Virus record (IMG/VR): IMGVR_UViG_3300045988_034373 | Coordinates: 96,001-160,000 of that record | Length of the DNA stretch: 64,000 bases | Strand: one strand, 5' to 3' | Source: a virus | In this document: positions 1 to 64,000 of the stretch, piece after piece | Layout of the letters: each line of letters starts with the position of its first letter | Position numbering within the stretch: position 1 is the stretch's first letter | Program-made: the position numbers and the translations under genes | Notes under the pieces: generated by a model | What the model saw: only the letters and a program-made list of their open reading frames with translations | The model's database searches: none | What the model was told of the DNA's origin: nothing

Positions 1-1
1 C

Positions 2-838
2 CCAGAGCATAGAGTTAGATTCAATAACGATGATGTTCGTAATATGTTAGGTGACTATTGGGTTCCTAACAGAGAGAAGGTTGTTACTGCAACTTATAAC
101 ACTGTACTAGCTTATAGTATGGAGAAAGGTTATAATATTGTAGTTGATAACATGAACCTTAATCCTAAGACTTGTACTGAGTTAGAGAAGATGGTTAAGG
201 ACTTTAACGAGAATTATATCTATGATTGGAAGTATGAAGTTGAATACAAAGACTTCTTCATCCCAGTTGAAGAGTGTATTCGTCGTGATGCTATGAGACC
301 TAATCCAATAGGAGAGAAGGTTATTAAAGCAACCTGGAGAAGGTATCGTGATTTTATTATCCAAGAAGATATTAAAGGTATGTTAAAGAGAGCACCTAAG
401 CATGTAGATGGCGGACGTCCTGTTATATTAGTAGACATGGACGCTACATTATGTCTAAATACCACTGGTAGACCTTACTTCGGAGAAGGCGCAGCTGAGG
501 GTATGCTGGATGATATAGCTATCGAAGGTACTTGTATGCTTGTTAGACGTATGTATGAGAAGTGTAAGGTATTCATTGTTACTGGTAGGGAAGGTACTCC
601 AGAAATCATAGCTGCCACTAAGAAGTGGTTAGCTAAGCATGATGTTGTTGTCGATGAGTTATTCTTTAGACCAGTTAAGGATTATAGTCCTGGAGCTGAT
701 TGTAAGAAGAAAATCTATGAGGATAATATCAAAGGTAAGTATAATGTTCAATTCGTTCTTGAGGATAACTATAAGTGTGTCAAGATGTGGAGAGAACAAG
801 GCTTAGTATGCTTGCAACCTAATGAAGGAAAGTTCTAA
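2..838 (+). CDS. polynucleotide 5'-kinase / 3'-phosphatase (T4 PseT/Pnkp-like), 5' end outside the window
   Basis: The frame is open from nt 2, with no stop before the ATG at 44. The C-terminal half of a kinase domain is visible (VVDNMNLNPKT, RRDAMRPNPIGEKVIK). It is followed by a HAD phosphatase with the DxDxT motif LVDMDATL, IVTGR, a Lys cluster and LEDN. Confidence 0.7.
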   Translation, partial: PEHRVRFNNDDVRNMLGDYWVPNREKVVTATYNTVLAYSMEKGYNIVVDNMNLNPKTCTELEKMVKDFNENYIYDWKYEVEYKDFFIPVEECIRRDAMRPNPIGEKVIKATWRRYRDFIIQEDIKGMLKRAPKHVDGGRPVILVDMDATLCLNTTGRPYFGEGAAEGMLDDIAIEGTCMLVRRMYEKCKVFIVTGREGTPEIIAATKKWLAKHDVVVDELFFRPVKDYSPGADCKKKIYEDNIKGKYNVQFVLEDNYKCVKMWREQGLVCLQPNEGKF

Positions 839-1006
839 TGGCAATATTAGTAGGACAGCTAATTGAAATACTGAAACAATTCGACCCTGATAGAGAAGTG
901 GTAATACACACTCTTTAAAAATGTTGACGTTAATGGGTACTTTGTGCAGAAAGATATAAATGATACCAATTTTTTACTTAACAGACTTAGACGTAATTCC
1001 ACGTGA
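838..1006 (+). CDS. small hypothetical protein encoded in two frames (838-918, then +1 frame 917-1006)
   Basis: The ATG overlaps the upstream stop (TAATG). Twenty-six codons (MAILVGQLIEILKQFDPDREVVIHTL) end at TAA 916-918 inside CTT-TAA-A. The +1 frame stays open for 29 more codons (KNVDVNGYFVQKDINDTNFLLNRLRRNST). Its TGA (1004-1006) overlaps the GTG of the next ORF (GTGA coupling). Confidence 0.35.
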
Positions 1007-1341
1007 CTGATTTGGATAAGAGGTTCTTAACTAATACTGATGAAACTGGTAGGTTTATTGTTAAATCTCTAGTTACTGGCAAGAAGTATTATGTTGAACC
1101 AATAGGCAATGGACACCCTGCTGATTGGGGTGATATTAACCCTGCTACTAAGAAGGTAGAGGGAGATTATGGTCAGAAATATACTGGCTGTGTATCTGAG
1201 AAGGAATCATTAATAACTCCTGAGAATGGTTTCAAACTTATTGAAACTCTTGAAGCTGGTATGAGTCCACTTAGTGTAGTATATCAAAGAGATTTGGAAT
1301 ATGAGAAACTAATGGACAAATCAAATGAAATTCAAGGGTGA
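1003..1341 (+). CDS. hypothetical protein
   Basis: 112-aa ORF with a GTG start overlapping the preceding TGA. No motif recognised. Confidence 0.5.
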   Translation: MTDLDKRFLTNTDETGRFIVKSLVTGKKYYVEPIGNGHPADWGDINPATKKVEGDYGQKYTGCVSEKESLITPENGFKLIETLEAGMSPLSVVYQRDLEYEKLMDKSNEIQG

Positions 1342-1864
1342 TATTATTATAACAGACCCATGTTATATAATTAAAGAAGACTCTGATGATTGGAGTAAGT
1401 GTGGTTGGGGTGAGAGCATGAGTGTACTAGGTCTTACAACCTATATCTCTGAATCTACTCTTTATGGTGATTGGAGTTGTTCTACTTGGTCTACACCTCG
1501 TAAGGATGTAGAAGCACAGTTAGAAGAGCTTAATACTCTAGGAAGAGCAAGATGGGAACTTATGAAGCAGTATGGAGAAGACTCAGTTCAAGCTAAAATC
1601 TACGATGATAAGATAGCTGATGCATCTTTAAACATCAAGAAAATTGGACACTTCTGTGCTGATGCTGGTATGGTGGCTGTGTTCCTATTGGACGAAGTAT
1701 TGAAATATAATCCCGACTTCGATTATCATATTAACAGAGAGTGGACTACTACACTAATCAAAGACTTTGATGGTGAAGTAAACTACTACGTTGATAATGA
1801 AGATGATGCTCACATCATCGGAGTAGGTAATGTTAACTTCTTCACTACACAAACAGGATTCTAA
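1325..1864 (+). CDS. hypothetical protein
   Basis: 179-aa ORF overlapping the previous gene by 17 nt. GDIIITDPCY ... FCADAGMVAVF gives a loose resemblance to DUF4241-type proteins, which is not secure. Confidence 0.55.
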   Translation: MKFKGDIIITDPCYIIKEDSDDWSKCGWGESMSVLGLTTYISESTLYGDWSCSTWSTPRKDVEAQLEELNTLGRARWELMKQYGEDSVQAKIYDDKIADASLNIKKIGHFCADAGMVAVFLLDEVLKYNPDFDYHINREWTTTLIKDFDGEVNYYVDNEDDAHIIGVGNVNFFTTQTGF

Positions 1865-1865
1865 T

Positions 1866-2108
1866 ATGAAATTCAATTTGTACGAAGACGTAAAGGTATG
1901 TACTTGGCGTAGATACTCTTACGAAGTAGAAGCTGAAACATTAGAGGAAGCTGTTGAGCTGGTTAGAGATGGGGAGGTAGATAGTACTGACATGGAAGAG
2001 TTCTATGATGCTGACTACTTTCTAACTCCTGCAAACAATGAAGGTCGTGCCACACAAGAAATCTATTCAGCTAAAGATGATAAATTGTTGTACTCAAATA
2101 CAGATTAA
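1866..2108 (+). CDS. hypothetical acidic protein
   Basis: The ATG at 1866, just after the upstream TAA, is preferred over the track start at 1830. 80 aa. Confidence 0.5.
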   Translation: MKFNLYEDVKVCTWRRYSYEVEAETLEEAVELVRDGEVDSTDMEEFYDADYFLTPANNEGRATQEIYSAKDDKLLYSNTD

Positions 2109-2110
2109 CA

Positions 2111-2869
2111 ATGTATAAGTTTAATGGAGGAAATGGCGCTGTAGTCTGTGATGGATGTAGTGTCATTATGGAACAGAATATTCCATTTGATAAGTATCGT
2201 AAGGAGCATAGTGGTTATGACTTCTGCGAACAATGCCTAAGTAATCTTACTATAGTGGATAACTTTGATATGATTGAGAATATCTTGGAATTTAACAACC
2301 AAGATGAGTTCTACTTTCTACAGATTATCCAACGTAAGAAAGATGGCAATGTAACTCAAATTGGAAACAATGGTTATAGAACTATCAAGACTTACTATAT
2401 CTTTAGTAAAGACCAGTTCCTAACCAAGAAAGAGAAGATTAAAGAACTATGCCTCAAGAATAATGCTAGAGCATACATCCATCTTAATAGAAGGAATGCT
2501 CAAGAGGTAGCATTGGCTTCAATCCAACAATATGCCAAATTAGTTTCAGAAGGTAACTCTTACCAGGGTTACAGAGTATGGGATAGTGCGTGTGGTGGAA
2601 ATAGAGCTAGAGGCTATAAACCATTGTGGGTGGTTGATGTAGACTCCAAAGACCCAGAATATTTAAAGACAGTTATTGAACTGGTTAATGAATGTAGGGG
2701 TGCTGAGGAGAATAAGGTAAGGTATCAAATTCCTACACTACATGGTTATCATCTAATAACTATTGGATTCGATGTTCAACAGTTCAGCCAAAAGCTGGCT
2801 ATTAAGAACATGGACCCGATTGATATTCAGAAGGATAATCCTACTTTGTTGTATTATGCAACTGTTTAA
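2111..2869 (+). CDS. zinc-ribbon protein with a DxD / G-x-H / D acidic-motif domain (possible AEP primase-polymerase or Pol-beta-type nucleotidyltransferase)
   Basis: N-terminal CDGC...CEQC. The C-terminal half carries CGGNRARGYKPLWVVDVDS, TLHGYHLIT and PIDIQKDNPTLLYY. The function is tentative. Confidence 0.6.
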   Translation: MYKFNGGNGAVVCDGCSVIMEQNIPFDKYRKEHSGYDFCEQCLSNLTIVDNFDMIENILEFNNQDEFYFLQIIQRKKDGNVTQIGNNGYRTIKTYYIFSKDQFLTKKEKIKELCLKNNARAYIHLNRRNAQEVALASIQQYAKLVSEGNSYQGYRVWDSACGGNRARGYKPLWVVDVDSKDPEYLKTVIELVNECRGAEENKVRYQIPTLHGYHLITIGFDVQQFSQKLAIKNMDPIDIQKDNPTLLYYATV

Positions 2870-2928
2870 GGCTTTAGAAATAAGTGCTGTATTAGATTAC
2901 TCGTTAGGATTTATAAAAGCAAAACACA

Positions 2929-3153
2929 ATGAGTAATTTACCATTAGGAGCAGAGAATGACCCTTTTGCTCCGTACAACGTTCAAGAAGAGACGTTCAAA
3001 TTTGACTTGGGTGTTAAAGGTATAGCATGGTATGAATACTATGGCTATTTAGACATTGATGAAGCTAAGGAGACTATTAAGCAACGTCTTACAGCAGCTT
3101 TATCACAGCTTGGAGATATTGATATTAATGATGTAGACATAGCTATATATTAA
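2929..3153 (+). CDS. hypothetical protein
   Basis: 74-aa ORF. Its stop overlaps the polA start (TAATG). Confidence 0.5.
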   Translation: MSNLPLGAENDPFAPYNVQEETFKFDLGVKGIAWYEYYGYLDIDEAKETIKQRLTAALSQLGDIDINDVDIAIY

Positions 3154-5321
3154 TGATATATTTAGTAACCAAGCAACAGTCTCTTTGGGCTTCTGACAGA
3201 TATAAGGTCATTAGTGCTGAAGAGGCTTTAGAACTATTAGCACCTCTCAGTGTAGTAGAGCTGGATACTGAAACTATGGGTTTAGACCCGTATACTAAGG
3301 AACTATTAACTGTTCAACTTGGTTGTGCAGACTTCCAAGTAGTTATTGATTGTACATCTGTTGATATACACCTATTTAAGGAGTATATGGAGAATCCACA
3401 AAGGATGTTCTTAGGTTGGAATATTAAGTTTGACTTGAAATTCCTATATCACCAGAGAATCATTCCCATGAGGGTTTATGATGGTTATCTAGCCGAGAAA
3501 TTACTTTGGCTAGGCTATCCAGCAGGTATGCACGAGATGAGCTTGAAGGCTGCTAGTATCAATTATCTAGGAGTAGATATGGATAAGTCTGTACGAGGTA
3601 AGATTATACAGACTGGATTAACAGAAGATGTTATTGTGTATGCTGCTGGTGATGTCTCTTATCTGGGTAAGATTAGAGATAAGCAACTTGAACAACTCGA
3701 AGCTAAAGGCTTATTAAAGGCTATTGACTTTGAAAATGAGTTTGTTAAGTGTCTAGCATATATAGAATATTGTGGGGCTAAGTTAGACGTAGGTAAGTGG
3801 AGAATTAAAATGACTACTGACCTTAATAACCTTGAAAGATATGAAGCAGAGCTAAATGATTGGGTAGAGCGTTATTGTCATGAATATAGTGATAAGAGCT
3901 ATACTATCAATCAAGTTATCCATATTGATAAATGGTATAAGACAGAGGATGCACTCAAAGAAGAGAGAGCTAAATTACCTCTTAATGCTGTTAGAGCACC
4001 AGAGTTTGATTCTACTGGAGCGAGTCATGACAGTGAAGCTTATGTCATTAAGCAAACTGGTAACTATTGTTCTGTAAATATGCAGGGCGATTTGTTCAGT
4101 GGGTTTGATACTAAGCCAAGATGTCATATAAACTGGACTAGTTCCCAACAAGTAATCCCATTGTTTGAAGAATTGGGATTGAATCTAAGAGTATTGGATA
4201 AGAAGACCAAGCATTATAAGAAGTCTGTGGATATTAAAGTGGTAGAACCGCAGGCATCTAAGAGTCCTCTAATTCCAATCTATATAAAGTACAAGAAAGC
4301 TGCTATCATCGTTAATACCTTTGGTCAGAAGTTCTTGAACTTGATAAACCCCGTTACTGGTAGAATACATGCCAATTTCAATCAGTTAGGAACGGATACT
4401 GGTAGGTTAAGTTCAACAGAACCTAATCTACAGAATCTACCACATGATGCTCAGACTAGAGCGTGCTTTGTTTCCGATACAGGTAACAAATGGATTTCAG
4501 CCGATTATAGTGGTCAAGAGTCATATCTAATGGCATCTATGGCTAACGATGAGGCTATGTTAGAAGAACTTACTAATGGTAGTGGTGACTTGCATAGTCT
4601 AACCGCCAAGATGGTATTCCAGCAAATCCCAAGGGATATGCCCCTAAAGGATATTAAGAAGAACTTTAAAGACCTAAGGCAAGAAGCCAAAGGTTATGAG
4701 TTCTGTTTCAATTATGGTGGTCAAGACAGTACCTTAATAAGGAATTATGGTCTTGATGCCAAGAGAGCTAAAGAAATCTATGAGAACTATATGTCAGGTT
4801 TTGCTGGCTTAAAGAGGTATCAGGATTTCAGAAGAGTAGATGTTATGCGTAAAGGTTATATCTTATTAAGTAAGATAACTGGTCATAAAGCATATATCTA
4901 TGATTATGATGAACTTAAAAGACAAATGGATAAGCAAGAAGACCCTGAGTTCTGGGCTTATTATAGAGAAATGAAGCAGGAAGACCCTGATTGTGACACT
5001 GTACAAGGTGTTAGACGTTTAGCCAGGCGTAAAGCAGAGTCTGAGAAGCAATCTATTAATTATCCAATTCAGGCTGCTGGTGCATTGTGTTTTAAGTTAG
5101 CATCTATAAAGCTATTCAACTGGCTATTAAAGAATGGCTTGTTATTCAAGGTTAAATATTGTATTCCAGTACATGATGAAATTAATCTTGAAGCTCCAGA
5201 AGAGATTTCACAAGAAGTTGCAGATATATTAGTTAAGTGCATGGTAAGTGCAGGTAAACCATTCTGTACAAGAGCACATTTAGGTGCTGATGTAGAGATT
5301 GGCGACCATTGGATTCATTAA
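3153..5321 (+). CDS. polA: family A DNA polymerase with 3'-5' exonuclease domain
   Basis: Exo I ELDTETMGLDP. RIHANFNQLGTDTGRLSSTEPNLQNLP. Motif A DYSGQESYL. Motif B RQEAKGYEFCFNYGG. Motif C IPVHDEINLE. Confidence 0.9.
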   Translation: MIYLVTKQQSLWASDRYKVISAEEALELLAPLSVVELDTETMGLDPYTKELLTVQLGCADFQVVIDCTSVDIHLFKEYMENPQRMFLGWNIKFDLKFLYHQRIIPMRVYDGYLAEKLLWLGYPAGMHEMSLKAASINYLGVDMDKSVRGKIIQTGLTEDVIVYAAGDVSYLGKIRDKQLEQLEAKGLLKAIDFENEFVKCLAYIEYCGAKLDVGKWRIKMTTDLNNLERYEAELNDWVERYCHEYSDKSYTINQVIHIDKWYKTEDALKEERAKLPLNAVRAPEFDSTGASHDSEAYVIKQTGNYCSVNMQGDLFSGFDTKPRCHINWTSSQQVIPLFEELGLNLRVLDKKTKHYKKSVDIKVVEPQASKSPLIPIYIKYKKAAIIVNTFGQKFLNLINPVTGRIHANFNQLGTDTGRLSSTEPNLQNLPHDAQTRACFVSDTGNKWISADYSGQESYLMASMANDEAMLEELTNGSGDLHSLTAKMVFQQIPRDMPLKDIKKNFKDLRQEAKGYEFCFNYGGQDSTLIRNYGLDAKRAKEIYENYMSGFAGLKRYQDFRRVDVMRKGYILLSKITGHKAYIYDYDELKRQMDKQEDPEFWAYYREMKQEDPDCDTVQGVRRLARRKAESEKQSINYPIQAAGALCFKLASIKLFNWLLKNGLLFKVKYCIPVHDEINLEAPEEISQEVADILVKCMVSAGKPFCTRAHLGADVEIGDHWIH

Positions 5322-5322
5322 T

Positions 5323-5544
5323 ATGGGTAAATATTTAGACTTAAGCTCAGTAATTGATGTTGAACCACCTGTATCACAGGTATTACCTCTCATTGAGGAT
5401 GAAGACCTCCAAGATGAATTCTGGCAAAGACTTGATGAAGGATTCTTCAGAGACTTTGTTGAAGATTACTGTAAACAGCAGGACATCGAGATAATGAGGG
5501 AGATAATCGAAGAGGCATATCAATCATCTATTGATGCAGACTGA
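5323..5544 (+). CDS. hypothetical acidic protein
   Basis: The ATG at 5323, just after the polA stop, is preferred over 5299. 73 aa and Asp/Glu-rich. Confidence 0.45.
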   Translation: MGKYLDLSSVIDVEPPVSQVLPLIEDEDLQDEFWQRLDEGFFRDFVEDYCKQQDIEIMREIIEEAYQSSIDAD

Positions 5545-6061
5545 AATTGAAAGGAAGTTCCTAACTACTAACAGCTTGTTCAAAGAGCAGGCTGTTAGGG
5601 TTATGGACATACGTCAAGGATACATAGGGATTACCGATAAGGGAGAAGCTAGAGTATCTATAAGGGATGAGAAGGCATGGATTATAGTCAAGTCCAATGA
5701 AAGACTATCAAGATTGGAGTATGAAATTCCTATTCCTAAGAAGGATGCAGAGGAGTTACTTACAAGAACCTGCGGTAGAGTTATTCATAAGACTCGTTAT
5801 ATTATTCCAGCAACATCTGGTATGTTGAAATGGGAAGTAGATGAGTTCCATGAAGAGGACGACGGGCTAATTATTGCCGAGATAGAGTTACCATCAGAGG
5901 ACACACAGTTTGATAAACCTCAATGGCTTGGTAAAGAAGTAACACAAGATAGTACTTATTATAACTCTACACTCTCTAAGACGCCTTGGAAAGCTATTCA
6001 GAAGTTACATGCTGAAGCTAAAGCCTGGGATGATTGGAGAGATTCATTAGTAAAGAAATGA
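5534..6061 (+). CDS. CYTH-domain (triphosphate tunnel metalloenzyme) protein
   Basis: N-terminal ExExK signature (TEIERKFL), plus the later acidic strands WEVDEF and IIAEIEL. Confidence 0.7.
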   Translation: MQTEIERKFLTTNSLFKEQAVRVMDIRQGYIGITDKGEARVSIRDEKAWIIVKSNERLSRLEYEIPIPKKDAEELLTRTCGRVIHKTRYIIPATSGMLKWEVDEFHEEDDGLIIAEIELPSEDTQFDKPQWLGKEVTQDSTYYNSTLSKTPWKAIQKLHAEAKAWDDWRDSLVKK

Positions 6062-6324
6062 AGTATAGGAAGAAACCAGTTATCATTGAAGCTATACAGT
6101 TTGAAGACAATGCAGATTGTATATTAGCTATTCATGAGTTTATGGGGCAGGAAACTACAAGAGTCAACTATGAGGATAAAGATAATCCTTATATAAAGAT
6201 TGAAACTCTTGAAGGTACTATGAAAGCCTCAGTCGGAGATTATATCATCAAAGGTGTGAACGGAGAGTTCTATCCTTGTAAGCCAGATATATTTGAGAAA
6301 ACTTATGAGGAAGTTACTGAATGA
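6058..6324 (+). CDS. hypothetical protein
   Basis: ATGA overlap with the CYTH stop. 88 aa (MKYRKKPVIIEAIQF...). Confidence 0.5.
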   Translation: MKYRKKPVIIEAIQFEDNADCILAIHEFMGQETTRVNYEDKDNPYIKIETLEGTMKASVGDYIIKGVNGEFYPCKPDIFEKTYEEVTE

Positions 6325-7283
6325 AGCTGATTAAACCGTCATTTGAAATACTAGAACAAAAGCCTGGATTAGATGGGCTGTTACAACACATAGAAAGATG
6401 TGGTAGAACTTGTTATAAGTCGGAAGATAAAATAACAGAGGATAGTGCAGAGAAATTTGTAGGTATGTTAGTCAAACGTGGTCATACTGCGATGGTTGAG
6501 CATGGTACTGTATATTTGAAGTACGATATTATTGAGCATGGTTCTATGAACCTCCCAAATAAGTATCACTTCAATGAGTATTCTGTAGTAACTATCAATA
6601 ATGAACCTCTTCATGGATATGAAATTCCAGAATATAAAGAGAAGTTCAACGGACACACATATGCTTATATAACTACTAACTATAGAGTACTACTTCAGAA
6701 TGACTGGTTGGATGACCTTAAGTATCAGTGTGAGCCTTCAGAACACCACGTTAAGCGTGTTACTGTTAAGTTTGTATGCGATAGAGGTGTATCTCATGAG
6801 TTCGTAAGGCATAGAGTCTTTAGCTTTGCTCAAGAGAGTACTAGGTATTGTAATTATTCGAAGGATAAGTTTGGTGGAGATTGCACCTTCATTATTCCAT
6901 CCTGGATTGATAGTGGTGACTTTGAAATTCCTAGAACTCTACGTTGGGGTGAAAACCTAACTTATGAGGTAGAGAGAATTACTGGAGACTATAACAATGC
7001 TCCTTTAAGTGTATATTTGCAAAGCTTATTACAGGCAGAAGAAGCATATATGGAGTTGCTAAAGGAGGGTTGGATAGCTCAACAAGCTAGAGCAGTTCTT
7101 CCTAATAGTTTAAAGACCGAGTTAATTATGACTGGTACTATTGAGCAATGGGAAGGATTCTTTAAACTGAGATGTGCAAAGGACGCTCATCCTCAAGCTA
7201 GGGAGTTGGCGGTACCTCTGTATGAAGAGTTTGTCAAACGAGGATATATTACCGCACGAATATCTAAGGAGATATTATGCTAA
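6321..7283 (+). CDS. thyX: flavin-dependent thymidylate synthase ThyX
   Basis: ThyX signature RHRxxSxxxxSxR, present as RHRVFSFAQESTRY. ATGA start overlap with the previous gene. Confidence 0.85.
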   Translation: MKLIKPSFEILEQKPGLDGLLQHIERCGRTCYKSEDKITEDSAEKFVGMLVKRGHTAMVEHGTVYLKYDIIEHGSMNLPNKYHFNEYSVVTINNEPLHGYEIPEYKEKFNGHTYAYITTNYRVLLQNDWLDDLKYQCEPSEHHVKRVTVKFVCDRGVSHEFVRHRVFSFAQESTRYCNYSKDKFGGDCTFIIPSWIDSGDFEIPRTLRWGENLTYEVERITGDYNNAPLSVYLQSLLQAEEAYMELLKEGWIAQQARAVLPNSLKTELIMTGTIEQWEGFFKLRCAKDAHPQARELAVPLYEEFVKRGYITARISKEILC

Positions 7284-7405
7284 CAATACAAGTACTAATA
7301 GAGTATCCAGACCCAATGGATAACTGTCTACCTCCTCAAATCTACATCAGAGAATGGCGAGAGGTAGAAGTTACTCCAGAAGAGTGGTACAGAGTACTTT
7401 GCTAA
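7277..7405 (+). CDS. possible small ORF (42 aa)
   Basis: The ATG overlaps the thyX end (MLTIQVLIEYPDPMDNCLPPQIYIREWREVEVTPEEWYRVLC). It fills an otherwise non-coding gap, and there is no other support. Confidence 0.25.
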   Translation: MLTIQVLIEYPDPMDNCLPPQIYIREWREVEVTPEEWYRVLC

Positions 7406-7439
7406 TCCTATTGGACACCATTATTACAGAGTATAAATT

Positions 7440-7679
7440 ATGAAAATTAATTACACATCTGGATGTACCTGCGATAGTTTAACTATTGATGGTAAAGAAT
7501 CTGCGGATTTATCTCCGAAAGTTATTAAAGATGCTATAGTAAGAGCATTGGAGAAGATTGATGATATATCAACTCTTCAAGACATCTTGACAACTGTAGC
7601 TGAGACTGGAGAGTATGAAGATTTAGGACATTGTGAACAATGTGGAGATTGGATAACCTCCTATACTCTTGAAATTTGA
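7440..7679 (+). CDS. hypothetical protein
   Basis: 79-aa ORF with a C-terminal CEQCGD. Confidence 0.5.
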   Translation: MKINYTSGCTCDSLTIDGKESADLSPKVIKDAIVRALEKIDDISTLQDILTTVAETGEYEDLGHCEQCGDWITSYTLEI

Positions 7680-7680
7680 T

Positions 7681-8368
7681 ATGAAGGCTGAGGAGTACTT
7701 TGGTGACTGGATTGATGTTATTGACAAAGAGGAATTACGTAGAGTAGCAACTTGGGTTAATAAGATTAATTCAGCTAATCTATGTCCTTTCTCCTAAGAA
7801 CATCTTTAAGGCATTTAGGGCTTGCTCATTTAAGGACTGCAAGGTAGTCTTTCTTGGGCAAGACCCTTATCCTCAAAGAGGGGTAGCTACTGGGATACTA
7901 TTTGGTAATTCAGAAGATACTTCTGAGGAGTATCTATCTCCTTCACTTAAAGTAGTTAAAGAGGCTGCTATTAATTATGAAATTCCCCATAACCTTATAG
8001 AGTTTGACAATACGTTAGAGTCTTGGGCTAAGCAAGGAATCTTAATGATTAATACTGCTCTTACTTGTGAAGTAGGTAAAGTTGGAGCACACTTTGACAT
8101 ATGGAAACCCTTTATGTCTAAGTTGATTCACAACATGAGCTATAAAGACGGAGGTATGATTTATGTTCTGTTTGGTAGTCAAGCTGAGTTATTCAAGAAT
8201 GATATAGTAAACAGTCTGAAGACTATTGAGGTATATCATCCAGCATATTATGCTAGGACTGGTAAGAAGATGCCTAGTAGTGTGTTCACTGATATTAATC
8301 AAGCATTGAAGCAGCAATATAACTATCAAATAGAATTTTACAAGGAGACAGAATATGGAACATGTTAA
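7681..8368 (+). CDS. ung: uracil-DNA glycosylase, family 1; requires a +1 frame change at 7795
   Basis: Frame 1 (7681-7797) encodes the Ung N-terminus, ending LCPFS-TAA. Frame 2 is open from 7748 with no start codon before 8045. It encodes KNIFKAF, VVFLGQDPY, LESWAKQGILMINTALT and VYHPAYY, so the catalytic Asp, Tyr, Asn and His positions are all present. Confidence 0.75.
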
Positions 8369-8561
8369 TAGAAAGTCGGTGAATGATAAGCTACGTAAGT
8401 ATGACCATTTAGCTAAGGAAGATGACTTCATTGAGGTTACAGAATGGGCTAATGGTGAAGGTTGGGATGTTACTATAAATGATAGGGTAATCCCACTAAC
8501 TCGTGGCGAATTAGATGCCATTGACTATCTGACTAAAGGTTTAGATTACGATACTAAATAA
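8355..8561 (+). CDS. hypothetical protein
   Basis: 68-aa ORF overlapping the ung end. Confidence 0.5.
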   Translation: MEHVNRKSVNDKLRKYDHLAKEDDFIEVTEWANGEGWDVTINDRVIPLTRGELDAIDYLTKGLDYDTK

Positions 8562-8572
8562 TAATTGAAAAG

Positions 8573-9223
8573 ATGAAAGAACAGAAGTTTGAATTTAGTG
8601 CTAAGAACACCTTCTTCACCTCTGACACTCACTTTGGTCATGCTAACATTATAAAGTTATGCAATAGACCATTTAAGGATGTTGGGGAGATGAATGAAAA
8701 GTTGATTGAGAACTGGAATAAAGTAGTCCCAGAGGACGGTACAGTCTTCCACTTGGGAGATTTTGCCTTCGGTGGTAGTGGACTATGGAACAGTGTTATC
8801 CCTCGTCTGAATGGACAAATCTACTTGATTATAGGTAATCATGATAGAAAGAATCTAAGACAAGGTTATATGGATAAGTTTACAGCTGTATTACCACAGA
8901 TGCAGATTCAAATAGAGAAGAGAAGTATCTACTTGAATCATTATCCATTCCTGTGTTATGGAGGTTCATATCGTGACGATGCTGATGCTGTATGGCAGTT
9001 ATTCGGCCACGTTCATTCTGGTCCTACTAGTTCTGGATTGGATTGTGATAGGTTAGTTCATCTATTCCCATATCAGTATGATGTAGGTGTAGATAACAAC
9101 AATTATACTCCAATCTCTTGGGAAGAAGTAAAGACAAAGATTCAGCACCAAATAGATGAAGGAGTAGAGAAATCTGTCAAGGAACACACAATTCCTGACG
9201 AAGTGTATAAACTAAATGACTAA
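8573..9223 (+). CDS. calcineurin-like metallophosphoesterase
   Basis: Motifs SDTHFGH, GDFAFGG, GNHD and GHVH. Confidence 0.75.
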   Translation: MKEQKFEFSAKNTFFTSDTHFGHANIIKLCNRPFKDVGEMNEKLIENWNKVVPEDGTVFHLGDFAFGGSGLWNSVIPRLNGQIYLIIGNHDRKNLRQGYMDKFTAVLPQMQIQIEKRSIYLNHYPFLCYGGSYRDDADAVWQLFGHVHSGPTSSGLDCDRLVHLFPYQYDVGVDNNNYTPISWEEVKTKIQHQIDEGVEKSVKEHTIPDEVYKLND

Positions 9224-9443
9224 AATATCTTTAGAAATCGACGGTAGGGTATTATCTATGGAGTTACCTTATAATGATGCAACAGCGGAAGAACTTATTA
9301 AGGGCTTTTGTACACTGATGCATGGTCAGACATTCCTTATCTGTACTATTAAGGACTCTCTAAGAGAAGCTGCCCAAGATTATAAGGAGGATATAGAATT
9401 AGGTTATGAATCCAAACACTCTGAGGAAGATTTAAAAGGCTAG
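9216..9443 (+). CDS. hypothetical protein
   Basis: 75-aa ORF overlapping the previous stop. Confidence 0.45.
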   Translation: MTKISLEIDGRVLSMELPYNDATAEELIKGFCTLMHGQTFLICTIKDSLREAAQDYKEDIELGYESKHSEEDLKG

Positions 9444-9449
9444 AAGCTG

Positions 9450-9722
9450 GTGAGTCATTTATCACCAGTGAGCCAGGTAACTCAATGCTTTCCGTTATAT
9501 AAAAGTAATGAGAAGCATTTGGTTACCCCTATTAAGTGGGAAGATTGTAAGGTAGGTGATGTAGTGTTCTGTAAGGTTAGAGGTTCATGTGTAACTCATA
9601 AGGTCTATGCAGTAGACAATGAGAAGGGTTGCTTAATAGGTAACAACAAAGGACACATGAACGGCTGGACTAAGAATGTATACGGACTTGCTCATAAAAT
9701 TGACCAATCATTTAAAGACTAA
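9450..9722 (+). CDS. hypothetical protein
   Basis: 90-aa ORF with a GTG start; the true start is uncertain. GDVVFCKV...THKVYAV...LIGNN is vaguely S24/S26-barrel-like. No catalytic residues were identified. Confidence 0.4.
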   Translation: MSHLSPVSQVTQCFPLYKSNEKHLVTPIKWEDCKVGDVVFCKVRGSCVTHKVYAVDNEKGCLIGNNKGHMNGWTKNVYGLAHKIDQSFKD

Positions 9723-9728
9723 GAAAGC

Positions 9729-10424
9729 TTGAAAATATGTGTAACGTCTGACTTACATGGCATTCTTCCTAAAATAGAAGAGCCTTGTGAGGTAGTGTTG
9801 ATATGCGGAGATATTATGCCACTGCGTATGCAGAGGAACATCCCTCAGAGTGAAAAGTGGCTAAAGACCACATTCGCCGATTGGGTTAATAATCTCCCAT
9901 GCGAATCAGTAATCATGGTGGGAGGTAATCATGACTTTGCCTTAGCTAATATGTATAGGCAACCTCTAAAGATTAACTCAATCTTGACAAATCCTACCAA
10001 TGGTAAACTGGAACTATTAGATAATGAAGCAACATCCGTTATTAGTAAGGATGGTAAGGTATATGATATATGGGGAACTCCCTATTGTAAAATCTTCGGT
10101 AACTGGGCATATATGTATGAGCCAGAGACTTTGATTAAAGCATATGAATCTATGCCTCAGCATTGCGATATTGTTATATCTCACGATGCACCTAAGCTGT
10201 GTGGTTTAGGTGTTATTCACCAGAGATTTGACAGAGAAGATGCTGGTAATCCTTGGTTAGCTGATGAAATGCTTCGTAAACATCCTAGATACACATTCTG
10301 TGGACATATTCATAGTGGTGAGCATGAACTGCAAACCTTTGACGATATGAAGATGGCTAATGTATCTTTAGTAGATGAAACTTACACTGAAACTTTTAAA
10401 CCTTTATACCTCGATGTCGAATAA
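9729..10424 (+). CDS. calcineurin-like metallophosphoesterase (second copy, divergent)
   Basis: TTG start. Motifs SDLHG, CGDIM, GGNHD, SHDAP and GHIHSG. Confidence 0.7.
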   Translation: MKICVTSDLHGILPKIEEPCEVVLICGDIMPLRMQRNIPQSEKWLKTTFADWVNNLPCESVIMVGGNHDFALANMYRQPLKINSILTNPTNGKLELLDNEATSVISKDGKVYDIWGTPYCKIFGNWAYMYEPETLIKAYESMPQHCDIVISHDAPKLCGLGVIHQRFDREDAGNPWLADEMLRKHPRYTFCGHIHSGEHELQTFDDMKMANVSLVDETYTETFKPLYLDVE

Positions 10425-10623
10425 TAAAGTTGTAGTACAAGGAGGAGTTGGATTCCCTGGATTGTTGTTTATAGTACTGTTAGTTTGTAAACTATTTGGT
10501 GCTAACATAACATGGTTCTGGGTATTTGCTCCATTATGGATTCCGCTTGCATTAATAGCTGGATTCTTTATTGTATCAATTCTAATTGCAATACTTGTAG
10601 CATGGAAAAGAAAACTACTTTAG
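10414..10623 (+). CDS. small membrane protein (two predicted TM helices)
   Basis: The ATG at 10414 is preferred. Hydrophobic stretches are GFPGLLFIVLLVCKLF and WFWVFAPLWIPLALIAGFFIVSILIAILV. Confidence 0.55.
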   Translation: MSNNKVVVQGGVGFPGLLFIVLLVCKLFGANITWFWVFAPLWIPLALIAGFFIVSILIAILVAWKRKLL

Positions 10624-10739
10624 TAGTTGTGGACTTCCAGTATGACTTCTGTCTGCTGGGAGCACCACTCTACGTTCCTGGGTCTGATAAGGCTCTGTGG
10701 AACATTTCTCATTTAATTGAGAATAAGAAAGTTTTTTAA
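10602..10739 (+). pseudogene. 45-codon remnant of an isochorismatase/nicotinamidase (PncA-like) N-terminus
   Basis: MEKKTTLVVVDFQYDFCLLGAPLYVPGSDKAL matches the characteristic N-terminal strand and DFxxGG-L-V-PG region of the family. It then stops, and no continuation is found in any frame of 10740-10905. Confidence 0.35.
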
Positions 10740-10789
10740 TTCTAGGTTCAAAAGATTACTTAGTCCTATCATAGTACCTAGAGAACTAT

Positions 10790-10909
10790 ATGATTGACTT
10801 CCTAGAGCTAATCCTAGAATTAGTAAATGTTAAATCACGTAATGAGCTAGTGGCTCTGCTTGTTATGGGCGGAGTACTAGCCGTTATCTATTATTTGTTT
10901 CTTGTATGA
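10790..10909 (+). CDS. possible 39-aa membrane-anchored peptide
   Basis: MIDFLELILELVNVKSRNELVALLVMGGVLAVIYYLFLV. Its stop overlaps the next ATG (ATGA). Confidence 0.35.
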   Translation: MIDFLELILELVNVKSRNELVALLVMGGVLAVIYYLFLV

Positions 10910-11157
10910 AATTATATTATTTATTCTTATTGGTAATGTTCTTCTTAATGGGTTGTACTAATTCATCTAACATTAGTGGTCCAGATGTTATAGGGACATC
11001 TAAGATGAATGGGGATGTGTACAGGTACACCATTGATGAGCATGAGTATATAAAAATGGGTAATGGCTTTGCACACTCTGGTGCTTGTAAGAAGTGCAAG
11101 AAGGAGTTGGAAAGTACTATCCGTAAAATAGTTAAGGAGGAACGTTCACAATGGTAG
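10906..11157 (+). CDS. small lipoprotein
   Basis: Signal peptide with lipobox: MKLYYLFLLVMFFLMG-C. The mature part is about 66 aa, with CKKC. Confidence 0.65.
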   Translation: MKLYYLFLLVMFFLMGCTNSSNISGPDVIGTSKMNGDVYRYTIDEHEYIKMGNGFAHSGACKKCKKELESTIRKIVKEERSQW

Positions 11158-11711
11158 GAGTATTCTTTGGGTCTTTTGACCCACCCCATATTGGTCATGT
11201 TAATATTGTCACAGCTGCACTTAATTCTGGTATTGTTGACAAGGTTATAGTAGTTCCAGCATATAAGAGTGTATGGAAGAACACTGAAACTAAGTGGGAG
11301 TATAGACTCACTATGGCTAAGGAAACCTTTGATAACATTCCTGGAGTAGTTGTGGATGGCATTGAGTATCGTATCGCTAATGGAGAACCATTGCCTACTT
11401 ATAAGACCATTGAAGCATTAAAAGAGATTTATGGTGAGTTTATCATCGTAACATCTGCTGAGACTTATAAGGAGATTCCAAGATGGCAGCATGGTGAGGA
11501 GATACTAAAGGACAATAAGTTCTTAGTAGTAGATGTAGCACACTTTAATAGTGAGGATATTCCACATGATGAAGTGAAGGTTATCTATGCTCCTGATATT
11601 ACAATATGCTCTACAGCTATCAGAAAGTGGGTTGACAATGGTAGAATTATATTGCCATTTGTAACAGATGAAGTAAATTCAATAATTAGAAAGCTTGGGT
11701 TATACAAATGA
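11151..11711 (+). CDS. nicotinamide/nicotinate mononucleotide adenylyltransferase (NadD/NMNAT family)
   Basis: GSFDPPHIGH, the (H/T)xGH nucleotidyltransferase motif, and the C-terminal ICSTAIRKW (SxTxxR). Confidence 0.8.
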   Translation: MVGVFFGSFDPPHIGHVNIVTAALNSGIVDKVIVVPAYKSVWKNTETKWEYRLTMAKETFDNIPGVVVDGIEYRIANGEPLPTYKTIEALKEIYGEFIIVTSAETYKEIPRWQHGEEILKDNKFLVVDVAHFNSEDIPHDEVKVIYAPDITICSTAIRKWVDNGRIILPFVTDEVNSIIRKLGLYK

Positions 11712-12241
11712 GTCAAATCTATGTTTCAGGTCCTTGGTCTTTTGCTTCTGGAGTACAGCAAGTAGTTAAGAGTATAAAGGCTAAATCTAAGGGAGATAAG
11801 GTAGTTTATAGTGAGAAAGGAACTGAATATCAATTCTCTAAACTAGAACAATCCGACTATGTCGTATTCGTGTTGGATGGATTTGCATGGCAACAGAGGT
11901 TAGAAAGTATTTCTAAGGGAATGCTCTCAGAACTCATATGGTGTATTAATCATAGAGTTCCAATGTTCCTAGCTTACAAATCAGCTAACGGATTAGGCAT
12001 ATATGCAACTGAAATAGATGACAATTTAACCTTTAAGGGGATTGCAGGCACTGCTGACACCTTCTATCAGATTATAAACAATCAGTTTGGGACTATTGTA
12101 GCTCCAAATGATACTCCTGGGTTTGTTCTGAGTCACCAAGACACAGTATTAGGGAGTGATTGTGTATATTTGAAGGGAGAGTGGATAGCTGACCCATTAG
12201 ATTTCCTTAATGTTGAACAACCAAAGAGTTACTTTTATTAA
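11708..12241 (+). CDS. hypothetical protein, possibly with a nucleoside 2-deoxyribosyltransferase-like Rossmannoid fold
   Basis: ATGA overlap. IYVSGPWS ... SDYVVFVLDG ... GMLSELIWCINHRVPMFLAY resembles the NDT/DUF4406 pattern. The assignment is tentative. Confidence 0.55.
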   Translation: MSQIYVSGPWSFASGVQQVVKSIKAKSKGDKVVYSEKGTEYQFSKLEQSDYVVFVLDGFAWQQRLESISKGMLSELIWCINHRVPMFLAYKSANGLGIYATEIDDNLTFKGIAGTADTFYQIINNQFGTIVAPNDTPGFVLSHQDTVLGSDCVYLKGEWIADPLDFLNVEQPKSYFY

Positions 12242-12242
12242 T

Positions 12243-12785
12243 ATGAAGAACTTTCCTTTATTAGACGAGAATGGTAAGGAATGGTGGATTAGCCGTTCTA
12301 TTGCTGTAACAGGATGTATATTTACATTCCTAAATGGTAAGTGGTGTGTGCTAGCCAATAAGAGAGGTGAAGGCACTCCCGATTTCCAGGGAATGTGGAA
12401 TATGCCATGTGGTTACTTAGACTTTGATGAAACTACAGCACAAGCTGTGGTTAGAGAGGTTTATGAAGAGACTGGTGTCAAGGTGAATCCAGAGTACTTA
12501 CACTTCTGGAAGTTCAATGACTCTCCAACTCAGAATAGGCAGAATGTATCATTCAGATACTATGCTCTAGTTGATGCACAGCCAGGTAATATCAGTGTAG
12601 GCACTGGTAATGACAGAGGTGGTGAAGAGGACGAGGTAGAAGCTATTGGATGGATTCCAGTAGACTCTATTGATAAATATCAGTGGGCATTTGGTCACGA
12701 TGAGATTATCAAAGAGTTTACTGAGTGGATGCACTTAGAAGATGGAGATTTGGATATGCAAGACATAGACTTAGACCCAGTATGA
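12243..12785 (+). CDS. Nudix hydrolase
   Basis: Complete Nudix box GYLDFDETTAQAVVREVYEETGV (Gx5Ex7REUxEExGU). The ATG at 12243 is preferred. Confidence 0.8.
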   Translation: MKNFPLLDENGKEWWISRSIAVTGCIFTFLNGKWCVLANKRGEGTPDFQGMWNMPCGYLDFDETTAQAVVREVYEETGVKVNPEYLHFWKFNDSPTQNRQNVSFRYYALVDAQPGNISVGTGNDRGGEEDEVEAIGWIPVDSIDKYQWAFGHDEIIKEFTEWMHLEDGDLDMQDIDLDPV

Positions 12786-13159
12786 CATACTTTATAAGTG
12801 GACATAGAGACTTAACATGGGAGGAGTTTGCCAGATGGTATGCTCCTGCCATTAGTAAAGTCATTTGTACAGACAGTGAAGCTAAATTTGTTGTAGGAGA
12901 CTGTGAAGGTGCAGATAGAATGGCACAAGACTATCTATCATCCTGTGGAGTTTTCTTTAAGAATGTCACTGTATATCATATGTTTAAAGCTCCTAGATAT
13001 ATGACTAGAAGCTGTGTCCCTACACAAGGAGGTTTTACATCTGATGTAGAGAGGGATACGGCTATGACTGAGCACTCAGATTGTGATATTGCCTTTATTC
13101 GTAAGGGTAAGGAGTCGTCTGGAACTGCTCAAAACATTCTAAGAAGATGGACAAAGTAG
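12782..13159 (+). CDS. hypothetical protein, possibly SLOG/DprA-LOG-like (DUF2493-type)
   Basis: ATGA overlap with the Nudix stop. FISGHR ... VVGDCEGADRMAQ ... ERDTAM ... SDCDIAF ... SSGTAQN. The assignment is tentative. Confidence 0.55.
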   Translation: MTYFISGHRDLTWEEFARWYAPAISKVICTDSEAKFVVGDCEGADRMAQDYLSSCGVFFKNVTVYHMFKAPRYMTRSCVPTQGGFTSDVERDTAMTEHSDCDIAFIRKGKESSGTAQNILRRWTK

Positions 13160-13329
13160 AAGAATACTTCAATAATAAGAATCTGACTGATAAGGAAAGA
13201 TTTGAAGTCTTGAGGTTACATTTTACTAGTCTATTCCTACAACATCCTAAGATGCTCGAAGTTCTATCTTATAAGGATATAGTACTGAAAGCTAAAGAAT
13301 TTACCAAAGAATATCTAAAGCATGAATAA
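13147..13329 (+). CDS. hypothetical protein
   Basis: 60-aa ORF overlapping both neighbours. Confidence 0.45.
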   Translation: MDKVEEYFNNKNLTDKERFEVLRLHFTSLFLQHPKMLEVLSYKDIVLKAKEFTKEYLKHE

Positions 13330-13832
13330 GTTTATATTCCTAGACATAGATGGGGTTATGAATAGTAATCTCTTCTACTCTGAAAGAACCCAAGATAAGA
13401 GATATAATGATTGGATTAAAGAGCATCCTCAGCGTATAGCTTGGAATGCTTGTAATATTGACCCAAGAGCAGTGGAAAGGCTGAACAGACTTACTGATGC
13501 TACTGGAGCCAAGATTGTTGTATCTTCTACTTGGAGAAGTGATAGTAATTTGCAGGAAGTATTTAACCTTGTTGGAATTAAAGAACCTATACACGATGTA
13601 ACTCCTTATATGAGAAGTAGGCATAGAGGTTCCGAAATCCAAGAGTGGTTAGATAAGCAAACTGAACCTTATCGGTATGTAATCTTTGACGATGATACTG
13701 ATATGTTGGACTCTCAATTACCTTATTTCAATTCAATCTGATTGGTTGAAATGGGGTCTAAGTGATGAAGATGTTGAACAAGCAATACATATTCTAAATG
13801 ATACCGATACAACCGCTGAGACACATCTATAA
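13322..13832 (+). CDS. HAD-superfamily phosphatase (HAD_SAK-like); requires a +1 frame change near 13739
   Basis: HAD motifs FLDIDGVMN, VVSSTWR and VIFDDDTD lie in frame 2, which ends at TGA 13739-13741. Frame 3 is open from 13683 to 13832 and encodes DWLKWGLSDEDVEQAIHIL, the type of C-terminus I recall for this family. Confidence 0.65.
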
Positions 13833-13952
13833 TGACCCTTCATTGGATAGAGCACTTCTATTAAGGAAGCTAGCATCTCTCAGACTAAAAGAGTATGATT
13901 AGTATTGAAGAGTATGAGTATTTAAAACATTTAATAAGAAAGGAGAACGAAA

Positions 13953-14417
13953 ATGCTCAGAGAGCAAATGGGTGCACTTATTAAGCAATCAATGCTTGAT
14001 AAGAATGTAAAGAGAACAGAAGTATTGAGAGCTATCAAGAATGAGTTCTTGGTATACCAAACTGCTAAGGGTGCTAAACCTTTAGATGATGCAGCCGAGT
14101 TTACTATTCTTCGTAAGATGGTAAAACAGAGATTGGACAGTAGAGACCAATACATTGCAGCTGGAAGGAAAGACTTAGCCGATAACGAATCCAAAGAGAT
14201 TCTTGTGCTTGAGTCTTTCCTTCCGAGTGAAGCCTCACCTGAGGAAATTACTAAAGCAATCTATGAGGTTATCTCAGAGAAGGGTTGGGGTGACGGAGAG
14301 ACAGGTCCCCAAATCCCGAAGAAGTGCATGGGAGAGGCTATTAAGTTGGTCAAGGCAAAGCTTGCTAATGTAGATGGTAAACTGTTGGCTGATACAATTA
14401 AGACTTATCTTGTATGA
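13953..14417 (+). CDS. GatB/YqeY-domain protein
   Basis: LRAIKNE ... ILRKMVKQRLDSRDQYIAAGRKDLADNESKEILVLESFLP matches the YqeY family pattern. AGGAG lies 8 nt upstream of the ATG. Confidence 0.75.
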   Translation: MLREQMGALIKQSMLDKNVKRTEVLRAIKNEFLVYQTAKGAKPLDDAAEFTILRKMVKQRLDSRDQYIAAGRKDLADNESKEILVLESFLPSEASPEEITKAIYEVISEKGWGDGETGPQIPKKCMGEAIKLVKAKLANVDGKLLADTIKTYLV

Positions 14418-14626
14418 CACTAAAGGAAATAGTGACTCTTCCAGCTGAAGCAAAGTTTACTCATGCAATAGCTGGAACTCTTTACTATAGAATCACAACT
14501 GACAATATAGTAGTAGAGTTTCCTATTGATATGAATGATAAGGATGATGTAGGTACAACTACATTTGTAGCTTCTTATAAGCCTATTTACATTAATGAGG
14601 TACATAAGAAAGGCTATGGAGAATGA
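14414..14626 (+). CDS. hypothetical protein
   Basis: 70-aa ORF with an ATGA overlap. It is the last gene of the early block. Confidence 0.5.
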   Translation: MTLKEIVTLPAEAKFTHAIAGTLYYRITTDNIVVEFPIDMNDKDDVGTTTFVASYKPIYINEVHKKGYGE

Positions 14627-14729
14627 AACTTTGATTACAATTGATAAGTCTAAGTTAAAGTAATTGTACTGTGTAATAATTAACTAATATGTCTTACTCT
14701 ACTCGAATTTCATAAAATACTTGGTTTAA

Positions 14730-14761
14730 TTTGGTAATACTGCTTATAATGCTTATATTTG
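14730..14761 (+). promoter_or_regulatory. Bacteroidota-type promoter (-33 TTTG / -7 TAnnTTTG)
   Basis: TTTG (14730-14733), a 20-nt spacer, then TATATTTG (14754-14761). It sits about 40 nt upstream of the ATG at 14801, in the largest intergenic region of the window. Confidence 0.5.
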
Positions 14762-14800
14762 CAGAAATTAAGTGGTTAAACTGTTTAAACGTATTAATTT

Positions 14801-15115
14801 ATGAAAATCGAAGAGAAATTTAAAAAATTCCAACAAGGTGGTGCTGCACCTCAGCCAGGAGCTGAACAAGCAGGAGGAGCACCAGCCGAGGGAGCACCAG
14901 CAGAAGGTGGTGCACCTGCTGAGGGTGGACAAGACCCAATGCAACAGATTCTACAAGTAGCTGCTCAGGCAGTTCGGACACAGAATTGTGAAGCTGCGAT
15001 GGCTGTGTGTCAAGCCCTAATGCAAATCGCTCAAGGTGGTGCTGCTCAGGAACAAGCTCCTCAAGAGGAACCAACTTTTGCAAGGAAAGGTGCTAGACTA
15101 GTAAGAGTAAGATAA
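14801..15115 (+). CDS. small Ala/Gly/Pro/Gln-rich protein with N-terminal KFQQGG motif
   Basis: 104-aa ORF, visibly more GC-rich than its surroundings. It is flanked by the promoter above and the terminator below. Confidence 0.65.
   Translation: MKIEEKFKKFQQGGAAPQPGAEQAGGAPAEGAPAEGGAPAEGGQDPMQQILQVAAQAVRTQNCEAAMAVCQALMQIAQGGAAQEQAPQEEPTFARKGARLVRVR
14876..14929 (+). repeat. imperfect tandem coding repeat (G)APAEG x3
   Basis: gga gca cca gcc gag / gga gca cca gca gaa ggt / ggt gca cct gct gag ggt gga, translating to GAPAEGAPAEGGAPAEGG. Confidence 0.8.
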
Positions 15116-15134
15116 TTAGTCAACAAGGTAAGAA

Positions 15135-15166
15135 GGGGCGTATATTAATTATATGCTCCTTTTTTG
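15135..15166 (+). terminator. intrinsic terminator
   Basis: GGGGCGTATA / TATATGCTCC stem (10 bp including 2 G-U pairs), a 5-nt loop, then TTTTTT. Confidence 0.6.
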
Positions 15167-15179
15167 TTATACATAGTAT

Positions 15180-18100
15180 ATGTCACAAGTAATAAGAAAA
15201 TTTGAGAACTCTGGTAAGATAGAACAATCTAAGCCAGAACTATTCGAGAGAAGTGGCGTTGGTAAGTACAATAAGGCTGATTTAGTTGCTGGACTATATA
15301 GGAACATAGATACCTATATAAAGAATAATAATCTTAGCGGAGACAAAGCAGTTTCATTTAGGAACTCTGCTAACCAGTTTATTAAAGGTATTGAGAGTGG
15401 AACTATTAGTATGAATGGTGATGGTACATTCTCTGATGCAACAGGTAGTATGGCTAGTTCAGGAAAGTTTGATAAGAACTGGATAGGACGTAAGAAGGAC
15501 ACTACAAATAATGCCTTTAATTTAGTTGGTGACTATGCACTAGACTACATCAATCAGATGCAACAATACACTGAGCCAGCAGCTAAACCTAAAGAGAAGT
15601 TCAATACCAACAACTTCTTAACTAAAGAGATTTCTAAAAGATGGTATGGTGGTAACGATATAGATTTCGGTAACTGGTTCAAGAACAGAGGTGAGCAAGA
15701 CCGTAATGCACTACTTGGAGAAATCTTCAATAATGCAGACTATAATCAACTATACCAAGATTATGATTGGACTGACACTGGAATTAACAGTGCAGAAGAT
15801 TTAGCTAATCGCGGAAGAGCATTTAGTACAGCCATTTCTAATAATACATTAGATAATGATGACTATAATACCTTTGCTACATTAGGTGGTAGTGGTTTAG
15901 ATAAGTTCTTGAAGGAGACTTCTATGGAAGCGGCTCCAACACCAGAGCAGGACAAAATGAAGACATGGGAAGCTGAGGCTAGAGCAGCTGGGGCAACCAC
16001 TCCAGAAGCAATCGCTGCATTTGTAAAAGGTAAACAACAGGATGAAGAGGCTACTAACCATGCTATCATTGAACAACAAGCCAAGAGAGATAGTAAGATG
16101 GAGAGGGACGCTTTCTTCAATGATTATGCAGTCAAAAATCCATTCAAAGAGACTATTCAATCAGGATATACTCCTAGCTCTGTGTCATATAAGCCAGAAG
16201 ACTTTGATAAGACTATAAGGGATTTCTATAATAACAATATTGACCAATACCTAAACGATAACCTATCTAGAGATTGGTTTAGGGCTGGTAACACTCAGCA
16301 CATTGCTAATCACATGGATTATCTGATTAATCATCTAAAGGTGAATCTTCCAGATGCAGGTGATGGGTTTGTGGCAATTCCTTCCACATTTGATTACAAC
16401 AATTACACTACAATGGTGTATAATCCAACAACTAGACAATATAAAGAGTCGTCTATGTTGGTAAATGATGCCCTAAGACGTCTTGCAGACGTTCATTATG
16501 ATAGTACTCGTACACCTAAGAGAGAGAATGGTGGTGTGCTTTATATGCAATTTGGAGGAACGTATAGTGCTGGGGCTAACTACAGTAACTATCAACAACA
16601 AAGGGCGCAAGAGAAGAAGACTAAGGAAGAGGAAACCGTCAAGCAGAAAGCTGAATCTAAGGGAAGAACTGTTGAAGAACAACAAATAGCTGATAGAAAG
16701 CCTGGAAGTATTACTAGTGGTGATTGGACTGGTGCTGACTATACTAGACTAGCATCTATAGTTGCAGACATTGGTTCTATTGGTGCTGCCTATGTTCCTG
16801 TATATGGTACAGCTGTATCAGCTGGATTAGGTATAGGTAGTTCTTTAGCTAATTATGGTGCTGACCTGTCAGAAAATGGATTTAAGTTGGGTGACTTAGG
16901 TGGATTAGCTATGAATCTAGGTTTAGATGCAGTAGGTCTAATTCCTGGACTAGGTACAGCAGCAAAGGGCAGTAAGATGCTCAAGACAGCTGTTAAATAT
17001 ATACCTAAAACATTATCCTTATTAGCGGCTTACAACTATACTGGTCCAGCTATAGAGTCTATGAAGAAAGCTATGTCTTCTGATGCTGAACTTACAGTGG
17101 ATGACTGGAGAAATATAGCAGAAGGATTTAAACTTGTACTTCAAGGAGGTAAAGGAATCAAGAGAGGCTACCAAGCTAAGAACCTAAAGAAAGACTTAGC
17201 AACTGGCAACAAGGTTCTTACTACATTAGGGGGTAAGGAGGTATCTGTAACTCCCGCTGAACTATCCGAAATCCGTTCTTATAGGAGGATTGAAGACCAA
17301 CAAGCTGCGCTGCAGTTATTAAAGAAGGATGATAACCTACAACTCGCTGGAGATTTAAATAAGAGGTGGTTCAATCCATCCCGTTATCTTCCCAACTCTA
17401 ATATTAGAGATGAATATGACTTTAATAAGACTGTAAAGAAGAGAACCTCTCAAGGCATAATAGAAGTGCCTAGAGTGTACAGTAACTCAGATAAATATAT
17501 TGCAGCTACCATGCAACGTAGTACTCCTCAAATTCCAGGAATTGATGAGTTGTCAGTAAAATATAACGACTGGAAGTATGGGGTTAAAAAGCCTAAAGCA
17601 AAAGCTAAAGGAAGTAAGACCTCTGATACAAAACCTTTACTAGCTCTTCCAGCCCCAGGTCAAACTCACAGAGTATTTACTATGGGTGGGGGACAACCTA
17701 GAGTACCTCAAGATGTAACTAACTCTTCTAATCTTAGAAAGCCAGGAAGCTATACTGATAGAGCTGTTCCAGTAGGAGGTACCCCAGTACAATCTCCTGA
17801 TGCTAATGCAGTTAGAGCAGTTAATACTATCAACTCTATATTAGAGCCATTTGTTCCTAAATCTAAGAACTTACCTGCTGTTATTCCTGCATCAAGAAAT
17901 GCTGAAAAGGTAGTAGCCTCTCAGACTGTACAGCCCAGTCAAAGATTGGACCAGTTCATTGAGGGGCAAATTCCAGGCAGAAGACAGTATGGTAGGCAGA
18001 GAGCTAAAACTGAGAGAGAATACAGAGATGTATTCCACCCAGCAGCTGAACGAGAGTACAACCAAGTATGGGATGAAGCTGTTAGAGGTAGAAAAGACTT

Positions 18101-19970
18101 TGGATATGAGGAAGTATTCCCTAAGAGAAGTCCATATGCACCCCCAACTCCTACAGAGGTGTATATAGTACCAGAGGGAGCTATGAAAGACCCTAACGCA
18201 AGGTATCTATGGGAGCTTATTAATAAAAAACCTAATACTGCACATATTAAAAGAGATAGCCAACCTCATAAAGTTAAGTCTAAGAAGAAGAAAACTTCAA
18301 AGGATGATAAAGTCACTAAGAAGGCTGAGGGAGGAGTAGTTCAATTTCTACAAGATGGTAAGACTGTAGGTAGAATCAAAGCTAAAGATATGTCTGGTTG
18401 GGACAGAGCACAGGCTTTAGCTAACTATGATTGGATTGCTGATTATGATAGATGGGCATCACAACACGAAGGTCCAGATGATGCTACTGAGTCTTATATA
18501 ATATCATTCAATGGTGGTGAAGATATATATGACCAATTAACATCTAAGACTGGAGATTACTTCGGAGGTAAGTACAATTATTCAGTACAAGACCCATTAG
18601 CTAAACATAGACAGATTACTTTTAGAGGTACTAATCAAGGCTTTGATGATTTAATCAGAAAGGGTATTGTAGGTTATGGTACTACAGAAGGTAATTCTGG
18701 ATTTGATATATATGCTGGTGATAGAACTGGTAATAGAACACTTGCAAGAGGACTATCCGCAGAGGATGTAGCTCGCTTTAACAAGCAGTTAGCAACGAGA
18801 GGAATGGAACTCTATGATAAGGGCAATGGTGCTTATAGGTTAAGAAGATTACAACAAAAACCTACTGAATTACCAGAGGTTGTTGTAACTGCTGATGCAC
18901 CTAAAGCTCCTACGGCTACTAACCCTTCAGCTATTAATCCAGCTGCATCTAAGAAAGGTAAAGGCTTCAATCTTGGTGTAATGCCAGAAGATGTTATCGC
19001 GTTAGGTAGAATGGTAGGTGGATTAGCAGCTAATAACAAGGCAGCTAAATTATATAAGGAAGGTCTAAAACCAACTTTATTAGACACATTTGAGAATACT
19101 GTTCCACTACAAGGTAACTTCCAAGCAGTTACTAATGCTGAACAACAAGCAGGCAATTTAGAATCTGTAGCTGCAAGACCTAGAACTTCTGATGCTTCAT
19201 TGCAATTAGCAGGAGAGTTAGAAGCTAGTGATAGAGCGGGTCAAGCTAGATTCCAAGGTGGTCTACAGGATGCAGAAATGTTCTATAAGACCAGAATGTT
19301 AGGACAGCAAGAATCCGATGCAGCTAAGGCAAGAAGAGTTGATGTGGCTAATAGGAATAGGGCTTCAATGAATCAGATTGATGCAGCTAAGAAGCAAATT
19401 GATGCAGCTAGAGTTACATCTAATTATCAGAATGTTATTGCTCCTTACTTAGCTGGAGTTGAGAACCAATTCGCTCAGAAGAGAGCTATGAATCAACAGT
19501 TAGACATGGAAGAAGCTCAGAGAGAGGCTGAAAGGACTTATTCTCCAGAGTTTGATAGACTAACTAATGATTACAATACAGCCTATAAAGCTTATGGTGC
19601 TGCAAATAAGAATGATTACACTGGCTGGGAGACATCTAACGAGTATAAGTCGTTAATAAATAGAAGAAAGTCCCTTAACGATAATGTATCTCAATTCCTA
19701 TTGGATAGGAGAAGAGGAATTATGGGTTCTCCATATATGTTCCAAGTTAAGAGGAACTCTTCTACCAAGACTCCATATGTTAAGTCTGGAGGTAAGCTAA
19801 GTGCAGCTGACAGAGAGAAGTTACAAAGAGCAAGAGATTTTAATAAGAGATTGCTAGAGGACAATAAGCAGTTCCACAAAGATATTATGGAATCTAAGAG
19901 AGAACATAACAAGTTAATAATGTCTATGTCTTCTCTAACTTCTGAGTTAATAAAGAAAGCAATGTCATGA
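15180..19970 (+). CDS. giant virion-block protein (1596 aa), putative ejected/internal protein
   Basis: Uninterrupted 4.8-kb ORF. It has an N-terminal RKFENSG, a Gly-rich hydrophobic segment (IGSIGAAYVPVYGTAVSAGLGIGSSLANYG...GLIPGLGTAAKG) and a long C-terminal helical/coiled-coil-looking region. No enzymatic motif was seen. Confidence 0.8.
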   Translation: MSQVIRKFENSGKIEQSKPELFERSGVGKYNKADLVAGLYRNIDTYIKNNNLSGDKAVSFRNSANQFIKGIESGTISMNGDGTFSDATGSMASSGKFDKNWIGRKKDTTNNAFNLVGDYALDYINQMQQYTEPAAKPKEKFNTNNFLTKEISKRWYGGNDIDFGNWFKNRGEQDRNALLGEIFNNADYNQLYQDYDWTDTGINSAEDLANRGRAFSTAISNNTLDNDDYNTFATLGGSGLDKFLKETSMEAAPTPEQDKMKTWEAEARAAGATTPEAIAAFVKGKQQDEEATNHAIIEQQAKRDSKMERDAFFNDYAVKNPFKETIQSGYTPSSVSYKPEDFDKTIRDFYNNNIDQYLNDNLSRDWFRAGNTQHIANHMDYLINHLKVNLPDAGDGFVAIPSTFDYNNYTTMVYNPTTRQYKESSMLVNDALRRLADVHYDSTRTPKRENGGVLYMQFGGTYSAGANYSNYQQQRAQEKKTKEEETVKQKAESKGRTVEEQQIADRKPGSITSGDWTGADYTRLASIVADIGSIGAAYVPVYGTAVSAGLGIGSSLANYGADLSENGFKLGDLGGLAMNLGLDAVGLIPGLGTAAKGSKMLKTAVKYIPKTLSLLAAYNYTGPAIESMKKAMSSDAELTVDDWRNIAEGFKLVLQGGKGIKRGYQAKNLKKDLATGNKVLTTLGGKEVSVTPAELSEIRSYRRIEDQQAALQLLKKDDNLQLAGDLNKRWFNPSRYLPNSNIRDEYDFNKTVKKRTSQGIIEVPRVYSNSDKYIAATMQRSTPQIPGIDELSVKYNDWKYGVKKPKAKAKGSKTSDTKPLLALPAPGQTHRVFTMGGGQPRVPQDVTNSSNLRKPGSYTDRAVPVGGTPVQSPDANAVRAVNTINSILEPFVPKSKNLPAVIPASRNAEKVVASQTVQPSQRLDQFIEGQIPGRRQYGRQRAKTEREYRDVFHPAAEREYNQVWDEAVRGRKDFGYEEVFPKRSPYAPPTPTEVYIVPEGAMKDPNARYLWELINKKPNTAHIKRDSQPHKVKSKKKKTSKDDKVTKKAEGGVVQFLQDGKTVGRIKAKDMSGWDRAQALANYDWIADYDRWASQHEGPDDATESYIISFNGGEDIYDQLTSKTGDYFGGKYNYSVQDPLAKHRQITFRGTNQGFDDLIRKGIVGYGTTEGNSGFDIYAGDRTGNRTLARGLSAEDVARFNKQLATRGMELYDKGNGAYRLRRLQQKPTELPEVVVTADAPKAPTATNPSAINPAASKKGKGFNLGVMPEDVIALGRMVGGLAANNKAAKLYKEGLKPTLLDTFENTVPLQGNFQAVTNAEQQAGNLESVAARPRTSDASLQLAGELEASDRAGQARFQGGLQDAEMFYKTRMLGQQESDAAKARRVDVANRNRASMNQIDAAKKQIDAARVTSNYQNVIAPYLAGVENQFAQKRAMNQQLDMEEAQREAERTYSPEFDRLTNDYNTAYKAYGAANKNDYTGWETSNEYKSLINRRKSLNDNVSQFLLDRRRGIMGSPYMFQVKRNSSTKTPYVKSGGKLSAADREKLQRARDFNKRLLEDNKQFHKDIMESKREHNKLIMSMSSLTSELIKKAMS

Positions 19971-21781
19971 GAATAACTTCAAATATAGATAAGCTACAAC
20001 AGGGTGGAGGTATTCCACCCTTTGTTAGCTATACTAATGTTCCAAGACCTCAACCCACTGCCCCTTATAGTACATCAGATACTAAACAAGCAGCTGGAGA
20101 AGAATCAGAAGGAGGGTTTGGTTTACTAGATAAGAACATGGTGAAGATGCTTTATGAGAAGGGCTTACCAAGTGATGTGGAGCAATTCTTAGACCAATCT
20201 GGGTTGTTCTCTGAATCCATAATGTCTAATCCATTTGAAAAGACAAACGGAGCTGCTCAGTATAAAGCATTATTAAAGATATTACCTAAGATAGCTATGA
20301 ATAAGGAAGAGTACAATAGAGCTATACAAGAAGCTACTAAGAATAATGCTCTTAAAGAAACAGCTATTGATACAGATGGCAGAGTATTTGCCATTAGCCC
20401 AGACGGACAAGTTACTAAGAAATTTATAAGCCAGTTAGAGGAAGGGGAACAGACTCTAACAGTTGGACAAATGGCTGAGAATAGAGCCTATAGTCAAGGT
20501 TTGGCATTTAACAGTAATGCTATTACAGCTATTGCTAACAGTACAAGCATTGAGCAAATAAATAAGACTATATGGGAAGCGATTAAGAATTTAGGTTCCA
20601 ATACAAGAGCCAATGAATACTTTAGGTCTAAGGACGAAAGGAAAGCTAAGGCTGGAATTGACAAACTATTGGAAGAAGGAGCTGATGGTGTTTATAAGAT
20701 TAACTCTAAGTCTATAACCCAAGATGCTCAAGCTAAATATGCTTTAAACTATATATTATCAACATTACCATCTAATCAGAAGGTGTTATTACAGGATTAT
20801 GCAAGAAAGTCTGGATTAGATTTGAAGACTGGTCCACTACAAATTATCACTAGTATGATACAATCTGGTATTAGTTCTACAGAAGAAATGGGAGTTAGTT
20901 ATGACAAACAAGCTACCAATGGTGCTAATACTGATGCAAATGGTAATAAGAAGACTAGGGCATTTGATATTCCTATGATGATTGTAACTGGTGATGGTCT
21001 TCCTAAAGAGAATGCCAGAATTAGCTTTGGAAGTAATTATGCTATTGATGTACAAGCACAAAGATTGCCATTCATTCCAGGTAGTGATGGCAAGCCTATT
21101 GGTCCGACTTCCTTAATGGGGGCTTTAAGTGGTCAGTTAGGTAGTGTAGTTAATAAAGATGCTGTACACGTTGGTAACCAAAGACTTGATGCTACTAAGC
21201 TAAATCAACTATACTACGATGGTACTGGAGTGTCTACAATGGAGTTACCTTATAAGTTGGATGAGAATGGACAAGCAGTTCCAGACTTTGATGTTATAGG
21301 TGCTTATAAGGCAGCTGTAGATGCAATCAATAAGGAAGGTAAGGATGTTACTAAGGCTCAAGTAAATCAAATATTCCAAGAACGAGGATTGAATAGATAT
21401 TTTAATGAAGATGGAAGTTTAAATAGGGATAACTTTATGAGGTTTGCTGGTATATCAGTTATTGGCGATGATGAAACCTTTGAACACCCTGATGATAACT
21501 CCGACTTCTTTATGCCTATTACTGATAATAGGTTGACAGCACAGATAAGTGCAACACTAGGTACTAAGTCAAACCCTATGGATATGGGAGACCTATACAG
21601 AACTATTGCTTATGTACCTATTTATGACTCTCCGAGTCTAGCAGGTGCAGCATCTGGTAACTTCTCATGGATTAAGGATGAGGGGGCTATGATGGAAATA
21701 GCAAAAGAACAGCAACTCCGTAACGCTAGACAGGCATATAACAACAATATAACTAAAAGTCAATTATTAAATGGACAATAA
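19967..21781 (+). CDS. virion-block protein (604 aa), function unknown
   Basis: ATGA overlap with the upstream gene. N-terminal DKLQQGGG motif. Confidence 0.75.
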   Translation: MRITSNIDKLQQGGGIPPFVSYTNVPRPQPTAPYSTSDTKQAAGEESEGGFGLLDKNMVKMLYEKGLPSDVEQFLDQSGLFSESIMSNPFEKTNGAAQYKALLKILPKIAMNKEEYNRAIQEATKNNALKETAIDTDGRVFAISPDGQVTKKFISQLEEGEQTLTVGQMAENRAYSQGLAFNSNAITAIANSTSIEQINKTIWEAIKNLGSNTRANEYFRSKDERKAKAGIDKLLEEGADGVYKINSKSITQDAQAKYALNYILSTLPSNQKVLLQDYARKSGLDLKTGPLQIITSMIQSGISSTEEMGVSYDKQATNGANTDANGNKKTRAFDIPMMIVTGDGLPKENARISFGSNYAIDVQAQRLPFIPGSDGKPIGPTSLMGALSGQLGSVVNKDAVHVGNQRLDATKLNQLYYDGTGVSTMELPYKLDENGQAVPDFDVIGAYKAAVDAINKEGKDVTKAQVNQIFQERGLNRYFNEDGSLNRDNFMRFAGISVIGDDETFEHPDDNSDFFMPITDNRLTAQISATLGTKSNPMDMGDLYRTIAYVPIYDSPSLAGAASGNFSWIKDEGAMMEIAKEQQLRNARQAYNNNITKSQLLNGQ

Positions 21782-24700
21782 GAAGCCAAACGATTGGATG
21801 CTGAATGTGTTACAGAATCCCAGTTTCTCTTTATCTGATTTTAAAGCAGTAGGGATTGATGGTAATAACACTTCCATTGAAGATAGGGAAGTCTATGCTA
21901 ATAACAAGATTATACAATCAAATCCACAGTTCCAGGATAGTGATGGCAACTTCGACAATACAAAGTTTAACCAATTCTATGATGGAGCTTTACAGTCATA
22001 CCAACTATTAGCTAATAATACGTTTAATGAAACTGTAATGGATGAGGCTACCTTTGGCTTTAATAATATTTGGGCGCCTAAGGAGTCTAGCAAGAGAACT
22101 CAACCAGAGTTCCAAATCAATAGGACATTCAATCCTGACAGAAGGAAGATGGGAGTAGAGAAAGTAGGGTTCGTTAGTGATAGAACCCTTACTGCTGCTG
22201 AGATAGCCCAAACTCAGAAAGTATTTGACCCAGAGACGGGTGAGTGGGATGAGTCTCCTAATGATGCATGGCTTGGTAGGAATTGGTTCCAACCAGTAGC
22301 ACTAGCACAATGGGATTCAGATGATTACCACATTGACCCAGAAACTAATAGAAAGGTAAGACATAGAAAGGGTGAGTTGAAGTTAAATGAGGAAGGTACT
22401 TATTATTATGAGAAGTTAGGTAGTAGAGAACCTTATGGTAGACAATTATTATCTCCATTTGATGTTCTAACTACTGATGGCTCTAAAGCTAATAAGTATG
22501 ACTTCTTTGATTCTGATAGCTTAGATAAGAGTGTATTTGGAAGTATAATGAAGAATACATTCAAGATTGCTCCTATGTTCGTACCTTATGTAGGTCCAGT
22601 ATACATTGGGCTAGGTATTGCTAATGAACTAGCTAAGGTATTACCTATTATATATAAGACTACATTCGGATTAGCTGGGGCATCTACTGACTGGGCTAAT
22701 AAGTTAGAAGGATTTGCATACTCTATGGATAGTGGAACATCTGAATATGCTAAGCAACATCCTTGGGCAGCAGAGAATATTCTTAACATGGTTGGTGATG
22801 TAGCTAAACAACTATATGAACAAAGGTGGATATTTACTAATGCTCCGAGACTATTCAAGTCCTATGGCATATCATCTAAGAATGGTACTCCATCAGAATT
22901 AGATAAGCAAATTGCTAAGTTAGCCGAGGAATATACTCAGACTGCTGTTAAGGACATTCCTAAGGTATTAAAGTCCTTAGAGGCTACTGGTAGTCTTGAT
23001 ATTATACAGAAGGAAGCTTTAGCTAAAGCTACTATATGGGGACAGAATTATATGAAGAGTTACGAGAACTGGGGTAAACACTTATCTCGTCTTTACATGA
23101 CTGGTACAGCTTCATATAACGCCTTTAGTGATGCTAAGGAAGAAGGGGCAAGTGATGAACAAGCCGCTGCTGTATTCTGGGGATATATGGCTGGAATGTA
23201 TGCTTTAATGTCTACCGATATTGGAGAACACGTACTTCCAGAATTGAGAATGGATAAAGCTCAAATTAGAAAACTTATCCAAGATGTAAGCCAACAAGCC
23301 AAGCAGAGTATATCTACTAATGCTATTAAAGCCGAGTCTAAAGAAGCAAGTAAGAATATATTTGCTAAGTTGTTTAATAGTGCTAAATCATTTGCGCAGA
23401 ACAACTATAAAGCTATTGCTGATGGTTCTACTTCTATCATGTCTAATGCTCTTGCAGAAGGTGTGGAAGAAGTATCGGAAGAAGTATTATATGATGTTAC
23501 TAAAGCAACATTTAATGCTATCTCATATTTCACTGGTAACGAAAGAAGACTATCTGCATTTAATGATATGGCTTCTCGTTATAGTATGTCATTCTTTGGA
23601 GGTGCTATCGGTGGTGGTATGTTCCAAGGTATAAATGACATTAAGATTAGAAAGTCCTACGATTCTAGTAATATGCAAGCTAATCAGGAACTTATCTACT
23701 TAATCAGACAAGGTCGAGGTGAAGAGATTTACAAGGCTTTGGAAGATATGAAGAAGAAGGGAGTTCTTGGTGATAAGAACCTATCTGCAACTAAGGTTGA
23801 CAAGGTAGATGATAAGTATGTATATCAACAAGGAACTGACAAAGATAACCAAAATGATGCTATATATAGTCTGATGAAAGATTATGTTAGCAACATAGAA
23901 CAAGTTCTATCTGTAGAGGGAATGAAGCTATCTGATGCTTCTCTGTTAGATAAGCAAATGCTATCAGAGTTAAGGTATCAAGAGTTATTTAAGAATGCAC
24001 CTTCTACTGGTAAAATCCTACAAGACTTCAATAATCTTGCTGATAGGTTCTTAACCTTACATAGTAAGATTGATGAAATCAATGCTACCTATTCTGATGA
24101 GAATGGTAAGAAGAGTAAGGAGTATGCTGATGCTATGGCTGCTGTTCAACAGCAAATAGACGATGCTAAGAAAGAACAATATGAGTTCTTGCATACTGGT
24201 ATGAGAGGTAAGTACTTGGGAATGATGATGTTCTCAGCTAACCCTGTAATCAGTAAGCCATTCATTGATATGAACTTTAGAATGTATGCAGAGTCTAAAT
24301 ATAATAAGGACTTTGAATTACTATCTGAAGATGATATAGCTAAAGCTAAGGAGGATTACAACAACTACTTACAATATGATGCCAATTCTAAATTAGATAT
24401 GGCTTACGGTGTATTCCGTAATATGAATGAGAAGCTATCTCCTATCTTCCAGGAAACTGGAGAGTTGGGCTATAAGCAATATGCACAACTAAAGAGGAAT
24501 TTCTACAATGCCTCTATGTCTTTAACTGGTGCTGATGGTGTTGCTAAACCTACAACTATATCTGATATACTTGGTGGCATGTTCGGTAATAAGAATGCTA
24601 CTGACGAGGATATACTTGAAATGGCTGAGAACCTAAAGAAGCCTAGAATAAAGGAAGCTAAAGAACATCCATTTGATGAAATATCAAGGTTCTTATCCTA

Positions 24701-27700
24701 TTCTATGCCCACAGTTGATGGAAGTGCAATCTCTAATGGTGCTATACTTGTAAGACAGCTGAACCAAGCTGCTGATGTATTCATGGCAAATGGTTATATT
24801 GACAAGGAGGTTGCTGATTCTATGAGGAAGCTAGTTGACCAAATTGTAACTGTAAATAGGGATATATATCACTGCGATATGGAAGATGCCTATTATGATG
24901 TGAGTGATGAGGCTGGAGATGCAATCCGTAACTGGGTTGACCAAGACTTGACTGTAGCTAATATAAAGGAGAAAACCCAAGAGTTAGTTGAGAAGTTGAA
25001 GTCTATCGAAGGTCTTAATGATGCACAGCAGAATATGTTGAACACCATCATTGATGATATTAAGAGACAAAGTAACTCAACACTTGCTCAGAACCTTCCA
25101 ATTCTTAATGATGCTAATGCTTTACTAAAGAAGCTTGATACTGCAAAGACTAATCCATTATATGATGTCCTATCTAAGATAGGTGTTAATGTAATTGGTA
25201 AAAAGACTAATGTGTTTGACCTATTACAGGAAATTGAGCAACAGTTCAATGAAGTGCATATCTCTGACTTTGCATTAGATAACAAGCTAAAGCAAGAACA
25301 AATAAAGGATGCAAGGAAGATTCTATCAGCAGCTAGGTCTGTTATATATGCTTCTCAATACGATAACTTGGATGCATCTAATCCATTTGGATTTAATGTT
25401 ACTCTAAAGGAGTTCTACCAAAAGAATGGTATTGAGGATGCTCCCGAACTTGGAATAATTGATTCTGAGATTGCTACTATAATGAATAGGGACTTAGATA
25501 GAATTGAAAGTAAGTTAGACTTTATCGAAAGACTATCTAACCTTAATAAGGAGTCTCAGTTAAAGGAGCAAAGAAGAACATCAGTTAATATGAACTATCT
25601 ATTCTATGATGTTGTTGGTGATGAGAATAGTTTCCTATACACCAAGATGGTTGATGGTCAACCTCAACTAAAGGGAATTGATGGTGAAGTATTACTAAAT
25701 GATAAAGTAAGGGAGGCTATTAATAATGCTACTACTCTAAGGCAGTTTACTGAAGACCAAGACAGAACGTTGGATGTGTCTGATGAGGATTACATATCAA
25801 TGGAGAAGGAAAGAGTACTTATTGAGGATGCTCTTTATGATAGGTTCCAAGAAATATCCCATGGTAAAGACCAAGTAGAGGCTATTAAGTCTATCTTATT
25901 TGACGGTGGATTATCTTACGAAGGTATTGCAAAAGGTAGTGAAGGTATTAGGTCAGTTACTAAGAGTCTTAGTGATTCAGAGAAGCTAGCCTATGCAAGT
26001 GGTATCTTAGGAATTAAGAGTTCAGACTTCTTATCTCAATACTATACCGTTATTAAGAGTGATACATCTAAGTTAGCTCCTATAGCTACTCAAGAATTTG
26101 CTGCAAGAATAGCTTACACATTAGCTTCTAACAGAGGGTTCATTAACAATGTAGTTAAAGCTGCTGACATTCCCAATAACTTTGGTAGTACTGCTCTATT
26201 AAATACAGTATTTATTGAAGGTGTTCCTGGTGCTGGTAAGACTAAAGCTGTTGTTAAGATAGTGTATCAAATGCTTAAAGCATCTAATCCTAATGTTAAA
26301 ACATGGACTGCTGGTCCTCGTCAAAAGCAAAGTGATAACTTAGCTGGAGAAATTGGTGCTGAACATAACACATCATTCACCAAAGAAACATTATTTACTA
26401 AACTTGGAATATCTCCCGAATATGTAAATGATGTTAATAACATAAGGATTGTAGTGTCTTCATCTAATAAGAAATCTGTAGAGATTGTTGGACTTGATGA
26501 GAGAGAGTACAGTAAGGATGATTTACCATCAGTATTATTCATTGATGAAGCTACCCACTTTACTAATGGTGAATTGCAGGTAATCTCCGACTTCGCTGCT
26601 AAGAATAATGTAGCTGTAATAATGTTGGGAGATACTGAGCAAAGTGGTAAGAATCAACTATGGAAAGTAAAAGACGGTAATAATGAAGTGCCAGTTTACA
26701 ACTCGTTTGTATCTACATTTAGCATCTCTTCTCCTAAGCTAACAGTTTCAATGAGAGCATCTAATACTAATAAGAGAGACAATCTTAATAATATTAGGTC
26801 TTTAATGGAACCTCTTAGAGCTACTAACACTGACATGGCAGTTAGTGAGAAGTGGTCATTCTTGAGTAACAATCTTGAGGTAAAATATACACAAGATGAA
26901 TCTGGAATACATGGAGAGAAGGTACAAGCAAGTTTAGATTCTAGTGATTTAGACTTAATGCTATCTACTCTTAAAGAGGGAGAAACAATAGGATATATCT
27001 ATGATAATACTGAGTCTGATACTTATAAGATGCTTAATTCGTTACCTTCTGAAAAGAAGGATAAGATAGAGTTCTTTACCGAGGAATCAGCACAAGGTAG
27101 TGAAGCTAAATACTTCATTGTAGATATTGATTGGAGTAAGAAGAGGTCTGCTGGTAGTGAAACAGCTGAATCTAGTATAGAAGTATCTAACTTCATTAAG
27201 AGCCTTTACACTATTGCTACTCGTTCAGAAGAAGGTACTGTTATCATTAACAACTATCTAACTGAAGTAGCAGGTCAGAATGCCTTTATTGAGAGTGATT
27301 ATAATGCTCCTACGTCTTATACTGATGAATCTCTTGCAGATTATAAGGAAAAGAGACTAAGAGCTTTAGAAGAAATTCTTAAAGGTTATACTCCATCTAA
27401 TCCAGCCATAGCTCCTGTAGTTCCAGGTGGTCAGCCTGTTACTGATAAGCCAGCTATAGTACCTAAACTAAAAGAAGGTGCTTGGATTCAAATGAATGAT
27501 GGTAGTAAATGGCGTATCATGTCAGTAGAAGAGACTGAATATGTTATTGCATCTCAAGACAAGACAGAATATCTTAGACAGCCTATAGAGCAGGTAGATG
27601 CTATGTTAGGTGTTTCAGTCCATCTAACTACTGAACCTACTAAGCCAGCTATATTACCCGAAGGTGGTAAAAGACCCGATTTACAGCAAGTCTTAATTGA

Positions 27701-30461
27701 GGAGGCACAAGCAAGTGAAGAAGGTACTGAGAGTGATTTAGAGGCTAAGAAGAAGGCTCAGTGGTATGCTAAAGATGACCCAGGATTTAAAGTATATACC
27801 TTTGCTGGATACAGGTCTGGTATAGGTGTGGAAATGGCTCATGGTTCTATAGCAGTTGATGCTGATAACAATGTCAATATTGTTAATTCAGGTAGGAAGT
27901 ACAAGAATGCTTCTGGTGAACTTGTGGATGAAACTAAGGGCGATTTACAAGCCCTACTTAACTTAGAAACATTTAGAAATGGCTCAGTTAAGATTCCATT
28001 TAATACTTATAATACTGCTACTACATTGTTAGCTGATATTAGAAGTGCTATAATGTTTGCTAGAACTAACGGTGCTGCACTATCAGGTGTTAAGAAACTA
28101 ATAAGGGAGTTCCCTCCTGCTAGTAAGCTAGCTTCAGCTGTTACTGGAGAGTTACAAGTTAAGTATGTCAATTCATTCTATCAACAGACAGACCAGACCA
28201 TTGAAATGGGTGATAAAACTACTCCTAATAGGAAGTTAGTAGTATATACCCTTAAAGACAGAAGTGGTAATCCGATTGCAGAGTTTACTGTAGGAGTTCT
28301 TCCTGGAGAGTTTACTTTAGATAACTGGGTTCAGAACTATGTCGGAGAGGATAAGAACATCCAATCTAAATGGAAGAGGTTGAGTGAGTTACTTGCTAAA
28401 GGTAATGAAATAACTAAAAAGAATGGCGGACGTACAGTATATATCCCATTAGGAACCGACTTTGCACTAGGTCCTAATATTATTTCTAACACTAAGATTA
28501 GTAAAGTAGATTCTAGTGGTAGAGCCTACGTAGATGGTGCTACATTAAAAATAGTTCCATTTAGTGAGTTTAAGAATGCTAAATCAAGAATTGTATCTGA
28601 CGTTTACATTATGACTAATGTAGGTGTTAATAACGAGTTCTATGATAAGTCCTTAGCTGGTAAGGCGGTCGCATTCGTAACTACTAAGAAAGACTTTGCT
28701 TATAAGGGAATAAAAGCATCAAATGACCCTAACATTCTTGCGGAAGCATGGATGGAAACAAGGGGAAATACAGATGCTGACAAGTTAGACGATGTGGTTA
28801 AAGTTGTTAAACTTGACCCAATCGGTGTTAACTTTGAGGAGTATATTAATGGAGTTAGTGCTTTCAGAAGAGAGTTAGCTAATAAGACTGGTAATGCAAA
28901 GATGTTCAGTCCTCCAGGAAATAAATATACTGCTGCTCGTATCTTTATGAATCTATTACAATTTGACTTAGACCTAAAAAGTGCTCTTGTAACTGGTCAA
29001 ACAGTACATGGTGTGTCTATAGTCGAAGGAGATAAGTTTAGATATGAGAATGGAAAGGTGGACATACCTAGTAGTAAAGCAACAGAGTTAATTAGTAGCT
29101 TAGATTCAATGATGGCTTCTGCTGTTAATAGAATCTATGGTAAGAATGACGCTGAAAAGTTAGCCACAACTAATGTAGAATGGGGACTTACTGGTGAAGT
29201 TACTCAGACTGCAATAGATAAGCTTAACAATGCTGTACTAAATAGGTTTGATAATTACCTTGAGAACTTACAGAGTTATAAGGATGGAGAAATCTTAGCT
29301 GAGTTTGCTGACTCATATTCATTTACATTGGCTAAGTTATTCCATAATTACTTTGCAGAATTTAGGGTAGATTCTAAGAACTATGGATTAAGAACTGATG
29401 CACAATCTCAGAATCTACTAAAGACTGTAACTAAAGTTCTTCAAAACTACGAGCAAAGCTCATTTAAAGAGGGTATTTACTATACTCCTGTTTATAAGAG
29501 TAGTGCTGAAGGTGGTGGTATAGCTACAGCAATGGCATACCCTGCTATCAATATGGTTAACAACTTTACGGTGGATGTGGAAGCACAGACTCCAGATTTT
29601 GTTATCACTGGTGAAGCTTTGCAAAGACTTGCAAATGGTATTGAACAATATATGTCTAGTAGACCTACTCAAAGACCAGTAGAACATGATTATACTATGG
29701 ATAACGCTAAAGCCGTTTTAGCAGCTAAAGCTAAATTCAAGTATGATGAACAGTTCAAAGGTATATTTGAAACGGCTTCTGACATAGTTGCTAAATCACT
29801 ACCATCAAATAAACCAGCTCTTGATAAGGATATTGCAAATTCAATCTATAGTACAATTAAGAGAATGGCAGCTGATAGGAAACAGAATTTAGTAGATTCT
29901 AGTACTGAAGGCTTCATTATCAGTGTACAAGGTAATATTACTTCAGATGGTGTCATGGACTTAAAGTTCAATACACTGGGAGGAACACTAAGAACAATGC
30001 TTAACCAGCCAGTAACTAACATCAGTGTTGATGGAAGTGAAGGTAGTGCTTTGTATTCTGGAAAATTTGAGGTAAATTTGCAACCATATCAATGGACGAT
30101 GGATAGCACAGGTAAGGTTACTTACACTGAAATCCAAAATCCAGTTGCTGACGAAGGTCAAAAGGCTGAGAACTTAGCAAAGCTTGAAGCTGAGACACAA
30201 AAGTTGGAAGCAAGGAAAGAGAAGATACTTAACGAGTTGGTTAGTGGCATGAAGGAACCCATAGTTACTAAAGTAAAGGAAAGTGTAGACATAATACTTT
30301 CTGGAGATTTAGGTACTAAGGAGTATACTAGAGCCAAGACATTCGTCGCTAAGGCATTCTCACTAGCTCCATCCAACTTAAAGAGTGAGTGGGATTCATT
30401 GTTATCTGATTATATCAATAACAAGGATGCCATAAATAACATATTAGGAACTTGTAATTAA
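21771..30461 (+). CDS. giant protein (2896 aa) with an embedded SF1 helicase-type P-loop NTPase core
   Basis: Walker A GVPGAGKT (nt 26220-26243). Walker B LFIDEAT (DEAT at 26544-26555). Also GDTEQSG, EESAQGSE and YTIATRSEEG (R at 27222-27224). Hydrophobic segments occur in the N-terminal third. Confidence 0.85.
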   Translation: MDNKKPNDWMLNVLQNPSFSLSDFKAVGIDGNNTSIEDREVYANNKIIQSNPQFQDSDGNFDNTKFNQFYDGALQSYQLLANNTFNETVMDEATFGFNNIWAPKESSKRTQPEFQINRTFNPDRRKMGVEKVGFVSDRTLTAAEIAQTQKVFDPETGEWDESPNDAWLGRNWFQPVALAQWDSDDYHIDPETNRKVRHRKGELKLNEEGTYYYEKLGSREPYGRQLLSPFDVLTTDGSKANKYDFFDSDSLDKSVFGSIMKNTFKIAPMFVPYVGPVYIGLGIANELAKVLPIIYKTTFGLAGASTDWANKLEGFAYSMDSGTSEYAKQHPWAAENILNMVGDVAKQLYEQRWIFTNAPRLFKSYGISSKNGTPSELDKQIAKLAEEYTQTAVKDIPKVLKSLEATGSLDIIQKEALAKATIWGQNYMKSYENWGKHLSRLYMTGTASYNAFSDAKEEGASDEQAAAVFWGYMAGMYALMSTDIGEHVLPELRMDKAQIRKLIQDVSQQAKQSISTNAIKAESKEASKNIFAKLFNSAKSFAQNNYKAIADGSTSIMSNALAEGVEEVSEEVLYDVTKATFNAISYFTGNERRLSAFNDMASRYSMSFFGGAIGGGMFQGINDIKIRKSYDSSNMQANQELIYLIRQGRGEEIYKALEDMKKKGVLGDKNLSATKVDKVDDKYVYQQGTDKDNQNDAIYSLMKDYVSNIEQVLSVEGMKLSDASLLDKQMLSELRYQELFKNAPSTGKILQDFNNLADRFLTLHSKIDEINATYSDENGKKSKEYADAMAAVQQQIDDAKKEQYEFLHTGMRGKYLGMMMFSANPVISKPFIDMNFRMYAESKYNKDFELLSEDDIAKAKEDYNNYLQYDANSKLDMAYGVFRNMNEKLSPIFQETGELGYKQYAQLKRNFYNASMSLTGADGVAKPTTISDILGGMFGNKNATDEDILEMAENLKKPRIKEAKEHPFDEISRFLSYSMPTVDGSAISNGAILVRQLNQAADVFMANGYIDKEVADSMRKLVDQIVTVNRDIYHCDMEDAYYDVSDEAGDAIRNWVDQDLTVANIKEKTQELVEKLKSIEGLNDAQQNMLNTIIDDIKRQSNSTLAQNLPILNDANALLKKLDTAKTNPLYDVLSKIGVNVIGKKTNVFDLLQEIEQQFNEVHISDFALDNKLKQEQIKDARKILSAARSVIYASQYDNLDASNPFGFNVTLKEFYQKNGIEDAPELGIIDSEIATIMNRDLDRIESKLDFIERLSNLNKESQLKEQRRTSVNMNYLFYDVVGDENSFLYTKMVDGQPQLKGIDGEVLLNDKVREAINNATTLRQFTEDQDRTLDVSDEDYISMEKERVLIEDALYDRFQEISHGKDQVEAIKSILFDGGLSYEGIAKGSEGIRSVTKSLSDSEKLAYASGILGIKSSDFLSQYYTVIKSDTSKLAPIATQEFAARIAYTLASNRGFINNVVKAADIPNNFGSTALLNTVFIEGVPGAGKTKAVVKIVYQMLKASNPNVKTWTAGPRQKQSDNLAGEIGAEHNTSFTKETLFTKLGISPEYVNDVNNIRIVVSSSNKKSVEIVGLDEREYSKDDLPSVLFIDEATHFTNGELQVISDFAAKNNVAVIMLGDTEQSGKNQLWKVKDGNNEVPVYNSFVSTFSISSPKLTVSMRASNTNKRDNLNNIRSLMEPLRATNTDMAVSEKWSFLSNNLEVKYTQDESGIHGEKVQASLDSSDLDLMLSTLKEGETIGYIYDNTESDTYKMLNSLPSEKKDKIEFFTEESAQGSEAKYFIVDIDWSKKRSAGSETAESSIEVSNFIKSLYTIATRSEEGTVIINNYLTEVAGQNAFIESDYNAPTSYTDESLADYKEKRLRALEEILKGYTPSNPAIAPVVPGGQPVTDKPAIVPKLKEGAWIQMNDGSKWRIMSVEETEYVIASQDKTEYLRQPIEQVDAMLGVSVHLTTEPTKPAILPEGGKRPDLQQVLIEEAQASEEGTESDLEAKKKAQWYAKDDPGFKVYTFAGYRSGIGVEMAHGSIAVDADNNVNIVNSGRKYKNASGELVDETKGDLQALLNLETFRNGSVKIPFNTYNTATTLLADIRSAIMFARTNGAALSGVKKLIREFPPASKLASAVTGELQVKYVNSFYQQTDQTIEMGDKTTPNRKLVVYTLKDRSGNPIAEFTVGVLPGEFTLDNWVQNYVGEDKNIQSKWKRLSELLAKGNEITKKNGGRTVYIPLGTDFALGPNIISNTKISKVDSSGRAYVDGATLKIVPFSEFKNAKSRIVSDVYIMTNVGVNNEFYDKSLAGKAVAFVTTKKDFAYKGIKASNDPNILAEAWMETRGNTDADKLDDVVKVVKLDPIGVNFEEYINGVSAFRRELANKTGNAKMFSPPGNKYTAARIFMNLLQFDLDLKSALVTGQTVHGVSIVEGDKFRYENGKVDIPSSKATELISSLDSMMASAVNRIYGKNDAEKLATTNVEWGLTGEVTQTAIDKLNNAVLNRFDNYLENLQSYKDGEILAEFADSYSFTLAKLFHNYFAEFRVDSKNYGLRTDAQSQNLLKTVTKVLQNYEQSSFKEGIYYTPVYKSSAEGGGIATAMAYPAINMVNNFTVDVEAQTPDFVITGEALQRLANGIEQYMSSRPTQRPVEHDYTMDNAKAVLAAKAKFKYDEQFKGIFETASDIVAKSLPSNKPALDKDIANSIYSTIKRMAADRKQNLVDSSTEGFIISVQGNITSDGVMDLKFNTLGGTLRTMLNQPVTNISVDGSEGSALYSGKFEVNLQPYQWTMDSTGKVTYTEIQNPVADEGQKAENLAKLEAETQKLEARKEKILNELVSGMKEPIVTKVKESVDIILSGDLGTKEYTRAKTFVAKAFSLAPSNLKSEWDSLLSDYINNKDAINNILGTCN

Positions 30462-30471
30462 ACAAAGAATT

Positions 30472-33400
30472 ATGCGTTGTATTGTTACTAATGACAAAAA
30501 AGAGATTATTATTGATTCGTTAAACAGTGTCTTTAATGATACTGAATTGATAACCTTAGAGGCTAAGTTCAAGAGATTGGGGGAAGACCTTTCCCCTATT
30601 CTTGTCTTAGACGATGAGCGTTCTATAAGTGTTATATCAGACATTATCAATGAGTGGATTCCAGAAGCTCGTGATGTGGCTGAAATGTTTGAAGATGATG
30701 TCCAACTAGCTCTATTAACTGAGTTAGAAGAAACAAAGGATTTACGAATTACTGACCTTAGAAAGTCAGGTGTAGCTCCAGCTAATAAGGCTGCTGCTAA
30801 TTTAAATATGGACATCAGAGAGGAATCTTTAATTGATTATCAAGAGAAGATTACTTCTTCTACCATCAGTAATCTGTATAGTAGTGCTCAGCAACCTCGA
30901 AATCTAATGCAAGATGAGTTAAGGCGTAGTGTTATATCATCATTCCTCGTAGATTTTAAGGAGGGACGAATCGTTAGAAGTTCTCAGGAATTTAATAAGA
31001 ATCTAGCTGCCCTATTTAATAGACTATTAGCAGATTTAAAGATATATGCAGAGGAGGTTAAAGTCGATTTTGATAATTCTCTACTGCTATATGATGAAGA
31101 TGGCAAATATACAGGACAGTTCTCAGTTGTACAGAAGTTAGCTGATACTCTCTTCGGTGATAAGTTTAATGCTACATACCTTGATCACCTATATGCTACT
31201 AGAACAAGTAGCTTTAGAAGTTCTAAGGCATTAAAAGCATATAACTCATATGTAATTCTAAATAACTTTGATACATTGTTAAAGACCTTACTTGGTAAGA
31301 CTATAACTATTGACCAAAGATATGTAGATTCTTTTACTGATGTTACAAATGACAAGTATAAGTTGCTTGACAATTCTAACTTAGTAAAGACATGGAGAAG
31401 CTCTGATGATGTAGATGCCCTATCTGAAATGGGTAATATCACTAAGATATTGCTAGAGCAGACTCCCATGTTACATTATCCGACTGGAGAGAATAAATTC
31501 AATAACTATCTGGAGGTAAAGGACTTTACTTATGTCTTCAATAAACTTAAGAACATTCCAATCTTCTCTGAAATAGCGGATAAGATTAGGTTTGCACCTA
31601 ACAAGTTTATTCCAAAATTGATTGACACTGCACTTAAAACTAATACTAGAGGATTGACTGCCCATGATAAGGACATTATATTCTCTGTACAAAGAAGGTT
31701 CTATAAGAACAATTTTGACCCCTATGGTGATTCTGAGTATTCTCTAACTGAGATTATCAATAAGGAGTACAAAGAAGGTCAGAATGGTGTTCTTAGTCAG
31801 AATTTAGTTGACTTTGTATCTGGAATGATTGACAAGACTGTATCTACTAACCATATTGGGTATAGACCATCTGACTCTGGCAACATGGAGATATTTGATG
31901 TTAAGGATAATAATCTTAATAGTCACAAGCTGATTATTGAGAAAGGTATCAATAACATTAATAATACTCTATCAACTGAGTATAGAAGAGATTTACTTGA
32001 TAAGTATTCGGTTAGAAGAAATGGAGCTAAGCTTAGCATTAGAATCCCAGGGTACACTACTAAGAATGGTCATTCACTACACGTTGTTCATGCAAACAAT
32101 AGTAGTAGGGGAATATCTGTGTTTACTGTTGATTCTAACAGAAACCAAACTCCATTGTCTTTAAGTGAAATGGATAGAATGGTTCTTGAGGGAGATACAG
32201 ACCTCATAAGAGCCTTAACAGAGTTCTTGGATGATACTCTATACCAATCACTTGGACTGCAGCCCGAAATACTTGATGCCTTTAGAGAAATTGTTGGGGC
32301 TAGCTCCGACATAAGTGCTATAATGCAACTTGCCACGTTAGGTGGACGTTCTTTAATGCGCAATCAAATAGAAAAGGAATTAGCAGATGGAACAATGGAT
32401 AGAGCCTCTGTACCTGAATGTTTCCCAGCAGAGTATAATAAGGAATCTGCCTTGTTTGATAAGAGGACAGGCTCACTGAAGACTGTAATACCTGACCAAG
32501 CTAATATTGTAAGGGATTTAGCTAGGGCACGTATGCTAGTTAATGGTGAAGCCGCCAAGAGTAACTCTCGTGACTTATCTGGTAACTCAATATCTAATAA
32601 TGGTTTAACTAACCTTATTAATACTGCTAAAGTTAACTGGATTGAAGCTAAGCATCTATCTAGTTATGGCTATAATGTAGCTTCATTAGGTAGTATCTTC
32701 GTTAAGAATCCTAATCTTATATTTGGAACTACTGTAAAGAAGGAAGCCCAAAGTAAGGATAGGTCTGTAACTAAGTCTAGTGCTAAGTTCTTCTCGTCTG
32801 AGATTGCCCATAGTTCGATTCTGTATGACTTCTGGTCTGGGTTCCTTAATAAGGATGGTGATATGGCTGGTAAGTTCTATATCCAACCTACAGTATATTC
32901 AGATAAGTCAAGACATTATTTGATTGGAATTGATGGTATGCAAGTACTGACTCCAACATTTGATGAAACTACTGGAGGTAATGTAGGTGGTAAGAGGATT
33001 ACAGAGTCTACTGCTGAGGACATTAGAAATGTTCATTATGCTTCTATGGCTCAGATGTATAGGGTTATGAGGGATAACTTAATGGCTGATTATCAGCAGA
33101 CATTGGCTCCCATACTCCCAATGCTAGGCATTTCAAGTATTACTACGTTCAGCGATGTGGAGAATGTATTTAATGCTATCAATGCTAAGTATAAGCTAAA
33201 GAAGGATGTGGAGTTCTTTAGGTCCAAGGGTATGCCAGTTAATCCAGAGAATGAAGCTGAGTATCAGCAAATCATGCAGAGTCAAATGGCTTTAGCAAGC
33301 TCTCCTCAGGATTTGTATATGTTACTTGCTAAGGATGCTAATACTGACGTTATTGACCAGATTCACTTCTCTGGTAAAGGTAATCTAGGAATTAACAAAT

Positions 33401-36400
33401 TGTTAAAGCATTACTTCGAGATGTTCTTGGATGATGCTAAGACAAGGAGCATTTATAATGCTAAGGTTCTTAGAGAGAAGAAGAAGTTTGCGAGAGACTT
33501 ACTCAATAACAATAAGTTCTTCTTATATGACAAGAGAGGCGAAATTGACCCTGTATTGAATAAGTTCATACATGGTTCAAATAAGTCCGAGACATATAGT
33601 ATGTGGGCTGGTCCAGATTATGAATCTAAGTGGGTAGACCCTGATACGGCTGAACTTATTATTGCTAAACTGGTTGATAAGAACGGTAAGGAGACAAGAC
33701 TTACTAAGAACTCATTATTTGACCCGAAGGATTCTCAAGGCTTAATCCTTAATCCTCTGTTCGATATGTTCTTTGAAGTTGATAATCTAATCTCTAGTAA
33801 TTTCTTAACCTCTACTGTTGGAGGACCTTATGGTCACCCATTAAAGTCTAGAATAGACCCTAATGCAGATGAGGTAACTAAGATTGAACAAGAGGAGGCT
33901 GCTCGTACATTAGCGCAGTTTAAGCGTATGGTTATCTATCCAGCTACTATGCACAACTATGTGCAGAATCAGTTAAACGGTATTCCTCCTCAGTATAATG
34001 TCGCAACCATTAGGGATATGTCTGCTTCAGTTCATAACTACTCTGGAGTTACTTCTAAGGTAGATGTTCAAGATGGTAGTGGTTGGGCTAATCCATTCAT
34101 TGCTATATTGGAGAATAACTCTCTAAATGATGCTAAAGCTGGTGAGGATAAGAAGCCAATTGGTCATAGTATGAATCCTATGTACTTATCTGAATTGGAG
34201 CTGAAATATGCTTTGATGGATATTTACAATGAACGTATCAGAGACTCTCAGAAACCCGACAATGAGGGTGTAAGATGGAAGAATATGCTAAAGAAGATGA
34301 CAGATAGACAATGGGACGTACCCGTTAATTTAACTGTTGCTTTCAATGGCAAACCCGTCAATATAGCTGAGAGTATTGAAAACCCTTACTATAGGGATAT
34401 AGTTACTGGTAAGTTCTATAAAATTGTAGATATTAAAAGGACTGGTGATAATCTGTATGATGTAACACAAGTGCAGGTTAATAAGATGGGTACTGTGATA
34501 GGTCAGCCAGAACTCAAAGGTGGAACTTCTCTTCTTATTGATACTAATTACAAACTATGGGAAGCCTTTGGTGGAGAATGGTCTTGTGATTTAACCGAAA
34601 TGGGATTATTTGAAGGCAACTCTTCTATTGAAGCAGTAGCTTGGTATATGAACAATATCGGCATAGTAAGAAGTAGGGAGAATGAAGAAGCCTATGGAAC
34701 AGACTTTAAGCAAGAGCTTTATACATTCGGAGAGGACTATGAGGAACTTCCTTCTGAGAGTGAAATCCGTAATCCTGATGGAACATTTACTGACTTTGCA
34801 AACTTATCTCAGATAGAAGTGTACCAACCACTAAAACACTCTGATATTCACTATTTAGTTAATACTAGTGGTGCTAAGTGCGGTGCAACTAATATCAATC
34901 CTACAAGTTCTTGGTTCAACGATGCTCCATTGAGAAGCTTCAAGATGTCTACAAGGCATTTAGGTATTCAAATGGATGCTGACCACCATGCCGATGATTC
35001 AGAATTAACTGAGATGTCTCAGGTAATATCTTCATTGGAAGCTAATGGTTATACTCATCATATTGCTAAGGAAGCATATCATGATTTAGGTTCTATTGTA
35101 TATTCTACAATGAAGCGAGAGATTGATGCTGTAGCTGAGTATTATAAGATGGGCGATTCAAGAGAAATTTATAACATTGTAGGTAAGTCATTCTTAAAAT
35201 CATTTGATGATAGTTCTAGCAATAAGGCTAGCTTGGCTGAAGCTATTATCTATAACATGAAGAAGGAGCTTGGTAAGTATCTAAAGATTTCAGAAGCTGA
35301 TGTTAAACTACCCTTTAGTGATAATAATCTATTAGGTGCTGTTATCTCTAGCGTAACTTCTATGATTAATAAGAATGCTATCAAGAGAAAGTATCCAGGT
35401 ATTGCATCTGTATTGATTCCATCACATGGTGCTATTCAAATCTATAAGGCTAATGGAATTGATTATACCTATAGTCAAGCCCAGTTGTCTAAGTTAGATT
35501 TTAACCATCAATTCAACCTGCAACCTATTATACCTATTACCGATATTGAGTTCGGTGAGAGTTATGTAGTTGTTGAAGGCACTCAAGGCTATCCTGTTGA
35601 TTCTAATGGTGTAGTTCCAGAAGGTGCTTCAATGTGGGATGGTGATATGCAGCATGAAGCTCAGTTCAATCTTAATGTTCCTGGAGTTCAGCATATTACC
35701 GTTGATACCATTGAAAAGTATAATGCGTTGAGAAATGACACATCTGGCAGGTTAGTTAAGAGAAATCCTTATAAGGGACGTGACTTACAACCTTCTCGTA
35801 CTCTATTTAAGATTGGAGGTAGACAATATAGTATATTTGATTCTGATTCTATCAAGTCTAGGTATGCTGTAGAGAAAGCCTTTGATAAAGGTGGAGTAAT
35901 TGATTTGGCTAGAAGCGGAGACATTGATGCAGCTATTGAAATACTTAACGGCTTTAGGATTCCTAATGACTTAGTTAGTGCTAAACTAAATGAATTAGCA
36001 AACAAGCTAGCTAATAAGGACTTCTGGAGAATTAGTAACCTTGTTGATGACATTAAGAACCTATATAGGGATGATGTTATCAATACCTTTAAGAGACTAT
36101 CTGCTGATGGTACTGTTATCATTAATGATGAAGTTAAGACTATAGACCCAGAATCCTTAGAGATTAAGGAAGCTGAGTTAATATTACCTAAAATCTATGC
36201 AACTAGGTTCGGTTTAAGAAGAGGTGACTCTCTGAATGAAATAATGAAGAATAAGGACTTCTTCTATAATAGAATCATTGATGCATGGAATGACAAGACT
36301 ACTAAGTATGATATTGCTCTGAAAAGAGCTAATGGTAATCATACCTATATCATTCTTAAGAGTGGTGGTAATGCTAAGATTGTAGAAGGTTTACAGAAAG

Positions 36401-39400
36401 TAAATGTAAACACTATAGTTGAAGACGGAGAGAACACTCTAAGGGTTAATAACAAGGGTGAAGTTGAAGGTCCTCTTAACGATGCTGAAGTTTATGTTGA
36501 TAGTAGAGGTAATGAAATTATCTTTACTGACAATGTTAAGCAGTTCTTAGAGGAGCAGTATGATGATTACGATGATGTAACTCTGAATTTAACGTTGAAA
36601 GAAGGTACTCTAAATTCTGCATTTGATGTAGTTAAGGGTATTGACCACAAACTCACTGAGCAGTATAAGGAAATGGCTCTCCGCATGGAGAACAATGAAG
36701 CTATTACACTTAAACTTGCTTTGCAGGAGAAGAATACTCAACTTGATAGGATGTTCCGTCGTCTAGCAAGGGAGAAGAGAACTTCATTCTTGAAATCTCT
36801 TGAGTTCATTGCAGCTCGTATTCCAGCTCAATCTATGCAGTCATTTATGCCTATGAAGGTAGTTGCATTCTCTGAATCAGAGAAGAATATTGCTTATGTA
36901 TCACACTGGCAGATTTGGTTGCAGGGTTCTGACTTTGATATTGATAAGGTATATCTAATGGGTTCTGAGTTCTCGGACAATGGTAAATATATTGGATGGT
37001 CTCCTTATTTCAATCTATACTCTGATGAAGTAAGAAAGGCTTCTGAATTACTGCCTATGCCAAGTGGTAAAGAGTATCAGGTATTCTATCCTGATGTTCA
37101 ACCAGAAGACTCATTTGATATTACTCAATTAGTTAAGAATGTTAACTTGGCAGCTAGTGATAAACTTGGAACTAACACTAAGCGATTCATTGTTGCATTA
37201 GCAGACTTACTAAAGGGTATCAGAGACAGTGGTTATACTAAATTATGGTTAGATCCGAAGAGTATTATTGAAGCTAATTGGATGAATCTGGATACTGTAG
37301 AGAAGAGAATTAACAGACACTCTCTATATCTATCTAAGATTAAGTCCCCCGATAGGATTATCTCTATGATGAAGAACTCAGTTTCATCTAAGATTTATCG
37401 TATCATCAATGACCCAGCCAATATGGTTTCAGCTTATTCTCCGATTGAGATGAATGAGCCTCAAGCAGCAGCTGAGTTATCTGAATCTGGTAAAGAGGCT
37501 AAAGAATACACTTTGGGTAATCCATTTGTTAAGTGGAATATGCAATATCAAAATATGACTGGTAAGGACGTTATTGGTATTGCAGCTGTAGGTGAGAAGG
37601 TCTTCTTTGCATTATCTTATTACTATAATGAAGCTGCAAGAAGTGGCAATCCTGAATGGCAAGAGAATGCATTCTTTAGAAGGTCATTTAAGCTAATCAA
37701 GTCAAGGGATGGTAAGAAGTATCTTCCATTAGTAAGAAACATTATTGCTAATGTAAACTTCGATGGAGTTGATACATCTAAGGTACTTTGGAACTCTATG
37801 ATTGAACAACAATCTGGAGTTAGTATGGAAGATGCAGGTAAGAAGTATACTGAGGAGGAAGTAGCTTACATACGTGAGCAACTAATGAGTCAGCTCGGAA
37901 GTCAGAAGGACGCATCGTTAGTTATTTCAGCTCTATTATCAGCAGCAACTGATAATGCTAAGGAGTTGATTTTAGCTAAGATTAACTCTGGTTCTGATTT
38001 AGCTTCTGTATATCTGTATTCAATCATGCTAGGTATTGATTTCAAGGACATAGCTAACCTTATGATTTCTAACACAGTTCAGACTATAGCTAAGTTAAAT
38101 AAGACCAATATCTTTGATGAGTATAACCAGAGTTCAACTATTGACAGCGTGTTTAATAAGTTGGAGAATGGTTTACAAATCAAGAATTACTTGAATAAAT
38201 TTGAAGGTCTTAATGAGGCTATTGCAGCTGTCTATCCCAAAGCTAAAGGTAAGTCTACCCAGGCTGCACTGACTGAAATATTCCAGCAGGATAATAGGTT
38301 GGAGCTACTCAAGAAGTTAAGGGAGGAATTTAAGACAACTGAAATCTATAAGAACAGCGGATTCCCTAAGTTCAACCTAATGAGGTTTATGAATGATTTT
38401 GAAGAACTAGCTGTAATGGCTGACTCAATCTTTAAGAATGAGTTAAGTAGAACAGAATACTATACCTTTAAGAGAATTTATAAGCTAGCTCAGGAGGTTA
38501 AACAGTTAGGTTCCATTCTGAGTGCCAATCAAGGATTACAAACTAATATGTTTGACAAGTTTGGCTATCTTGATAGAATTGAACAAGCTGTAAAGGATAG
38601 AGTAGACGAGTATGCAACTGGTATAGGGGATAACAGGGATGTTAGTATCTTTAAAATCCTTGAAGACAAACCATACTTAGAGAAGCTGCATGGAGGTAAG
38701 GAAGGTGCTAAAGTGTATGTTGAAAGCATTGTTAGAGCAGCTAAAACAGAAGGAATGATTGATGACTTTAATACACTGAGATTCCTAAATGATGATAACT
38801 ATAGAAGGCTGGCAACTTCTTTCTATAATCTGATTAAGGGAACCATCAACGTGTTAGATGTTATTACTAGAGTTCCTCACTTTAGAGCTACTATTGATAT
38901 GGCAGCTACAGACTTTGGTATATTTGATGCTATTAGTGCTAAGTTTACTAATGTTTACAATCTGTCCAAGTTACTAATTAGAGATATCTACAAGGTCTCT
39001 TCTAGTAAGGATAGAGATTCTATATATAGGAATGTTGGTAATTTCTTAGATAGTGTTATAAACACTAAATGGTTCAAAGATAGAGGTGTTTCATTTACTA
39101 TAGCTGAGGGGGATAGATACTTTGATAAGTATGGACACACTCATCAAGCTACAGGTAATGAGGTTGTAGATTTAGGTACTGGTCATGGTCAGGCTACTTT
39201 CAAAATGTGGTTTGAGAATACAGTAGTTCCAAGTCTTAAGAGAGGTCTTCAAGAGAAAGGCGGAGAGAGAAAACTATCACTTGCTAGAAACAAGTTTATA
39301 AGTGCTCTTCAGTTGTCTATTTCTGATAGAACTCTTACTCGTGATGTAAGCTATGCGTGGACACTTCCGATGAATATGTCGAGTATTAATTCCATTACTG

Positions 39401-40008
39401 AAATGAACAATTATGTAGAATATCTCACTCACTTTGATGAGTTGGATAAGTATACATTTAATGGAACTCCAGTTTCGGAATTGTTCTTCTATTACAACAT
39501 GATTGTAAATAAGAATAGGTATGGACAGACATCCTTGACAAGATTATTTGAGCACTTTGTTGGTGAGAAGCAGAACTCGGTTGTACAAGATTATTTCAAG
39601 TATATCGGTGATATGGACTACAACAAATTACTAAATAACTCTGATTATTCACTTGAAGATGTGGTTATGGCTTGTGCTATAACTGTCAGCGGAGGTAACT
39701 ATGGTAAGAAATTCCCTTATATTAAGGTCTTCAATTCCATATTACAGACTTATGAGCTGTATTCGTATATGGGTGAGTTTAACTCTTCAGAGCAACTTCC
39801 AGACGAAGTGGCTGATAATCTACCAGAAGGAGATGTCAGTGGTCCTGCTAACTACAAGCTAGTAGACCTTCCAAATCAGAAGGAGCTTATGAACTATTTC
39901 ACCTGGTTGCCAATGAACTTCAGCAAGAAGCAAGATACAGAACCTCTAGAAGATAAACTGTTAAAGCTAATAAATCAAAACAGAGCAATAGTAAAGTATG
40001 AGTGCTAA
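30472..40008 (+). CDS. giant single-chain two-barrel RNA polymerase (crAss-like virion RNAP type), 3178 aa
   Basis: The beta-like barrel motif FKMSTRHLGIQ (nt 34942-34965) can be compared with bacterial beta KMAGRHGNKG. The beta-prime-like metal site is GSDFDIDK (DxDxD, nt 36931-36945). Confidence 0.8.
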   Translation: MRCIVTNDKKEIIIDSLNSVFNDTELITLEAKFKRLGEDLSPILVLDDERSISVISDIINEWIPEARDVAEMFEDDVQLALLTELEETKDLRITDLRKSGVAPANKAAANLNMDIREESLIDYQEKITSSTISNLYSSAQQPRNLMQDELRRSVISSFLVDFKEGRIVRSSQEFNKNLAALFNRLLADLKIYAEEVKVDFDNSLLLYDEDGKYTGQFSVVQKLADTLFGDKFNATYLDHLYATRTSSFRSSKALKAYNSYVILNNFDTLLKTLLGKTITIDQRYVDSFTDVTNDKYKLLDNSNLVKTWRSSDDVDALSEMGNITKILLEQTPMLHYPTGENKFNNYLEVKDFTYVFNKLKNIPIFSEIADKIRFAPNKFIPKLIDTALKTNTRGLTAHDKDIIFSVQRRFYKNNFDPYGDSEYSLTEIINKEYKEGQNGVLSQNLVDFVSGMIDKTVSTNHIGYRPSDSGNMEIFDVKDNNLNSHKLIIEKGINNINNTLSTEYRRDLLDKYSVRRNGAKLSIRIPGYTTKNGHSLHVVHANNSSRGISVFTVDSNRNQTPLSLSEMDRMVLEGDTDLIRALTEFLDDTLYQSLGLQPEILDAFREIVGASSDISAIMQLATLGGRSLMRNQIEKELADGTMDRASVPECFPAEYNKESALFDKRTGSLKTVIPDQANIVRDLARARMLVNGEAAKSNSRDLSGNSISNNGLTNLINTAKVNWIEAKHLSSYGYNVASLGSIFVKNPNLIFGTTVKKEAQSKDRSVTKSSAKFFSSEIAHSSILYDFWSGFLNKDGDMAGKFYIQPTVYSDKSRHYLIGIDGMQVLTPTFDETTGGNVGGKRITESTAEDIRNVHYASMAQMYRVMRDNLMADYQQTLAPILPMLGISSITTFSDVENVFNAINAKYKLKKDVEFFRSKGMPVNPENEAEYQQIMQSQMALASSPQDLYMLLAKDANTDVIDQIHFSGKGNLGINKLLKHYFEMFLDDAKTRSIYNAKVLREKKKFARDLLNNNKFFLYDKRGEIDPVLNKFIHGSNKSETYSMWAGPDYESKWVDPDTAELIIAKLVDKNGKETRLTKNSLFDPKDSQGLILNPLFDMFFEVDNLISSNFLTSTVGGPYGHPLKSRIDPNADEVTKIEQEEAARTLAQFKRMVIYPATMHNYVQNQLNGIPPQYNVATIRDMSASVHNYSGVTSKVDVQDGSGWANPFIAILENNSLNDAKAGEDKKPIGHSMNPMYLSELELKYALMDIYNERIRDSQKPDNEGVRWKNMLKKMTDRQWDVPVNLTVAFNGKPVNIAESIENPYYRDIVTGKFYKIVDIKRTGDNLYDVTQVQVNKMGTVIGQPELKGGTSLLIDTNYKLWEAFGGEWSCDLTEMGLFEGNSSIEAVAWYMNNIGIVRSRENEEAYGTDFKQELYTFGEDYEELPSESEIRNPDGTFTDFANLSQIEVYQPLKHSDIHYLVNTSGAKCGATNINPTSSWFNDAPLRSFKMSTRHLGIQMDADHHADDSELTEMSQVISSLEANGYTHHIAKEAYHDLGSIVYSTMKREIDAVAEYYKMGDSREIYNIVGKSFLKSFDDSSSNKASLAEAIIYNMKKELGKYLKISEADVKLPFSDNNLLGAVISSVTSMINKNAIKRKYPGIASVLIPSHGAIQIYKANGIDYTYSQAQLSKLDFNHQFNLQPIIPITDIEFGESYVVVEGTQGYPVDSNGVVPEGASMWDGDMQHEAQFNLNVPGVQHITVDTIEKYNALRNDTSGRLVKRNPYKGRDLQPSRTLFKIGGRQYSIFDSDSIKSRYAVEKAFDKGGVIDLARSGDIDAAIEILNGFRIPNDLVSAKLNELANKLANKDFWRISNLVDDIKNLYRDDVINTFKRLSADGTVIINDEVKTIDPESLEIKEAELILPKIYATRFGLRRGDSLNEIMKNKDFFYNRIIDAWNDKTTKYDIALKRANGNHTYIILKSGGNAKIVEGLQKVNVNTIVEDGENTLRVNNKGEVEGPLNDAEVYVDSRGNEIIFTDNVKQFLEEQYDDYDDVTLNLTLKEGTLNSAFDVVKGIDHKLTEQYKEMALRMENNEAITLKLALQEKNTQLDRMFRRLAREKRTSFLKSLEFIAARIPAQSMQSFMPMKVVAFSESEKNIAYVSHWQIWLQGSDFDIDKVYLMGSEFSDNGKYIGWSPYFNLYSDEVRKASELLPMPSGKEYQVFYPDVQPEDSFDITQLVKNVNLAASDKLGTNTKRFIVALADLLKGIRDSGYTKLWLDPKSIIEANWMNLDTVEKRINRHSLYLSKIKSPDRIISMMKNSVSSKIYRIINDPANMVSAYSPIEMNEPQAAAELSESGKEAKEYTLGNPFVKWNMQYQNMTGKDVIGIAAVGEKVFFALSYYYNEAARSGNPEWQENAFFRRSFKLIKSRDGKKYLPLVRNIIANVNFDGVDTSKVLWNSMIEQQSGVSMEDAGKKYTEEEVAYIREQLMSQLGSQKDASLVISALLSAATDNAKELILAKINSGSDLASVYLYSIMLGIDFKDIANLMISNTVQTIAKLNKTNIFDEYNQSSTIDSVFNKLENGLQIKNYLNKFEGLNEAIAAVYPKAKGKSTQAALTEIFQQDNRLELLKKLREEFKTTEIYKNSGFPKFNLMRFMNDFEELAVMADSIFKNELSRTEYYTFKRIYKLAQEVKQLGSILSANQGLQTNMFDKFGYLDRIEQAVKDRVDEYATGIGDNRDVSIFKILEDKPYLEKLHGGKEGAKVYVESIVRAAKTEGMIDDFNTLRFLNDDNYRRLATSFYNLIKGTINVLDVITRVPHFRATIDMAATDFGIFDAISAKFTNVYNLSKLLIRDIYKVSSSKDRDSIYRNVGNFLDSVINTKWFKDRGVSFTIAEGDRYFDKYGHTHQATGNEVVDLGTGHGQATFKMWFENTVVPSLKRGLQEKGGERKLSLARNKFISALQLSISDRTLTRDVSYAWTLPMNMSSINSITEMNNYVEYLTHFDELDKYTFNGTPVSELFFYYNMIVNKNRYGQTSLTRLFEHFVGEKQNSVVQDYFKYIGDMDYNKLLNNSDYSLEDVVMACAITVSGGNYGKKFPYIKVFNSILQTYELYSYMGEFNSSEQLPDEVADNLPEGDVSGPANYKLVDLPNQKELMNYFTWLPMNFSKKQDTEPLEDKLLKLINQNRAIVKYEC

Positions 40009-40999
40009 GAACTGTACTTCTACATTGATAATTGGGGGGCTGGAATTTAAAGTCCAGTCTCCCAACATCAATGGGAATCCTCCAATTAAAGACATTATAC
40101 AGAACATAATTAAAGTACATGGTTCTGAAATTTCTAAAGCATTATCTGACCCAAAAGGTACGTATGAAGTACTTAACATCAATGATATATCACATCTAAG
40201 AGGTAATGCTACATTTAAAGATATTACTGAACACCTAAACAGTTTAGGCAGACAGTACATACCAATGAGAGATAGTTTAAGGGTATTAATATCCAAACTA
40301 AACAAAATTGTTCCAGAGTCTGAACAGAACATTCTTTGGGTTGCTTCACCCGTAACACTGAACGATGTAAAAGTACCTAGTGTAAATGTTAGTACTAACG
40401 GAGATTTAGTTATTTTAGACTCCAACAACCTTAATAAGGTATATAACACACTAAGAGAGTATTTCTATGCTAAGACTATTAATACTCCTGAAAAGATTAA
40501 CCAAATCCTAGCTTTCATAGGAAGTATTGGTAAGGCAACTGATAAAATGAAGTTAAAGTCTGATGTATGGATGGCTAATCTACAATCTAAGTTTACTGAG
40601 ATGAGAAAGAATCCTGCAACGGCACTACACTATATTGTTAGTGATGATATTGTGAACGAATTAGTTGACCTATCTGGAATGAGGTCAGAACTTAATACCT
40701 TACTTAGAACACTAAGCAATGTTCAACTAAATGAGGGTAAGGGTAGACAGTGGTGGTTAGAGTGGGACGGTAATGCTGGAACCTATACTAATAGGAATGG
40801 TCAGCAATTTAGGTTCAACTTTAAAGAAATGGACACTACTATTACAGAATACCTAAAAGAGAAAGGTATTGAGGCAAATGAAGAGGAAATTAAAGCTACA
40901 AAGGCTGTCCTATTAAGTGGAATATCACAAGGACATCCATTGTCAAATGATGAGATATACGATTTATGGGACGAATTTACTAGAAAAGGTTGTGAGTAA
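39998..40999 (+). CDS. hypothetical protein (333 aa)
   Basis: The ORF overlaps the RNAP end by 11 nt. No motif recognised. Confidence 0.65.
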   Translation: MSAKNCTSTLIIGGLEFKVQSPNINGNPPIKDIIQNIIKVHGSEISKALSDPKGTYEVLNINDISHLRGNATFKDITEHLNSLGRQYIPMRDSLRVLISKLNKIVPESEQNILWVASPVTLNDVKVPSVNVSTNGDLVILDSNNLNKVYNTLREYFYAKTINTPEKINQILAFIGSIGKATDKMKLKSDVWMANLQSKFTEMRKNPATALHYIVSDDIVNELVDLSGMRSELNTLLRTLSNVQLNEGKGRQWWLEWDGNAGTYTNRNGQQFRFNFKEMDTTITEYLKEKGIEANEEEIKATKAVLLSGISQGHPLSNDEIYDLWDEFTRKGCE

Positions 41000-42648
41000 T
41001 GGCTTGTATTAATCATAATGATATAACATATAAAACACTTCTAGAACTTTCTGGATTAACCCAGTTAGAACTTGATGCAAAGGTAAGGAAGACACTGGAG
41101 ACTACTGGGGAATACCCATTCATCGAGCAAGTAGTGTCTTCTGATACAATTCCCGCATTAGTAAAGAAGTATAAGTTGGTAAAGTCTGGCGATAGGTATG
41201 TTGCTAAAGATGCTGACTTAGAGGGAGTGGATGCCCCTTATCTAAATAGCATCTATAGAGATTTAGAGATAACAATAACTCCTCTATTCGATGGAGAGTC
41301 TTTAATAGACATTAAGAAACGTGCTACTATAAATAGAGATTTAGAAGTAGAAGAGGATTATGTTGGACCATACACTGAACCCAATAGCAATATATTTCCT
41401 CAACCTATTCAGGTTATTAATGGGAATTATATCTATCAGCATGATGGTAACTATTACATATCAAAACACAAAGTTGGAAGTTATACTGCATTGAGTAACC
41501 TACCTAGAACTAAGAATCTAAAGACAGCTTATTCTAAAGCTACTCCTGTAAATACTAAGTATGAGGTTAATAGGGATGTTCTTAGATTCATATCTGACTA
41601 TAGTAATCTATTATCTGCAGGGCAGAATGCTATATACAATACCAATTCAGAACTTCCACCAATTATATCATATTATGGCAATTTTAACTATCCTAAGTTC
41701 AAAGTTGATACAACTCTTAAAGGCAAGTATGACATTAGTGAAGAAGGTACTATCCTACTAAATCCAAATAAGATTGGTACAGAACCTAAGGCATTAGAAA
41801 GAGCTATCCTTGAGGCTGAGGGGTTCTATAGTGAGGAGGAGATACTTGAATCACTAGACAGACTCACTAATCCGATTAAAGTGGAAACATTAAAGGTAGG
41901 TAATAACCAATATCTACTAAGGTCTACTAATAAGGATAACAAACTTAGCAATTATTATCCAGAGCTTTCTAATGGTAATGTAAGGATTAACAAACTTGAA
42001 GCACTGTTAGATAGATTAACTGACTTATATGGAGTTAAATTCAATAGGGTTACAAGTTCCGAATTAAGGCTTGGAGGGTTTAAAGATATTATTCCAGATG
42101 CTACCAGAGTTAATGCCTTTATATTAAACGGAGAAATCTACATCAATACTGATAATGCTAGTGACGATGCACCTATACATGAGTTATCTCATATGTTGCT
42201 AGGCTCATTAAAGTCTACCGACTATGACCTATATTCTGCATTAGTAAACTCAGTGGAGAGTTTAGATGACTATGATTCTAGGTTAGAAGAGTTCCCCAAT
42301 AGAGCTAGAATGGATGCTAATGAGGAGATATTCGTAGACCTGTTTGCCAGACACTTTACAGAGAATTTGGAATTACCAGTTGATGCTAATCTAATGGATA
42401 GGGCAGAATATGAAATTAAGAGAAATATTGACTCAGCTATCTTCCCTAATGAAAGTACAACTAAAGTTAGTCTAAATAGTATTAGTGGTAAATCATTCTC
42501 TGAAATCATGGACTTATTTGGAACATCTATTAATGAAACCACAATAGCTAATGCCTTTAATGGTAACGAATCAGGAACTAACAGACGACTAGCTAATATT
42601 AAAGAAGATTTATTAAAACAAGGATTATTAAAAGAGTATTGTGAATAA
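40999..42648 (+). CDS. protein with HExxH zinc-metallopeptidase-type motif (549 aa)
   Basis: DDAPIHELSHMLLG (HELSH at nt 42178-42192). TAATG overlap with the upstream gene. Confidence 0.6.
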   Translation: MACINHNDITYKTLLELSGLTQLELDAKVRKTLETTGEYPFIEQVVSSDTIPALVKKYKLVKSGDRYVAKDADLEGVDAPYLNSIYRDLEITITPLFDGESLIDIKKRATINRDLEVEEDYVGPYTEPNSNIFPQPIQVINGNYIYQHDGNYYISKHKVGSYTALSNLPRTKNLKTAYSKATPVNTKYEVNRDVLRFISDYSNLLSAGQNAIYNTNSELPPIISYYGNFNYPKFKVDTTLKGKYDISEEGTILLNPNKIGTEPKALERAILEAEGFYSEEEILESLDRLTNPIKVETLKVGNNQYLLRSTNKDNKLSNYYPELSNGNVRINKLEALLDRLTDLYGVKFNRVTSSELRLGGFKDIIPDATRVNAFILNGEIYINTDNASDDAPIHELSHMLLGSLKSTDYDLYSALVNSVESLDDYDSRLEEFPNRARMDANEEIFVDLFARHFTENLELPVDANLMDRAEYEIKRNIDSAIFPNESTTKVSLNSISGKSFSEIMDLFGTSINETTIANAFNGNESGTNRRLANIKEDLLKQGLLKEYCE

Positions 42649-45600
42649 TGGCAAAGTGCGGATATACTCTATTAGGAAGGTCATTTGGCTCTGAGTTAGA
42701 ACTGAACAACTTCCTACTTAACAATAAACATAGTATAGACCTTGGTAGAATATCTGATATAGTATTTAGTCTTAATAGCAAGAAAGACGAAGTAGTATCT
42801 ATATTAGATGGTAAACTATCATGGGCTACTAAAATCCAGAGTATTAAGAGAAATCCTAATTCATTCCTGGATGATGAAGATATAGACCCAGAATCGGTAA
42901 AGCCATATAAAGGTGTTACATCTGCAATAAAGTTATTTAGACAAGCAGATGGAGTAACCAGATTTGTGCCTGAGTTCAAAATAGAGAACTTCAAAGAGAA
43001 GTGCTTTGAAAGGTGGGGCAAGGATGGATTTAGCGCAATGGAAGCTAAATTGGTTGGTAAAGAGCCAGGTGTTCCAGTAAAAGAGAATGAAATGGAAGAA
43101 GCTTTCAAAGCACTAACTACTAAGTGGGACTTACTTGGTAAAGTTGGTACTTCACTTCATAAAGTAGCTGAGTTATTTTGGAAGGGTGAAAGTTTATCAG
43201 CTATAGTGCAGGATGATGAAGTTAAGAACTATCTTGACCCAGTAATGGCTTCTCATATGTATAGTAACATGGAAATACTGAGAGACCAATTAATTAAGCT
43301 ACATGGTAACGGAGACCCCAATAGTGTAAAATTCTACCCAGAGTACGTAGTTGCTGGAGACACTCAAGCCACTGACGATAATGGTAGTCCTATCAAACTA
43401 CTTGGTATTATTGACTTGTTGGTAGTTGATTCTGATGGGCAAGTGCACATATATGACTACAAGACTTCTGACAAAGCTCACGTTGATTTTGATAGTACTA
43501 AGAAATTAACATTCGATTATCAGTTAGCTGTTTATAGGCAGTTATTAGAGAGCTATGGATTACCAGTAAGTAGAGCTATGATGGGTATTATCCCACTATC
43601 AATGCAAGACTTTGATGGAACTACTGGTAACTTCTCCAACATTACTGCACCTATTACTACTGTAAATGGTGTGAAAGAAATCAACATTGATTATAGAGAT
43701 AGGAACCCAAGGCTATCCTATGATAGTGCATCTGCCTTTGTAACCAATAACGTTGAAATGGTTATGCCTGTAGAGCCTGTTGAAGATATAGTTACTAAGG
43801 ACTTTGTTGAGCATATGAGCACTGGGTTTGCTAAGCTATTCCCAGGATATAAGTTCAACAGAGAACTAAATGAGGCTACATTAGAAGCTCTTAAAAGGGA
43901 TGTGAGATATAATGCATCTACTGGTAAGTGGACTCTTCCAGACTTAAAGAATCCAGGTAAGACTCTAACATTTGATACTCAAGCAGAGGCGTATAAGGCT
44001 CTTGAAAGTTATCACGAATCTTTGTTAAGCTCTAAGACAAGAGCGACTGAAAGGTTGATTGGTAACATTAGAACTGCTATTAATACTGGTAATACTAACT
44101 TCTTGCCCCTATCTAATCGTAAGATTAAGGGACACAGTGCAGGTTGGTTTATTAAGGAATGTAGTAGGTACTGTAACTCTGAATGGAAGGTAATGGATGT
44201 TCCAGAATTAACATCTTTGGGTATAATGTTGCTATTTAATAAGAGGGCTAAGTACTTTGACGTGTTAGTGCTTGATAACACCCCATTAAAGACTCAACTT
44301 AAATTCAAGAAGGGTACTTCCGTTCTTGGTGAATATGCTTCTAACGTAGAATTAGAGCAAAGAGGTATTCCAGCATTGGAGGGCATTGTGGGTAATGTTG
44401 ACCTAATGAAAGCTATGCTAGCTTTAAATGAACTGCCAGACTTATTCAGAGAAGGTAAGTTTAAATTAGGTGAGATTAGAGTTCTTAACCAAAAGGACGA
44501 AACTGGTATGCACACTAGTGCTTGGCAGTTAATGCAGAACTTTAATGAGCTTACTAAGAACGGTAGAGCTGGTGTGGATAATAACTTTACTACTGGTAAA
44601 ATACAGTTCTTAGAGAATTATCAATTAGCATACTACAATATGATTCAGTTCTGTGCCTTAGGTAAAGAGCAAAGTAAATTGAATAATGTGCTATCAGAGT
44701 TTGAGACTAATCCAATTATTCTTGACCATTCTATAGAGAATCTGATAAAGATGAAGAAGATGTTAGAGCAGGAATATCTTAACCTAACTGAAACTAAGAC
44801 TACAGACTTCTCTTCACCTCCTGGAATTGTATATGGCTATCTACTTAAAGCTATTAAGGATTTAAGAGGTATGCACTATGTACAAGAAGTTAGGGATGGT
44901 AACAAAATAGTTCTACTAACTGATAACCCAGATGTGATGGCATCAGCTAACCTTAGAAATATGTATAAAGTAACCACTGACGGTCTTGTACATCTAAGAA
45001 CTAATCTTAATAACTTTGCTGCTGAAATGCGTACTGCTATGGAGAAGTTCTGGAAAGCTAAGGGATATTCTACTGAAAGAAGAAATCTTATTGGTGACCA
45101 ACTATCACTATTTAAGAATATGTTTGTTACTGATAGAGATGGCAAGATTGATAGTAGAATGAGGGTTAAGAGTCCATTTGTTGATAGAACATTAGATGCT
45201 GCTGAGAAGGAGTTCCTAACATTCTGGCTGGATAAACTAAACAGATACAGGTATCAAAATATGTCTGAATCTGATTTAGAGGAAATGAGGCTAGACCCTG
45301 ACAGTGAATACTATAATGTGCCATTAATGGAAGCTAGTTCAGCTACTAAGGTACAGGAAGGTGGTAAGGGATTAATATCCTGGTTTAAGAGAAAGGTAGA
45401 CCAGTTTAGAAATCCTAAGGAATGGGCTGATAGACTAATCACTGGTGCTTTAGACTCAAAGCATAATGAGCAGTTAAAGGAGGATATGGAGAAGTATGAA
45501 ATGATTGATATGTTCGAGTATAGCGATAATGCAACATCAAGAAGTAATGCTTTAGAAGAACATGATACTGTGTTCTTTGAAACTAACTTGAATGACATCA

Positions 45601-47267
45601 TCTATTCATATGCCTTTGTTAAAGAAAGGAAGAAAGCATACGATGAAATATTGCCAGTGGTTAAAGCTACTATGGTTGATATGCTTATGGAAGCTAACTT
45701 CCAGAACTTGGACATTAAAAATACTATAGGGTACACTAAGGACTATGTAAAGAACAAAATCATTGGTCAAACATTAGTCCCAGAGAACCTTAAAGGATTA
45801 GCTCATTATATGGGTATGGTTAGAAACTTTACCACTACTGCCGCCTTAGGTTTCTCTCCTAAATCTGGTCTATTCCAGATGATGGAAGGCTTCTGGAAGA
45901 ATGCAGGTAAGGCAATTATTAGACCTATGGGTACTAATCAATTTGGATGGGATGAAGTACAGCAGGCTATGAAATGGGTAGCTGGTGATATGAAAGACCA
46001 TTTCAAGATAGTATCGTTAGGAGAGCTAATCAACGAACAGTATGCCATTAATGACTTTGACTCTAACGTATATGATAAAAGGCTTAGAGGTGAGCCTGGC
46101 TTGATTAACTTCCAGGGTAAGATGCTGTGGACTACCTCTGCACCTGACTACTTTAATAGAATGACTCTATTTGTAGCTCAGATGATAAAGGATGGTTGCA
46201 TGGATGCTTATTCAATGAAAGGTAATAAGTTAGTCTATGATTGGAAGAAAGATAAGAGATTCTCTGCATATGCAGCTGGTAATAAAGCTGATTCTAAGTA
46301 TGGTTATCAGAAGGCTTTATATGAAGCTATGATAGACCAATTTAGAAATGAAGGTTGGAAGAATGATAAAGGTCAGCCAATCAGCTATGATGATGATTTA
46401 CCAATGGCTTATACTAATAAGGAGGCTCAGAGTTTGAAATCATTTGCAGACCAAACTTATGGTTATTACTCACATGAGACTCAAATGATGTTAAAGAGCT
46501 ACTTCCTCGGTGCTCAGTATATGCAGTTTAGAACTTATTGGTCAGCTTTGAAGAATAGGTACTTCCTAAAAGGTGGTGTGTATTCACAAGGTAATTTCCA
46601 ACAACTTGTAGACGAGGATGGTAATAAAGTTTATAAGAAACTTGTAACTATTAATGGTGTACAACAGTATGTTCAGACTACTGAGAATACAGGTGAGCCA
46701 TTTATGGTGTGGAGAGGTAACTGGCAGGAAGGTATATTCATGTCATTTAGGGATGGATTTAAGGAAATGCTTGAAGGGTTCCGTGATGATGGATTGTCTG
46801 GAGTAGTAAAAGGTGCTAAAGAATTTTGGAACACCAATAACAGTGAACTTAGAAGGGTAAGGCACGCCAATTTACGGCAATTCGGATATGATATGGCTCT
46901 TTGGGGACTAATTGGTAGCCTACTTGGATACTTCTTAACCCAACTATTAAAGGAGCAACAGAAGGCTGATAAGGGTCGAGATTTAAGTTGGGGGGATGTA
47001 ATGCTGAGGGATGCAGAAAGTATCTTCGTTTCCTCACTAATTACCTCAACTGACGATTTAGGTGCTTTTAAATCAATGCTATCACCTCTTACAGATTGGA
47101 CTCCGCCCTCATTCAGAATGTTAACTAATATTTGGAATGATGGTTGTGCAGTAATTACTGGAGATAAGGATTTTAGTAAAGCTGTCATAAATAACATTGG
47201 TGTACTAAGACAAACTAGAAACTTCTGGTACTATGCTAGTGAGGCAGTTGAAAGTGCAATTGAATAA
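42648..47267 (+). CDS. giant protein (1539 aa) with an N-terminal PD-(D/E)xK (RecB/Cas4/lambda-Exo-like) nuclease domain
   Basis: GTSLHKVAELFW (nt 43146-43181), then IIDLLVVDSDGQVHIYDYKTS (D256 at 43413; D270-x-K272 at 43455-43463). A hydrophobic segment (MALWGLIGSLLGYFLTQLL) lies near the C-terminus. Confidence 0.75.
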   Translation: MAKCGYTLLGRSFGSELELNNFLLNNKHSIDLGRISDIVFSLNSKKDEVVSILDGKLSWATKIQSIKRNPNSFLDDEDIDPESVKPYKGVTSAIKLFRQADGVTRFVPEFKIENFKEKCFERWGKDGFSAMEAKLVGKEPGVPVKENEMEEAFKALTTKWDLLGKVGTSLHKVAELFWKGESLSAIVQDDEVKNYLDPVMASHMYSNMEILRDQLIKLHGNGDPNSVKFYPEYVVAGDTQATDDNGSPIKLLGIIDLLVVDSDGQVHIYDYKTSDKAHVDFDSTKKLTFDYQLAVYRQLLESYGLPVSRAMMGIIPLSMQDFDGTTGNFSNITAPITTVNGVKEINIDYRDRNPRLSYDSASAFVTNNVEMVMPVEPVEDIVTKDFVEHMSTGFAKLFPGYKFNRELNEATLEALKRDVRYNASTGKWTLPDLKNPGKTLTFDTQAEAYKALESYHESLLSSKTRATERLIGNIRTAINTGNTNFLPLSNRKIKGHSAGWFIKECSRYCNSEWKVMDVPELTSLGIMLLFNKRAKYFDVLVLDNTPLKTQLKFKKGTSVLGEYASNVELEQRGIPALEGIVGNVDLMKAMLALNELPDLFREGKFKLGEIRVLNQKDETGMHTSAWQLMQNFNELTKNGRAGVDNNFTTGKIQFLENYQLAYYNMIQFCALGKEQSKLNNVLSEFETNPIILDHSIENLIKMKKMLEQEYLNLTETKTTDFSSPPGIVYGYLLKAIKDLRGMHYVQEVRDGNKIVLLTDNPDVMASANLRNMYKVTTDGLVHLRTNLNNFAAEMRTAMEKFWKAKGYSTERRNLIGDQLSLFKNMFVTDRDGKIDSRMRVKSPFVDRTLDAAEKEFLTFWLDKLNRYRYQNMSESDLEEMRLDPDSEYYNVPLMEASSATKVQEGGKGLISWFKRKVDQFRNPKEWADRLITGALDSKHNEQLKEDMEKYEMIDMFEYSDNATSRSNALEEHDTVFFETNLNDIIYSYAFVKERKKAYDEILPVVKATMVDMLMEANFQNLDIKNTIGYTKDYVKNKIIGQTLVPENLKGLAHYMGMVRNFTTTAALGFSPKSGLFQMMEGFWKNAGKAIIRPMGTNQFGWDEVQQAMKWVAGDMKDHFKIVSLGELINEQYAINDFDSNVYDKRLRGEPGLINFQGKMLWTTSAPDYFNRMTLFVAQMIKDGCMDAYSMKGNKLVYDWKKDKRFSAYAAGNKADSKYGYQKALYEAMIDQFRNEGWKNDKGQPISYDDDLPMAYTNKEAQSLKSFADQTYGYYSHETQMMLKSYFLGAQYMQFRTYWSALKNRYFLKGGVYSQGNFQQLVDEDGNKVYKKLVTINGVQQYVQTTENTGEPFMVWRGNWQEGIFMSFRDGFKEMLEGFRDDGLSGVVKGAKEFWNTNNSELRRVRHANLRQFGYDMALWGLIGSLLGYFLTQLLKEQQKADKGRDLSWGDVMLRDAESIFVSSLITSTDDLGAFKSMLSPLTDWTPPSFRMLTNIWNDGCAVITGDKDFSKAVINNIGVLRQTRNFWYYASEAVESAIE

Positions 47268-47878
47268 TGATTATTGGAATTTCTGGAAAGAAACAATGTG
47301 GTAAGGATACCGTATGCAAAATTATTAAGGCATTAGATATATGGAATAGGTACGGAGATATGCATACATTTGTAAAGATGTTACTTAAGAGTCCAAGTCC
47401 TTTAGGCAGTATATGGTACAAGCACGCATATGCTGATAAGCTTAAGCAAGTCTTAGCTATTATACTTAACATAAATGTTGCTGCATTCGAGGATAATATA
47501 TTTAAGATGTCTAACAGTGAGATAGTTAAGCCAGAAGGAGGATATTATACTAATAGAGAACTTCTACAGAGATTTGGAACTGAAGTAGGTAGAAGTATAT
47601 CTCCAACATTGTGGGTAGATGCTTTATTCATGGGCTACAGTGAGGACGACCACTGGATTATTCCAGATGTTAGGTTTCCATCTGAAGCTGAAGCTATTAA
47701 GGAAAGGGGTGGTATAATTATTAGAGTAGATAGGGAAACCTTCTCTCGTGATACTCATCCATCTGAAGTAGCATTGGATAATTATGAAGGTTTTGATTAC
47801 AGAATAGATAACAATAACGATATAGAACATTTAATAGATAAGGTAAAAGAGATAATGTCTCAACTAAACCTTATATAA
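47267..47878 (+). CDS. deoxynucleoside monophosphate kinase-like P-loop kinase
   Basis: IGISGKKQCGKDT P-loop at the N-terminus. RELLQRFGTEVGR and IIPDVRFPSEAEAIKERGG match the phage dNMP kinase pattern. Confidence 0.7.
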   Translation: MIIGISGKKQCGKDTVCKIIKALDIWNRYGDMHTFVKMLLKSPSPLGSIWYKHAYADKLKQVLAIILNINVAAFEDNIFKMSNSEIVKPEGGYYTNRELLQRFGTEVGRSISPTLWVDALFMGYSEDDHWIIPDVRFPSEAEAIKERGGIIIRVDRETFSRDTHPSEVALDNYEGFDYRIDNNNDIEHLIDKVKEIMSQLNLI

Positions 47879-47886
47879 AGCAATTA

Positions 47887-47932
47887 GGGCAACACTGGTA
47901 GGTAATTCTACTGGTGTTGCCCTTATTTTTTT
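47887..47932 (+). terminator. intrinsic terminator at the convergent junction (favours + strand transcripts)
   Basis: GGGCAACACTGGTAG / CTACTGGTGTTGCCC forms a 15-bp stem with 2 G-U pairs on the + RNA, which become A-C mismatches on the - RNA. It has a 6-nt loop followed by TTATTTTTTT. Confidence 0.7.
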
Positions 47933-47934
47933 AC

Positions 47935-48498
47935 TTAGTCTTTCTTCTCTACATATTCAGGTTCTCTTTCATCCTGCTGCTTTAGATAAGTGAACATTCT
48001 CTTACCTAACGCCTTATAGTCTTTCTCACTCTTTGATTTAGAAGCCCTCTTAGCCATTCTGATTAGAGTTCTTGTATTCTTTCTACTAAAGATTCTCTCT
48101 CCTCCTTCTAATTCCATTTGAGTGGAACCATCAGGAGCAATTACCTTCATTTTGGGTAACTCTTCATCCTCTTCAATATCAAGTTCATCTCCCTCTTTAA
48201 TACCAGAGCCTTGATTAACTTCTAATACAAATTGTACACCATCTTCCTCAGCTATATTCTCATTCTCAGGTTCTCCCTGATATACTGATATTACTTCCAT
48301 ATCTTCATTAATGAAAATGATGTCTAGTGGAATTTTAGTATCTTTCATCCAGAATCCTACAGTCTGAGGCTCCTCGAAGAAGAATAACATTCCTTCATCA
48401 TCTTTCATTTCTGTAACTCCTTGTAGACCTTTCATTCTTTCCTCTTCAGTCCTAGCACAAGTTACATTATACTCTCTGTCTCCTATTTCAATCTTCAT
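47935..48498 (-). CDS. DUF192-domain protein with a charged C-terminal extension
   Basis: ARTEEERMKGLQGV...EGMLFFFEEPQTVGFWMKDTKIPLDIIFINEDMEV matches the DUF192 (COG1430) pattern. Confidence 0.7.
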   Translation of the reverse strand: MKIEIGDREYNVTCARTEEERMKGLQGVTEMKDDEGMLFFFEEPQTVGFWMKDTKIPLDIIFINEDMEVISVYQGEPENENIAEEDGVQFVLEVNQGSGIKEGDELDIEEDEELPKMKVIAPDGSTQMELEGGERIFSRKNTRTLIRMAKRASKSKSEKDYKALGKRMFTYLKQQDEREPEYVEKKD

Positions 48499-49862
48499 TA
48501 TTCAACTGTATTTAATAGTCCTGTGTTATCAACTGTATTCTCAAGAATCTCATGTACAAGTAGTTTACCAGCTTCAATAGCAGCTTCGTCAGAACCGTCT
48601 TGCATTAGTTTCTCCAATTGCTTAGTAACCTCAAGATTGAAGATTATCTCTTCTCTCTCTACTTCTGCGTGTTGCTTGATGTCTCCACCTTTCTCTTCTG
48701 TAATAACTGGAATACCTTTAGTAGTTACCTCTTCAAACTTCTCATCCACATTCTCTAAGTGATGTTTATGAGCGTGTAGAGCACCATCTGGAATCACATT
48801 AACTGCTCCTCCATTTTTAAATCCAGCTACCTCTTCCATTCTAACCTCTTCTTGAATCTTCTTTCTCTTCTCTTTCTGTCCTTTAGATAGTTTAACTACT
48901 CTCTTAGCGAAGTCTTTATCCATCTTTAAGCCAGACTTACCAGCTCTTACTGTATTTTGCTGATAACCCCCATTTAGTTGTAATTGAGTTCCAAGTCCAA
49001 GTAAAGGATTGTTAGAAGCTGCGAATGCCATTTGGGCTTCATCAGCTATATCACCCATTTTGACTTGTTGCATCTGAGCATTGTGTATTTGTCTATTAGC
49101 TTTGTTCCTTGCTCCACCACTAAGTAATCCATACTTCTTACCACTCTTAGTAAGAGCATCATCTACAGTAGATTGAGTTCCACCATAAGCAGAACCTACT
49201 TGTTCAAATGCTTCATTATCCTTAGTAATAGTATCGGCTTTCTTAGCTCCAATAGCATTAACCAATCCAATTGGAGTTAGTTTAAGAAACTTACTATCTA
49301 ATATCTTGTCCGCTGTAGTCATTTGGTCAGTTCCAACTCCCATAGCTGTTAATCCATCTGATAACATTCCACCTACTTTCATAACACCACCGATAATAGT
49401 ACCAACTCCAGGTATAGCAGATACAGCATTAGCAGCAGCATCATAGCCTTGATTTAGTCCAGTAGTTAGTGCTGATTGTTCTTTCTGGGGAATTGGACTT
49501 CCAACTACATCAGCTATACCTCCAGCCACATTCATGGTATTACCAATCTTAGCTTTGCTAAATATTCCACTATTAGGAGTAACAGTAGAGGAGTTCCCAC
49601 CAAACCTCTTTATGTCCTGTATAGCCTTATTAGAATCTCTGTTGAATTTCAAGGACATACTTAATGGGTCTCCCATCTTAGCGTTAAAATCAATTAAGCT
49701 GTTAGTCGGAGCCATTATTTGCTCAGCTGATTTACCAAAGTCAGCAGCCCAGTCTTTTCCCATTAAATTCTGATAGACTGGTGTCCCATTGTTTTGTGGA
49801 ATGGTATAGGGACCCCATGTTGAAGTCCCTCCCCACTGGTATCTTTTAACTAGTTTACGCAT
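48498..49862 (-). CDS. virion-block protein (454 aa), Gly/Ala-rich, with N-terminal KRYQWGG motif
   Basis: Its start overlaps the upstream gene by 8 nt. Internal FKNGGAVNVIPDGALHAHKHH. Confidence 0.7.
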   Translation of the reverse strand: MRKLVKRYQWGGTSTWGPYTIPQNNGTPVYQNLMGKDWAADFGKSAEQIMAPTNSLIDFNAKMGDPLSMSLKFNRDSNKAIQDIKRFGGNSSTVTPNSGIFSKAKIGNTMNVAGGIADVVGSPIPQKEQSALTTGLNQGYDAAANAVSAIPGVGTIIGGVMKVGGMLSDGLTAMGVGTDQMTTADKILDSKFLKLTPIGLVNAIGAKKADTITKDNEAFEQVGSAYGGTQSTVDDALTKSGKKYGLLSGGARNKANRQIHNAQMQQVKMGDIADEAQMAFAASNNPLLGLGTQLQLNGGYQQNTVRAGKSGLKMDKDFAKRVVKLSKGQKEKRKKIQEEVRMEEVAGFKNGGAVNVIPDGALHAHKHHLENVDEKFEEVTTKGIPVITEEKGGDIKQHAEVEREEIIFNLEVTKQLEKLMQDGSDEAAIEAGKLLVHEILENTVDNTGLLNTVE

Positions 49863-52800
49863 AACTTACGATATATAATGTTTTTAAAGCTGTTATTATA
49901 GCTAACTCGTCACCAGTATATCTCACTTTAATCTTTATGTACTTATCCCTAATTCTAGTCTCCTTTCTTTCATTAGACCATTTATTAACATCCAATGACA
50001 AGAAATCAGCACTATAACCTCGGTCCCTTAATTCAGATGGAATGTCAGAATTACTAGTAATATTTAGAGCAGTCATACTCTCTGGTAATGGATTGTTAAC
50101 TAGGTTAAGAGGTGGGTATGTATTACCATCCTTATCCTTAACAGTCCAAGCTAATTCATTCTTAGCCCAATAAGTTATAGAGGGTATTTGGATATCCCAC
50201 TTATCTTCTAAGTAGTCCATGTTACCATTTATTCTACCATACTCCATAACCTCATACCATTTACCATTTTGAGCTAGTACATTTGTATATCCAGCTGCTA
50301 TAAGTGAGCTATATCTATCTTGAGTTATCTCTTGTAAATATCTCTTCTTAAAAGGACATGCCTTGACATGAGTAGCTATCTTAAATTCATTTAGTTGGCT
50401 ATCATGCACAATCTCTGAACCAGATATTGATTGGTAGTCTCTACCAGCTGATGTCATTGATTGGTAATGGTCTTCAATATCGTTCAGACTATCTACCCTT
50501 GAATACAATAGTGGGAACATAACTGACATATCCTTGTACTTAGTAGTACTGTACAATATGTCTCTTTGTTCTGGTATAACATCCAAGTAATCATGATTAT
50601 AAACTATATCTGCACCATTATATTGGTATAGATGCTTAGTAGCCTCTTGCCTAAAATACATATTCTTTTTGTCTTTGGCAAAGTTATATACTTCTCCAAC
50701 AACTTCAAAATGGAATGATTCAGGTTGGGTCTTATTACTTATAATCTGTAAGTTATTAAAGATTTTATGTACTGATGGATTATCAACTACAATAAATTCC
50801 AGCTCAAATGGATGTTGCTTACCATACCAATAGCAAGGACTAATTGGCTTTCTAGTAGGCATTAATCCAGCTTGACCATGTTTCCAGAATGAAGTAGTTA
50901 GTAAGTCATACCTCATCTTAGTAACTACAGTTACATTAGAGTATAATGTCTTTACTACATTTCTAACTTCACCTTCAACCAAATCAGTTCCTTGATTATA
51001 TACTACAGCTTTAATAGGTATTGTCCACCTACTATCTCCGACTGAATTGGCATTGACTGATACCTGATTACCATTAGTAATGAAGAACTTATTTCTAACC
51101 CTATCGTCAGCAATACTATACTCAATGTTAGAACCGCTAATATCAAGATTTAGTTGCAAGTTACCTAACTTAGCTTTACCATCTACTACAGTTAGTACGT
51201 TATCAACTACTGCACCACCCTGCATACTAATAAGAGGATAGTTAGAAGTTATCTTAGTAATTGTCTTAGATGTGTTTCTATCAAAACTAAAGAAGATGTT
51301 GTCAATATTCTCAGAATATGATGGAACCCATGAGTAGAATGTTACAAACTTCTGCATAACTTCATTGTAGCATAAATTCCATACATTCTCTTCCAATGTA
51401 TTAACATCATCATAGAATGTAAACATCACATCTTGCTTAAATCTATTATAGTGAGTTTTAACGTTCCTAATACCAATAATTGGAGTCTTCTCTTTCTCAG
51501 TAAGTGAGATATTGTCATTTAAGAACTTCTGTACTTTAAAGTCTGAGATAACCTCGAACAGTTGTCCATTAGTTCTCCAAATCTTCTTCCCGACTGTATC
51601 CACTCCATAGACGTAATAGGGAGTCTTGATGACACTCTCTGACCACTGAGTACCGAATGTATCAGACAGCATTTTTGGATTCTCTGGAAGTACGTTAGAG
51701 GTGTTTATGAAGATATTTCCACCTGCACCTTCACCTGCAACGGCTCTTTCATTGACTGGTATCAAAGCAACGCCATGTTCAAATACACAGATAATGCTAC
51801 CAAACCATTCAACTAGCTTAACTATACTACCATAAGTCAATGGATAGTCCCTATAGTTCATTAATTTGAATACTCTATAACCATTCTTAAATGAGTCATT
51901 GACATTAATGTCAGAGTACATTACTCTAATATGGAACTTATTCTTAATAGCTGGAACATTTGGCAGTTCATAGTAATACTTATCAGATGTAGTAGAGTTA
52001 ATACCACCATTTATAACAAATGATTCTGGTATTTTAGATTCACCAGTAACTGACATAGCTTGTAATGGATAGAATCCTCTAGCCTTACCAGTTAATCCTA
52101 ACTCTGAAGTATATGACATATCAACACTTCTCATAGATAGGTTGACATTGCTACATACTTTAATAGTAACCCAGTGTCCCATCTTAATGGCATTTACGTC
52201 ACCTCTGTTGATTTTACCATTCTTCTCGCTATCACCTATTGTATAGTTATCCTTCCATGACATTTGGTCTACAATATCATCATTTATAGGAGCTGCTGAG
52301 TCTTGGAAGTTTCTACACATTCTATGTGTATAGTTACCTATATAGCAATCTCCTCTAAACAGGTTCTTAGCTATCATAGTATTTCCATCCTCATCTAAAT
52401 CATCCCATAACATTCTGTTACACATAGCATAGAATGCAGATGAATCCTCATACCTAATTTCAAAGTAGGTATCTAATAGGTTTTCTTCATAGTTAGGAAT
52501 CTTAATATCAATAAGACTCATCTTATTAGTATTATATCCCTCTAGTCCTATGTAAGGTCCCCAACTTCCTCTTAATAGGTTACGAGCATTAGAAGACTTA
52601 TTTGTATAGTTATAGTAAGATACTCTCCATGCTTCTTCAGCTTCTCCAGCCCTTGCACTAAATAACTGCTTCTTACCCTTTAATGCCTTAACATTATCAC
52701 CAATAGCCATAATGTTATATGTCTCATCTTGGGTAGAATTATTAGTAACGTAGGATAGGTTGTAGAAATGAGTACCACTTCTGTCAAAGTATTTCTTACC

Positions 52801-54546
52801 GAACTGTGATTTAGCCATCTTAACCTCAAACTGAGTACCAGTGAATAATTGATTGAAGTATGCTTGTCTTAATTCAAACTCTGGACATAGAGCTGCATAT
52901 CCTTCCAATACTTTATCCTTATTAATGTCTTCACATCTTCTATCAAAGTCATGTGTTAGAACTCCGTCATTGTCTAAGAATCTTTCTACTCTATATGTTT
53001 CAGCACCAGAAGGAAGCACAGGTAGGTAACTTGTATTCTCTAATCCGATTGTAACTGCTTGAGCTAATGTAGTAGGTATTCTCTTCTGTCTTACAAAGAA
53101 GAATCCTTTAGTATACCTCTTTAGCTCTCTAACGGCATCCTTGCTAATTTTAATATCAAATCCAATTGGAACTGTACCACTATCAGCTAATTGATTGCCA
53201 TTATACTTAATTTTAATTACACCCTTAGAGTTCTCATTCTGGCTATCTAGCTTGTATGTTTCCTTGTTAATAGGGATGTACTCTCTATTGGCTTGGATAA
53301 CAGCTATGTTGTTTGTACTAGTTGGGTCGAAGTCTTTCTTAAATAGAGGATAATCTTTCCAATCTATCCTATCAGTATCACCAGGTATAGCTAATCTACT
53401 AATACCCCTAATATTAAATACTGGAGATAAAGTATAATCATTAAGAATGTATACTACTCCTAGTCGGTAGATTTCGTCATTCCAGTATCCGAGTCTATTA
53501 TAGATGTTCATTACATTATAATACTCATACTGTCCCGATTCATCCTTATAATCCTTATCAACTCTACCTATATTGTTCTCTACATTTAACTCTGGTAAGA
53601 AGTGTAGAGATAGGTCTGTAAGCTCCTTATATTCAATATCTGGATTAGCTACGTTACCTAAGAATAACATATTCTGACAAGTAGTCTGTGCTACTGCACT
53701 ATTAACTACATTGTATGCTACGTTAATATCATTGATACTAACAGCTTGTACAGTTTCAAATCCAGTAATACTAATCTTAGCTACATTGTTATATACAGCA
53801 AACTGCTTCATAATCTTAAACGATGTAGTCATTTCATTTCCATCTATATCAGATGTACTTCTTGTATAGTAAACTACTACATTGTTATAAGATGAATCTA
53901 TGTTAGTTAGTAAGAATGAAGCTGACTTATAACTGTTTTCATCTCTAATTCCACCTTGTATAGAGGATGGGTCATTCAAATTACCAATATGGCAAGTTAC
54001 TATGCCTGACTCAGCTATAAAATCTGTCTCATTCCCATCTGAATCTGACAACTTAAAGTAGAACACATAATTACCAACCCTTAAATTACCACTGGTGTTT
54101 AATCCCATGAATGTAAGGTTAGCAATATTGTTAGTCTTCTTGTAAAGAGATATGTCAGATTCAAAGGAATCTATATCGTATATATTAGTGTCGTTATCTC
54201 CTTCTCTATCCACAATCTGATATGTATTCATACCAGTAGATGAGAATCTTGTGTTAATCAACTTAGGATATGTACTTCCGTCATTAAGGATAAGGTTAAC
54301 TGAACCATCATAAGATTGTTGTGGAACAATATCAATAGGATGGTTCAGGTCAAAACTGAGTAATTCTGTATCCAGGTTTATTAAACTACCTTTAGGATAC
54401 ACAATTACTCCGTTCTCCCTTATATCTTCATTAGTTCTCAGAACCCTTAAAGGATTGTATTCGTAAACTAATGCTCCCTTCTGTTGAAGTTGATTTAATC
54501 CTAAGTCAAGGTCTAATACCTTACCACTTAGTGATTTGAAATTCAT
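49855..54546 (-). CDS. large tail-associated structural protein (1563 aa), putative
   Basis: Uninterrupted 4.7-kb ORF in the virion operon. Composition is beta-rich with abundant Asn, Tyr and Thr. The assignment rests on context only. Confidence 0.6.
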   Translation of the reverse strand: MNFKSLSGKVLDLDLGLNQLQQKGALVYEYNPLRVLRTNEDIRENGVIVYPKGSLINLDTELLSFDLNHPIDIVPQQSYDGSVNLILNDGSTYPKLINTRFSSTGMNTYQIVDREGDNDTNIYDIDSFESDISLYKKTNNIANLTFMGLNTSGNLRVGNYVFYFKLSDSDGNETDFIAESGIVTCHIGNLNDPSSIQGGIRDENSYKSASFLLTNIDSSYNNVVVYYTRSTSDIDGNEMTTSFKIMKQFAVYNNVAKISITGFETVQAVSINDINVAYNVVNSAVAQTTCQNMLFLGNVANPDIEYKELTDLSLHFLPELNVENNIGRVDKDYKDESGQYEYYNVMNIYNRLGYWNDEIYRLGVVYILNDYTLSPVFNIRGISRLAIPGDTDRIDWKDYPLFKKDFDPTSTNNIAVIQANREYIPINKETYKLDSQNENSKGVIKIKYNGNQLADSGTVPIGFDIKISKDAVRELKRYTKGFFFVRQKRIPTTLAQAVTIGLENTSYLPVLPSGAETYRVERFLDNDGVLTHDFDRRCEDINKDKVLEGYAALCPEFELRQAYFNQLFTGTQFEVKMAKSQFGKKYFDRSGTHFYNLSYVTNNSTQDETYNIMAIGDNVKALKGKKQLFSARAGEAEEAWRVSYYNYTNKSSNARNLLRGSWGPYIGLEGYNTNKMSLIDIKIPNYEENLLDTYFEIRYEDSSAFYAMCNRMLWDDLDEDGNTMIAKNLFRGDCYIGNYTHRMCRNFQDSAAPINDDIVDQMSWKDNYTIGDSEKNGKINRGDVNAIKMGHWVTIKVCSNVNLSMRSVDMSYTSELGLTGKARGFYPLQAMSVTGESKIPESFVINGGINSTTSDKYYYELPNVPAIKNKFHIRVMYSDINVNDSFKNGYRVFKLMNYRDYPLTYGSIVKLVEWFGSIICVFEHGVALIPVNERAVAGEGAGGNIFINTSNVLPENPKMLSDTFGTQWSESVIKTPYYVYGVDTVGKKIWRTNGQLFEVISDFKVQKFLNDNISLTEKEKTPIIGIRNVKTHYNRFKQDVMFTFYDDVNTLEENVWNLCYNEVMQKFVTFYSWVPSYSENIDNIFFSFDRNTSKTITKITSNYPLISMQGGAVVDNVLTVVDGKAKLGNLQLNLDISGSNIEYSIADDRVRNKFFITNGNQVSVNANSVGDSRWTIPIKAVVYNQGTDLVEGEVRNVVKTLYSNVTVVTKMRYDLLTTSFWKHGQAGLMPTRKPISPCYWYGKQHPFELEFIVVDNPSVHKIFNNLQIISNKTQPESFHFEVVGEVYNFAKDKKNMYFRQEATKHLYQYNGADIVYNHDYLDVIPEQRDILYSTTKYKDMSVMFPLLYSRVDSLNDIEDHYQSMTSAGRDYQSISGSEIVHDSQLNEFKIATHVKACPFKKRYLQEITQDRYSSLIAAGYTNVLAQNGKWYEVMEYGRINGNMDYLEDKWDIQIPSITYWAKNELAWTVKDKDGNTYPPLNLVNNPLPESMTALNITSNSDIPSELRDRGYSADFLSLDVNKWSNERKETRIRDKYIKIKVRYTGDELAIITALKTLYIVSYA

Positions 54547-54549
54547 ATA

Positions 54550-57500
54550 TTATGTGTAAATAGATTTATTACTCTTTAGGACATTAACTGCTAAGTCTGG
54601 AGCACCACTATTTCTACCTTTCTTCCAAGTTCCTATACGAGTACTTGGTGATTTAGCTAAGATTTCATTATAATAACCATCAGGTATCTCCCCAGATAGA
54701 TTCTCATAAGCATATGATGTAACAAACACATTATTGAATGGTTCATCAAATGTCCATGTGTAGCCCTTCCAGTCAACTAATGTTCTAGCTGATATAGCTT
54801 TAGGCTTGTACGAATTGAATGTCAAACTACCATCATTATTAACAGTATATCCAACACTAGAATCAGCTATATAAATCTTACCTCTTTCTATTCCAGTTAA
54901 CGGGTCAGAAGTAACTGTATAAGCTGAATATGCATTAGTATAGCAGTTAAGAATATCAGCATCTTTAGAGAAGTCCAAATCGTCTCCTATAGTAACTGTA
55001 GTAGACATAGATTGATTCTTATGGATGCTAAATATAGGAAGATAATTATTTAATCCTTTAATAGCCGCAGTCCATCTACTCATGTGAGTTTCTATAGACG
55101 TAGTATCACTCCCTAAGAAGAAGTCTACATTTACATTAGTACCACCATTTGGAACTCCAATATTAATAGTACATAATGTGTCAGAAGCTACATGATATAC
55201 ATAGTCTAGATTGTTAGGTCCAACGAAATTAACTGTTCTACTTCCTTTCTGTAGTATCAATAACTGGCTTAACAAGCATCTAACCATCTTATCTACTCTA
55301 ATAAGGTTGTCTGTTCTATTAGAACCACTAGAAGGAGTAGTAGGTGCAGTACGTCTTGATGCCAGATTAACTGGATGATGAACTCCATTAATGTCTTTCC
55401 ATGTTGCAAATAAGAAGTTATCTCCCCCATCTACCTCATTCTTGCTACAACTCCATCCATCAATAATTCTTCTTGAAGCATTGTACCACAGTGAAGCACT
55501 ATCTCCGTCTTTACCTCCGAATATACCTACAGTACCATTACCCATGTTAGATAAACTAGTCTGTAGACCTGTATCATCTAAACCTGCGCCGCTATTCTGA
55601 CCACTACCTACAGCAGCTCCACTAGCTGTTACAGAGCAATTATACTCCATATTCTTATCACTAGCAAGCACACATCTTAGATTACCATTCTCTTCTCCGA
55701 ATGAGAATAATTTCTCCTTCTGAGTTAAGTCCATAGATTGCTCGTAAGCTGGTCTTAGTTGCTCTTGGCTGATTGTCTTAGAAGCCACACCTCCTGCATT
55801 TGAGTAGATGTACCTTGTAGTAGCTAACTGACCTACTAGTTGGTTATTAACCCATGAGAATTTCTTACCAGGCACTTCCTTTGATGTGGGGTCTGACATA
55901 CTAGCTGTTAATGTAGAGTTATTGTTAGGTACTACATCTGAATGGTCAAAGTCACAAGAAGATACGCTTGGAGTAGTTCCAAAATAGTTATTAACTATCT
56001 TTTCATCTGGTTTACCAGCATACATCTTCTTATCGTAATCATATCCAGCAGCGGGTGTTACTTTGACCTCATAAGTACCAGTCTTACCCACCTCATACTT
56101 ATATCCAGATACATCAGTATCTAAGGAAGGTACTTCTGTAATGAATTGAGATATACTAACTCTTGTAATAGGAGAAGGAGATGTTGCTGCACCAGCTTTC
56201 AATGTTAGCGTTGGTGTTCCCACTTTCTTAACAGAAGTATTAACTTCACTCTTTACATCTAATAGAACTCTCTTTCTTGCATTACCATTAGGAAGTCCAG
56301 TATTAAAGTCTGGAATTTCCTCGTAGAAGTCATTAAAGTATCCGCCAGTGTATATTAGTTTATAACCTACTGTCTTCTTAACCCCAGCTACGTATCTATC
56401 AATTCTAACTATATAAACCCAGTTCTTCTGGATTGTACTATCATCAAATGGAATAATCTCTTCAAAGCTACCATTATAATACTCCTTAGAGATTGCATAC
56501 TTGTAAGCACCATTTAGATTCTCAGCATTATTGGCTTCAGCAGAATCAGTAAGGCTTATAAAGGTAAATTCTATCTTCTCAATATCAGAATCCTCATTAA
56601 GGTTGTAATAATCATATCCCCAGCCAATTTTTAGATATGTATCAGTAACGAAGAACCTCCACTCTCCTAATACTTCTGAATTAGTTCTAATAGCATCAAA
56701 GTCTATAGTTCCACTCTTAGCCATTCTCTCTAATACTCCATAAGGACAAGCAGGCATGATTTTGTATTGAGTCTTACCAGTCTTACCACTCTTTACAATA
56801 GTAGATTTAACTGATGATGAATCAGCTTCAATTAATCCAACATCATCTGGATTGTTTTTAGTTGTACCTTTAAATACTCCAGTAGTTTCTCCAGAGAACT
56901 CTACACTAATAACTTTAGTATCATCATTGCATGAGTACCTCCTTATCAGGTTAAATGTGTCAAAGGTCTTTAACTCAATTACTAAAATTAATGCTCCAGA
57001 TGATTTAGCACTAAATACTTGGACTAGTTCTTTAGACTTAATAACATCCAACATAGGTATGTTACTATTCTCGTAAATCCATAGTCCATTGTTATATATC
57101 TTTAGGTTCTTCTCATCTATATAATCAATGCTACCACTACTATTTATAACTCCCAATCTTAACTTGATAGCTCCTCTATTAATTGCCTCTTTAATAGCAG
57201 CGTCAATAGCAGCGTCAATAGTATTAGCAACTATTACAAATCTATCTCCAGGATGAAATATCTTAACTTCATCTGAATTTTTAACTTGGAATAGCTTCTC
57301 CTTGTAATATTCCAGTTCTATGTAAGGAACACTTCCCTTCATAGTTATGAATTTAGAGAACTCAAATTCAATCTGAGTAACATTTAGGTCTTCTCCCTCA
57401 TACAACTGCTGAGGAGATGGGAATGAACCTATCTGACTCTTACCAGTGATTGGGTTATGAGCTGCAACGTAAATAATACCTCCATGTTCCTTCATTCCTA

Positions 57501-57696
57501 CAGGTACATATCCCTTATCGAGATAGGCTGTATGAACTTCTCCATTTCCCATATCATTCTGTAATACAAACTCATTACCATTGTATGTTATTATAGTACC
57601 ATTTAAGCAGTTTGTTAATACATTACTGGGAGTGGTCAATGGATGTAAGTCCATTATTAAACCCTCACCAAAGGTATTAATTGCTTCTTTTCTCAT
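54550..57696 (-). CDS. large tail-associated structural protein (1048 aa), putative
   Basis: Uninterrupted 3.1-kb ORF directly upstream of the 1563-aa gene. The assignment rests on context only. Confidence 0.6.
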   Translation of the reverse strand: MRKEAINTFGEGLIMDLHPLTTPSNVLTNCLNGTIITYNGNEFVLQNDMGNGEVHTAYLDKGYVPVGMKEHGGIIYVAAHNPITGKSQIGSFPSPQQLYEGEDLNVTQIEFEFSKFITMKGSVPYIELEYYKEKLFQVKNSDEVKIFHPGDRFVIVANTIDAAIDAAIKEAINRGAIKLRLGVINSSGSIDYIDEKNLKIYNNGLWIYENSNIPMLDVIKSKELVQVFSAKSSGALILVIELKTFDTFNLIRRYSCNDDTKVISVEFSGETTGVFKGTTKNNPDDVGLIEADSSSVKSTIVKSGKTGKTQYKIMPACPYGVLERMAKSGTIDFDAIRTNSEVLGEWRFFVTDTYLKIGWGYDYYNLNEDSDIEKIEFTFISLTDSAEANNAENLNGAYKYAISKEYYNGSFEEIIPFDDSTIQKNWVYIVRIDRYVAGVKKTVGYKLIYTGGYFNDFYEEIPDFNTGLPNGNARKRVLLDVKSEVNTSVKKVGTPTLTLKAGAATSPSPITRVSISQFITEVPSLDTDVSGYKYEVGKTGTYEVKVTPAAGYDYDKKMYAGKPDEKIVNNYFGTTPSVSSCDFDHSDVVPNNNSTLTASMSDPTSKEVPGKKFSWVNNQLVGQLATTRYIYSNAGGVASKTISQEQLRPAYEQSMDLTQKEKLFSFGEENGNLRCVLASDKNMEYNCSVTASGAAVGSGQNSGAGLDDTGLQTSLSNMGNGTVGIFGGKDGDSASLWYNASRRIIDGWSCSKNEVDGGDNFLFATWKDINGVHHPVNLASRRTAPTTPSSGSNRTDNLIRVDKMVRCLLSQLLILQKGSRTVNFVGPNNLDYVYHVASDTLCTINIGVPNGGTNVNVDFFLGSDTTSIETHMSRWTAAIKGLNNYLPIFSIHKNQSMSTTVTIGDDLDFSKDADILNCYTNAYSAYTVTSDPLTGIERGKIYIADSSVGYTVNNDGSLTFNSYKPKAISARTLVDWKGYTWTFDEPFNNVFVTSYAYENLSGEIPDGYYNEILAKSPSTRIGTWKKGRNSGAPDLAVNVLKSNKSIYT

Positions 57697-58279
57697 ATTT
57701 TATAAGTTCATAGTTGTTACTACTAATAAGTATGTCCTTGAACGTACTTGGATTATCTCTTACTAATGCAACTTCTAAATCATTGCACTTCATTGTATCT
57801 TTGAAGAATGTATATCCCATGTCTGTGATGTATCTGTATCTTACGATGTATTTAGACCAACTGTAAAACACCTTAGCCTCATCGAAGACCTTCATTCCGA
57901 ACTTATTATGGAATATGAAATTCTTCTTCTTTCTTCCTCTTCCAGTGGTGGACTTAACTATAGATTCATATTCATCTTCAGTCAGTCCTATATAATAGTA
58001 CCCATCCCACTCCTTAACTTTCTTAGAGTATAATACTCTTAGCTTCCTTCTTAACATTCTTCTATAATAGTTGTAATGTTTAATAGAATCACGTGTAAGC
58101 TGTCCGCAGTAGAACCAGTATCTGTACTTAGTACTACTAATAAGAGTATCACATCCTCTAAGATTATAATAATATAGCATTCTCCAGCCGTATTCAACAG
58201 CTCGTTTAACATCCTCTGGAGGTACAGTCGGGAATTGGGCTATTAGGTCTGGTAAATAATCATTGACACTTTTTAGCAT
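57677..58279 (-). CDS. hypothetical virion-module protein (200 aa)
   Basis: Translationally coupled on both sides. Basic and Tyr-rich. Confidence 0.6.
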   Translation of the reverse strand: MLKSVNDYLPDLIAQFPTVPPEDVKRAVEYGWRMLYYYNLRGCDTLISSTKYRYWFYCGQLTRDSIKHYNYYRRMLRRKLRVLYSKKVKEWDGYYYIGLTEDEYESIVKSTTGRGRKKKNFIFHNKFGMKVFDEAKVFYSWSKYIVRYRYITDMGYTFFKDTMKCNDLEVALVRDNPSTFKDILISSNNYELIKYEKRSN

Positions 58280-58719
58280 TAATAATATTGTTTACCTTGA
58301 TTTGTGTGTTCTAATATCCTATCTCTATGCTCAGGGTCAAGATATATTAGCTTCTCCCTCATAACTCCCTTAGATTGGAAGTGAAATACCATTTGATATG
58401 CACAGAAGTTGGATGCTAGAAAGTCTACCTTAGCCCACTTACCATTTCTTCTTGCCTTAGAGAACTCGTCTCTCTCGAATCTCTTCATCTTCAACTCAGC
58501 CCTCCTAGACCTAGTCGGGAGGGTAAATGTAGCATTATTCTCAATTATATCTTCCAAAACCATATTCAAGGCACTCTTAAATATCTTCTTAGCGATAACT
58601 TCCTTGTGCCTATTACCTATTAATTCCTCACATGCCTTTGAAGTCATCTTCATCTTCTTAGTAGGAAAGGAGGTGAATAACTCATCTATATTCATGGCAT
58701 ATCCTGTAGCGTAATTCAT
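58279..58719 (-). CDS. hypothetical protein, possibly HU/IHF-like DNA-binding fold
   Basis: The start was moved to the ATG at 58719, which overlaps the upstream TAA by 1 nt. HKEVIAKKIFKSALNMVLEDIIENNATFTLP loosely fits the HU helix-2/strand-1 pattern. Support is weak. Confidence 0.5.
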   Translation of the reverse strand: MNYATGYAMNIDELFTSFPTKKMKMTSKACEELIGNRHKEVIAKKIFKSALNMVLEDIIENNATFTLPTRSRRAELKMKRFERDEFSKARRNGKWAKVDFLASNFCAYQMVFHFQSKGVMREKLIYLDPEHRDRILEHTNQGKQYY

Positions 58720-59408
58720 TATTTTACAAATTTCCAAGTCTTATTAAATATCTTCCTATTCCAGCTTGTCTTAGCATCAAGGATTTCATTCATATCATTC
58801 TGATTGATATACATTGGAACTCTGGCAGCATCACATAGTCTATACCATCTTTGCTCAAGAAGTTGCGCCTCTTGTAACATATTTTGATTATGCTTACTCC
58901 AACCTTCTTTAAACCTGTCTGTGTATGCACAATAACAAGCTATTGCATCCTTCTCTTTCTCATTGATAAATGGCAATCCATCATCATCTAATAGGATTCC
59001 CTTATATAGTATGTTAACTGAACCATAATCCTTGTCAAAGTAAAGAGTGTCATTTACTCTCTCATACTTAGCCAATTTACCACTAATGTAGAATGGGTCT
59101 TTATATACCTTACGTCCTTCAATGTAGTTCTCAATGAATTGTGATTGGTAATCTCCATTAACTGTATCATTAGTAGTGTATCTCCAGTCCTCAAAGTCGT
59201 ATGTTACAGCCTCTATAAAGTCACAATTACATGGTAGTGTAACTGTTAAGGTTTCACAATCTATCTTACACCTATATCTATATAGTTTAGTTTGTCTATT
59301 ACCTATCTTATTCCAGGCAATCAGACCTATTTCCTCGAACTCTTCTGGTGCTAATTCTATACCATATAATAGATTAGCTTGAGCATATGCTGATTGAAAG
59401 TTTTCCAT
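58719..59408 (-). CDS. hypothetical virion-module protein (229 aa)
   Basis: 1-nt stop/start overlaps on both sides. Confidence 0.6.
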   Translation of the reverse strand: MENFQSAYAQANLLYGIELAPEEFEEIGLIAWNKIGNRQTKLYRYRCKIDCETLTVTLPCNCDFIEAVTYDFEDWRYTTNDTVNGDYQSQFIENYIEGRKVYKDPFYISGKLAKYERVNDTLYFDKDYGSVNILYKGILLDDDGLPFINEKEKDAIACYCAYTDRFKEGWSKHNQNMLQEAQLLEQRWYRLCDAARVPMYINQNDMNEILDAKTSWNRKIFNKTWKFVK

Positions 59409-60082
59409 TATTTAGGAGTTTGGTCGTTAGGTAATATTGGAGCAGCTAACTGTCTGTAATAACGTAGCTTCTTCTCTGTTAATCTCTTCTTTATTTCTGC
59501 GTCGATGAAAGTCATATTATTAATGTCTAATGCAGAACAACATCCATAAGTTTGTAACTGACGTGGGTCTTTGAATATACCTACCACAGATACTTGCTTT
59601 ATAACTGGCAGATTGAATATCCAGCAGTCATACATATTATTGGCATTAGGAGTAACATCAATGTACACATAAGGTCTGTTCTTAGCCCTCTTTCTGTATT
59701 TATGATACTGCATTACTGTTGGACTTATGTACCATATAAATGGCTGCCCCTTGTCTACAGAGCCTATGTATTCAATTCCTCCTCCGAACTCAGTTATGAG
59801 TTGTGGTATTTCAAAATGGAATGTAGGTGTACCGTCTGCCTTATTCCCACAAGTACAGCTCTCTATATCCTTACAGTCTACGTTAATGCAGTTAATAGAC
59901 ATTAATAAGTCCCTCTTAGGAATAAGTCCCTTCATGGAATATTCCTTAATGATTTGTAGCCTTTCATCTACAATATCGTCTTCTAATTGTTCTATTGATA
60001 ATGTGTTTGTAGTGGTATAACCTCTAAGTCCAGACACTATATCATTATAGATTGCAGATGCTAATTTAAAATAATATCCCAT
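59408..60082 (-). CDS. hypothetical virion-module protein (224 aa)
   Basis: First gene after the internal terminator. Coupled to the downstream gene. Confidence 0.6.
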   Translation of the reverse strand: MGYYFKLASAIYNDIVSGLRGYTTTNTLSIEQLEDDIVDERLQIIKEYSMKGLIPKRDLLMSINCINVDCKDIESCTCGNKADGTPTFHFEIPQLITEFGGGIEYIGSVDKGQPFIWYISPTVMQYHKYRKRAKNRPYVYIDVTPNANNMYDCWIFNLPVIKQVSVVGIFKDPRQLQTYGCCSALDINNMTFIDAEIKKRLTEKKLRYYRQLAAPILPNDQTPK

Positions 60083-60088
60083 AAGTAC

Positions 60089-60124
60089 AAAATAAAAAAG
60101 GCGACGACTTAAATGGTCATCGCC
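60089..60124 (-). terminator. intrinsic terminator inside the virion operon
   Basis: On the - RNA, GGCGAUGAC / GUCGUCGCC forms a 9-bp stem with 1 G-U pair and a 7-nt loop. It is followed by UUUUUUAUUUU and lies 15 nt after the stop of the 292-aa gene. Confidence 0.7.
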
Positions 60125-60138
60125 TTAGTATTAGTAGG

Positions 60139-61017
60139 TTATTTTAAAGCTACGTCTTCGTTATCTGCACCTGGTTTCTTGATTTCATGGATTGTACCAA
60201 GAACCTTTAGAGCAGTCTCAAATTCAGTTGCTAATGAATCTAGTACATAGAATACATGAGTAGTCTTAGATGTAACTTGCTGACCAACAGCAGCACCTCC
60301 GAATAGACCTCTATCTACCTTGTACTCAATGATGTATTGGTTATACTTAGCACCTGGAACAGGAAGCTCTTCTTGGTTAACAGCTTCAAACTTCCTAGCC
60401 TCGATAGTAGGTAATCTAAGGTCTTTTAGGATATGAGTATAAGTACCGAATCCTTCAACACTCTTAGTGATTTTACCTTCGATAACATCCTCAAATACTT
60501 CATTAGTAAGTGGGTTGTTAGCAGCTACGTTAAGTTTTTGAATCTTAGCCTCAGTGAATAATTGATATTCGTCTACTCCGTGGATTATTAGCTTATCGCT
60601 ATTAACCTCAGTCTTGATATACTTGTCACCATAGAAGGCTTGAATCTTATCAATAACTCTCTTGATTTCCTTAGCAACATCAGTTGCAGCAGTAGAACCA
60701 GAAGTGATTCTGAACTCGTAAACAAAAGGCTTACCTTTGAATACGAAGTCATTAGAGTAGTATGAGTTCTGGCTTCCAGATAATCTGATGTATAACTTCA
60801 ACCTATAGATACCTACGCCTGGGTTAGTAATAGTGAACTCTGCCTTACCAATAACTGGGTCGGAAGCAGCTCTCTTATACATCGCACTTACGTTCTTCTT
60901 GAGGAATTTGTTTACACGTCTTACCTCAATCTCGTCTGAACCCTTAACGATTTTATCTAAACCAGTGGTTACATCTTTCAGTGAGTTTAATACAATAGTG
61001 TTAGTGTACTGAAACAT
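60139..61017 (-). CDS. virion structural protein (292 aa), probably abundant
   Basis: The ORF is followed directly by a strong terminator. No motif recognised. Confidence 0.65.
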   Translation of the reverse strand: MFQYTNTIVLNSLKDVTTGLDKIVKGSDEIEVRRVNKFLKKNVSAMYKRAASDPVIGKAEFTITNPGVGIYRLKLYIRLSGSQNSYYSNDFVFKGKPFVYEFRITSGSTAATDVAKEIKRVIDKIQAFYGDKYIKTEVNSDKLIIHGVDEYQLFTEAKIQKLNVAANNPLTNEVFEDVIEGKITKSVEGFGTYTHILKDLRLPTIEARKFEAVNQEELPVPGAKYNQYIIEYKVDRGLFGGAAVGQQVTSKTTHVFYVLDSLATEFETALKVLGTIHEIKKPGADNEDVALK

Positions 61018-61025
61018 AAATTAAA

Positions 61026-61976
61026 TTATTTTTTGGTTTGTGACTGTTGCTGAGCTGGATTTGCAATAGTCTGATTAACTGCTAAATTAGTTTGAAGCCT
61101 TGGGTCACCTGCGTTCTCCAATAATAGCTTTGCCAGCTCATTTATAATCTCTTGACACACATAATCTGGAAACTCCATGACTTGTGATGTATCTTCAACC
61201 ATTTCAATCTGGTCTTGTGTTAGTCTAATTTTTTGAGGAGTCTTAATGTAATCAACAAATATGTCAGTTAATTGAAATACAGAAGAATCCTTGCCATACC
61301 TAATTTCAAGTCTAACTTGAGATGGATTTCCATACCTATTAACTCCTGGCTGTTCTACTAAATCTACTGATTTACCTCCAATAGTAATTTTAGTTGGAAG
61401 TGAACCATCTGTACCAGTAGTTTGCTGAATAGTTGTGTTTGGTGATATACTTCCCTCTCCAGCAGTAAGTCTTACTGGATTAGTAGGCATTGTCGTAGCA
61501 CTATTTACGTTGTGTATGAAGTAATAAGGATTTCTATAAGAGGGTTGCATATAGAAGTTCCTTATTATCTGTGACCAAAGGTCTGAGGTTAAACGCTTAG
61601 CACCAATTTGTACATAAGTACCAGCGTCATAGCACTCGTATGTCTTTACTACTTTGAAATTGCACACGCAATTCAAAATATGTAAATAATCCAATGGGAG
61701 ATTTACTTCATAAACAGCTCCATACAGTGAGTTAGTTTGAGAACTAACAGCAGCGTATGTGTTTGTAGCCAGAGTAGGCTGGAGGATGGCAGTAGATTTT
61801 AAAACTCTAATGTCATCTGTTGATTGTTGATTTACATCATAAATGTTGTACTTCTTATTAATGTATTGGTATATCGCCTTATTTAATAAGTAGTTAAAGT
61901 CCTCAAGTAAAATACTTGGAGCAGCAGTCTTGTTCATTTCAACTAATGCTCCTCTGTATACTTGTTTCGCTGTCAT
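61026..61976 (-). CDS. virion-module protein (316 aa)
   Basis: ORF in the operon with short intergenic spacers. Confidence 0.6.
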   Translation of the reverse strand: MTAKQVYRGALVEMNKTAAPSILLEDFNYLLNKAIYQYINKKYNIYDVNQQSTDDIRVLKSTAILQPTLATNTYAAVSSQTNSLYGAVYEVNLPLDYLHILNCVCNFKVVKTYECYDAGTYVQIGAKRLTSDLWSQIIRNFYMQPSYRNPYYFIHNVNSATTMPTNPVRLTAGEGSISPNTTIQQTTGTDGSLPTKITIGGKSVDLVEQPGVNRYGNPSQVRLEIRYGKDSSVFQLTDIFVDYIKTPQKIRLTQDQIEMVEDTSQVMEFPDYVCQEIINELAKLLLENAGDPRLQTNLAVNQTIANPAQQQSQTKK

Positions 61977-61986
61977 TTAGGTAATG

Positions 61987-62823
61987 TTATTTCTTAGATG
62001 CACTTTCTTCTAAGTACATATCAGGATAAGTATCTCTCTTAATAAGTTCAAGTACCTTACTGTTAGTAGGGTTCTTCATCCAAGTGATTACTGCATCGTC
62101 AGTTGCACCTAATACAATGCTATCACCATATAGATAAACCTTATTCTTAACGTATATGACATTCTTGTCTTTAGCGTCAATAAACATCAATCTCAGATTA
62201 ATATCTCCACCAGTGTATAGGTCAATAATCTTCTCTGGAGATTTATGTGATATTTCAAGCAAGTAGTCTGTAATGTCTGCGTCTGGTGCGTTACGCATAT
62301 TCTTACCAAGCAATCTAGCTTTAAGTGCTCTACCTTCTGCACCTTTAGGGTCACCATAGATGTAAGAGTCAGCATCGTGGATAAGTTTCTTCTTAGAGAT
62401 TCTCTTAGCAGTATCATATCCAGGTCTTTCTACATATAGTTCAGCTGTACCATAACGAGCACGAGCCTTACCCTCAGCTATTTCACCATCAATTAGTAAA
62501 TTTCCTTTAGAGTCCCTTGCATCTCTTGATAATGCAATAAGAGGACAATGTTGTATTGAGTGCCACTCAGCAGCCTGCCATTCATCATTTAGATTAAATG
62601 TAGTACCATCTTCAATGATGAACACTTTATTCTCAGGAATAAGTGGTTTACCTTCATTTCTATCCTTGTCAGAGATAATCATATCACCCTTACTATCTAC
62701 TGGTCTCACGCAATCAGGGAATCTACCAGTCTTTGGGTCCCTAACAGGATTCATGAAGTACTTCTGCCCAACTTTACCGAACACACTTCTTAAAATAATT
62801 ATATCGTCTAAAACATCAGCCAT
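61987..62823 (-). CDS. virion-module protein (278 aa)
   Basis: ORF in the operon. Confidence 0.6.
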   Translation of the reverse strand: MADVLDDIIILRSVFGKVGQKYFMNPVRDPKTGRFPDCVRPVDSKGDMIISDKDRNEGKPLIPENKVFIIEDGTTFNLNDEWQAAEWHSIQHCPLIALSRDARDSKGNLLIDGEIAEGKARARYGTAELYVERPGYDTAKRISKKKLIHDADSYIYGDPKGAEGRALKARLLGKNMRNAPDADITDYLLEISHKSPEKIIDLYTGGDINLRLMFIDAKDKNVIYVKNKVYLYGDSIVLGATDDAVITWMKNPTNSKVLELIKRDTYPDMYLEESASKK

Positions 62824-62873
62824 ATTAATTCGTATTTTTATTGTATATCATACATCATCTTTATAATGAGTAT

Positions 62874-62900
62874 GAGAGGGACTATAGATTAGCCCCTCCC
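62874..62900 (-). other. stem-loop downstream of the putative capsid gene (no U-tract)
   Basis: On the - RNA, GGGAGGGGCU / AGUCCCUCUC forms about 10 bp including G-U pairs, with a 7-nt loop. The A-C mismatch on the + strand means it only folds well in the sense of transcription. Confidence 0.4.
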
Positions 62901-62925
62901 AACACATCTTGATTATATATTTTTA

Positions 62926-64000
62926 TTACGCTTCTTTCATGATGAAGCTTCTGTATGGAGAGAATACTCCAACACCAGAATAACCCCAGTTGATTACCTT
63001 AGATGCAGCTGTAGTACTTGAAACAATACCAGAGCTTAGACCATCTAAACCACCCACACCTGGATACTTGTTAGTAATGAAGTCACCACCCTTTAATGTA
63101 AACATTTGGATAGCTGGTTCACCGCTAGTCTTATCAGCAGTAAGGTCAAGCATTAGACCAAAGCCCTTCTCAGAACCCCATTCACGAGAGAATGTTCTGT
63201 CTACCTTGAATGAAATAGTATTACCACCGATTTCATAGCTATTGAATGTAGCACCAACGTCTACATATCCATTAGCCTTCTTAGACCATAGATAAGTACC
63301 ACAAGTTTTGAATCTTGCAAGCCACTCTGATAGGCAGCTTTGGATGTCATTCCACATCTTCTCGTTGCAGATGAATACGTACTTATTACCAGTTGGGTTT
63401 TCACTCTTCTCATTCATCATAGCCATAGCTGTAGTGAATGCTTCTGGAGTAAGTTTATTGTAAACATACTTAGATGCAAATCTCTCGATTTGTGGGATGA
63501 TACCATCACCAATGTAGATTGGACGACCAGTGTCAGGGTCAGAGATTGTTGGTTTACCGTTCTTATCTACGTTAGTCTTATTGAATAATAGACCTTGGTT
63601 ACGAACTTCCAAGAAGTTTCTTAATAGATTCTTCTCAAGAGTATCCATCTTGTACATTGTTTCCTTAACAGCACCATTGCCTTCACCTTTACCAATGCTG
63701 ATAAATGTTTGCTCTAGTGGCTTGAATAGAGAAGTATAGCTGTCATCAACACGGTGTGTAGTGATGTAACCTCTATGTCTCTCAATGTTAGATTGATACT
63801 TAACATAACCCTCTTCGTGTGCCTCAGGCATAGCGTTAGATTGGAATCTTGTAGTGTCACCAATCTGACATCCGTCTAGGTCTAGGATTGAAGAATAGTC
63901 GTTATCAATTAGTCTTACTTCAACAGTCCAATAATTATCTGCAACTCTTGTAGGTCTGGAGATAACTTGGCATTGCTGCATTGTTTTGTCAATCTTAAAA
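62926..64000 (-). CDS. probable major capsid protein, 5' end outside the window
   Basis: The frame stays open through nt 64000 (…FKIDKT-MQQCQ…), so the ATG at 63981 is probably internal. It is the first visible gene of the virion operon and is followed by a stem-loop. The call comes from position, size and overall resemblance to crAss-type capsid proteins as I recall them, not from a motif. Confidence 0.45.
   Translation of the reverse strand, partial: FKIDKTMQQCQVISRPTRVADNYWTVEVRLIDNDYSSILDLDGCQIGDTTRFQSNAMPEAHEEGYVKYQSNIERHRGYITTHRVDDSYTSLFKPLEQTFISIGKGEGNGAVKETMYKMDTLEKNLLRNFLEVRNQGLLFNKTNVDKNGKPTISDPDTGRPIYIGDGIIPQIERFASKYVYNKLTPEAFTTAMAMMNEKSENPTGNKYVFICNEKMWNDIQSCLSEWLARFKTCGTYLWSKKANGYVDVGATFNSYEIGGNTISFKVDRTFSREWGSEKGFGLMLDLTADKTSGEPAIQMFTLKGGDFITNKYPGVGGLDGLSSGIVSSTTAASKVINWGYSGVGVFSPYRSFIMKEA

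Follow-up and report, generated by a model that had tools for sequence, protein, structure and literature searches.

A private single-base insertion interrupts the uracil-DNA glycosylase gene of a large crAss-like gut phage

The uracil-DNA glycosylase (UDG) gene in the 64,000-nt stretch of viral DNA analysed here (hereafter the window) is interrupted, and its identity as a UDG and the retention of its catalytic residues are confirmed. Removing one T yields a single ORF of 687 nt encoding 228 aa, which matches intact homologues residue for residue. Most probably, a UDG which crAss-like phages normally encode in one piece has here been inactivated by a +1 T insertion that is private and very recent. 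On that reading the gene is a familiar phage gene with a new inactivating mutation, and the case matters little in itself; it does mean that the locus should be annotated as a frameshifted UDG rather than as a recoded one.

Results

The UDG gene is read in two frames

Translation from the ATG at 7681 gives MKAEEYFGDWIDVIDKEELRRVATWVNKINSANLCPFS in frame 1, followed by a TAA at 7795-7797. Frame 2 has no stop between 7748 and the TAA at 8366-8368; its translation includes SPKNIFKAFRACSFKDCKVVFLGQDPY and SPKNIFKAFRACSFKDCKVVFLGQDPYPQRGVATGILFGN ahead of QGILMINTALT...VYHPAYY. Joining 7681-7797 (frame 1) with 7748-8368 (frame 2) produces a 228-aa family-1-type UDG. The locus does not form one translatable ORF, as frame 1 ends at the TAA and a scan for ATG, GTG and TTG finds the earliest frame-2 start at ATG 8045, which is Met122. 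The initial annotation had likewise reported a stop after 38 codons, an open downstream +1 frame and a first frame-2 start at 8045, and all three readings stand. The features are as follows, with residues numbered as in the repaired 228-aa protein:

7681..7797, plus strand: 5' UDG fragment; codons 1-35 native, then three shifted codons (P-F-S) and the premature TAA at 7795-7797
7788..7790, plus strand: lesion, a TTT run with one surplus T (TT→TTT), private to one sample
7791..8368, plus strand: rest of the UDG (native codons 37-228 and stop) in the +1 frame, with no canonical start before ATG 8045
7818..7866, plus strand: predicted RNA/DNA hairpin internal to the gene, GGGCUUGCUCA...UGGGCAAGACCC, including a 9-bp inner stem
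7856..7870, plus strand: GQDPY water-activating loop, frame 2, aligned to LGQDPYH of solved UNGs
7862-7864, plus strand: catalytic D61, frame 2, aligned to solved UNGs
7868-7870, plus strand: Y63 in GQDPY, frame 2
7901-7903, plus strand: F74, frame 2
8045..8368, plus strand: 107-aa C-terminal ORF (MINTALT...), the sole piece 3' of the break with a canonical start
8051-8053, plus strand: N124, frame 2
8237-8239, plus strand: H186, frame 2

The UDG identity given in the initial annotation, with catalytic residues retained, is supported, as a family-1 type, by profile and structure comparisons. The joined protein scores 41.1 bits against the Pfam UDG profile PF03167 (cut-off 24.3 bits) and matches solved family-1 Ung structures in the PDB with E = 4e-20 to 2e-19. 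In these alignments, the water-activating loop with the catalytic Asp (FLGQDPYP) pairs with ILGQDPYH, the strand with the uracil-recognition Asn (GILMINTALT) with GVLLLNTVLT, and the HPA of the catalytic His with HPS; the stacking Phe is aligned together with GQDPY, the Asn strand and the HP-loop His. The alignment is also ungapped across the junction, as had been proposed, with query lcpfsknifkafr set against IYPPAKDVFNAFR of Vibrio UNG. The protein thus shares with Crassvirales family-1 UDGs (PF03167) both its length class (about 222-228 aa) and the GQDPY loop, stacking Phe, LLLN-type Asn and HP-loop His. It differs from them in the +1 T that interrupts its ORF after codon 35-36 and, as far as the sequence indicates, in a putative Leu-intercalation loop reading HPAYYAR rather than HPSPLS.

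Gene calling reflects the break. The 5' fragment is a separate 38-aa gene call on both the source contig and Logan contig L093, and the 107-aa C-terminal ORF is called separately on the source contig; the latter includes Asn124 and His186 and lacks the Asp/Tyr/Phe half of the active site.

These observations suggest a simple course of events. An ordinary UDG gene of a large crAss-like gut phage would have gained a single T after codon 35-36, so that translation begun at ATG 7681 would pass through three wrong codons, reach a new in-frame TAA and end in a 38-aa peptide. Residues 39-121, including Asp61, Tyr63 and Phe74, would go untranslated with no canonical start ahead of Met122, and presumably no active enzyme would be made. 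The allele would then represent a very recent, tolerated loss of function in an accessory repair gene, not a recoding signal, and would fit a clade pattern in which UDG is strongly conserved overall while disrupted alleles still arise and circulate.

One extra T, private to one sample, accounts for the break

At the junction, relatives read TGT CCT TCT CCT AAG AAC (C-P-S-P-K-N) and the window reads TGT CCT TTC TCC TAA G. Every relative examined at this site carries the unshifted TGTCC(T/A)TCTCCTAAG, or a diverged version of it, within a single ORF, and the sole difference at the break is one T added in TGTCC-T-TCTCCTAAG. A DNA alignment of the junction shows the extra T to be absent from 16/16 relatives; it is absent from L002 and L009, and from the 98-99 % identical strains L106, L107, L109, L111 and L112. 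The break sits 5-7 nt upstream of the TAA at 7795-7797, which is in frame because of the TT→TTT insertion and is therefore its by-product, not a signal.

This placement changes how the junction is to be read. The initial annotation had joined the frames at the TAA, giving LCPFSKNIF, on the argument that no other join preserves the spacing, and had implied that TCC-TAA-G is a specific or programmed shift site. In fact, any +1 join within the overlap 7748-7794 keeps the 228-residue spacing, and homologues place the break at the TTT of 7788-7790, with LCPSPKNIF as the native junction. The proposed shift site is also unsupported, since all relatives examined there are unshifted and the TAA exists only through the inserted T.

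The window is part of a 182,000-nt ENA scaffold (ZEEV15-1_SAMEA3664750 scaffold_21), to which it is 100 % identical over every stretch fetched. The extra T is found in this ENA scaffold (L091/L095/L108) and in the separately assembled Logan contig L093 of run ERR1137206, both 100 % identical to the window, and the 38-aa product of the shifted frame is also catalogued from JGI/IMG. The presence of the same T in all three sources argues against an assembler error. Their naming suggests that the assemblies with the extra T come from one stool sample; they may share one sequencing run and do not by themselves prove an independent biological observation. An exact 25-mer containing the extra T had no match in IMG/VR or JGI metagenome contigs, and no independent sample with the allele was found there.

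Most related phages carry an intact UDG under purifying selection

An intact, uninterrupted 228-codon UDG ORF is present in 76/80 IMG/VR loci, and more than 100 database homologues (60-96 % identity) each consist of one chain, 223-228 aa long. All covering strains from other samples that are 98-99 % identical over ~10 kb have an unshifted UDG of 228 aa (226 in one), and the protein is 55-57 % identical to the single annotated UDGs of cultured Bacteroides crAss-like phages. The initial annotation had named naturally two-piece homologues as the result that would overturn its reading. Homologues proved instead to be one-piece and without a frameshift, which removes the support for a programmed shift.

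Selection on the gene is strong. The dN/dS of UDG against relatives is 0.03-0.09, with no signal of relaxed selection, and UDG in this clade is under strong purifying selection. The repaired window UDG is 8 nt and, at the protein level, 1 aa away from the intact copies most similar to it, and the lesion is for that reason very recent. Decay is not expected at such an age, so the downstream frame is still pristine; the 570 nt of open +1 frame, previously offered as evidence against a decaying pseudogene, are thus no argument against inactivation.

Disrupted UDG alleles recur among related strains

At least ten other independent disruptive UDG alleles occur in related phage strains, several of them in more than one sample. 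A stand-alone 107-aa C-terminal ORF, from Met122 onward, is called on many related contigs, and one exact sequence of it (P0130) is found in 91 blocks of the collection, 28 of these with contigs of 50-200 kb. We surveyed lesions by aligning ten loci with this stand-alone ORF (L096-L105, UDG region about 2600-3324 in each) and found that the upstream lesion differs in most of them:

L097 and L104: C4→C3 deletion
L098: nonsense change, TGG→TGA
L096: 10-nt deletion
L100: G4→G3 deletion
L099 and L102: large deletions flanked by microhomology
L105: deletion joining thyX to UDG codon about 117
L101 and L103: runs of N at the lesion, unreadable

Further disrupted alleles came from protein sequences and other loci:

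P0122-P0127: N-terminal fragments that would fit length changes of an A5 run (A5→A4), a few bases 3' of the window site, judging from the protein sequences
P0020, P0021 and P0032: in-frame deletions, catalytic loop lost
L030: in-frame deletion, Asn strand lost

The proteins grouped with disruptive UDG alleles are P0020, P0021, P0032, P0046, P0100 and P0122-P0136. Deletion breakpoints of P0020, P0021, P0032 and L102 lie in or adjoin the 7818-7866 hairpin.

UDG is evidently dispensable in nature, its loss being viable and several disrupted alleles each occurring in more than one sample. This repeated loss in related strains supports the window allele as one more such loss. More broadly, this abundant gut-phage clade conserves UDG strongly but has lost it repeatedly in single populations, which makes it a candidate conditionally dispensable gene.

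Two structural observations concern the same region. In the related strain L121 (positions 1-530), a 279-aa ORF with a faint LAGLIDADG homing-endonuclease match occupies the place expected for the UDG/metallophosphatase genes, which fits the reported high mobile-element load of large crAss-like genomes. Separately, contigs from different ENA assemblies (L092:1 and L094:1, a SPAdes/MEGAHIT pair) both end at window position 8043, 2 nt upstream of the Met122 ATG, and their next 558 nt are 100 % identical to the window. The shared end suggests an assembly-graph branch, as would arise if the sample(s) contained more than one structural variant of the UDG 5' half.

Private insertions cluster in the early region of the source contig

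Ten single-base insertions and a 5-nt deletion are private to the source contig when it is set against strains of other samples at 98-99 % identity, and every one of them lies within window positions 900-14,600:

970 (T5→T6), 2873, 7398, 7788, 9431, 9489, 9711 and 14586: private T insertions, seven of them TT→TTT
13730 and 13887: private A insertions
about 919: private 5-nt deletion

They fall in small early accessory genes or spacers of the first 15 kb, many at gene ends. None is seen in the 49 kb of contiguous long late ORFs, a statement that beyond about 22 kb is judged from ORF continuity only; an exact-protein look-up for close relatives of the late region returned the source contig alone.

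This spectrum is a reason for considering a sequencing or read-level artefact, in which the phage has a normal TT and the extra T and the other private insertions come from the data. All ten private 1-nt indels are insertions, and between 3 and 13 kb there are five private T insertions against four private substitutions, so that insertions equal or exceed substitutions, a ratio abnormal for ordinary evolution. They are also limited to one sample, and the 25-mer search for the UDG insertion gave no match in IMG/VR or JGI metagenome contigs. The insertion-dominated spectrum hints at an unusual mutational process or a read-level artefact, a point against an ordinary inactivating mutation. The excess of 8 T over 2 A is not significant in a check for strand bias, and the enrichment of TT→TTT is moderate (p about 0.003, per-base model).

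Several observations nevertheless make an artefact unlikely. Two different assemblies match base for base, and the genes are normal in other samples (ZEEV15-1 scaffolds L116 and L121) that share both study and assembly series with this one. The cohort named in the scaffold was presumably sequenced on Illumina instruments, for which consensus-level indels in 2-3-nt runs are very rare. The distribution weighs against it too, as position-blind errors would all fall in the first 15 kb with a chance of about (15/64)^11, roughly 1e-7. The absence of indels from the 49 kb of late ORFs looks like a selection filter on real mutations, and the long ORFs from 15 to 64 kb are all intact, so the assembly is not generally error-ridden.

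If the insertions are real, the UDG break could belong to a burst of +1, mostly T, insertions, reflecting either a frameshift-mutator state or a Zeta-group 'yet unknown expression mechanism'; we regard this as quite improbable. Candidate sources may include the phage's own family-A polymerase or some process acting on the early region. The family-A DNA polymerase gene (window 3153-5321) shows a single private change, G249S, against six close relatives. A mutator polymerase was rejected as a candidate; G249S lies outside any identifiable motif and taken alone suggests nothing. Slippage is possible as a source of insertions because long homopolymers are rare in the genome: window 1-15000 has 37 % G+C and scarce long homopolymers, with 0 T5 runs, 2 T6 runs and 14 T4 runs on the plus strand and 3 A runs of at least 5. 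Yutin et al. (2021, PMC7886860) reported that Zeta-group phages show frameshifts they could not explain and wrote of 'yet unknown expression mechanisms'; were the expression option true here, the early genes with single-base insertions would still be expressed. The lesions are heterogeneous and non-conserved, just the reverse of the pattern expected from a recoding signal. Should reads confirm the insertion-dominated spectrum, this phage would offer a natural case, of a kind seldom seen, of mutation biased towards frameshifts.

Other genes show the effects of the private indels. Gene 'Y' (window 9406-9729; 107 aa in relatives, e.g. L092:1364-1687) carries three separate +T insertions and zero substitutions against the 99.4 % identical L092. 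The first +T also lengthens the upstream gene from 72 to 75 aa, and 74 native residues, the core of gene 'Y', are retained in a 90-aa ORF (9450-9722) that uses a new GTG as its start. Other private insertions trim gene ends (169→139 aa and 82→70 aa), and a 58-aa gene of relatives is uncalled on the source contig, at the place affected by the 5-nt deletion and by the insertion at 970.

Programmed frameshifting and a two-piece enzyme are poorly supported

We consider it very unlikely that compensatory or programmed +1 ribosomal frameshifting, at UCC-UAA-G or CCU-UUC, still yields a full-length active UDG. Its appeal is that a 0-frame stop directly follows the lesion, the +1 frame is open and the catalytic residues are all intact. 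Programmed +1 sites at a sense-stop junction include the bacterial prfB site (CUU-UGA-C) and the eukaryotic antizyme site (UCC-UGA-U). The UDG junction resembles them in having a sense codon, an in-frame stop and a functional ORF continuing in the +1 frame; its UCC-stop form is close to the antizyme site, and CCU-U would permit partial re-pairing. To our knowledge, neither UCC-UAA-G nor CCU-U is a documented bacterial +1 site, and re-pairing from UCC to CCU is poor.

In the window, by contrast, the shift is unconserved: it is found in none of the aligned relatives and in none of the 98-99 % identical strains, so no shift site has been under selection, and the stop was created by the private insertion just upstream. 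No upstream Shine-Dalgarno-like stimulator is visible (none in 7770-7794), there is no close downstream pseudoknot and no regulatory logic is apparent. A moderately stable hairpin does lie downstream of the lesion (fold of 7775-7900, -41.5 kcal/mol, z = -2.9). It was rejected as a frameshift stimulator, since it begins 21 nt past the stop and occurs just as much in relatives without the shift. A tRNA scan of the window found no tRNA gene, hence no frameshift-suppressor tRNA, and no single quadruplet-codon suppressor fits all the insertion sites. Elsewhere in the clade, UDG is broken by deletions, by nonsense codons and by -1 shifts, and no single recoding mechanism would rescue them all.

Precedent for such rescue comes from mitochondria, in which compensatory +1 frameshifting at single-nucleotide insertions is known (PMC5009743), and the Zeta-group frameshifts cited above (PMC7886860) may be counted on the same side. 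At most, judging from the sequence of the site, low-level +1 slippage may give a little full-length enzyme.

A natural two-piece UDG, in which the N-terminal peptide would combine with a C-terminal fragment initiated on its own to form the active enzyme, is given almost no weight: the 107-aa ORF is indeed called stand-alone in many related contigs, but their differing upstream lesions mark breakage rather than design, most genes are intact and in one piece, and the reading was rejected because no canonical frame-2 start codon serves residues 39-121, so that the Asp61, Tyr63 and Phe74 segment is not made.

Genomic context

Megablast of window 6000-10000 against GenBank phages gave no match, and the context was therefore drawn from metagenome contigs. 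Pfam matches on the encoding contigs give the following neighbourhood:

Neighbours: family-A DNA polymerase, CYTH-domain protein, ThyX, UDG and two metallophosphatases
Further neighbours: NAD-salvage genes, NUDIX hydrolase, HAD-family protein and YqeY-like protein
Beyond these: giant late ORFs, including the crAss 'muzzle' protein

UDG is among the nucleotide-metabolism genes of crAss-like phages (PMC7886860), and Zeta-group crAss-like genomes measure 145-192 kb (Yutin et al. 2021, PMC7886860). The source, a 182-kb human-gut crAss-like genome that fits this range, is probably a large crAss-like phage of the Zeta group.

Frameshifted or pseudogenised accessory genes of phage populations, and the gene fragmentation described in that group (PMC7886860), are similar to what we see, in that close strains differ in protein starts and ends and that even conserved motifs are hit by frameshifts and stops. 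The published cases differ in concerning RNAP subunits and intron- or intein-rich core genes (PMC7886860), whereas in the window it is small early accessory genes that carry the lesions, the giant late ORFs being intact.

Further along the window, an isochorismatase/nicotinamidase gene (10512-10739) is reduced to a 5' fragment, with a breakpoint at 10733/10734. Relatives contain an additional stretch of about 2.7-3.1 kb here, with the complete gene (193-194 aa) along with NAPRTase and NAD synthase; the window instead passes straight into the sequence that lies upstream of the NMNAT gene. The breakpoint is a deletion or recombination junction inside the gene.

Follow-up and report, generated by a model that had tools for sequence, protein, structure and literature searches.

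The window analysed here is a 64,000-nucleotide stretch of the genome of a gut crAss-like phage, identical to ENA ERZ28661991 scaffold_21 (182 kb). At position 13322 it enters a gene for a phosphatase of the HAD_SAK_2 family, the reading frame of which is interrupted shortly before its end. The parts of this gene are as follows.

13322..13729, + strand: first 136 codons of the HAD_SAK_2 phosphatase gene, in their original frame, with motif I (DIDGV), motif II (SST), R102/G103 and motif IV (DDD)
13730..13731, + strand: AA, against a single A in all relatives, the surplus base being a private 1-nt insertion that shifts the frame (DNA alignments)
13739..13741, + strand: premature TGA, three codons past the insertion; the product ends ...YFNSI
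13731..13832, + strand: ancestral codons 137-169 and TAA, now in the +1 frame (tblastn, conservation, AlphaFold2 model, Pfam)

The ORF that begins with ATG at 13322 encodes 139 aa and ends at 13741, with its TGA stop at 13739-13741. A first-pass annotation, made from the letters alone, had recognized its product as a HAD_SAK-like phosphatase with DIDGV, SSTWR and DDDTD in one frame that ends at this TGA. Both statements stand: the product matches Pfam PF18143 (HAD_SAK_2) with 87.9 bits, and the three segments lie at residues 8-12, 68-72 and 123-127. HAD motifs I (DxDGV), II (S/T), III (basic) and IV (DD) are all present (SST at 68-70, R102/G103, DDD at 123-125), and the columns of the catalytic motifs are invariant in an alignment of 31 homologues. 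A PDB sequence search with the HAD protein gave no meaningful match (best E = 0.7, an unrelated protein), and Foldseek against the PDB returned only weak, generic matches to the HAD superfamily, the best of them to MDP-1 with a TM score of 0.55.

The match of the 139-aa product to PF18143 is confined to profile positions 2-113 of 139. Once the extra A is removed, the repaired product scores 94.0 bits and covers positions 2-139 of 139; the Pfam gathering threshold, 27.5 bits, is exceeded by both. A complete HAD_SAK_2 domain in a single frame, which is what all relatives have, is not found here, where profile positions 114-139 sit in the +1 frame. That frame is open from 13683 (after a TAA at 13680-13682) to the TAA at 13830-13832, just as had been reported, and it reads ...DWLKWGLSDEDVEQAIHILNDTDTTAETHL. 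By our estimate, an open +1 frame of ~31 codons would arise by chance about 1 time in 10 at the given base composition; the evidence therefore lies not in its openness but in the homology of the +1 segment to relatives, tblastn placing query residues 137-169 at 13731-13829 with 97% identity. The 31 homologues, the least similar at 41% identity, all have G145, and F136, A154, L158 and N159 are near-invariant among them. The AlphaFold2 model of the repaired protein (pLDDT 94.7, pTM 0.90) has residues 136-138 in a beta-strand and 148-159 in a helix. Conservation and model together indicate that the C-terminal strand and helix belong to the conserved core fold of the family, and the suggestion that the family C-terminus is encoded in the +1 frame is borne out by Pfam, the 31-homologue conservation, the model and tblastn in agreement. 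Since the 139-aa product has the catalytic motifs but neither the final beta-strand nor the C-terminal helix, this is most likely a loss-of-function allele, a young pseudogene.

The change of frame had been placed at the stop codon itself, at ATC-TGA-T, with a profile comparison of the fused and the truncated products proposed as a check. Fusion at that point does extend the match, to profile positions 2-138 as against 2-113, but it gains only 0.4 bits (88.3 against 87.9), and the DNA alignment puts the extra base 8-9 nt upstream of the TGA, in codon 137. Relatives have TTC-ATT-CAA where the window has TTCAATTCAA, with one additional A at 13730/13731; read in codons, relatives have TAT TTC ATT CAA TCT GAT TGG (YFIQSDW) and the window TATTTCAATTCAATCTGATTGG, so that the homology junction is YF/IQSDW. 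The local ttcaa-ttcaa-tc, which does lack a homopolymer as described, owes its duplication to the inserted A, relatives having ttca-ttcaa. Removal of the A gives ...LPYF-IQS-DWLKWGL... and a protein of 169 aa that is exactly P0136, present on four other contigs from other samples. An inserted base, which the first-pass annotation had itself set against its own proposal, is in substance what is found, as one extra A relative to the relatives.

That A is missing from the 27-31 relatives that cover the site, including L077 and L078 (98.9% identical) and L088 (99.6%), and from samples of the same study that went through the same assembly pipeline (L080, L086, L141). More than 45 related loci have an uninterrupted HAD gene of 161-169 aa and none has the frameshift; in IMG/VR, ~27 close relatives at 77-97% amino-acid identity all have a single-frame HAD, and the protein database holds many single-frame homologues of 161-169 aa. 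When the fused query is compared with other phage genomes, one tblastn piece spans the junction. Exact scanning of IMG/VR with the insertion-bearing 25-mer gave 0 matches, a degenerate scan of JGI metagenomes gave three, all unrelated chance matches on inspection, and megablast of 12700-14500 against GenBank phages gave no match. Compared with intact orthologues, the HAD lesion is a single indel with no other disruption. By all these comparisons the HAD gene is split by one private extra A, an ordinary frameshift (mutation or read error) and not programmed recoding. (The 90%-identity protein cluster that holds HAD, P0001, also contains the unrelated 61-aa ORF that lies downstream; the two are probably bridged there by a HAD-61-aa fusion variant, P0041, and shared membership of that cluster is therefore no evidence of homology.)

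The HAD insertion has company. An alignment of 16.7 kb of the window to L077 and L078 has 177 mismatches; its indels number eight, each of them a single base added in the window.

7400: private insertion, TT to TTT, in a small ORF from 7277 (51 aa in relatives, + strand); also in Logan contig L082
7790: private insertion, TT to TTT, in the uracil-DNA glycosylase gene; also in Logan contig L082
9431: private insertion, TT to TTT, in the 107-aa gene
9489: private insertion, TT to TTT, in the 107-aa gene
9711: private insertion, TT to TTT, in the 107-aa gene
13731 (13730/13731): private insertion, A to AA, in HAD
13890 (13887-13890): private insertion, AAA to AAAA, in the 61-aa gene
14588 (14586-14588): private insertion, TT to TTT, in the 82-aa gene

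The genes affected besides HAD and the small ORF, and the junction of a deletion that lies among them, are these.

7681..8368, + strand: uracil-DNA glycosylase gene, 228 aa in relatives; frame lost after codon 36; the repaired product has the Pfam UDG match
9406..9732, + strand: 107-aa gene with three private T insertions; repaired product is P0138, on 77 contigs
10733..10734, no strand: junction of a contig-private 2.65-kb deletion (relatives: L077 4759-7412), seen in Logan contig L138
13798..13984, + strand: conserved 61-aa gene overlapping the 3' end of HAD and the 5' end of the YqeY gene; repaired product is exactly P0135, on 32 contigs
14414..14661, + strand: 82-aa gene with a private T insertion; repaired product is P0137, on at least 1000 contigs

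Six genes are broken in all (the small ORF, the uracil-DNA glycosylase gene, the 107-aa gene by three insertions, HAD, the 61-aa gene and the 82-aa gene). The eight insertions are all +1, all extend short A or T runs and all fall within 7.2 kb (7400-14588), a segment with no private deletions apart from the 2.65-kb one. Four of the five reconstructed proteins are exact matches to proteins on 4 to >1000 other contigs. Outside the cluster, no private frameshifting coding indels are found in ~44 kb (of the ~51 kb that at least five relatives cover), and the large ORFs of 1596, 2896, 3178, 1539, 1563 and 1048 aa are intact. Private substitutions between 8 and 16 kb number only about 5, and GC skew at 7-15 kb is nothing special. 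A scan of 46 loci of the region makes the window an outlier, with 7 private frameshifting indels as against 0-3 in each of the other loci. Lost with the 2.65-kb deletion are the NAPRTase gene and a 60-aa ORF, together with the 3' part of a nicotinamidase-like gene and the 5' part of the gene for NAD synthase; the junction is mid-way in the cluster, which is roughly centred there.

Several features of the neighbourhood can be recorded at this point. The T insertion at 9489 puts the body of the 107-aa protein in frame with an upstream GTG at 9450, with the consequence that gene callers report a 90-aa ORF at 9450-9722 with a spurious N-terminus. The 61-aa gene (13798-13984), which overlaps the 3' end of HAD in another frame, is found on >1000 contigs and has no Pfam match; it appears to be truly coding, because LLLRKL is kept between relatives despite many synonymous changes. 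At 30000-42000 (the 3178-aa ORF, 30472..40008, and its neighbours) private substitutions run at 40-56 per kb, as against 0-10 elsewhere; the divergence of the giant ORF from the available relatives is far greater than that of the remaining window, which suggests a mosaic or hypervariable segment.

The cluster lies in an accessory module that extends over ~1-14500 of the window and a further 2.3 kb upstream (seen in L081), and that comprises RNA-repair-type, nucleotide-metabolism and NAD-salvage groups. The RNA-repair-type genes encode PNKP with a HAD_PNKP domain, a nucleotidyltransferase of the PolyA_pol family, a CYTH protein and two metallophosphatases; nucleotide metabolism is represented by ThyX and UDG; and relatives also have the complete Preiss-Handler NAD-salvage set (nicotinamidase-like, NAPRTase, NAD synthase, NMNAT) together with a Nudix gene. 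The module possibly serves as counter-defence against host systems that deplete NAD or cleave tRNA.

HAD is dispensable and is recurrently lost in the phage population. A -1 allele (TT to T in ACTTGG, at codon ~71) occurs in L150-L153, from four samples and at least two studies, and a second, independent -1 allele (codon ~63) occurs in L154, from another sample; the resulting truncation at codons ~63-71 destroys motifs II-IV (proteins P0084 and P0086). Deletion variants are many: some have in-frame internal deletions, and in others the 3' part of HAD is fused to upstream or downstream genes, the partners being NadE, PncA-like, NAPRTase, NMNAT, an upstream 125/144-aa ORF, the downstream 61-aa gene and the YqeY gene. 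The variants that end inside HAD are listed below.

P0018, P0020, P0022, P0027, P0029, P0031, P0032, P0034, P0035, P0037
P0041, P0044, P0047, P0049, P0052, P0069, P0096, P0097, P0107

In L035 and L036 nearly the whole HAD gene is lost. The region at 10.5-14 kb looks like a deletion hot spot, and some of these variants may be assembly chimeras. Since HAD is dispensable, a strain-specific knock-out is unsurprising.

Could the ribosome, or RNA polymerase, restore the full-length protein from the sequence of the window? Programmed +1 frameshifting or transcriptional slippage, a reading to which the first-pass annotation points by implication, would account for a downstream +1 frame that is open and perfectly conserved and for a zero-frame stop close behind the junction. 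The frameshift is nevertheless missing from every homologous locus examined, including the >45 single-frame loci and the database proteins, and the homology junction lies before the TGA, so that a shift at AUC-UGA-U would yield NSI rather than the conserved IQS. There is neither a shifty stop of the CUU-UGA type nor a homopolymer at the site, no purine-rich, Shine-Dalgarno-like run within 20 nt upstream, and RNA folding of 13742-13840 is no better than that of shuffled sequences (z = 0.11). To look for a possible frameshift suppressor the window was scanned for tRNA genes, and none was detected. Slippage typically uses homopolymers of at least 6-9 A or T, and no run at the site is longer than TTT or AA. 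The seven other +1 insertions on the contig lack a common motif, the quadruplets that they would require differ, and a site-specific recoding signal would not explain insertions in neighbouring genes. We give the recoding proposal next to no credence; these sequence comparisons leave programmed frameshifting and transcriptional slippage effectively refuted. (Reassignment of TGA to Trp was also tried and rejected: read-through in frame 0 gives an unrelated peptide, the family sequence being in +1, and the standard code leaves the large ORFs intact.) Nor do we put much faith in the 139-aa protein as a functional, selected variant, for example one that escapes a host defence sensing the protein, an idea that strikes us as very improbable. 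It has in its favour that all four HAD catalytic motifs are retained and that repeated, independent inactivation and deletion could reflect positive selection for loss; but the missing C-terminal strand and helix are conserved family-wide as part of the core fold, the other alleles destroy motifs II-IV, so that the common denominator is loss and not a specific truncated form, and the breakage takes in six neighbouring genes at once.

The weightier alternative is that the eight insertions are errors in the reads or library of one sample and that the HAD of the phage is actually intact, at 169 aa. All eight events are +1 extensions of runs with flanks identical to those of relatives; the repaired proteins match common alleles exactly; private insertions outnumber private substitutions, with three in a single 107-codon gene, a spectrum abnormal for natural decay; none of the other 46 loci scanned is such an outlier as the window; and every contig with the allele comes from one sample, all evidence for the HAD insertion being from one read set. 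Against an artefact stands the confinement of the insertions to 7.2 kb of 64 kb (for a uniform error process p is about 3e-8 by our calculation), with ~18 kb of giant ORFs intact; contigs from sister samples that share study and pipeline are clean. Random Illumina errors are dominated by substitutions, and consensus 1-base insertions at 1-3-nt runs without substitutions are not a known Illumina profile; the few private substitutions and the exact matches of the repaired proteins thus make a profile unlike random Illumina error. Logan contigs, made by an independent assembler from run ERR1137206 of sample SAMEA3664750, are 100% identical to window 7075-8789, insertions 7400 and 7790 included, and Logan contig L138 is 100% identical to 9945-12875, the private deletion junction included. 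Two of the eight insertions, and with them the junction of the deletion, are thus in the reads and not the making of one assembler; the HAD site is outside the span of the retrieved Logan contigs. The truncated HAD, with the 70-aa and 75-aa products, is also on a second deposited contig (JGI/IMG, 181,962 bp). We consider an artefact a substantial possibility, though it is not the account that we adopt. As the origin of the insertion, a genuine mutation in the sampled phage seems to us somewhat more probable than a read error, and the reading that we prefer, with moderate confidence, is of a private, non-programmed single-base insertion (A to AA), most likely a strain-specific loss-of-function mutation.

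If the insertions are genuine, their placement invites a further conjecture. To the left of the deletion junction all five are T, and to its right two of three are A; runs of A and of T occur equally often on the two sides. Seven of the eight would fit an extra A in a resynthesised strand (binomial p about 0.035, with n=8 and post hoc). The phage encodes a family-A polymerase, for which the nearest relatives in GenBank are from crAss-like phages. For family-A polymerases under low-fidelity conditions, single-base additions in runs of 1-3 bases exceed deletions; pol theta, a Klenow thumb mutant, and T7 polymerase when it lacks thioredoxin can be addition-prone in short runs (PMC2441791). The NAD-salvage module of a crAss-like phage might have suffered a double-strand break that was healed with the 2.65-kb deletion; after 5'-3' resection, tracts of ~3.5 kb on both sides would have been refilled by an addition-prone polymerase of the family-A type, which would leave strand-asymmetric single-base additions, T to the left and A to the right. 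All eight insertions would then come from one episode of low-fidelity repair synthesis around the break, and they would have been tolerated because the genes affected are accessory. This repair-synthesis scenario is put forward post hoc and as hypothesis only. That the eight additions are the scar of a single localized hypermutation, a natural, kataegis-like indel cluster in a metagenome-derived phage genome that knocked out six accessory genes, HAD included, at once, is a notion that we think rather unlikely. It does not generalize: relatives with other deletions (L066, L075, L076) show no flanking insertion clusters, and a rule that deletions are flanked by +1 clusters was rejected.

As a candidate for recoding the HAD site is of no importance, being a private one-base insertion in a dispensable gene and in itself ordinary. 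The only unusual aspect is its company, eight +1 insertions around a deletion. Should these insertions be real, they would constitute a rare natural case of clustered, strand-biased +1 mutagenesis around a phage deletion junction, and would offer a handle on break repair in the variable accessory region of crAss-like phages. In practical terms, the contig is unsuitable as evidence for frameshifted or split genes, and for six of its genes a correct reading requires the removal of one base. The repeated loss of HAD and of the adjacent NAD-salvage genes bears on the purpose of these auxiliary genes.

It remains to set the locus beside better-known systems. The site in prfB, the gene for RF2, is CUU-UGA-C with an upstream Shine-Dalgarno-like element. 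The HAD site resembles +1 frameshifting of this type in requiring a change of frame by +1 and in having a zero-frame UGA near the junction; it differs in not being conserved in homologues, in having its junction off the stop, and in having no shifty codon-stop pair and no Shine-Dalgarno-like stimulator. PF18143 is the HAD domain of the 'Swiss Army Knife' RNA repair proteins, present here in a stand-alone phage form. Homologues of this stand-alone kind, of 150-200 aa, are known in Vibrio, Shewanella, Klebsiella and other phages. The window's gene shares with them a score far over the gathering threshold, the DxDGV, SS(T)WR, RG and DDD motifs and a context of RNA-repair-type genes (PNKP, nucleotidyltransferase, CYTH, metallophosphatases); unlike other members, it has its domain divided over two frames by a 1-nt insertion. 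The eight +1 run extensions, in a phage with a family-A polymerase, are like addition-prone family-A synthesis (PMC2441791), a likeness in signature only; pol theta also makes many substitutions, whereas the window has few private ones. The nearest parallel for HAD by itself is the ordinary frameshift pseudogene of an accessory phage gene, with a single indel relative to intact orthologues and then a premature stop, in a gene that is independently frameshifted (the -1 alleles of L150-L153 and L154) and deleted elsewhere in the population. What sets the locus apart from ordinary pseudogene decay is its unusual spectrum: within 7 kb there are seven other private insertions, all of them +1, and not one private deletion.

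Follow-up and report, generated by a model that had tools for sequence, protein, structure and literature searches.

Gene organization and source of the block

The window, a 64,000-nucleotide stretch of viral DNA, carries a 33-kb run of nine ORFs, all on the plus strand, in which neighboring ORFs adjoin or share a few bases; an ORF check returned the coordinates of the sequence-only reading. A candidate Bacteroidota-type promoter (TTTG-N20-TATATTTG, 14730..14761, plus strand) lies 40 nt 5' of the first ATG. It fits the consensus TTTG-N20-TAnnTTTG and was the sole intergenic match on the plus strand in a pattern search; as a sigma-70 promoter the site is a weak match, not better than shuffles. 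The relative L014 has the same motif at the same 40-nt distance from the orthologous first gene. Between promoter and ATG is a conserved palindromic element, GGTTAAACTGTTTAAAC (14776..14792, plus strand), which L013, L014 and L015 also carry 5' of their orthologues of the small gene. Downstream, a strong intrinsic terminator hairpin (47886..47932; 17-bp stem with 8 GC, plus a T-run) separates convergent gene sets. The co-oriented block of nine ORFs between promoter and terminator, as first proposed, is thus borne out by the ORF list, the pattern search and the hairpin.

Beyond the terminator, the GC skew changes sign near 48 kb, at the start of the structural genes on the minus strand. The nearest of these (47935..54546, minus strand) encode a DUF192 protein (47935-48498; Pfam DUF192, 2.2e-26), a 454-aa protein starting with RYQWGG (48498-49862; ORF list) and the muzzle protein (49855-54546; Pfam crAss_MUZ, 2.4e-27). 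By Pfam and gene order, these neighbors are co-directional with the block and 5' of it in relatives; L013 and L015 show the order muzzle-x-DUF192-small-C1pos-C2pos-helicase-RNAP on one strand. The window block has the orientation of the replication and nucleotide-metabolism genes, opposite to the structural genes. Besides the muzzle gene adjoining the block, Pfam identified crassvirus ring 1 and capsid families, and on these families we assign the window to a divergent, Zeta-like Crassvirales phage. The block is a divergent copy of a known crAss-like module, consisting of a giant RNA polymerase (RNAP) and partner proteins that are presumably loaded into the virus particle and injected. Identity to MT835470 is 85% for the MCP but about 30% for the RNAP, so the transcription module evolves extremely fast.

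Front proteins

The first three products are Cys-poor and have a common N-terminal K-F/L-Q-x-G-G motif. The small 104-aa protein (14801..15115, plus strand) combines an N-terminal KFQQGG with an Ala/Pro/Gly/Glu-rich linker, C-x6-C and a C-terminal EPTFARxGAxLVRVR. It matched no Pfam or PHROG family and is the best-conserved product of the block, with 50-75% identity to its orthologues in L013-L015. The Cys-free 1596-aa protein (15180..19970, plus strand) occupies the 'cargo protein 1' position, has by composition a Gly/Ala-rich hydrophobic segment (aa 520-600, nt 16737-16979) and is a candidate ejection or channel protein. Orthologues occur in MT835470 and L013-L015; in L013 and L015 the orthologue sits in the gp45 position, after the muzzle. 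The 604-aa protein (19967..21781, plus strand), also Cys-free, starts with a KLQQGGG motif, occupies the 'cargo protein 2' position and has orthologues in all relatives compared. Even at E<=10 the 1596-aa protein did not match PF25725, the 604-aa protein did not match PF25712, and neither was similar to C1/C2 of crAss001, which counts against reading the block as cargo; the C1/C2 assignments are positional only.

Enzyme modules and their conservation

The 2896-aa giant (21771..30461, plus strand) has more than 580 homologues, which range from 2600 to 3400 aa. Its SF1 helicase core (aa 1440-1870; 26088..27380, plus strand) matches Pfam AAA_30/Viral_helicase1 at aa 1480-1626 (AAA_30, 5.9e-9). 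SF1 motifs I-VI are complete, including III (GDxxQ), V (QGxE) and VI (TxxxR), and do not vary among 115 homologues with less than 70% identity. The AF2 model of the core (pLDDT 89) matched RecD (1.7e-8), RecD2, Upf1, nsp13, Dda and Pif1 in Foldseek. Elsewhere in the protein, hhalign gave weak similarity of aa 255-346 to crAss001 gp47 98-184 (E 1.5e-3) and to phi14:2 gp67 172-206 (E 0.013). This weakness was counted against the cargo reading.

The next gene encodes a 3178-aa crAss-type RNAP (30472..40008, plus strand), which is related to crAss001 gp50 by BLASTP (E=6e-8) and by profile (87%, 3.8e-6) and to phi14:2 gp66 by a profile match (1e-4) spanning the gp66 DFDID; it had no Pfam, PHROG or PDB sequence match. 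The catalytic DFDID motif (aa 2154-2158; 36931..36945, plus strand) aligns to DFDVD of gp50 and 1361-DFDID-1365 of gp66.

A 333-aa protein (39998..40999, plus strand), matching no Pfam or PHROG family and seen in close relatives only, is followed by a 549-aa protein (40999..42648, plus strand) with 473 representative homologues and a C-terminal zincin-like domain (aa ~330-549). Its HELSH motif occupies aa 394-398 (nt 42178-42192, plus strand); H394, E395, H398, D439, E442 and E443, as well as C548, are invariant in 98 representatives. The AF2 model of the domain (pLDDT 81) shows a helix, three strands, the HExxH helix and a Glu helix. BFVD matches of this model were virion structural proteins, SprT-like proteins and LPD ('large polyvalent protein-associated') domains; the fold had no significant PDB match, which counts against the explanation we favor.

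The 1539-aa protein (42648..47267, plus strand) carries a RecB-like PD-(D/E)xK nuclease domain (aa 165-303; nt 43140-43556, plus strand; Pfam PDDEXK_1, 6.2e-10) that is present in 32 of 33 homologues, with E232, D256, D270-x-K272 and Q292-xxx-Y296 kept in these 32. By hhalign, this domain matches crAss001 gp47 1713-1867 (94%, 1.3e-7), and the C-terminal region (aa 1053-1439; nt 45804-46964, plus strand) matches crAss001 gp49 921-1237 (75%, 2.6e-5) and phi14:2 gp65 (1.5e-3).

Profile and motif evidence verified all four domain calls of the sequence-only reading (RNAP, helicase, HExxH, PD-(D/E)xK). Conservation of the helicase, nuclease and HExxH motifs in orthologues had been set as a test beforehand, and the motifs are kept in divergent homologues. 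Since this holds across hundreds of them, the modules are under selection. It is very improbable that the giants serve essentially as structural proteins of an ejectosome or internal body and that their enzyme-like motifs are non-catalytic relics. Several homologues are annotated 'virion structural protein' in GenBank (Fpv1, phi14:2 g067), and most of each giant has no recognizable domain; however, relics would lose catalytic residues, and all those of the SF1, RecB-like and zincin modules are invariant in 30-140 highly divergent sequences with 24% mean column identity.

The last ORF encodes a 203-aa dNMP kinase (47267..47878, plus strand; phrog_139, 1.4e-46; Pfam DNMK). Its earlier inclusion in the module did not hold up, as the MT835470 homologue lies on the opposite strand. 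The kinase also lacks the terminal-Cys signature described below and, on this comparison, is a co-transcribed passenger outside the putative cargo module.

Terminal cysteines

In about 14 genomes, each break between consecutive giants is marked by a Cys at the upstream C-terminus and a Cys at the downstream N-terminus. The proteins bearing these junction cysteines are otherwise almost Cys-free, and the cysteines are absent where proteins are fused. This signature is common to verified virion proteins of phi14:2 and crAss001 and marks five window proteins. The helicase giant, the first link, has Cys 2895 of 2896 and no N-terminal Cys; the last Cys lies within 15 aa of the C-terminus in 114 of its 118 homologues. 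The RNAP has Cys 3 and the C-terminal Cys 3178. Cys 6 and Cys 332 are the only cysteines of the 333-aa protein, as are Cys 3 and Cys 548 of the 549-aa protein, while the 1539-aa protein, the last link, has Cys 4 and no C-terminal Cys. The junction pattern and its loss in fusions suggest that the cargo may be a chain linked head to tail. This pattern appears to be the one new finding of the analysis.

Evidence for virion cargo

Mass spectrometry detected gp45 (C1), gp46 (C2), gp47, gp49 and gp50 in crAss001 virions (Bayfield et al. 2023, PMC10172136), and the GenBank annotation of phi14:2 g065-g070 is based on MS/MS. Both RNAP neighbors were reported in virions by Drobysheva et al., with polyprotein fusion in some phages and a zincin-like protease included (10.1101/2020.03.07.982082). 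We infer packaging of the window proteins from profile homology to such verified cargo (gp47/gp49/gp50; phi14:2 gp65/gp66), Suoliviridae fusions, the post-muzzle position and TAG recoding, and it would extend to the helicase and nuclease giants. This reading is supported by L013 and L015, where, in the order known from crAss001, muzzle-x-DUF192 leads into the block without a change of strand. In L014, the block's first gene is precisely where TAG-to-Gln recoding sets in, with none in the upstream metabolic genes; such recoding is mostly limited to late genes (Yutin et al. 2021, PMC7886860). The RNAP gene alone is without recoding in L014, which speaks against the cargo reading and hints at a different expression time for that gene. 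Taken together, a divergent, Zeta-like crAss-type phage probably uses the block as its module for virion cargo and early transcription.

It is rather unlikely that only the RNAP, perhaps with the front ejection proteins, is packaged, and that the helicase, zincin and nuclease giants are newly synthesized once infection has begun, as cytoplasmic transcription, recombination or replication factors merely co-transcribed with the RNAP gene. Replication and nucleotide genes lie immediately 5' of the block in the same orientation, the dNMP kinase comes last, and the block's published name is 'transcription gene block' (PMC7886860). The proteomically verified cargo of crAss001 and phi14:2 is also without a helicase domain: Walker A is absent from crAss001 gp47, gp49 and gp50 and from phi14:2 gp65-gp67, so a helicase has never yet been seen in a crassvirus virion. 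Against this reading, virion-detected proteins include homologues of the nuclease and gp49-like modules, the block and muzzle gene are co-directional in other relatives, the dNMP kinase is not syntenic, and the junction-Cys signature connects all five proteins with the RNAP. Furthermore, the Suoliviridae helicase is covalently fused to the RNAP: cr50_1 has HExxH, DFDID and SF1 AAA_30 (E 5e-21) in a single 4774-aa polypeptide, so in that phage the helicase has to go wherever the RNAP goes.

The crAss-like giant RNAP with cargo neighbors of the sequence-only reading thus stands, if indirectly, on the structural families, the gp47/gp49/gp50 matches, the cr50_1 fusion and the terminal cysteines. 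Its claim that the enzymatic composition was undescribed was mostly wrong. In addition to the packaged neighbors and zincin, a PDDEXK domain in large transcription-block proteins (Yutin et al. 2021, PMC7886860) and the general concept of 'polyvalent proteins', which bring several enzymes together and are packaged in the capsid (Iyer et al. 2017, PMC5512222), have been published. GenBank contains the LMMB entry 'RNAP associated protein/zincin protease fusion protein', a cr50_1 giant named 'DNA helicase' and, in Fpv1, a 4401-aa 'virion structural protein' with DYDID and HExxH.

Possible roles of the cargo

Under the cargo reading, we infer expression timing and all biochemical roles as follows. 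Host RNA polymerase would transcribe the block late from the Bacteroidota-type promoter, and the products would be packed in the capsid and tail lumen and expelled before the DNA. The 104-, 1596- and 604-aa proteins, in place of the crAss001 ejection proteins C1/C2, would probably form a trans-envelope conduit, and the enzymatic payload would be the helicase giant, the RNAP, the 333-aa protein, the zincin protein and the nuclease giant. The injected RNAP would transcribe early genes. The RecD/Dda/Pif1-like SF1 helicase most likely provides single-stranded template or translocates incoming DNA; in vitro, phi14:2 gp66 transcribed only single-stranded or denatured DNA (10.1101/2020.03.07.982082). 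The zincin module may mature or activate its partners, or cut peptidoglycan as proposed for phi14:2 gp65, and the RecB-like nuclease may target host DNA or genome ends.

The capsid would have to accommodate about 1.1 MDa of protein for each copy set, a consideration against the cargo reading.

Another possibility, which we hold only tentatively, is that the giants are injected and that the helicase, nuclease and zincin are anti-defense or takeover 'polyvalent' effectors (host DNA degradation, anti-restriction/CRISPR, polyprotein processing) and not RNAP helpers. The zincin MPTase is the hub domain joined with helicases and nucleases in capsid-packaged proteins, fusion to MPTase domains is a constant feature of the N4 vRNAP (Iyer et al. 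2017, PMC5512222), and the LPD domains noted above are among the BFVD neighbors of the HExxH model. Extremely fast module evolution, evident from the MCP and RNAP identities, is expected for conflict genes, and close relatives swap these modules (Gulyaeva et al., 10.1101/2021.06.01.446427). However, position and motifs are kept over very long distances in hundreds of homologues, which fits a core mechanistic role better, in Suoliviridae the helicase immediately follows the RNAP as a C-terminal fusion, and the RNAP requires a single-stranded template in vitro.

Comparison with known systems

crAss001 has the same neighborhood, muzzle followed by two mid-size proteins and giants, with gp50 homologous to the window RNAP, gp47 1713-1867 matching the PD-(D/E)xK domain and gp49 matching the C-terminal region of the 1539-aa protein. 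gp47 also has an HExxH...EE motif near its C-terminus, and the junction cysteines are alike (gp47 Cys 2339/2341; gp50 Cys 5 and 2404/2412; gp49 Cys 5). The window differs in having no detectable C1 or C2 homology, in a block on one strand that is convergent with the muzzle gene, and in how modules are split: nuclease and gp49-like part share one protein, and the zincin forms a 549-aa protein of its own. It also has the extra 333-aa link and the SF1 helicase, which crAss001 lacks.

In phi14:2, a virion-packaged DFDID RNAP lies between two packaged giants, one with a zincin-like HExxH (Drobysheva et al. 2021). Its junction cysteines are perfect (gp67 Cys 1797/1797; gp66 Cys 3, 2179/2180; gp65 Cys 3), with no other Cys in 5,398 residues. 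The chain has three proteins versus five in the window and no Walker A helicase motif, and sequence similarity is limited to the RNAP catalytic region and the weak gp65 match. The 4774-aa cr50_1 protein QOR58058.1 (Suoliviridae, delta group) joins HExxH (1665), DFDID (3154) and an AAA_30/PIF1-type helicase (4249-4448) in one polypeptide, with the helicase C-terminal to the RNAP, whereas in the window it is in the giant preceding the RNAP. The cr50_1 giant has Cys 4773/4774 at its C-terminal end, and MQC are the first residues of the following protein.

Polyvalent proteins, known from phages and conjugative elements and including N4-like vRNAP-MPTase fusions, represent the same concept: multi-enzyme proteins are packaged alongside the DNA and enter the cell with it, giving transcription an early start and acting against the host (Iyer, Burroughs, Anand, de Souza, Aravind 2017, PMC5512222). 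The zincin-like MPTase is their commonest module, and the window HExxH model has the described MPTase core topology. In contrast to these proteins, the window has a two-barrel crAss/QDE-1 RNAP instead of a T7-like one and spreads the set over separate proteins; neither a MuF nor an ArdC-type packaging domain was detected. The cellular helicase-nuclease machines RecBCD, AddAB and Dna2 likewise have an SF1 RecD-like motor with a RecB-family PD-(D/E)xK nuclease with the QxxxY motif. In the window the helicase and nuclease are on different giants with the RNAP in between; the window helicase core has RecD and Dna2 among its best structural neighbors.

Layout and genomic context of the block

The block is real and was correctly described by the sequence-only reading, and it is a divergent copy of the known crassvirus transcription and cargo module, not a new kind of system. 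Its interest lies in its helicase, a candidate answer to the template problem of the RNA polymerase (RNAP), and in a rule followed by cysteines at the protein junctions. Nine co-oriented ORFs occupy 14801-47878 on the plus strand, with coordinates exactly as first listed, and encode proteins of 104, 1596, 604, 2896 (helicase), 3178 (RNAP), 333, 549 (HExxH), 1539 (nuclease) and 203 aa (dNMP kinase). Neighbouring ORFs abut or overlap (1-11 nt). The terminator claimed at the end of the block was found as a 17-bp hairpin followed by a T-run at 47886-47932, between the convergent gene sets, and the GC skew changes sign at ~48 kb, where the convergent minus-strand gene set starts.

A host-type promoter had been proposed at 14730. 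Read as a sigma-70 site it is unconvincing (score 9/12, count no higher than in shuffles), but the site fits exactly TTTG-N20-TAnnTTTG, the promoter consensus of Bacteroidota known from Bacteroides promoters, and in this form it is a promoter candidate. The first ATG is 40 nt downstream, and the motif stands at an equal distance from the ATG in L014, a 185-kb relative carrying an orthologous block. A palindromic element, GTTAAAC(N1-3)GTTTAAAC (14776-14792), separates the promoter from the first start codon of the block and is conserved 5' of the ~100-aa gene in L014 and in two other relatives, L013 and L015. It may act as an operator or form an RNA structure.

The entire block follows muzzle-x-DUF192 on one strand in the distant relatives L013 and L015. 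In the window and in L014 the block (14801-47878 in the window) is placed after metabolic genes and is inverted relative to the muzzle-DUF192 genes (47935-54546). The module has thus moved between a late structural context and a position after metabolic genes within the lineage. The DUF192 (COG1430) protein is encoded at 47935-48498 on the minus strand and adjoins the muzzle-adjacent gene; in L013 and L015 it is conserved in a position directly between the muzzle-adjacent gene and the cargo block. The crAss001 atlas text covered here does not discuss this protein.

A divergent and abundant crAss-type lineage

Pfam matches above curated cut-offs in the window were PF25731 crAss_MUZ (2.4e-27), PF25729, PF24228 CrAss_Ring_1 (1.9e-7) and PF23898 Crass_capsid (1.1e-9). 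Since the minus strand downstream of the block thus encodes a muzzle (PF25731), tail ring protein 1 and a capsid protein of crass type, the phage is, judged by protein homology, crAss-type and very divergent. Upstream of the block, on the plus strand (1-14417), are genes for polynucleotide kinase, PolA, thymidylate synthase, phosphoesterases, NUDIX and related proteins.

The only relatives among GenBank phages are MT835470 and MT835492, both unannotated; megablast with 24 kb of the window gave no match in GenBank phages. The major capsid protein is 85% and 60% identical to those of MT835470 and MT835492, whereas RNAP identity is only ~30%. A steep contrast between a divergent transcription module and conserved structural genes has already been reported (Gulyaeva et al., 10.1101/2021.06.01.446427). 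When a locus search was seeded with the helicase giant, all matches were close relatives (83-90% identity). The protein clusters of the abundant lineage have thousands of members in public metagenomes, and relatives are plentiful in those of the gut. Metagenomic relatives include contigs reaching ~190 kb. Several traits match the description of the Zeta group (Yutin 2021, PMC7886860): relatives 145-190 kb in size, close branches that use either the TAG or the standard code, LAGLIDADG in the RNAP gene and almost no GenBank homologues. By these shared traits the phage fits a Zeta-like assignment; its TerL and portal genes lie beyond the window.

TAG is recoded as Gln in some relatives. Recoding is mostly confined to late genes (Yutin 2021, PMC7886860), and in L014 five upstream metabolic genes are free of it, with recoding starting at the first gene of the block. 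The L014 RNAP gene (18034-27303) has no in-frame TAG (its two other frames contain 118 and 79), while the neighbouring cargo genes (2993-18031 and 27307-28031) have 4, 46, 11, 72 and 6 in frame. Recoding in L014 is gene-selective inside one co-oriented block. With the standard code the window translates cleanly. Its 40 main ORFs end in TAA (31), TGA (8) or TAG (1), and no tRNA or suppressor genes were found within the 64 kb. One possible reason for the near-absence of TAG stops is that the lineage is prone to adopt TAG recoding.

RNA polymerase

The 3178-aa protein carries the catalytic DFDID at aa 2154-2158 in a homologous sequence context. BLASTP aligned it to crAss001 gp50, the RNAP of that phage, around the DFDVD of gp50 (6e-8). 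A five-sequence profile matched gp50 over ~340 columns (87%, 3.8e-6) and also residues 1293-1374 of phi14:2 gp66, the crystallised RNAP, spanning 1361-DFDID-1365 (57%, 1e-4). Alignment with known crAss-type polymerases is limited to the DFDID region; the motif together with the profile homology to gp50 and gp66 upholds the assignment of this protein as RNAP. Neither the RNAP nor the helicase core nor the N-terminus of the nuclease matched any sequence in PDB. In MT835470 the RNAP gene is split a few residues past DxDxD by ~1 kb (26444-27505) with a LAGLIDADG homing-endonuclease ORF (m234), probably a group I intron. The RNAP gene of the window is uninterrupted at this site.

A complete SF1 helicase

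Pfam AAA_30 (above cut-off), AAA_19 and Viral_helicase1 matched aa 1480-1626 of the 2896-aa protein, which belongs to a family of more than 580 members of 2600-3400 aa. SF1 motifs I (GxxGxGKT), II (DE), III (GDxxQ), IV, V (QGxE) and VI (TxxxR) are all present and invariant; G45, G48, G50, K51, D153, E154, G181, D182, Q185, R223, Q336, G337, E339, T375 and R379 do not vary in 36 sequences, and the motifs are conserved in 115 sequences as well. The AF2 model of aa 1440-1870 (pLDDT 89.4, pTM 0.87) has two RecA-like domains in SF1 topology. Foldseek found 142 PDB matches for this model at E<=1e-3, the best being RecD (8b1t_D, 1.7e-8); further neighbours were a viral helicase (6jim), UPF1, nsp13, RecD2, Dna2, Dda and Bacteroides Pif1. 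The matches to RecD, RecD2, Upf1, nsp13, Dna2, Dda and Pif1 have probability 1.0. The complete motif set and the domain-wise model establish the helicase call. From the structural neighbours only, we infer a 5'->3' polarity.

The helicase matters mechanistically because gp66 in vitro transcribes only single-stranded or denatured DNA (Drobysheva preprint, 10.1101/2020.03.07.982082). The SF1 helicase of the module is a candidate solution to this template problem and would offer a concrete answer to an open question about crAss-type polymerases. In the portion of the crassvirus literature covered here we found no discussion of the SF1 helicase. The N-terminal part of the helicase giant shows weak similarity, in one query region, to the N-terminal parts of the cargo proteins crAss001 gp47 (E 1.5e-3) and phi14:2 gp67 (E 0.013). 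The helicase and nuclease giants had no match to gp47 and gp49 of crAss001 in pairwise BLASTP, and homology was seen only with family profiles.

Nuclease and HExxH proteins

PDDEXK_1 (PF12705) matched aa 165-303 of the 1539-aa protein (6.2e-10, 39.9 bits against a cut-off of 22) and is present in 32 of 33 homologues. The RecB-family signature E232, D256, D270-x-K272 and Q292-xxx-Y296 is at least 90% conserved (n=32 sequences), so a family profile above threshold and RecB-like catalytic residues both substantiate the PD-(D/E)xK call. The protein also matched the phrog_69 exonuclease; apart from this, the PHROG search gave nothing for the giants. With a family profile, the nuclease domain matched residues 1713-1867 of gp47 (94%, 1.3e-7). 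Aligned with hhalign as a 32-sequence profile, the C-terminal region (aa 1053-1439) matched gp49 921-1237 (74.6%, E 2.6e-5), and it weakly matched phi14:2 gp65 1180-1311 (E 1.5e-3). These alignments suggest homology of the C-terminal body to gp49 and gp65, with moderate support since the targets were single sequences.

In the 549-aa protein, the last 215 aa make up a module that is widespread, with 473 representatives at E<=1e-3, most of them ~350 aa long. H394, E395, H398, D439, E442 and E443 are invariant in 98 representatives, and HExxH with the Glu pair is invariant in 138 sequences as well; the invariance of the motif and the downstream Glu pair across homologues confirms the HExxH call. 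No Pfam family matched the 549-aa protein. The AF2 model of the module (pLDDT 81) consists of a helix, three strands, the HExxH helix and the Glu helix, in the order of the MPTase core (Iyer 2017, PMC5512222). Foldseek found no significant match to this model in PDB (best E 0.88). In BFVD it matched virion structural proteins of Bacteroidota podophages (2e-7 to 5e-4) and, at weak E values, SprT-like, lethal-factor, IrrE-like and polyvalent-protein-associated domains. An HExxH...EE near the C-terminus of gp47 is co-linear with the motifs of the 549-aa protein, and this alignment is suggestive of kinship at a non-significant E of 0.029. Non-conservation of the enzyme motifs in orthologues, which the sequence-only reading had named as evidence against itself, was not seen; the motifs are conserved.

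Proteins in the C1 and C2 positions

At the gene positions of cargo proteins C1 and C2 (gp45 and gp46 in crAss001), the block encodes the 1596-aa and the 604-aa protein. The former has a Gly/Ala-rich hydrophobic stretch resembling the TM segment of gp45. Their likeness to C1 and C2 is confined to gene position and this Gly-rich hydrophobic segment. Neither protein matched PF25725 (cargo protein 1) or PF25712 (cargo protein 2) in Pfam even at E<=10, while gp45 and gp46 as positive comparison matched these families at 2e-66 and 6e-219. Alignment of five-sequence profiles with gp45 and gp46 in hhalign gave E values of at least 0.06, and the profiles had no signal against phi14:2 g068-g070. Membership in the cargo-1 and cargo-2 families is rejected on these Pfam and profile results, in agreement with the remark that gp46 homologues are missing from Zeta (Bayfield, PMC10172136).

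Four Cys-poor proteins, of 104, 1596, 604 and 454 aa, have K-(F/Y/L)-Q-x-G-G in common within their first ~15 residues (14801-14850, 15180-15220, 19967-20030 and, on the minus strand, 49820-49862, where the 454-aa gene adjoins the muzzle gene). Orthologues show it more clearly (RKYQTGG in m1554, QKFQEGG in L015), and giant 1 of LMMB, a genome with fused modules, begins with MDVLKFLQGG. The motif may serve as a signal for packaging or docking.

Cysteines at the protein junctions

The five enzymatic proteins contain only 0.07-0.6% Cys, yet Cys is found at their ends in gene order: Cys 2895 of the helicase giant, Cys 3 and Cys 3178 of the RNAP, Cys 6 and Cys 332 of the 333-aa protein, Cys 3 and Cys 548 of the 549-aa zincin protein and Cys 4 of the nuclease giant, which has no C-terminal Cys. 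The termini meet at 30456-30480, 39998-40008, 40990-41010 and 42640-42662. Cys is present at 8/8 junction termini and 0/2 outer termini of the chain; among 35 other ORFs of the window (1.16% Cys), three have an N-terminal and two a C-terminal Cys. The rule is that the upstream protein has a Cys within its last ~10 residues and the downstream protein at residue 3-6.

MT835470 and L013-L015 follow the same rule. In crAss001, the only Cys of gp47 is residue 2339 of 2341, gp50 has Cys 5 and Cys 2404 of 2412, and the only Cys of gp49 is residue 5. In phi14:2, gp67 has a single Cys at 1797 of 1797, gp66 has only Cys 3 and Cys 2179 of 2180, and gp65 only Cys 3, amounting to 4 Cys per 5,398 residues, every one at a junction. 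The rule was also found in DAC15, cr4_1, cr7_1, crAss002, LMMB, cr50_1 and Fpv1, with crAss002 obeying it given that the RNAP start is moved to an in-frame MSC. This start (L021, the crAss002 locus, 17088-17190) fits both the MSCGNIK of LMMB and the junction rule, and the true start of gp33, the RNAP of crAss002, is probably 32 codons downstream of the annotated one. Both terminal Cys are present in 97/103 HExxH proteins of ~350 aa. Nuclease giants have the N-terminal Cys only (32/32), and helicase giants have their last Cys <=15 residues from the end in 114/118 and an N-terminal Cys in none. Throughout, the first protein of a chain lacks the N-terminal Cys and the last lacks the C-terminal one; where modules are fused, both junction Cys are absent.

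Translational coupling as the cause is excluded, since genes on opposite strands obey the rule in crAss001 and DAC15; the DNA at the junctions shares only the Cys codons. A protease cleavage-site motif is excluded as well, because the fused forms lack the cysteines. A head-to-tail link is the simplest reading of these residues. We tentatively propose, as a possibility somewhat short of an even chance, that single terminal Cys connect the enzymatic cargo proteins of crAss-like phages, head to tail, in one ordered chain. The C-terminal Cys of one protein would form a disulfide with the Cys at residue 3-6 of its successor, or the two would share a metal site, and the chain in the window would run helicase giant, RNAP, 333-aa protein, zincin protein, nuclease giant. 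Such a chain might be packed and then threaded through the tail as a single string, and the reducing cytoplasm would release it as separate enzymes. Disulfides between other virion proteins are documented for crAss001, and neither the Bayfield paper (PMC10172136) nor the Drobysheva preprint (10.1101/2020.03.07.982082) mentions cysteines of cargo proteins. If true, these links would explain the ordered packing and expulsion of several 100-350 kDa proteins through a narrow tail, and the rule would help annotators to delimit cargo proteins and to correct start codons, as in crAss002.

Comparison with known cargo modules

In crAss001 the muzzle (gp44), C1 (gp45), C2 (gp46) and gp47 follow each other, with gp50 (RNAP) and gp49 on the opposite strand, and gp45, gp46, gp47, gp49 and gp50 were detected in virions by mass spectrometry (PMC10172136). 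In phi14:2, gp65 and gp67 are in virions, and gp65, gp66 and gp67 form one polyprotein in some phages; the zincin-like protease of gp65 may activate the RNAP or digest peptidoglycan (Drobysheva preprint, 10.1101/2020.03.07.982082). PDDEXK domains in large transcription proteins were noted by Yutin 2021 (PMC7886860), and packaged polyvalent proteins are a general concept (Iyer 2017, PMC5512222). The idea that the enzymes of the block are injected with the polymerase was thus right in kind, while its novelty is largely pre-empted by these publications.

The best in-silico case for helicase, zincin and nuclease modules travelling with the packaged RNAP comes from natural fusions. In cr50_1 (Suoliviridae), a 4774-aa protein annotated as a DNA helicase combines HExxH (1665), DFDID (3154) and an AAA_30/PIF1 helicase (4249-4448, E 5e-21). 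A 4401-aa protein of Fpv1, annotated as a virion structural protein, carries DYDID and HExxH. The RNAP is fused with a gp49-like part in LMMB and crAss002, LMMB also annotates a zincin protease fusion protein, and in some relatives (P0282, P0290) the HExxH module is fused to the nuclease giant. By inference from these parallels, the cargo interpretation of the block is supported, and an abundant lineage has a complete SF1 helicase, together with a RecB-like nuclease, in one module with a presumably injected RNA polymerase. Polyvalent proteins in the sense of Iyer 2017 are delivered with the DNA and have several unrelated enzymatic domains per polypeptide, typically including an MPTase, whereas the giants of the window have one recognisable enzymatic domain each; the multi-domain arrangement is found only in the fused relatives cr50_1, Fpv1 and P0282.

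What the first reader, a model, noticed from the sequence alone, without database searches (positions are those of the whole stretch)
14825..20008. Shared N-terminal [KR]-[FLY]-[QE]-x-[GS]-G motif in four virion-block proteins on both strands, with related internal GG repeats
Residues 7-14 of four proteins carry the motif:
- FKKFQQGG (14801 gene; nt 14825-14842 encode the KFQQGG core)
- RKFENSG (15180 gene; nt 15198-15215 encode KFENSG)
- DKLQQGG (19967 gene; nt 19991-20008 encode KLQQGG)
- KRYQWGG (- strand gene 48498-49862; nt 49827-49844 encode RYQWGG)

Related internal copies occur in the 1596-aa protein (ENGGVLYMQFGG, AEGGVVQFLQDG, KSGGKLS), in the 454-aa protein (FKNGGAVNVIPDG), and in a degenerate form at the C-terminus of the 104-aa protein (ARKGARLV).

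A short positional motif shared by otherwise dissimilar proteins suggests a common handling step. Candidates are a capsid-targeting or packaging signal, a docking peptide, or a maturation cleavage site. The double-glycine form invites the cleavage idea, and an HExxH protein is encoded in the same block.
Basis: seen in the sequence. Interest (0 to 1): 0.65.

Follow-up and report, generated by a model that had tools for sequence, protein, structure and literature searches.

The report
Shared peptide tag on phage cargo proteins
Four proteins that a gut crAss-like phage probably carries inside its particle and injects into its host all begin with the same short conserved peptide (…I-x-K-F/L/Y-Q-x-G-G), which looks like an undescribed shared address or processing tag that can now be tested directly.

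Summary

The motif is kept in orthologues down to about 20-30% identity, with different codons, including recoded TAG for the Gln. In the 604-aa family it lies in the most conserved stretch of the protein, yet AlphaFold models that stretch as disordered.

A matrix trained on one family alone finds the N-termini of the other families. The internal copies are conserved too. In the very large family of the 454-aa protein, the core Φ-[KQ]-x-G-G marks module junctions about once per 440 residues.

The window is a distant crassvirus (muzzle, ring 1, ring 2 and capsid Pfam hits). In relatives the four genes form one collinear block right after the muzzle gene, where crAss001 encodes its ejected cargo proteins.

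- **Best reading (0.4):** an uncleaved docking or targeting peptide, an amphipathic helix capped by Q-x-G-G, shared by the non-enzymatic ejection proteins.
- **Main rival (0.25):** a double-glycine-type processing site.

The HExxH link is not supported. No peptidase family was detected, and the HExxH domain also occurs in phages that lack the motif. I found no description of this motif in the searched literature.

The parts
14801..15115 (+). 104-aa small cargo-module protein. It has the N-terminal motif, a Pro/Ala/Glu/Gly linker, a helix ending ...IAQGG, and a basic C-terminal motif.
   Evidence: ORF. Nine orthologues all begin M-[KR]-I...[KR]-F-(M)-Q-x-G-G and end ...P-T-F-A-R-[KN]-G-[AS]-[KR]-L-[VR]-R-V-[RK].
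14801..14842 (+). N-terminal motif MKIEEKFKKFQQGG (core KFQQGG = 14825-14842).
   Evidence: (PSSM 15.3 bits, best non-self hit in the window).
15077..15112 (+). C-terminal basic motif FARKGARLVRVR (type 2: [KR]-x-G-x-[KR]-L).
   Evidence: Conserved in orthologues. It resembles site C of the 1596-aa family.
15180..19970 (+). 1596-aa protein with a glycine-zipper/hydrophobic segment (about res 520-610) and a coiled C-terminal part. Probable membrane-inserting ejection protein.
   Evidence: No Pfam or PHROG hit. Nine orthologues aligned.
15180..15215 (+). N-terminal motif MSQVIRKFENSG (degenerate S-G form).
   Evidence: Orthologues: MSQAIRKYQTGG, MSQVIRKFEDGG, MAQVIRKYQEGG, MSQAITKLQEGG, MSRVIKKLAEGG.
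16524..16559 (+). Internal tandem copy, site A: ENGGVLYMQFGG.
   Evidence: Aligned column block [KR]-x-G-G-x-Φ...Φ-Q-x-G-G in 9 orthologues.
18324..18359 (+). Internal copy, site B: AEGGVVQFLQDG.
   Evidence: Aligned in 9 orthologues as x-G-G-Φ-Φ-x..Φ-Q-x-G.
19776..19802 (+). Internal copy, site C: YVKSGGKLS (type 2).
   Evidence: K-x-G-[GTS]-K-L-[ST] conserved in orthologues.
19967..21781 (+). 604-aa protein with a folded body of unknown fold and a disordered, conserved N-terminal 54 residues.
   Evidence: - 55 homologous clusters.
- AF2 gives pLDDT <50 for residues 1-54 and 80-90 for the body.
- Foldseek against PDB finds nothing.
- BFVD returns only uncharacterised phage proteins.
19967..20068 (+). 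N-terminal motif MRITSNIDKLQQGG plus its conserved extension GIPPFVSYTNVPRPQPTAPY.
   Evidence: Contains the most conserved 12-residue stretch of the family. 49 of 53 full-length clusters carry [KR][FLYMH]xxGG in the first 30 residues.
48498..49862 (-). 454-aa protein encoded directly after the muzzle gene, at the position of crAss001 cargo protein C1/gp45. It has a glycine-zipper segment (about res 110-180) and a conserved C-terminal domain, NVIPDGALHAHKHH....
   Evidence: 4,682 clusters at 90% identity; 1,296 clusters at 50%.
49827..49862 (-). N-terminal motif MRKLVKRYQWGG.
   Evidence: Kept as MRKLVKRYQWGG or MRKRIQKY[QR]NSG in 31 of 41 IMG/VR relatives, although the next ~100 residues are replaced.
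48783..48821 (-). Internal junction copy FKNGGAVNVIPDG, immediately before the conserved C-terminal domain.
   Evidence: 65 of 141 diverse family members have a PSSM site within 14 residues before the NVIP[DE]G box. Examples: KFAEGG, KFQNGG, KFKEGG.
49855..54546 (-). Muzzle protein (context: it identifies the virion type and the cargo module).
   Evidence: Pfam crAss_MUZ 2.4e-27 and crAss_MUZ_C.
47935..48498 (-). DUF192 protein, a constant member of the module (function unknown).
   Evidence: Pfam DUF192 2.2e-26. Same position in all relatives.
40999..42648 (+). No demonstrated connection with the motif.

Best explanation
**What it is.** The motif is a short linear recognition peptide. Its consensus is M-x-[IV]-x(1-5)-[IV]-x-K-[FLY]-Q-x-G-G: an N-terminal amphipathic helix of about 10 residues, capped by Q-x-G-G and usually followed by a flexible Pro/Ala/Gly-rich linker.

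**Who carries it.** It marks the non-enzymatic internal proteins of a crassvirus-like virion, which are encoded in one module right after the muzzle gene:
- the protein at the C1/gp45 position
- a ~100-aa adaptor-like protein
- a ~1,300-1,700-aa glycine-zipper protein
- a ~610-aa protein

**How it most likely works.** The peptide is not removed. It docks onto one common partner inside the particle; candidates are the tail-barrel/muzzle lumen, the portal or the inner capsid surface. This would recruit these proteins during assembly and/or hold them N-terminus-first, ready to leave ahead of the DNA. The same core (Φ-[KQ]-x-G-G) reused at module junctions would give multi-module cargo proteins several attachment points.

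**Shown here:**
- the motif's reality, conservation, N-terminal position and helical periodicity
- its disorder in the monomer model
- its restriction to this gene module.

**Inferred:**
- that these proteins are packaged (by synteny with crAss001 gp45-gp50)
- that the motif binds a partner
- which partner that is.
For: 1. **Virion type.** The window encodes crassvirus muzzle, ring 1, ring 2 and capsid proteins.
2. **Gene order.** In relatives the order is muzzle, C1-position protein, DUF192, ~100 aa, ~1,300-1,700 aa, ~610 aa, then the giant proteins. crAss001 encodes its mass-spectrometry-detected cargo gp45-gp50 at the same place (PMC10172136).
3. **Conservation.** The motif is kept in all these families across 19-60% identity.
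4. **Survives domain replacement.** It survives replacement of the adjacent N-terminal region of the 454-aa protein.
5. **Conserved but disordered.** It lies in the most conserved stretch of the 604-aa family, yet AF2 models residues 1-54 as disordered with pLDDT <50. This is typical of a partner-binding linear motif.
6. **Helical periodicity.** Hydrophobic residues at -10, -6 and -3 give an alpha-helical hydrophobic moment 6.8 SD above shuffles. There is no beta periodicity.
7. **Structural precedent.** In crAss001, cargo protein gp45 is held by short ordered segments. A helix (res 214-245) binds the ring proteins. An unassigned 14-residue helical segment sits at the muzzle in six copies, thought to be N-terminal gp45. 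Ejection is proposed to run N to C (PMC10172136).
4. **No peptidase.** No peptidase family was detected in any window ORF scanned.
9. **Functional precedent.** N-terminal packaging signals exist in T4 internal proteins and in P1 DarB, whose first 30 residues suffice (PMC3012670; PMC9024508).
Against: - No direct evidence of binding, and no partner identified.
- The giant enzyme-like proteins of the same block (2896, 3178 and 1539 aa) lack the motif. It therefore cannot be a universal encapsidation signal.
- Only about 11-17% of 150 diverse members of the 454-aa family start with it.
- The variable motif positions show no concerted change among proteins of the same genome. Co-evolution with one shared receptor might have produced such a change.
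- Several different proteins would compete for the 6-12 sites of a muzzle or ring receptor.
- G-G at the end of an amphipathic leader, and the location at module boundaries, fit a protease site equally well.
- That the four proteins are virion components rests on synteny only. No sequence or profile homology to crAss001 gp45 or gp46 was detected.
Confidence: 0.4

Rival explanations
1. **Maturation cleavage site.** The amphipathic leader plus G-G is recognised by a protease, either phage-encoded and unrecognised or from the host. The protease removes the 9-15-residue N-terminal leader. It also cuts the multi-module proteins at the internal Φ-[KQ]-x-G-G junctions, during assembly or after ejection.
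For: - The G-G pair is nearly invariant (35 of 38 at each position), with conserved residues only on the N-terminal side: K at -4, Φ at -3, Q at -2.
- Leader length is narrow, 9-15 residues.
- In the 454-aa family the core occurs about once per 440 residues, precisely at module boundaries. Some proteins end 5-6 residues after it.
- Analogy from my own knowledge: double-glycine bacteriocin leaders are amphipathic helices ending in G-G. Adenain, ASFV pS273R and Ulp/SENP proteases cut after G-G, and SUMO-2 ends ...FQQQTGG.
- Packaged zincin-like domains are predicted to process packaged proteins in other phages (PMC5512222), and an HExxH protein with invariant H-E-x-x-H...D/E-E is in the block.
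Against: - No C39, C48, C5, S49/assemblin or other peptidase family was detected in any window ORF scanned.
- The HExxH protein has no peptidase assignment.
- The HExxH domain is equally present in crAss001 gp47 and FpV4 gp32, which lack the motif.
- The crAss001 paper does not use the words proteolysis or cleavage (0 occurrences).
- crAss001 gp45 residues 425-552, which contain three x-G-G sites, are traced as one continuous chain.
- Hydrophobic spacing relative to the putative scissile bond (-5, -8, -12) differs from the double-glycine leader consensus (-4, -7, -12, -15; own knowledge).
Confidence: 0.25
2. **Post-ejection function.** The basic amphipathic N-terminal helix acts in the host envelope. 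It would bind membrane or a periplasmic/host factor, as the N-terminal TonB/Tol boxes of colicins do. This would start insertion or translocation of the channel-forming ejection proteins.
For: - The peptide is basic and amphipathic.
- It is followed by disordered Gly/Pro/Ala-rich linkers.
- Two carriers have glycine-zipper hydrophobic segments typical of membrane-inserting ejection proteins.
- crAss001 gp45/gp46 are proposed to form the trans-envelope channel (PMC10172136).
- A relative's large glucosaminidase-domain protein starts with a near-copy, MKVIPKLQQGN.
Against: - Lipid-binding helices do not usually need an invariant K-Φ-Q-x-G-G.
- Internal junction copies and the copy in front of a folded C-terminal domain are hard to explain this way.
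- No host partner is known.
- Nothing here tests it.
Confidence: 0.15
3. **Structural punctuation inherited by module shuffling.** The motif is a helix-cap or turn element at the start of mobile protein modules. It was spread among cargo genes by duplication, fusion and fission, and it has no common binding partner or enzyme.
For: - Modules flanked by the core are inserted or lost between relatives. For example, MT835470's 568-aa protein has an extra domain between KLQKGG and KFAEGG.
- An internal stretch of the 981-aa protein (KKAQQGMRFVSYNPVSNP) resembles the 604-aa N-terminus (KLQQGGGIPPFVSYTNVPRP).
- There is no concerted evolution within genomes.
Against: - A mere hinge would not keep K, Φ and Q, nor be the most conserved stretch of a protein while disordered.
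- It would not sit at a nearly fixed distance from Met-1 in four to six unrelated proteins.
- It would not survive exchange of the neighbouring domain.
Confidence: 0.12
4. **Chance or compositional coincidence,** sharpened by a regex fitted after the fact.
For: The regex was designed after seeing the four copies. Loose Φ-x-x-G-G is not enriched over shuffles in individual Gly-rich proteins.
Against: - An independent PSSM recovers the other families' N-termini.
- The result is replicated in two further complete genomes and six more loci.
- 49 of 53 clusters of the 604-aa family keep the motif.
- Control phage sequence gives 1 hit per 31,000 aa.
Confidence: 0.01

Closest known systems
Capsid targeting sequence (CTS) of phage T4 internal proteins (IPI-III, Alt)
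   Same: A short N-terminal peptide shared by otherwise unrelated packaged, injected proteins. It is sufficient to load foreign proteins into the head (PMC3012670; PMC9024508).
   Different: - No sequence resemblance.
- T4 loads through a scaffolding core, and the CTS is cut off by the gp21 prohead protease (own knowledge).
- Crassviruses have no known prohead protease.
- The present motif also recurs inside proteins at module junctions.
N-terminal packaging signal of phage P1 DarB
   Same: The N-terminal ~30 residues direct a large injected protein, and a reporter, into the capsid (PMC9024508).
   Different: It is known for one protein only, it is not a motif shared by several proteins, and its sequence is unrelated.
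crAss001 cargo protein C1 (gp45) docking segments
   Same: - Same gene position, right after the muzzle.
- A glycine-zipper segment.
- A basic N-terminus followed by Φ-x-x-G-G (MAKKKIKRRGKMPPNIFDTGG).
- Short helical segments bound to the ring proteins, and an unassigned 14-residue helix at the muzzle.
- Proposed N-to-C ejection (PMC10172136).
   Different: - No detectable sequence or profile homology.
- crAss001's other cargo proteins lack the motif.
- Φ-x-x-G-G is not statistically enriched in gp45.
Double-glycine leader peptides of bacteriocins / C39 peptidase-containing exporters
   Same: An N-terminal amphipathic helical leader ending in G-G (own knowledge).
   Different: - Different hydrophobic spacing.
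- The leader here is shorter (9-15 versus 15-30 residues).
- No C39 peptidase or ABC exporter in the window.
- Those leaders serve export, not virion assembly.
Encapsulin cargo-loading peptides
   Same: A short terminal peptide on a flexible linker docks diverse cargo onto the inside of an HK97-fold shell (own knowledge).
   Different: They are usually C-terminal, the consensus is unrelated, and no evidence here points to the capsid protein as the receptor.
Propeptide / multi-site processing of ejection proteins in giant phages (phiKZ, SPN3US) and G-G-specific viral proteases (adenain, ASFV pS273R)
   Same: Many internal proteins share one short recognition site, at N-termini and internally (PMC7411985 abstract; the rest from own knowledge).
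   Different: Those phages encode an identifiable prohead protease, and their site is S/A/G-x-E. No protease was found here.

Membership tests
Crassvirus-type virion (Crassvirales-like) | Muzzle protein, paralogous tail ring proteins R1/R2, and a crass-type major capsid protein. | tested here: met
   Pfam hits: crAss_MUZ 2.4e-27 and crAss_MUZ_C; CrAss_Ring_1 1.9e-7, CrAss_Ring_2 1.8e-6 and Crass_capsid 1.1e-9.
Crassvirus cargo protein C1 (crAss001 gp45) | Sequence or profile homology to gp45. | tested here: not met
   BLASTP best E 0.61. hhalign of the C-terminal-domain profile against gp45 gives probability 0.2%. No PDB sequence hit.
Crassvirus cargo protein C1 (crAss001 gp45) | Gene directly downstream of the muzzle gene, plus a Gly-rich hydrophobic (putative transmembrane) segment. 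| tested here: met
   Gene order. Segments compared.
Crassvirus cargo protein C2 (crAss001 gp46) | Homology of the 604-aa family to gp46. | tested here: not met
   hhalign of A1 against gp46 gives probability 0.1%. BFVD gives only weak hits to uncharacterised crAss-like proteins.
Packaged / ejected virion protein (any phage) | Physical presence in purified virions. | not testable with these tools
   The phage is uncultured. The inference rests on synteny with crAss001's mass-spectrometry-detected cargo.
T4-type capsid targeting sequence | The N-terminal peptide is sufficient to load a reporter into the capsid and is removed by a prohead protease. | not testable with these tools
   Only the shared N-terminal position and its restriction to internal-protein genes were shown.
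Double-glycine leader peptide | G-G at positions -2/-1 of an N-terminal amphipathic helix. | tested here: met
   G-G in 35 of 38 peptides. Helical hydrophobic moment z = 6.8.
Double-glycine leader peptide | A cognate C39 peptidase domain or ABC exporter encoded nearby, and hydrophobic residues at -4, -7, -12 and -15. | tested here: not met
   No peptidase or ABC family in the window ORFs scanned. Hydrophobic positions are -5, -8 and -12 relative to the bond after G-G.
Zincin-like metallopeptidase of polyvalent proteins (for the HExxH ORF) | HExxH plus a downstream third ligand, and membership of a peptidase family or fold. | tested here: inconclusive
   - Invariant H394, E395, H398, D439, E442 and E443.
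- 7 of 28 homologues are fused to ART-PolyVal.
- No Pfam peptidase hit.
- Foldseek against PDB gives best E 0.24.
Protease processing site (any) | Mature proteins begin after the site. | not testable with these tools
   Needs proteomics or Edman sequencing.

The most novel reading that the evidence does not exclude
Crassvirus-like phages of this large gut lineage may use a modular peptide 'address code'. One 12-15-residue helix-Q-x-G-G tag, reused at N-termini and between modules, would load and order a whole set of ejection proteins in the capsid/tail lumen. That would be a phage counterpart of encapsulin cargo-loading peptides. If the tag is transferable, it would allow chosen proteins to be packaged and injected into Bacteroidales.
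Probability: 0.25. Interest if true: 0.8.

Novelty: new variant of a known kind. Interest (0 to 1): 0.6.

Why it matters
How crassviruses load several megadaltons of cargo protein into head and tail, and in what order they release it, is an open question. The crAss001 structure resolved only short anchoring segments and left one unassigned (PMC10172136).

A short, conserved, shared peptide on the ejection-protein set gives a concrete handle:
- It can be mutated, fused to reporters, searched for in virion or VLP proteomes, and docked in silico against portal, ring, muzzle and capsid oligomers.
- The phage lineage is extremely abundant in human gut metagenomes, with thousands of protein clusters. 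Metaproteomic tests are therefore feasible even without a cultured host.
- If the peptide proves to be a transferable packaging tag, it would be useful for delivering proteins into gut Bacteroidales.
- If it proves to be a cleavage site, it would reveal a maturation protease in a phage order where none is known.

Tried and rejected
1. **Nucleotide-level signal** (Shine-Dalgarno-like GGAGG, promoter, RNA element). Rejected: Gly and Gln codons vary and TAG-recoded Gln is used in relatives. The promoter/terminator scan was at background.
2. **Homology of the 454-aa protein or its C-terminal domain to crAss001 gp45, and of the 604-aa family to gp46.** Not detected.
3. **Extending the motif to crAss001 gp45.** By eye, AYGG, AFGG and FAYGG flank the cryo-EM-resolved segments. 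However, Φ-x-x-G-G is not enriched over shuffles, so I do not claim it.
4. **Function of the 604-aa body by fold.** No PDB neighbour. BFVD returns only uncharacterised phage proteins.
5. **Identifying the HExxH protein as a protease.** Pfam, PDB sequence search and AF2+Foldseek all gave no assignment.
6. **A peptidase anywhere in the window.** None found by Pfam.
7. **DUF192 as a clue.** The literature holds no function.
8. **Concerted within-genome evolution of the variable motif positions,** expected if all copies track one receptor. No signal: observed 0.278 against 0.279 permuted. The sample is small.
9. **The search for related loci with the 604-family alignment.** It failed for lack of a conserved block. 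p-crAssphage is not in the phage collection.
10. **Literature searches** for a described motif or newer crassvirus cargo structures. Nothing beyond PMC10172136.


Full report
**What the window is**

The 64-kb window (36.6% G+C) is part of a crassvirus-like phage genome.
- The 1563-aa ORF 49855-54546(-) matches the Pfam crassvirus muzzle families.
- ORFs 58719-59408(-) and 59408-60082(-) match tail ring proteins 1 and 2. The truncated ORF at 62926-63981(-) matches the crassvirus capsid family.
- The left part carries replication and nucleotide-metabolism genes: family A DNA polymerase, ThyX, NMNAT-like, NUDIX and others.
- The only GenBank phage relatives are two unannotated human-faecal scaffolds, MT835470.1 and MT835492.1. 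Flavobacterium phages FpV4/Fpv3 match faintly.
- In metagenomes the lineage is very common. The 454-aa protein alone has 4,682 clusters at 90% identity and 1,296 at 50%.

**Check of the observation**

All four N-terminal copies are exactly as described.

That expression was fitted after the fact, so I used two independent tests.

1. A position matrix built only from N-termini of 604-aa-family homologues:
   - ranks the 104-aa N-terminus as the best site in any other window protein;
   - in the complete relative MT835470 places the N-termini of four other proteins among its top hits.
2. A generic pattern, [KR][FLYM]xxGG, was counted in three genomes:

| Genome | N-terminal hits | Internal hits |
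|---|---|---|
| window | 3 | 0 |
| MT835470 | 3 | 3 |
| MT835492 | 4 | 2 |

   - Binomial P is 1e-5 to 5e-4 per genome.
   - Nearly every hit lies in the same few proteins.
   - About 31,000 residues of crAss001 and FpV4 contain one hit, and it is internal.

Conservation is at the protein level. Gly and Gln codons differ between copies. Relatives that read TAG as Gln place TAG at the conserved Gln.

**Conservation in orthologues**
- **604-aa family:** 49 of 53 full-length clusters, down to 24% identity, keep the motif. It lies in the most conserved 12-residue stretch of the whole protein.
- **~100-aa protein:** nine of nine orthologues begin M-[KR]-I...[KR]-F-(M)-Q-x-G-G.
- **1596-aa family:** eight of nine have it (MSQAIRKYQTGG, MSQVIRKFEDGG, MAQVIRKYQEGG and others). 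The window's KFENSG is the most degenerate form.
- **454-aa protein:** 31 of 41 IMG/VR relatives start MRKLVKRYQWGG or MRKRIQKY[QR]NSG, although the following ~100 residues are a different sequence. The tag therefore survives exchange of its neighbouring region.

Aligning 38 peptides on the G-G pair gives I(-10)...I/V(-6)-x-K(-4)-Φ(-3)-Q(-2)-x-G-G.
- Counts are K 30/38, Q 28/38 and G 35/38.
- The helical hydrophobic moment is 6.8 SD above shuffles, and there is no beta periodicity.
- The sequences are related, so that z-score is inflated. The i, i+4, i+7 spacing nevertheless recurs in all families.
- AlphaFold2 with a 37-sequence alignment folds the 604-aa body confidently but leaves residues 1-54 below pLDDT 50. 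A stretch that is both the most conserved and unstructured in the monomer is typical of a partner-binding linear motif.

**Internal copies**

In nine orthologues of the 1596-aa protein (19-55% identity), three sites align:
- [KR]-x-G-G-x-Φ...Φ-Q-x-G-G (window residues 449-460)
- x-G-G-Φ-Φ-x..Φ-Q-x-G (1049-1060)
- K-x-G-[GTS]-K-L-[ST] (1533-1541)

The last resembles the conserved C-terminus of the small protein ([KR]-x-G-x-[KR]-L-x-[KR]). I treat it as a second motif type rather than a degenerate copy.

In 150 diverse representatives of the 454-aa family:
- the core Φ-[KQ]-x-G-G occurs 209 times in 92,391 residues;
- it sits at module boundaries;
- 65 of 141 members have it directly before the conserved NVIP[DE]GALHA[RH]KH domain;
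- inserted domains are bracketed by it;
- a few proteins end five or six residues after it.

Only about 11-17% of those representatives carry the N-terminal form.

**Which proteins carry it**

In MT835470, MT835492 and four metagenomic relatives the genes are collinear: muzzle, 454-type protein, DUF192, ~100-aa protein, ~1,300-1,700-aa protein, ~610-aa protein, then giant proteins of 2,700-3,400 aa. A fifth contig, L057, keeps the same order from the DUF192 gene onwards, but the muzzle gene lies off the contig end. The window lineage has inverted part of this block, which is why the copies lie on both strands.

This is where crAss001 encodes gp45-gp50, the cargo proteins found in virions by mass spectrometry (PMC10172136).
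- The 454- and 1596-aa proteins have Gly-zipper hydrophobic segments like gp45.
- I could not detect sequence or profile homology to gp45 or gp46. Cargo status is an inference from synteny.
- The giant proteins of the block carry AAA_30/helicase-like and PD-(D/E)XK domains and lack the motif.
- In MT835470 two further proteins start with it:
  - a very basic 275-aa protein next to the terminase genes (MATKFQQGG, with several internal copies);
  - a 981-aa protein with a glucosaminidase domain, in near-form (MKVIPKLQQGN).

**Mechanism**

The data establish a selectively maintained recognition peptide restricted to the non-enzymatic internal or ejection proteins. They do not show what recognises it.

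I favour an uncleaved docking or targeting peptide (0.4) for these reasons:
- It is a short amphipathic helix on a flexible Pro/Ala/Gly-rich tether.
- crAss001 cargo is demonstrably held by such short segments on ring proteins, and by an unassigned 14-residue helical segment at the muzzle, with N-to-C exit proposed.
- No peptidase family is found in any window ORF scanned.
- N-terminal packaging signals have precedents in T4 and P1.

Points against it:
- The motif is absent from the giant cargo proteins.
- Several proteins would compete for few sites if the receptor is the muzzle or the rings.
- There is no concerted within-genome evolution of the variable positions.

The main rival is a processing site (0.25).
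- In favour: an invariant G-G after a conserved amphipathic leader, with recognition residues only upstream, reused at domain boundaries. This is what a polyprotein-type site looks like. It recalls double-glycine leaders and G-G-specific viral and Ubl proteases (own knowledge).
- Against: no protease was found. The hydrophobic spacing differs from the double-glycine consensus. The crAss001 structure traces a chain through three x-G-G sites.

Seven of 28 homologues are fused to ART-PolyVal, which suggests a polyvalent-protein-type zincin (PMC5512222). However:
- it has no peptidase assignment by Pfam, PDB sequence search or Foldseek;
- the same HExxH context occurs in crAss001 gp47 and FpV4 gp32, which lack the motif.

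It therefore gives no specific support to cleavage.

Lesser rivals are a post-ejection membrane or host-factor function (0.15) and a structural punctuation element spread by module shuffling (0.12). Chance is effectively excluded.

**Comparison with what is known, and novelty**

Functionally the nearest things are the T4 capsid targeting sequence and the P1 DarB N-terminal signal. Structurally the nearest are the short docking segments of crAss001 gp45. Formally the nearest are double-glycine leaders and encapsulin cargo-loading peptides.

None shares the sequence. None combines a shared N-terminal tag on several proteins with reuse at inter-module junctions. No such signal has been reported for crassviruses in the literature I could search.

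I rate it a new variant of a known kind, with interest 0.6. The motif is solid and gives a direct experimental handle on crassvirus cargo loading. Its mechanism is still open, and its carriers' presence in virions is inferred.

Noticed in passing
L056, L057, L058 (whole loci); MT835492.1 (L063-L065): Relatives read TAG as a sense codon (Gln) in their late genes. With the standard code MT835492 yields 24,240 aa of ORFs; with TAG as Gln it yields 38,000 aa. TAG occupies the conserved Gln of the motif (KY*SGG, RF*EGG). The window itself shows no such recoding.
   Followed up: partly
window 14801-47878 (+) versus 47935-63981 (-): The cargo block from the small protein to the 1539-aa protein is inverted relative to muzzle/C1-position/DUF192. 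In MT835470, MT835492, L056, L058, L060 and L061 the whole module is collinear on one strand.
   Followed up: partly
window 47935-48498 (-): A DUF192 protein (Pfam 2.2e-26) with a basic C-terminal extension sits between the C1-position gene and the small protein gene in every relative examined. The searched literature gives no function.
   Followed up: partly
window 40999-42648 (+): HExxH protein with invariant H394/E395/H398/G402/Y412/D439/E442/E443.
- Its C-terminal ~215 residues recur in ~355-aa proteins and in proteins fused to ART-PolyVal.
- A similar HExxH context closes crAss001 gp47 and FpV4 gp32.
- It has no peptidase assignment by Pfam or Foldseek.
   Followed up: yes
window 21771-30461 (+), 30472-40008 (+), 42648-47267 (+): Giant ORFs of 2896, 3178 and 1539 aa.
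- The first has an AAA_30/SF1-helicase-like P-loop.
- The third has a PD-(D/E)XK nuclease domain.
- The 3178-aa ORF has no Pfam hit.
- A regex search found no DxDGD RNA-polymerase motif.
   Followed up: partly
window 8573-9223 (+) and 9816-10424 (+): Two ORFs each match part of the Metallophos profile (positions 5-116 and 45-190), with a 75-aa ORF and a gap between them. This could be a split or interrupted phosphoesterase gene, or two paralogues.
   Followed up: no
window 11151-11711, 12210-12785, 13953-14417, 5534-6061, 44-838 (+): Auxiliary genes: NMNAT-like cytidylyltransferase, NUDIX, YqeY, CYTH and a PNKP-type phosphatase. The relative L062 also has an NAD synthase upstream, which suggests an NAD+ salvage/repair set.
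   Followed up: no
MT835470.1 106500-107327 (-) and 113887-116832 (+): Two extra motif carriers lie outside the window's span.
- A 275-aa very basic protein next to the terminase genes starts MATKFQQGG. It has several x-G-G sites, each followed by Lys/Arg runs.
- A 981-aa protein with a glucosaminidase domain starts MKVIPKLQQGN and follows a small transmembrane (holin-like) ORF. It could be a virion lysin or an unusually large endolysin.
   Followed up: partly
IMG/VR and Logan contigs of relatives: Contigs of this lineage cluster around ~100 kb and ~180-190 kb. These could be two genome sizes or head-to-tail assembly duplicates; I did not examine which.
   Followed up: no
window 14801-15115 (+): The small protein's central helix carries a conserved Cys pair (N-C-E-A-A-M-A-V-C-Q-A-L-M-Q-I-A-Q-G-G). 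The helix itself ends in Q-G-G, so this 104-aa protein has three G-G-capped elements.
   Followed up: no
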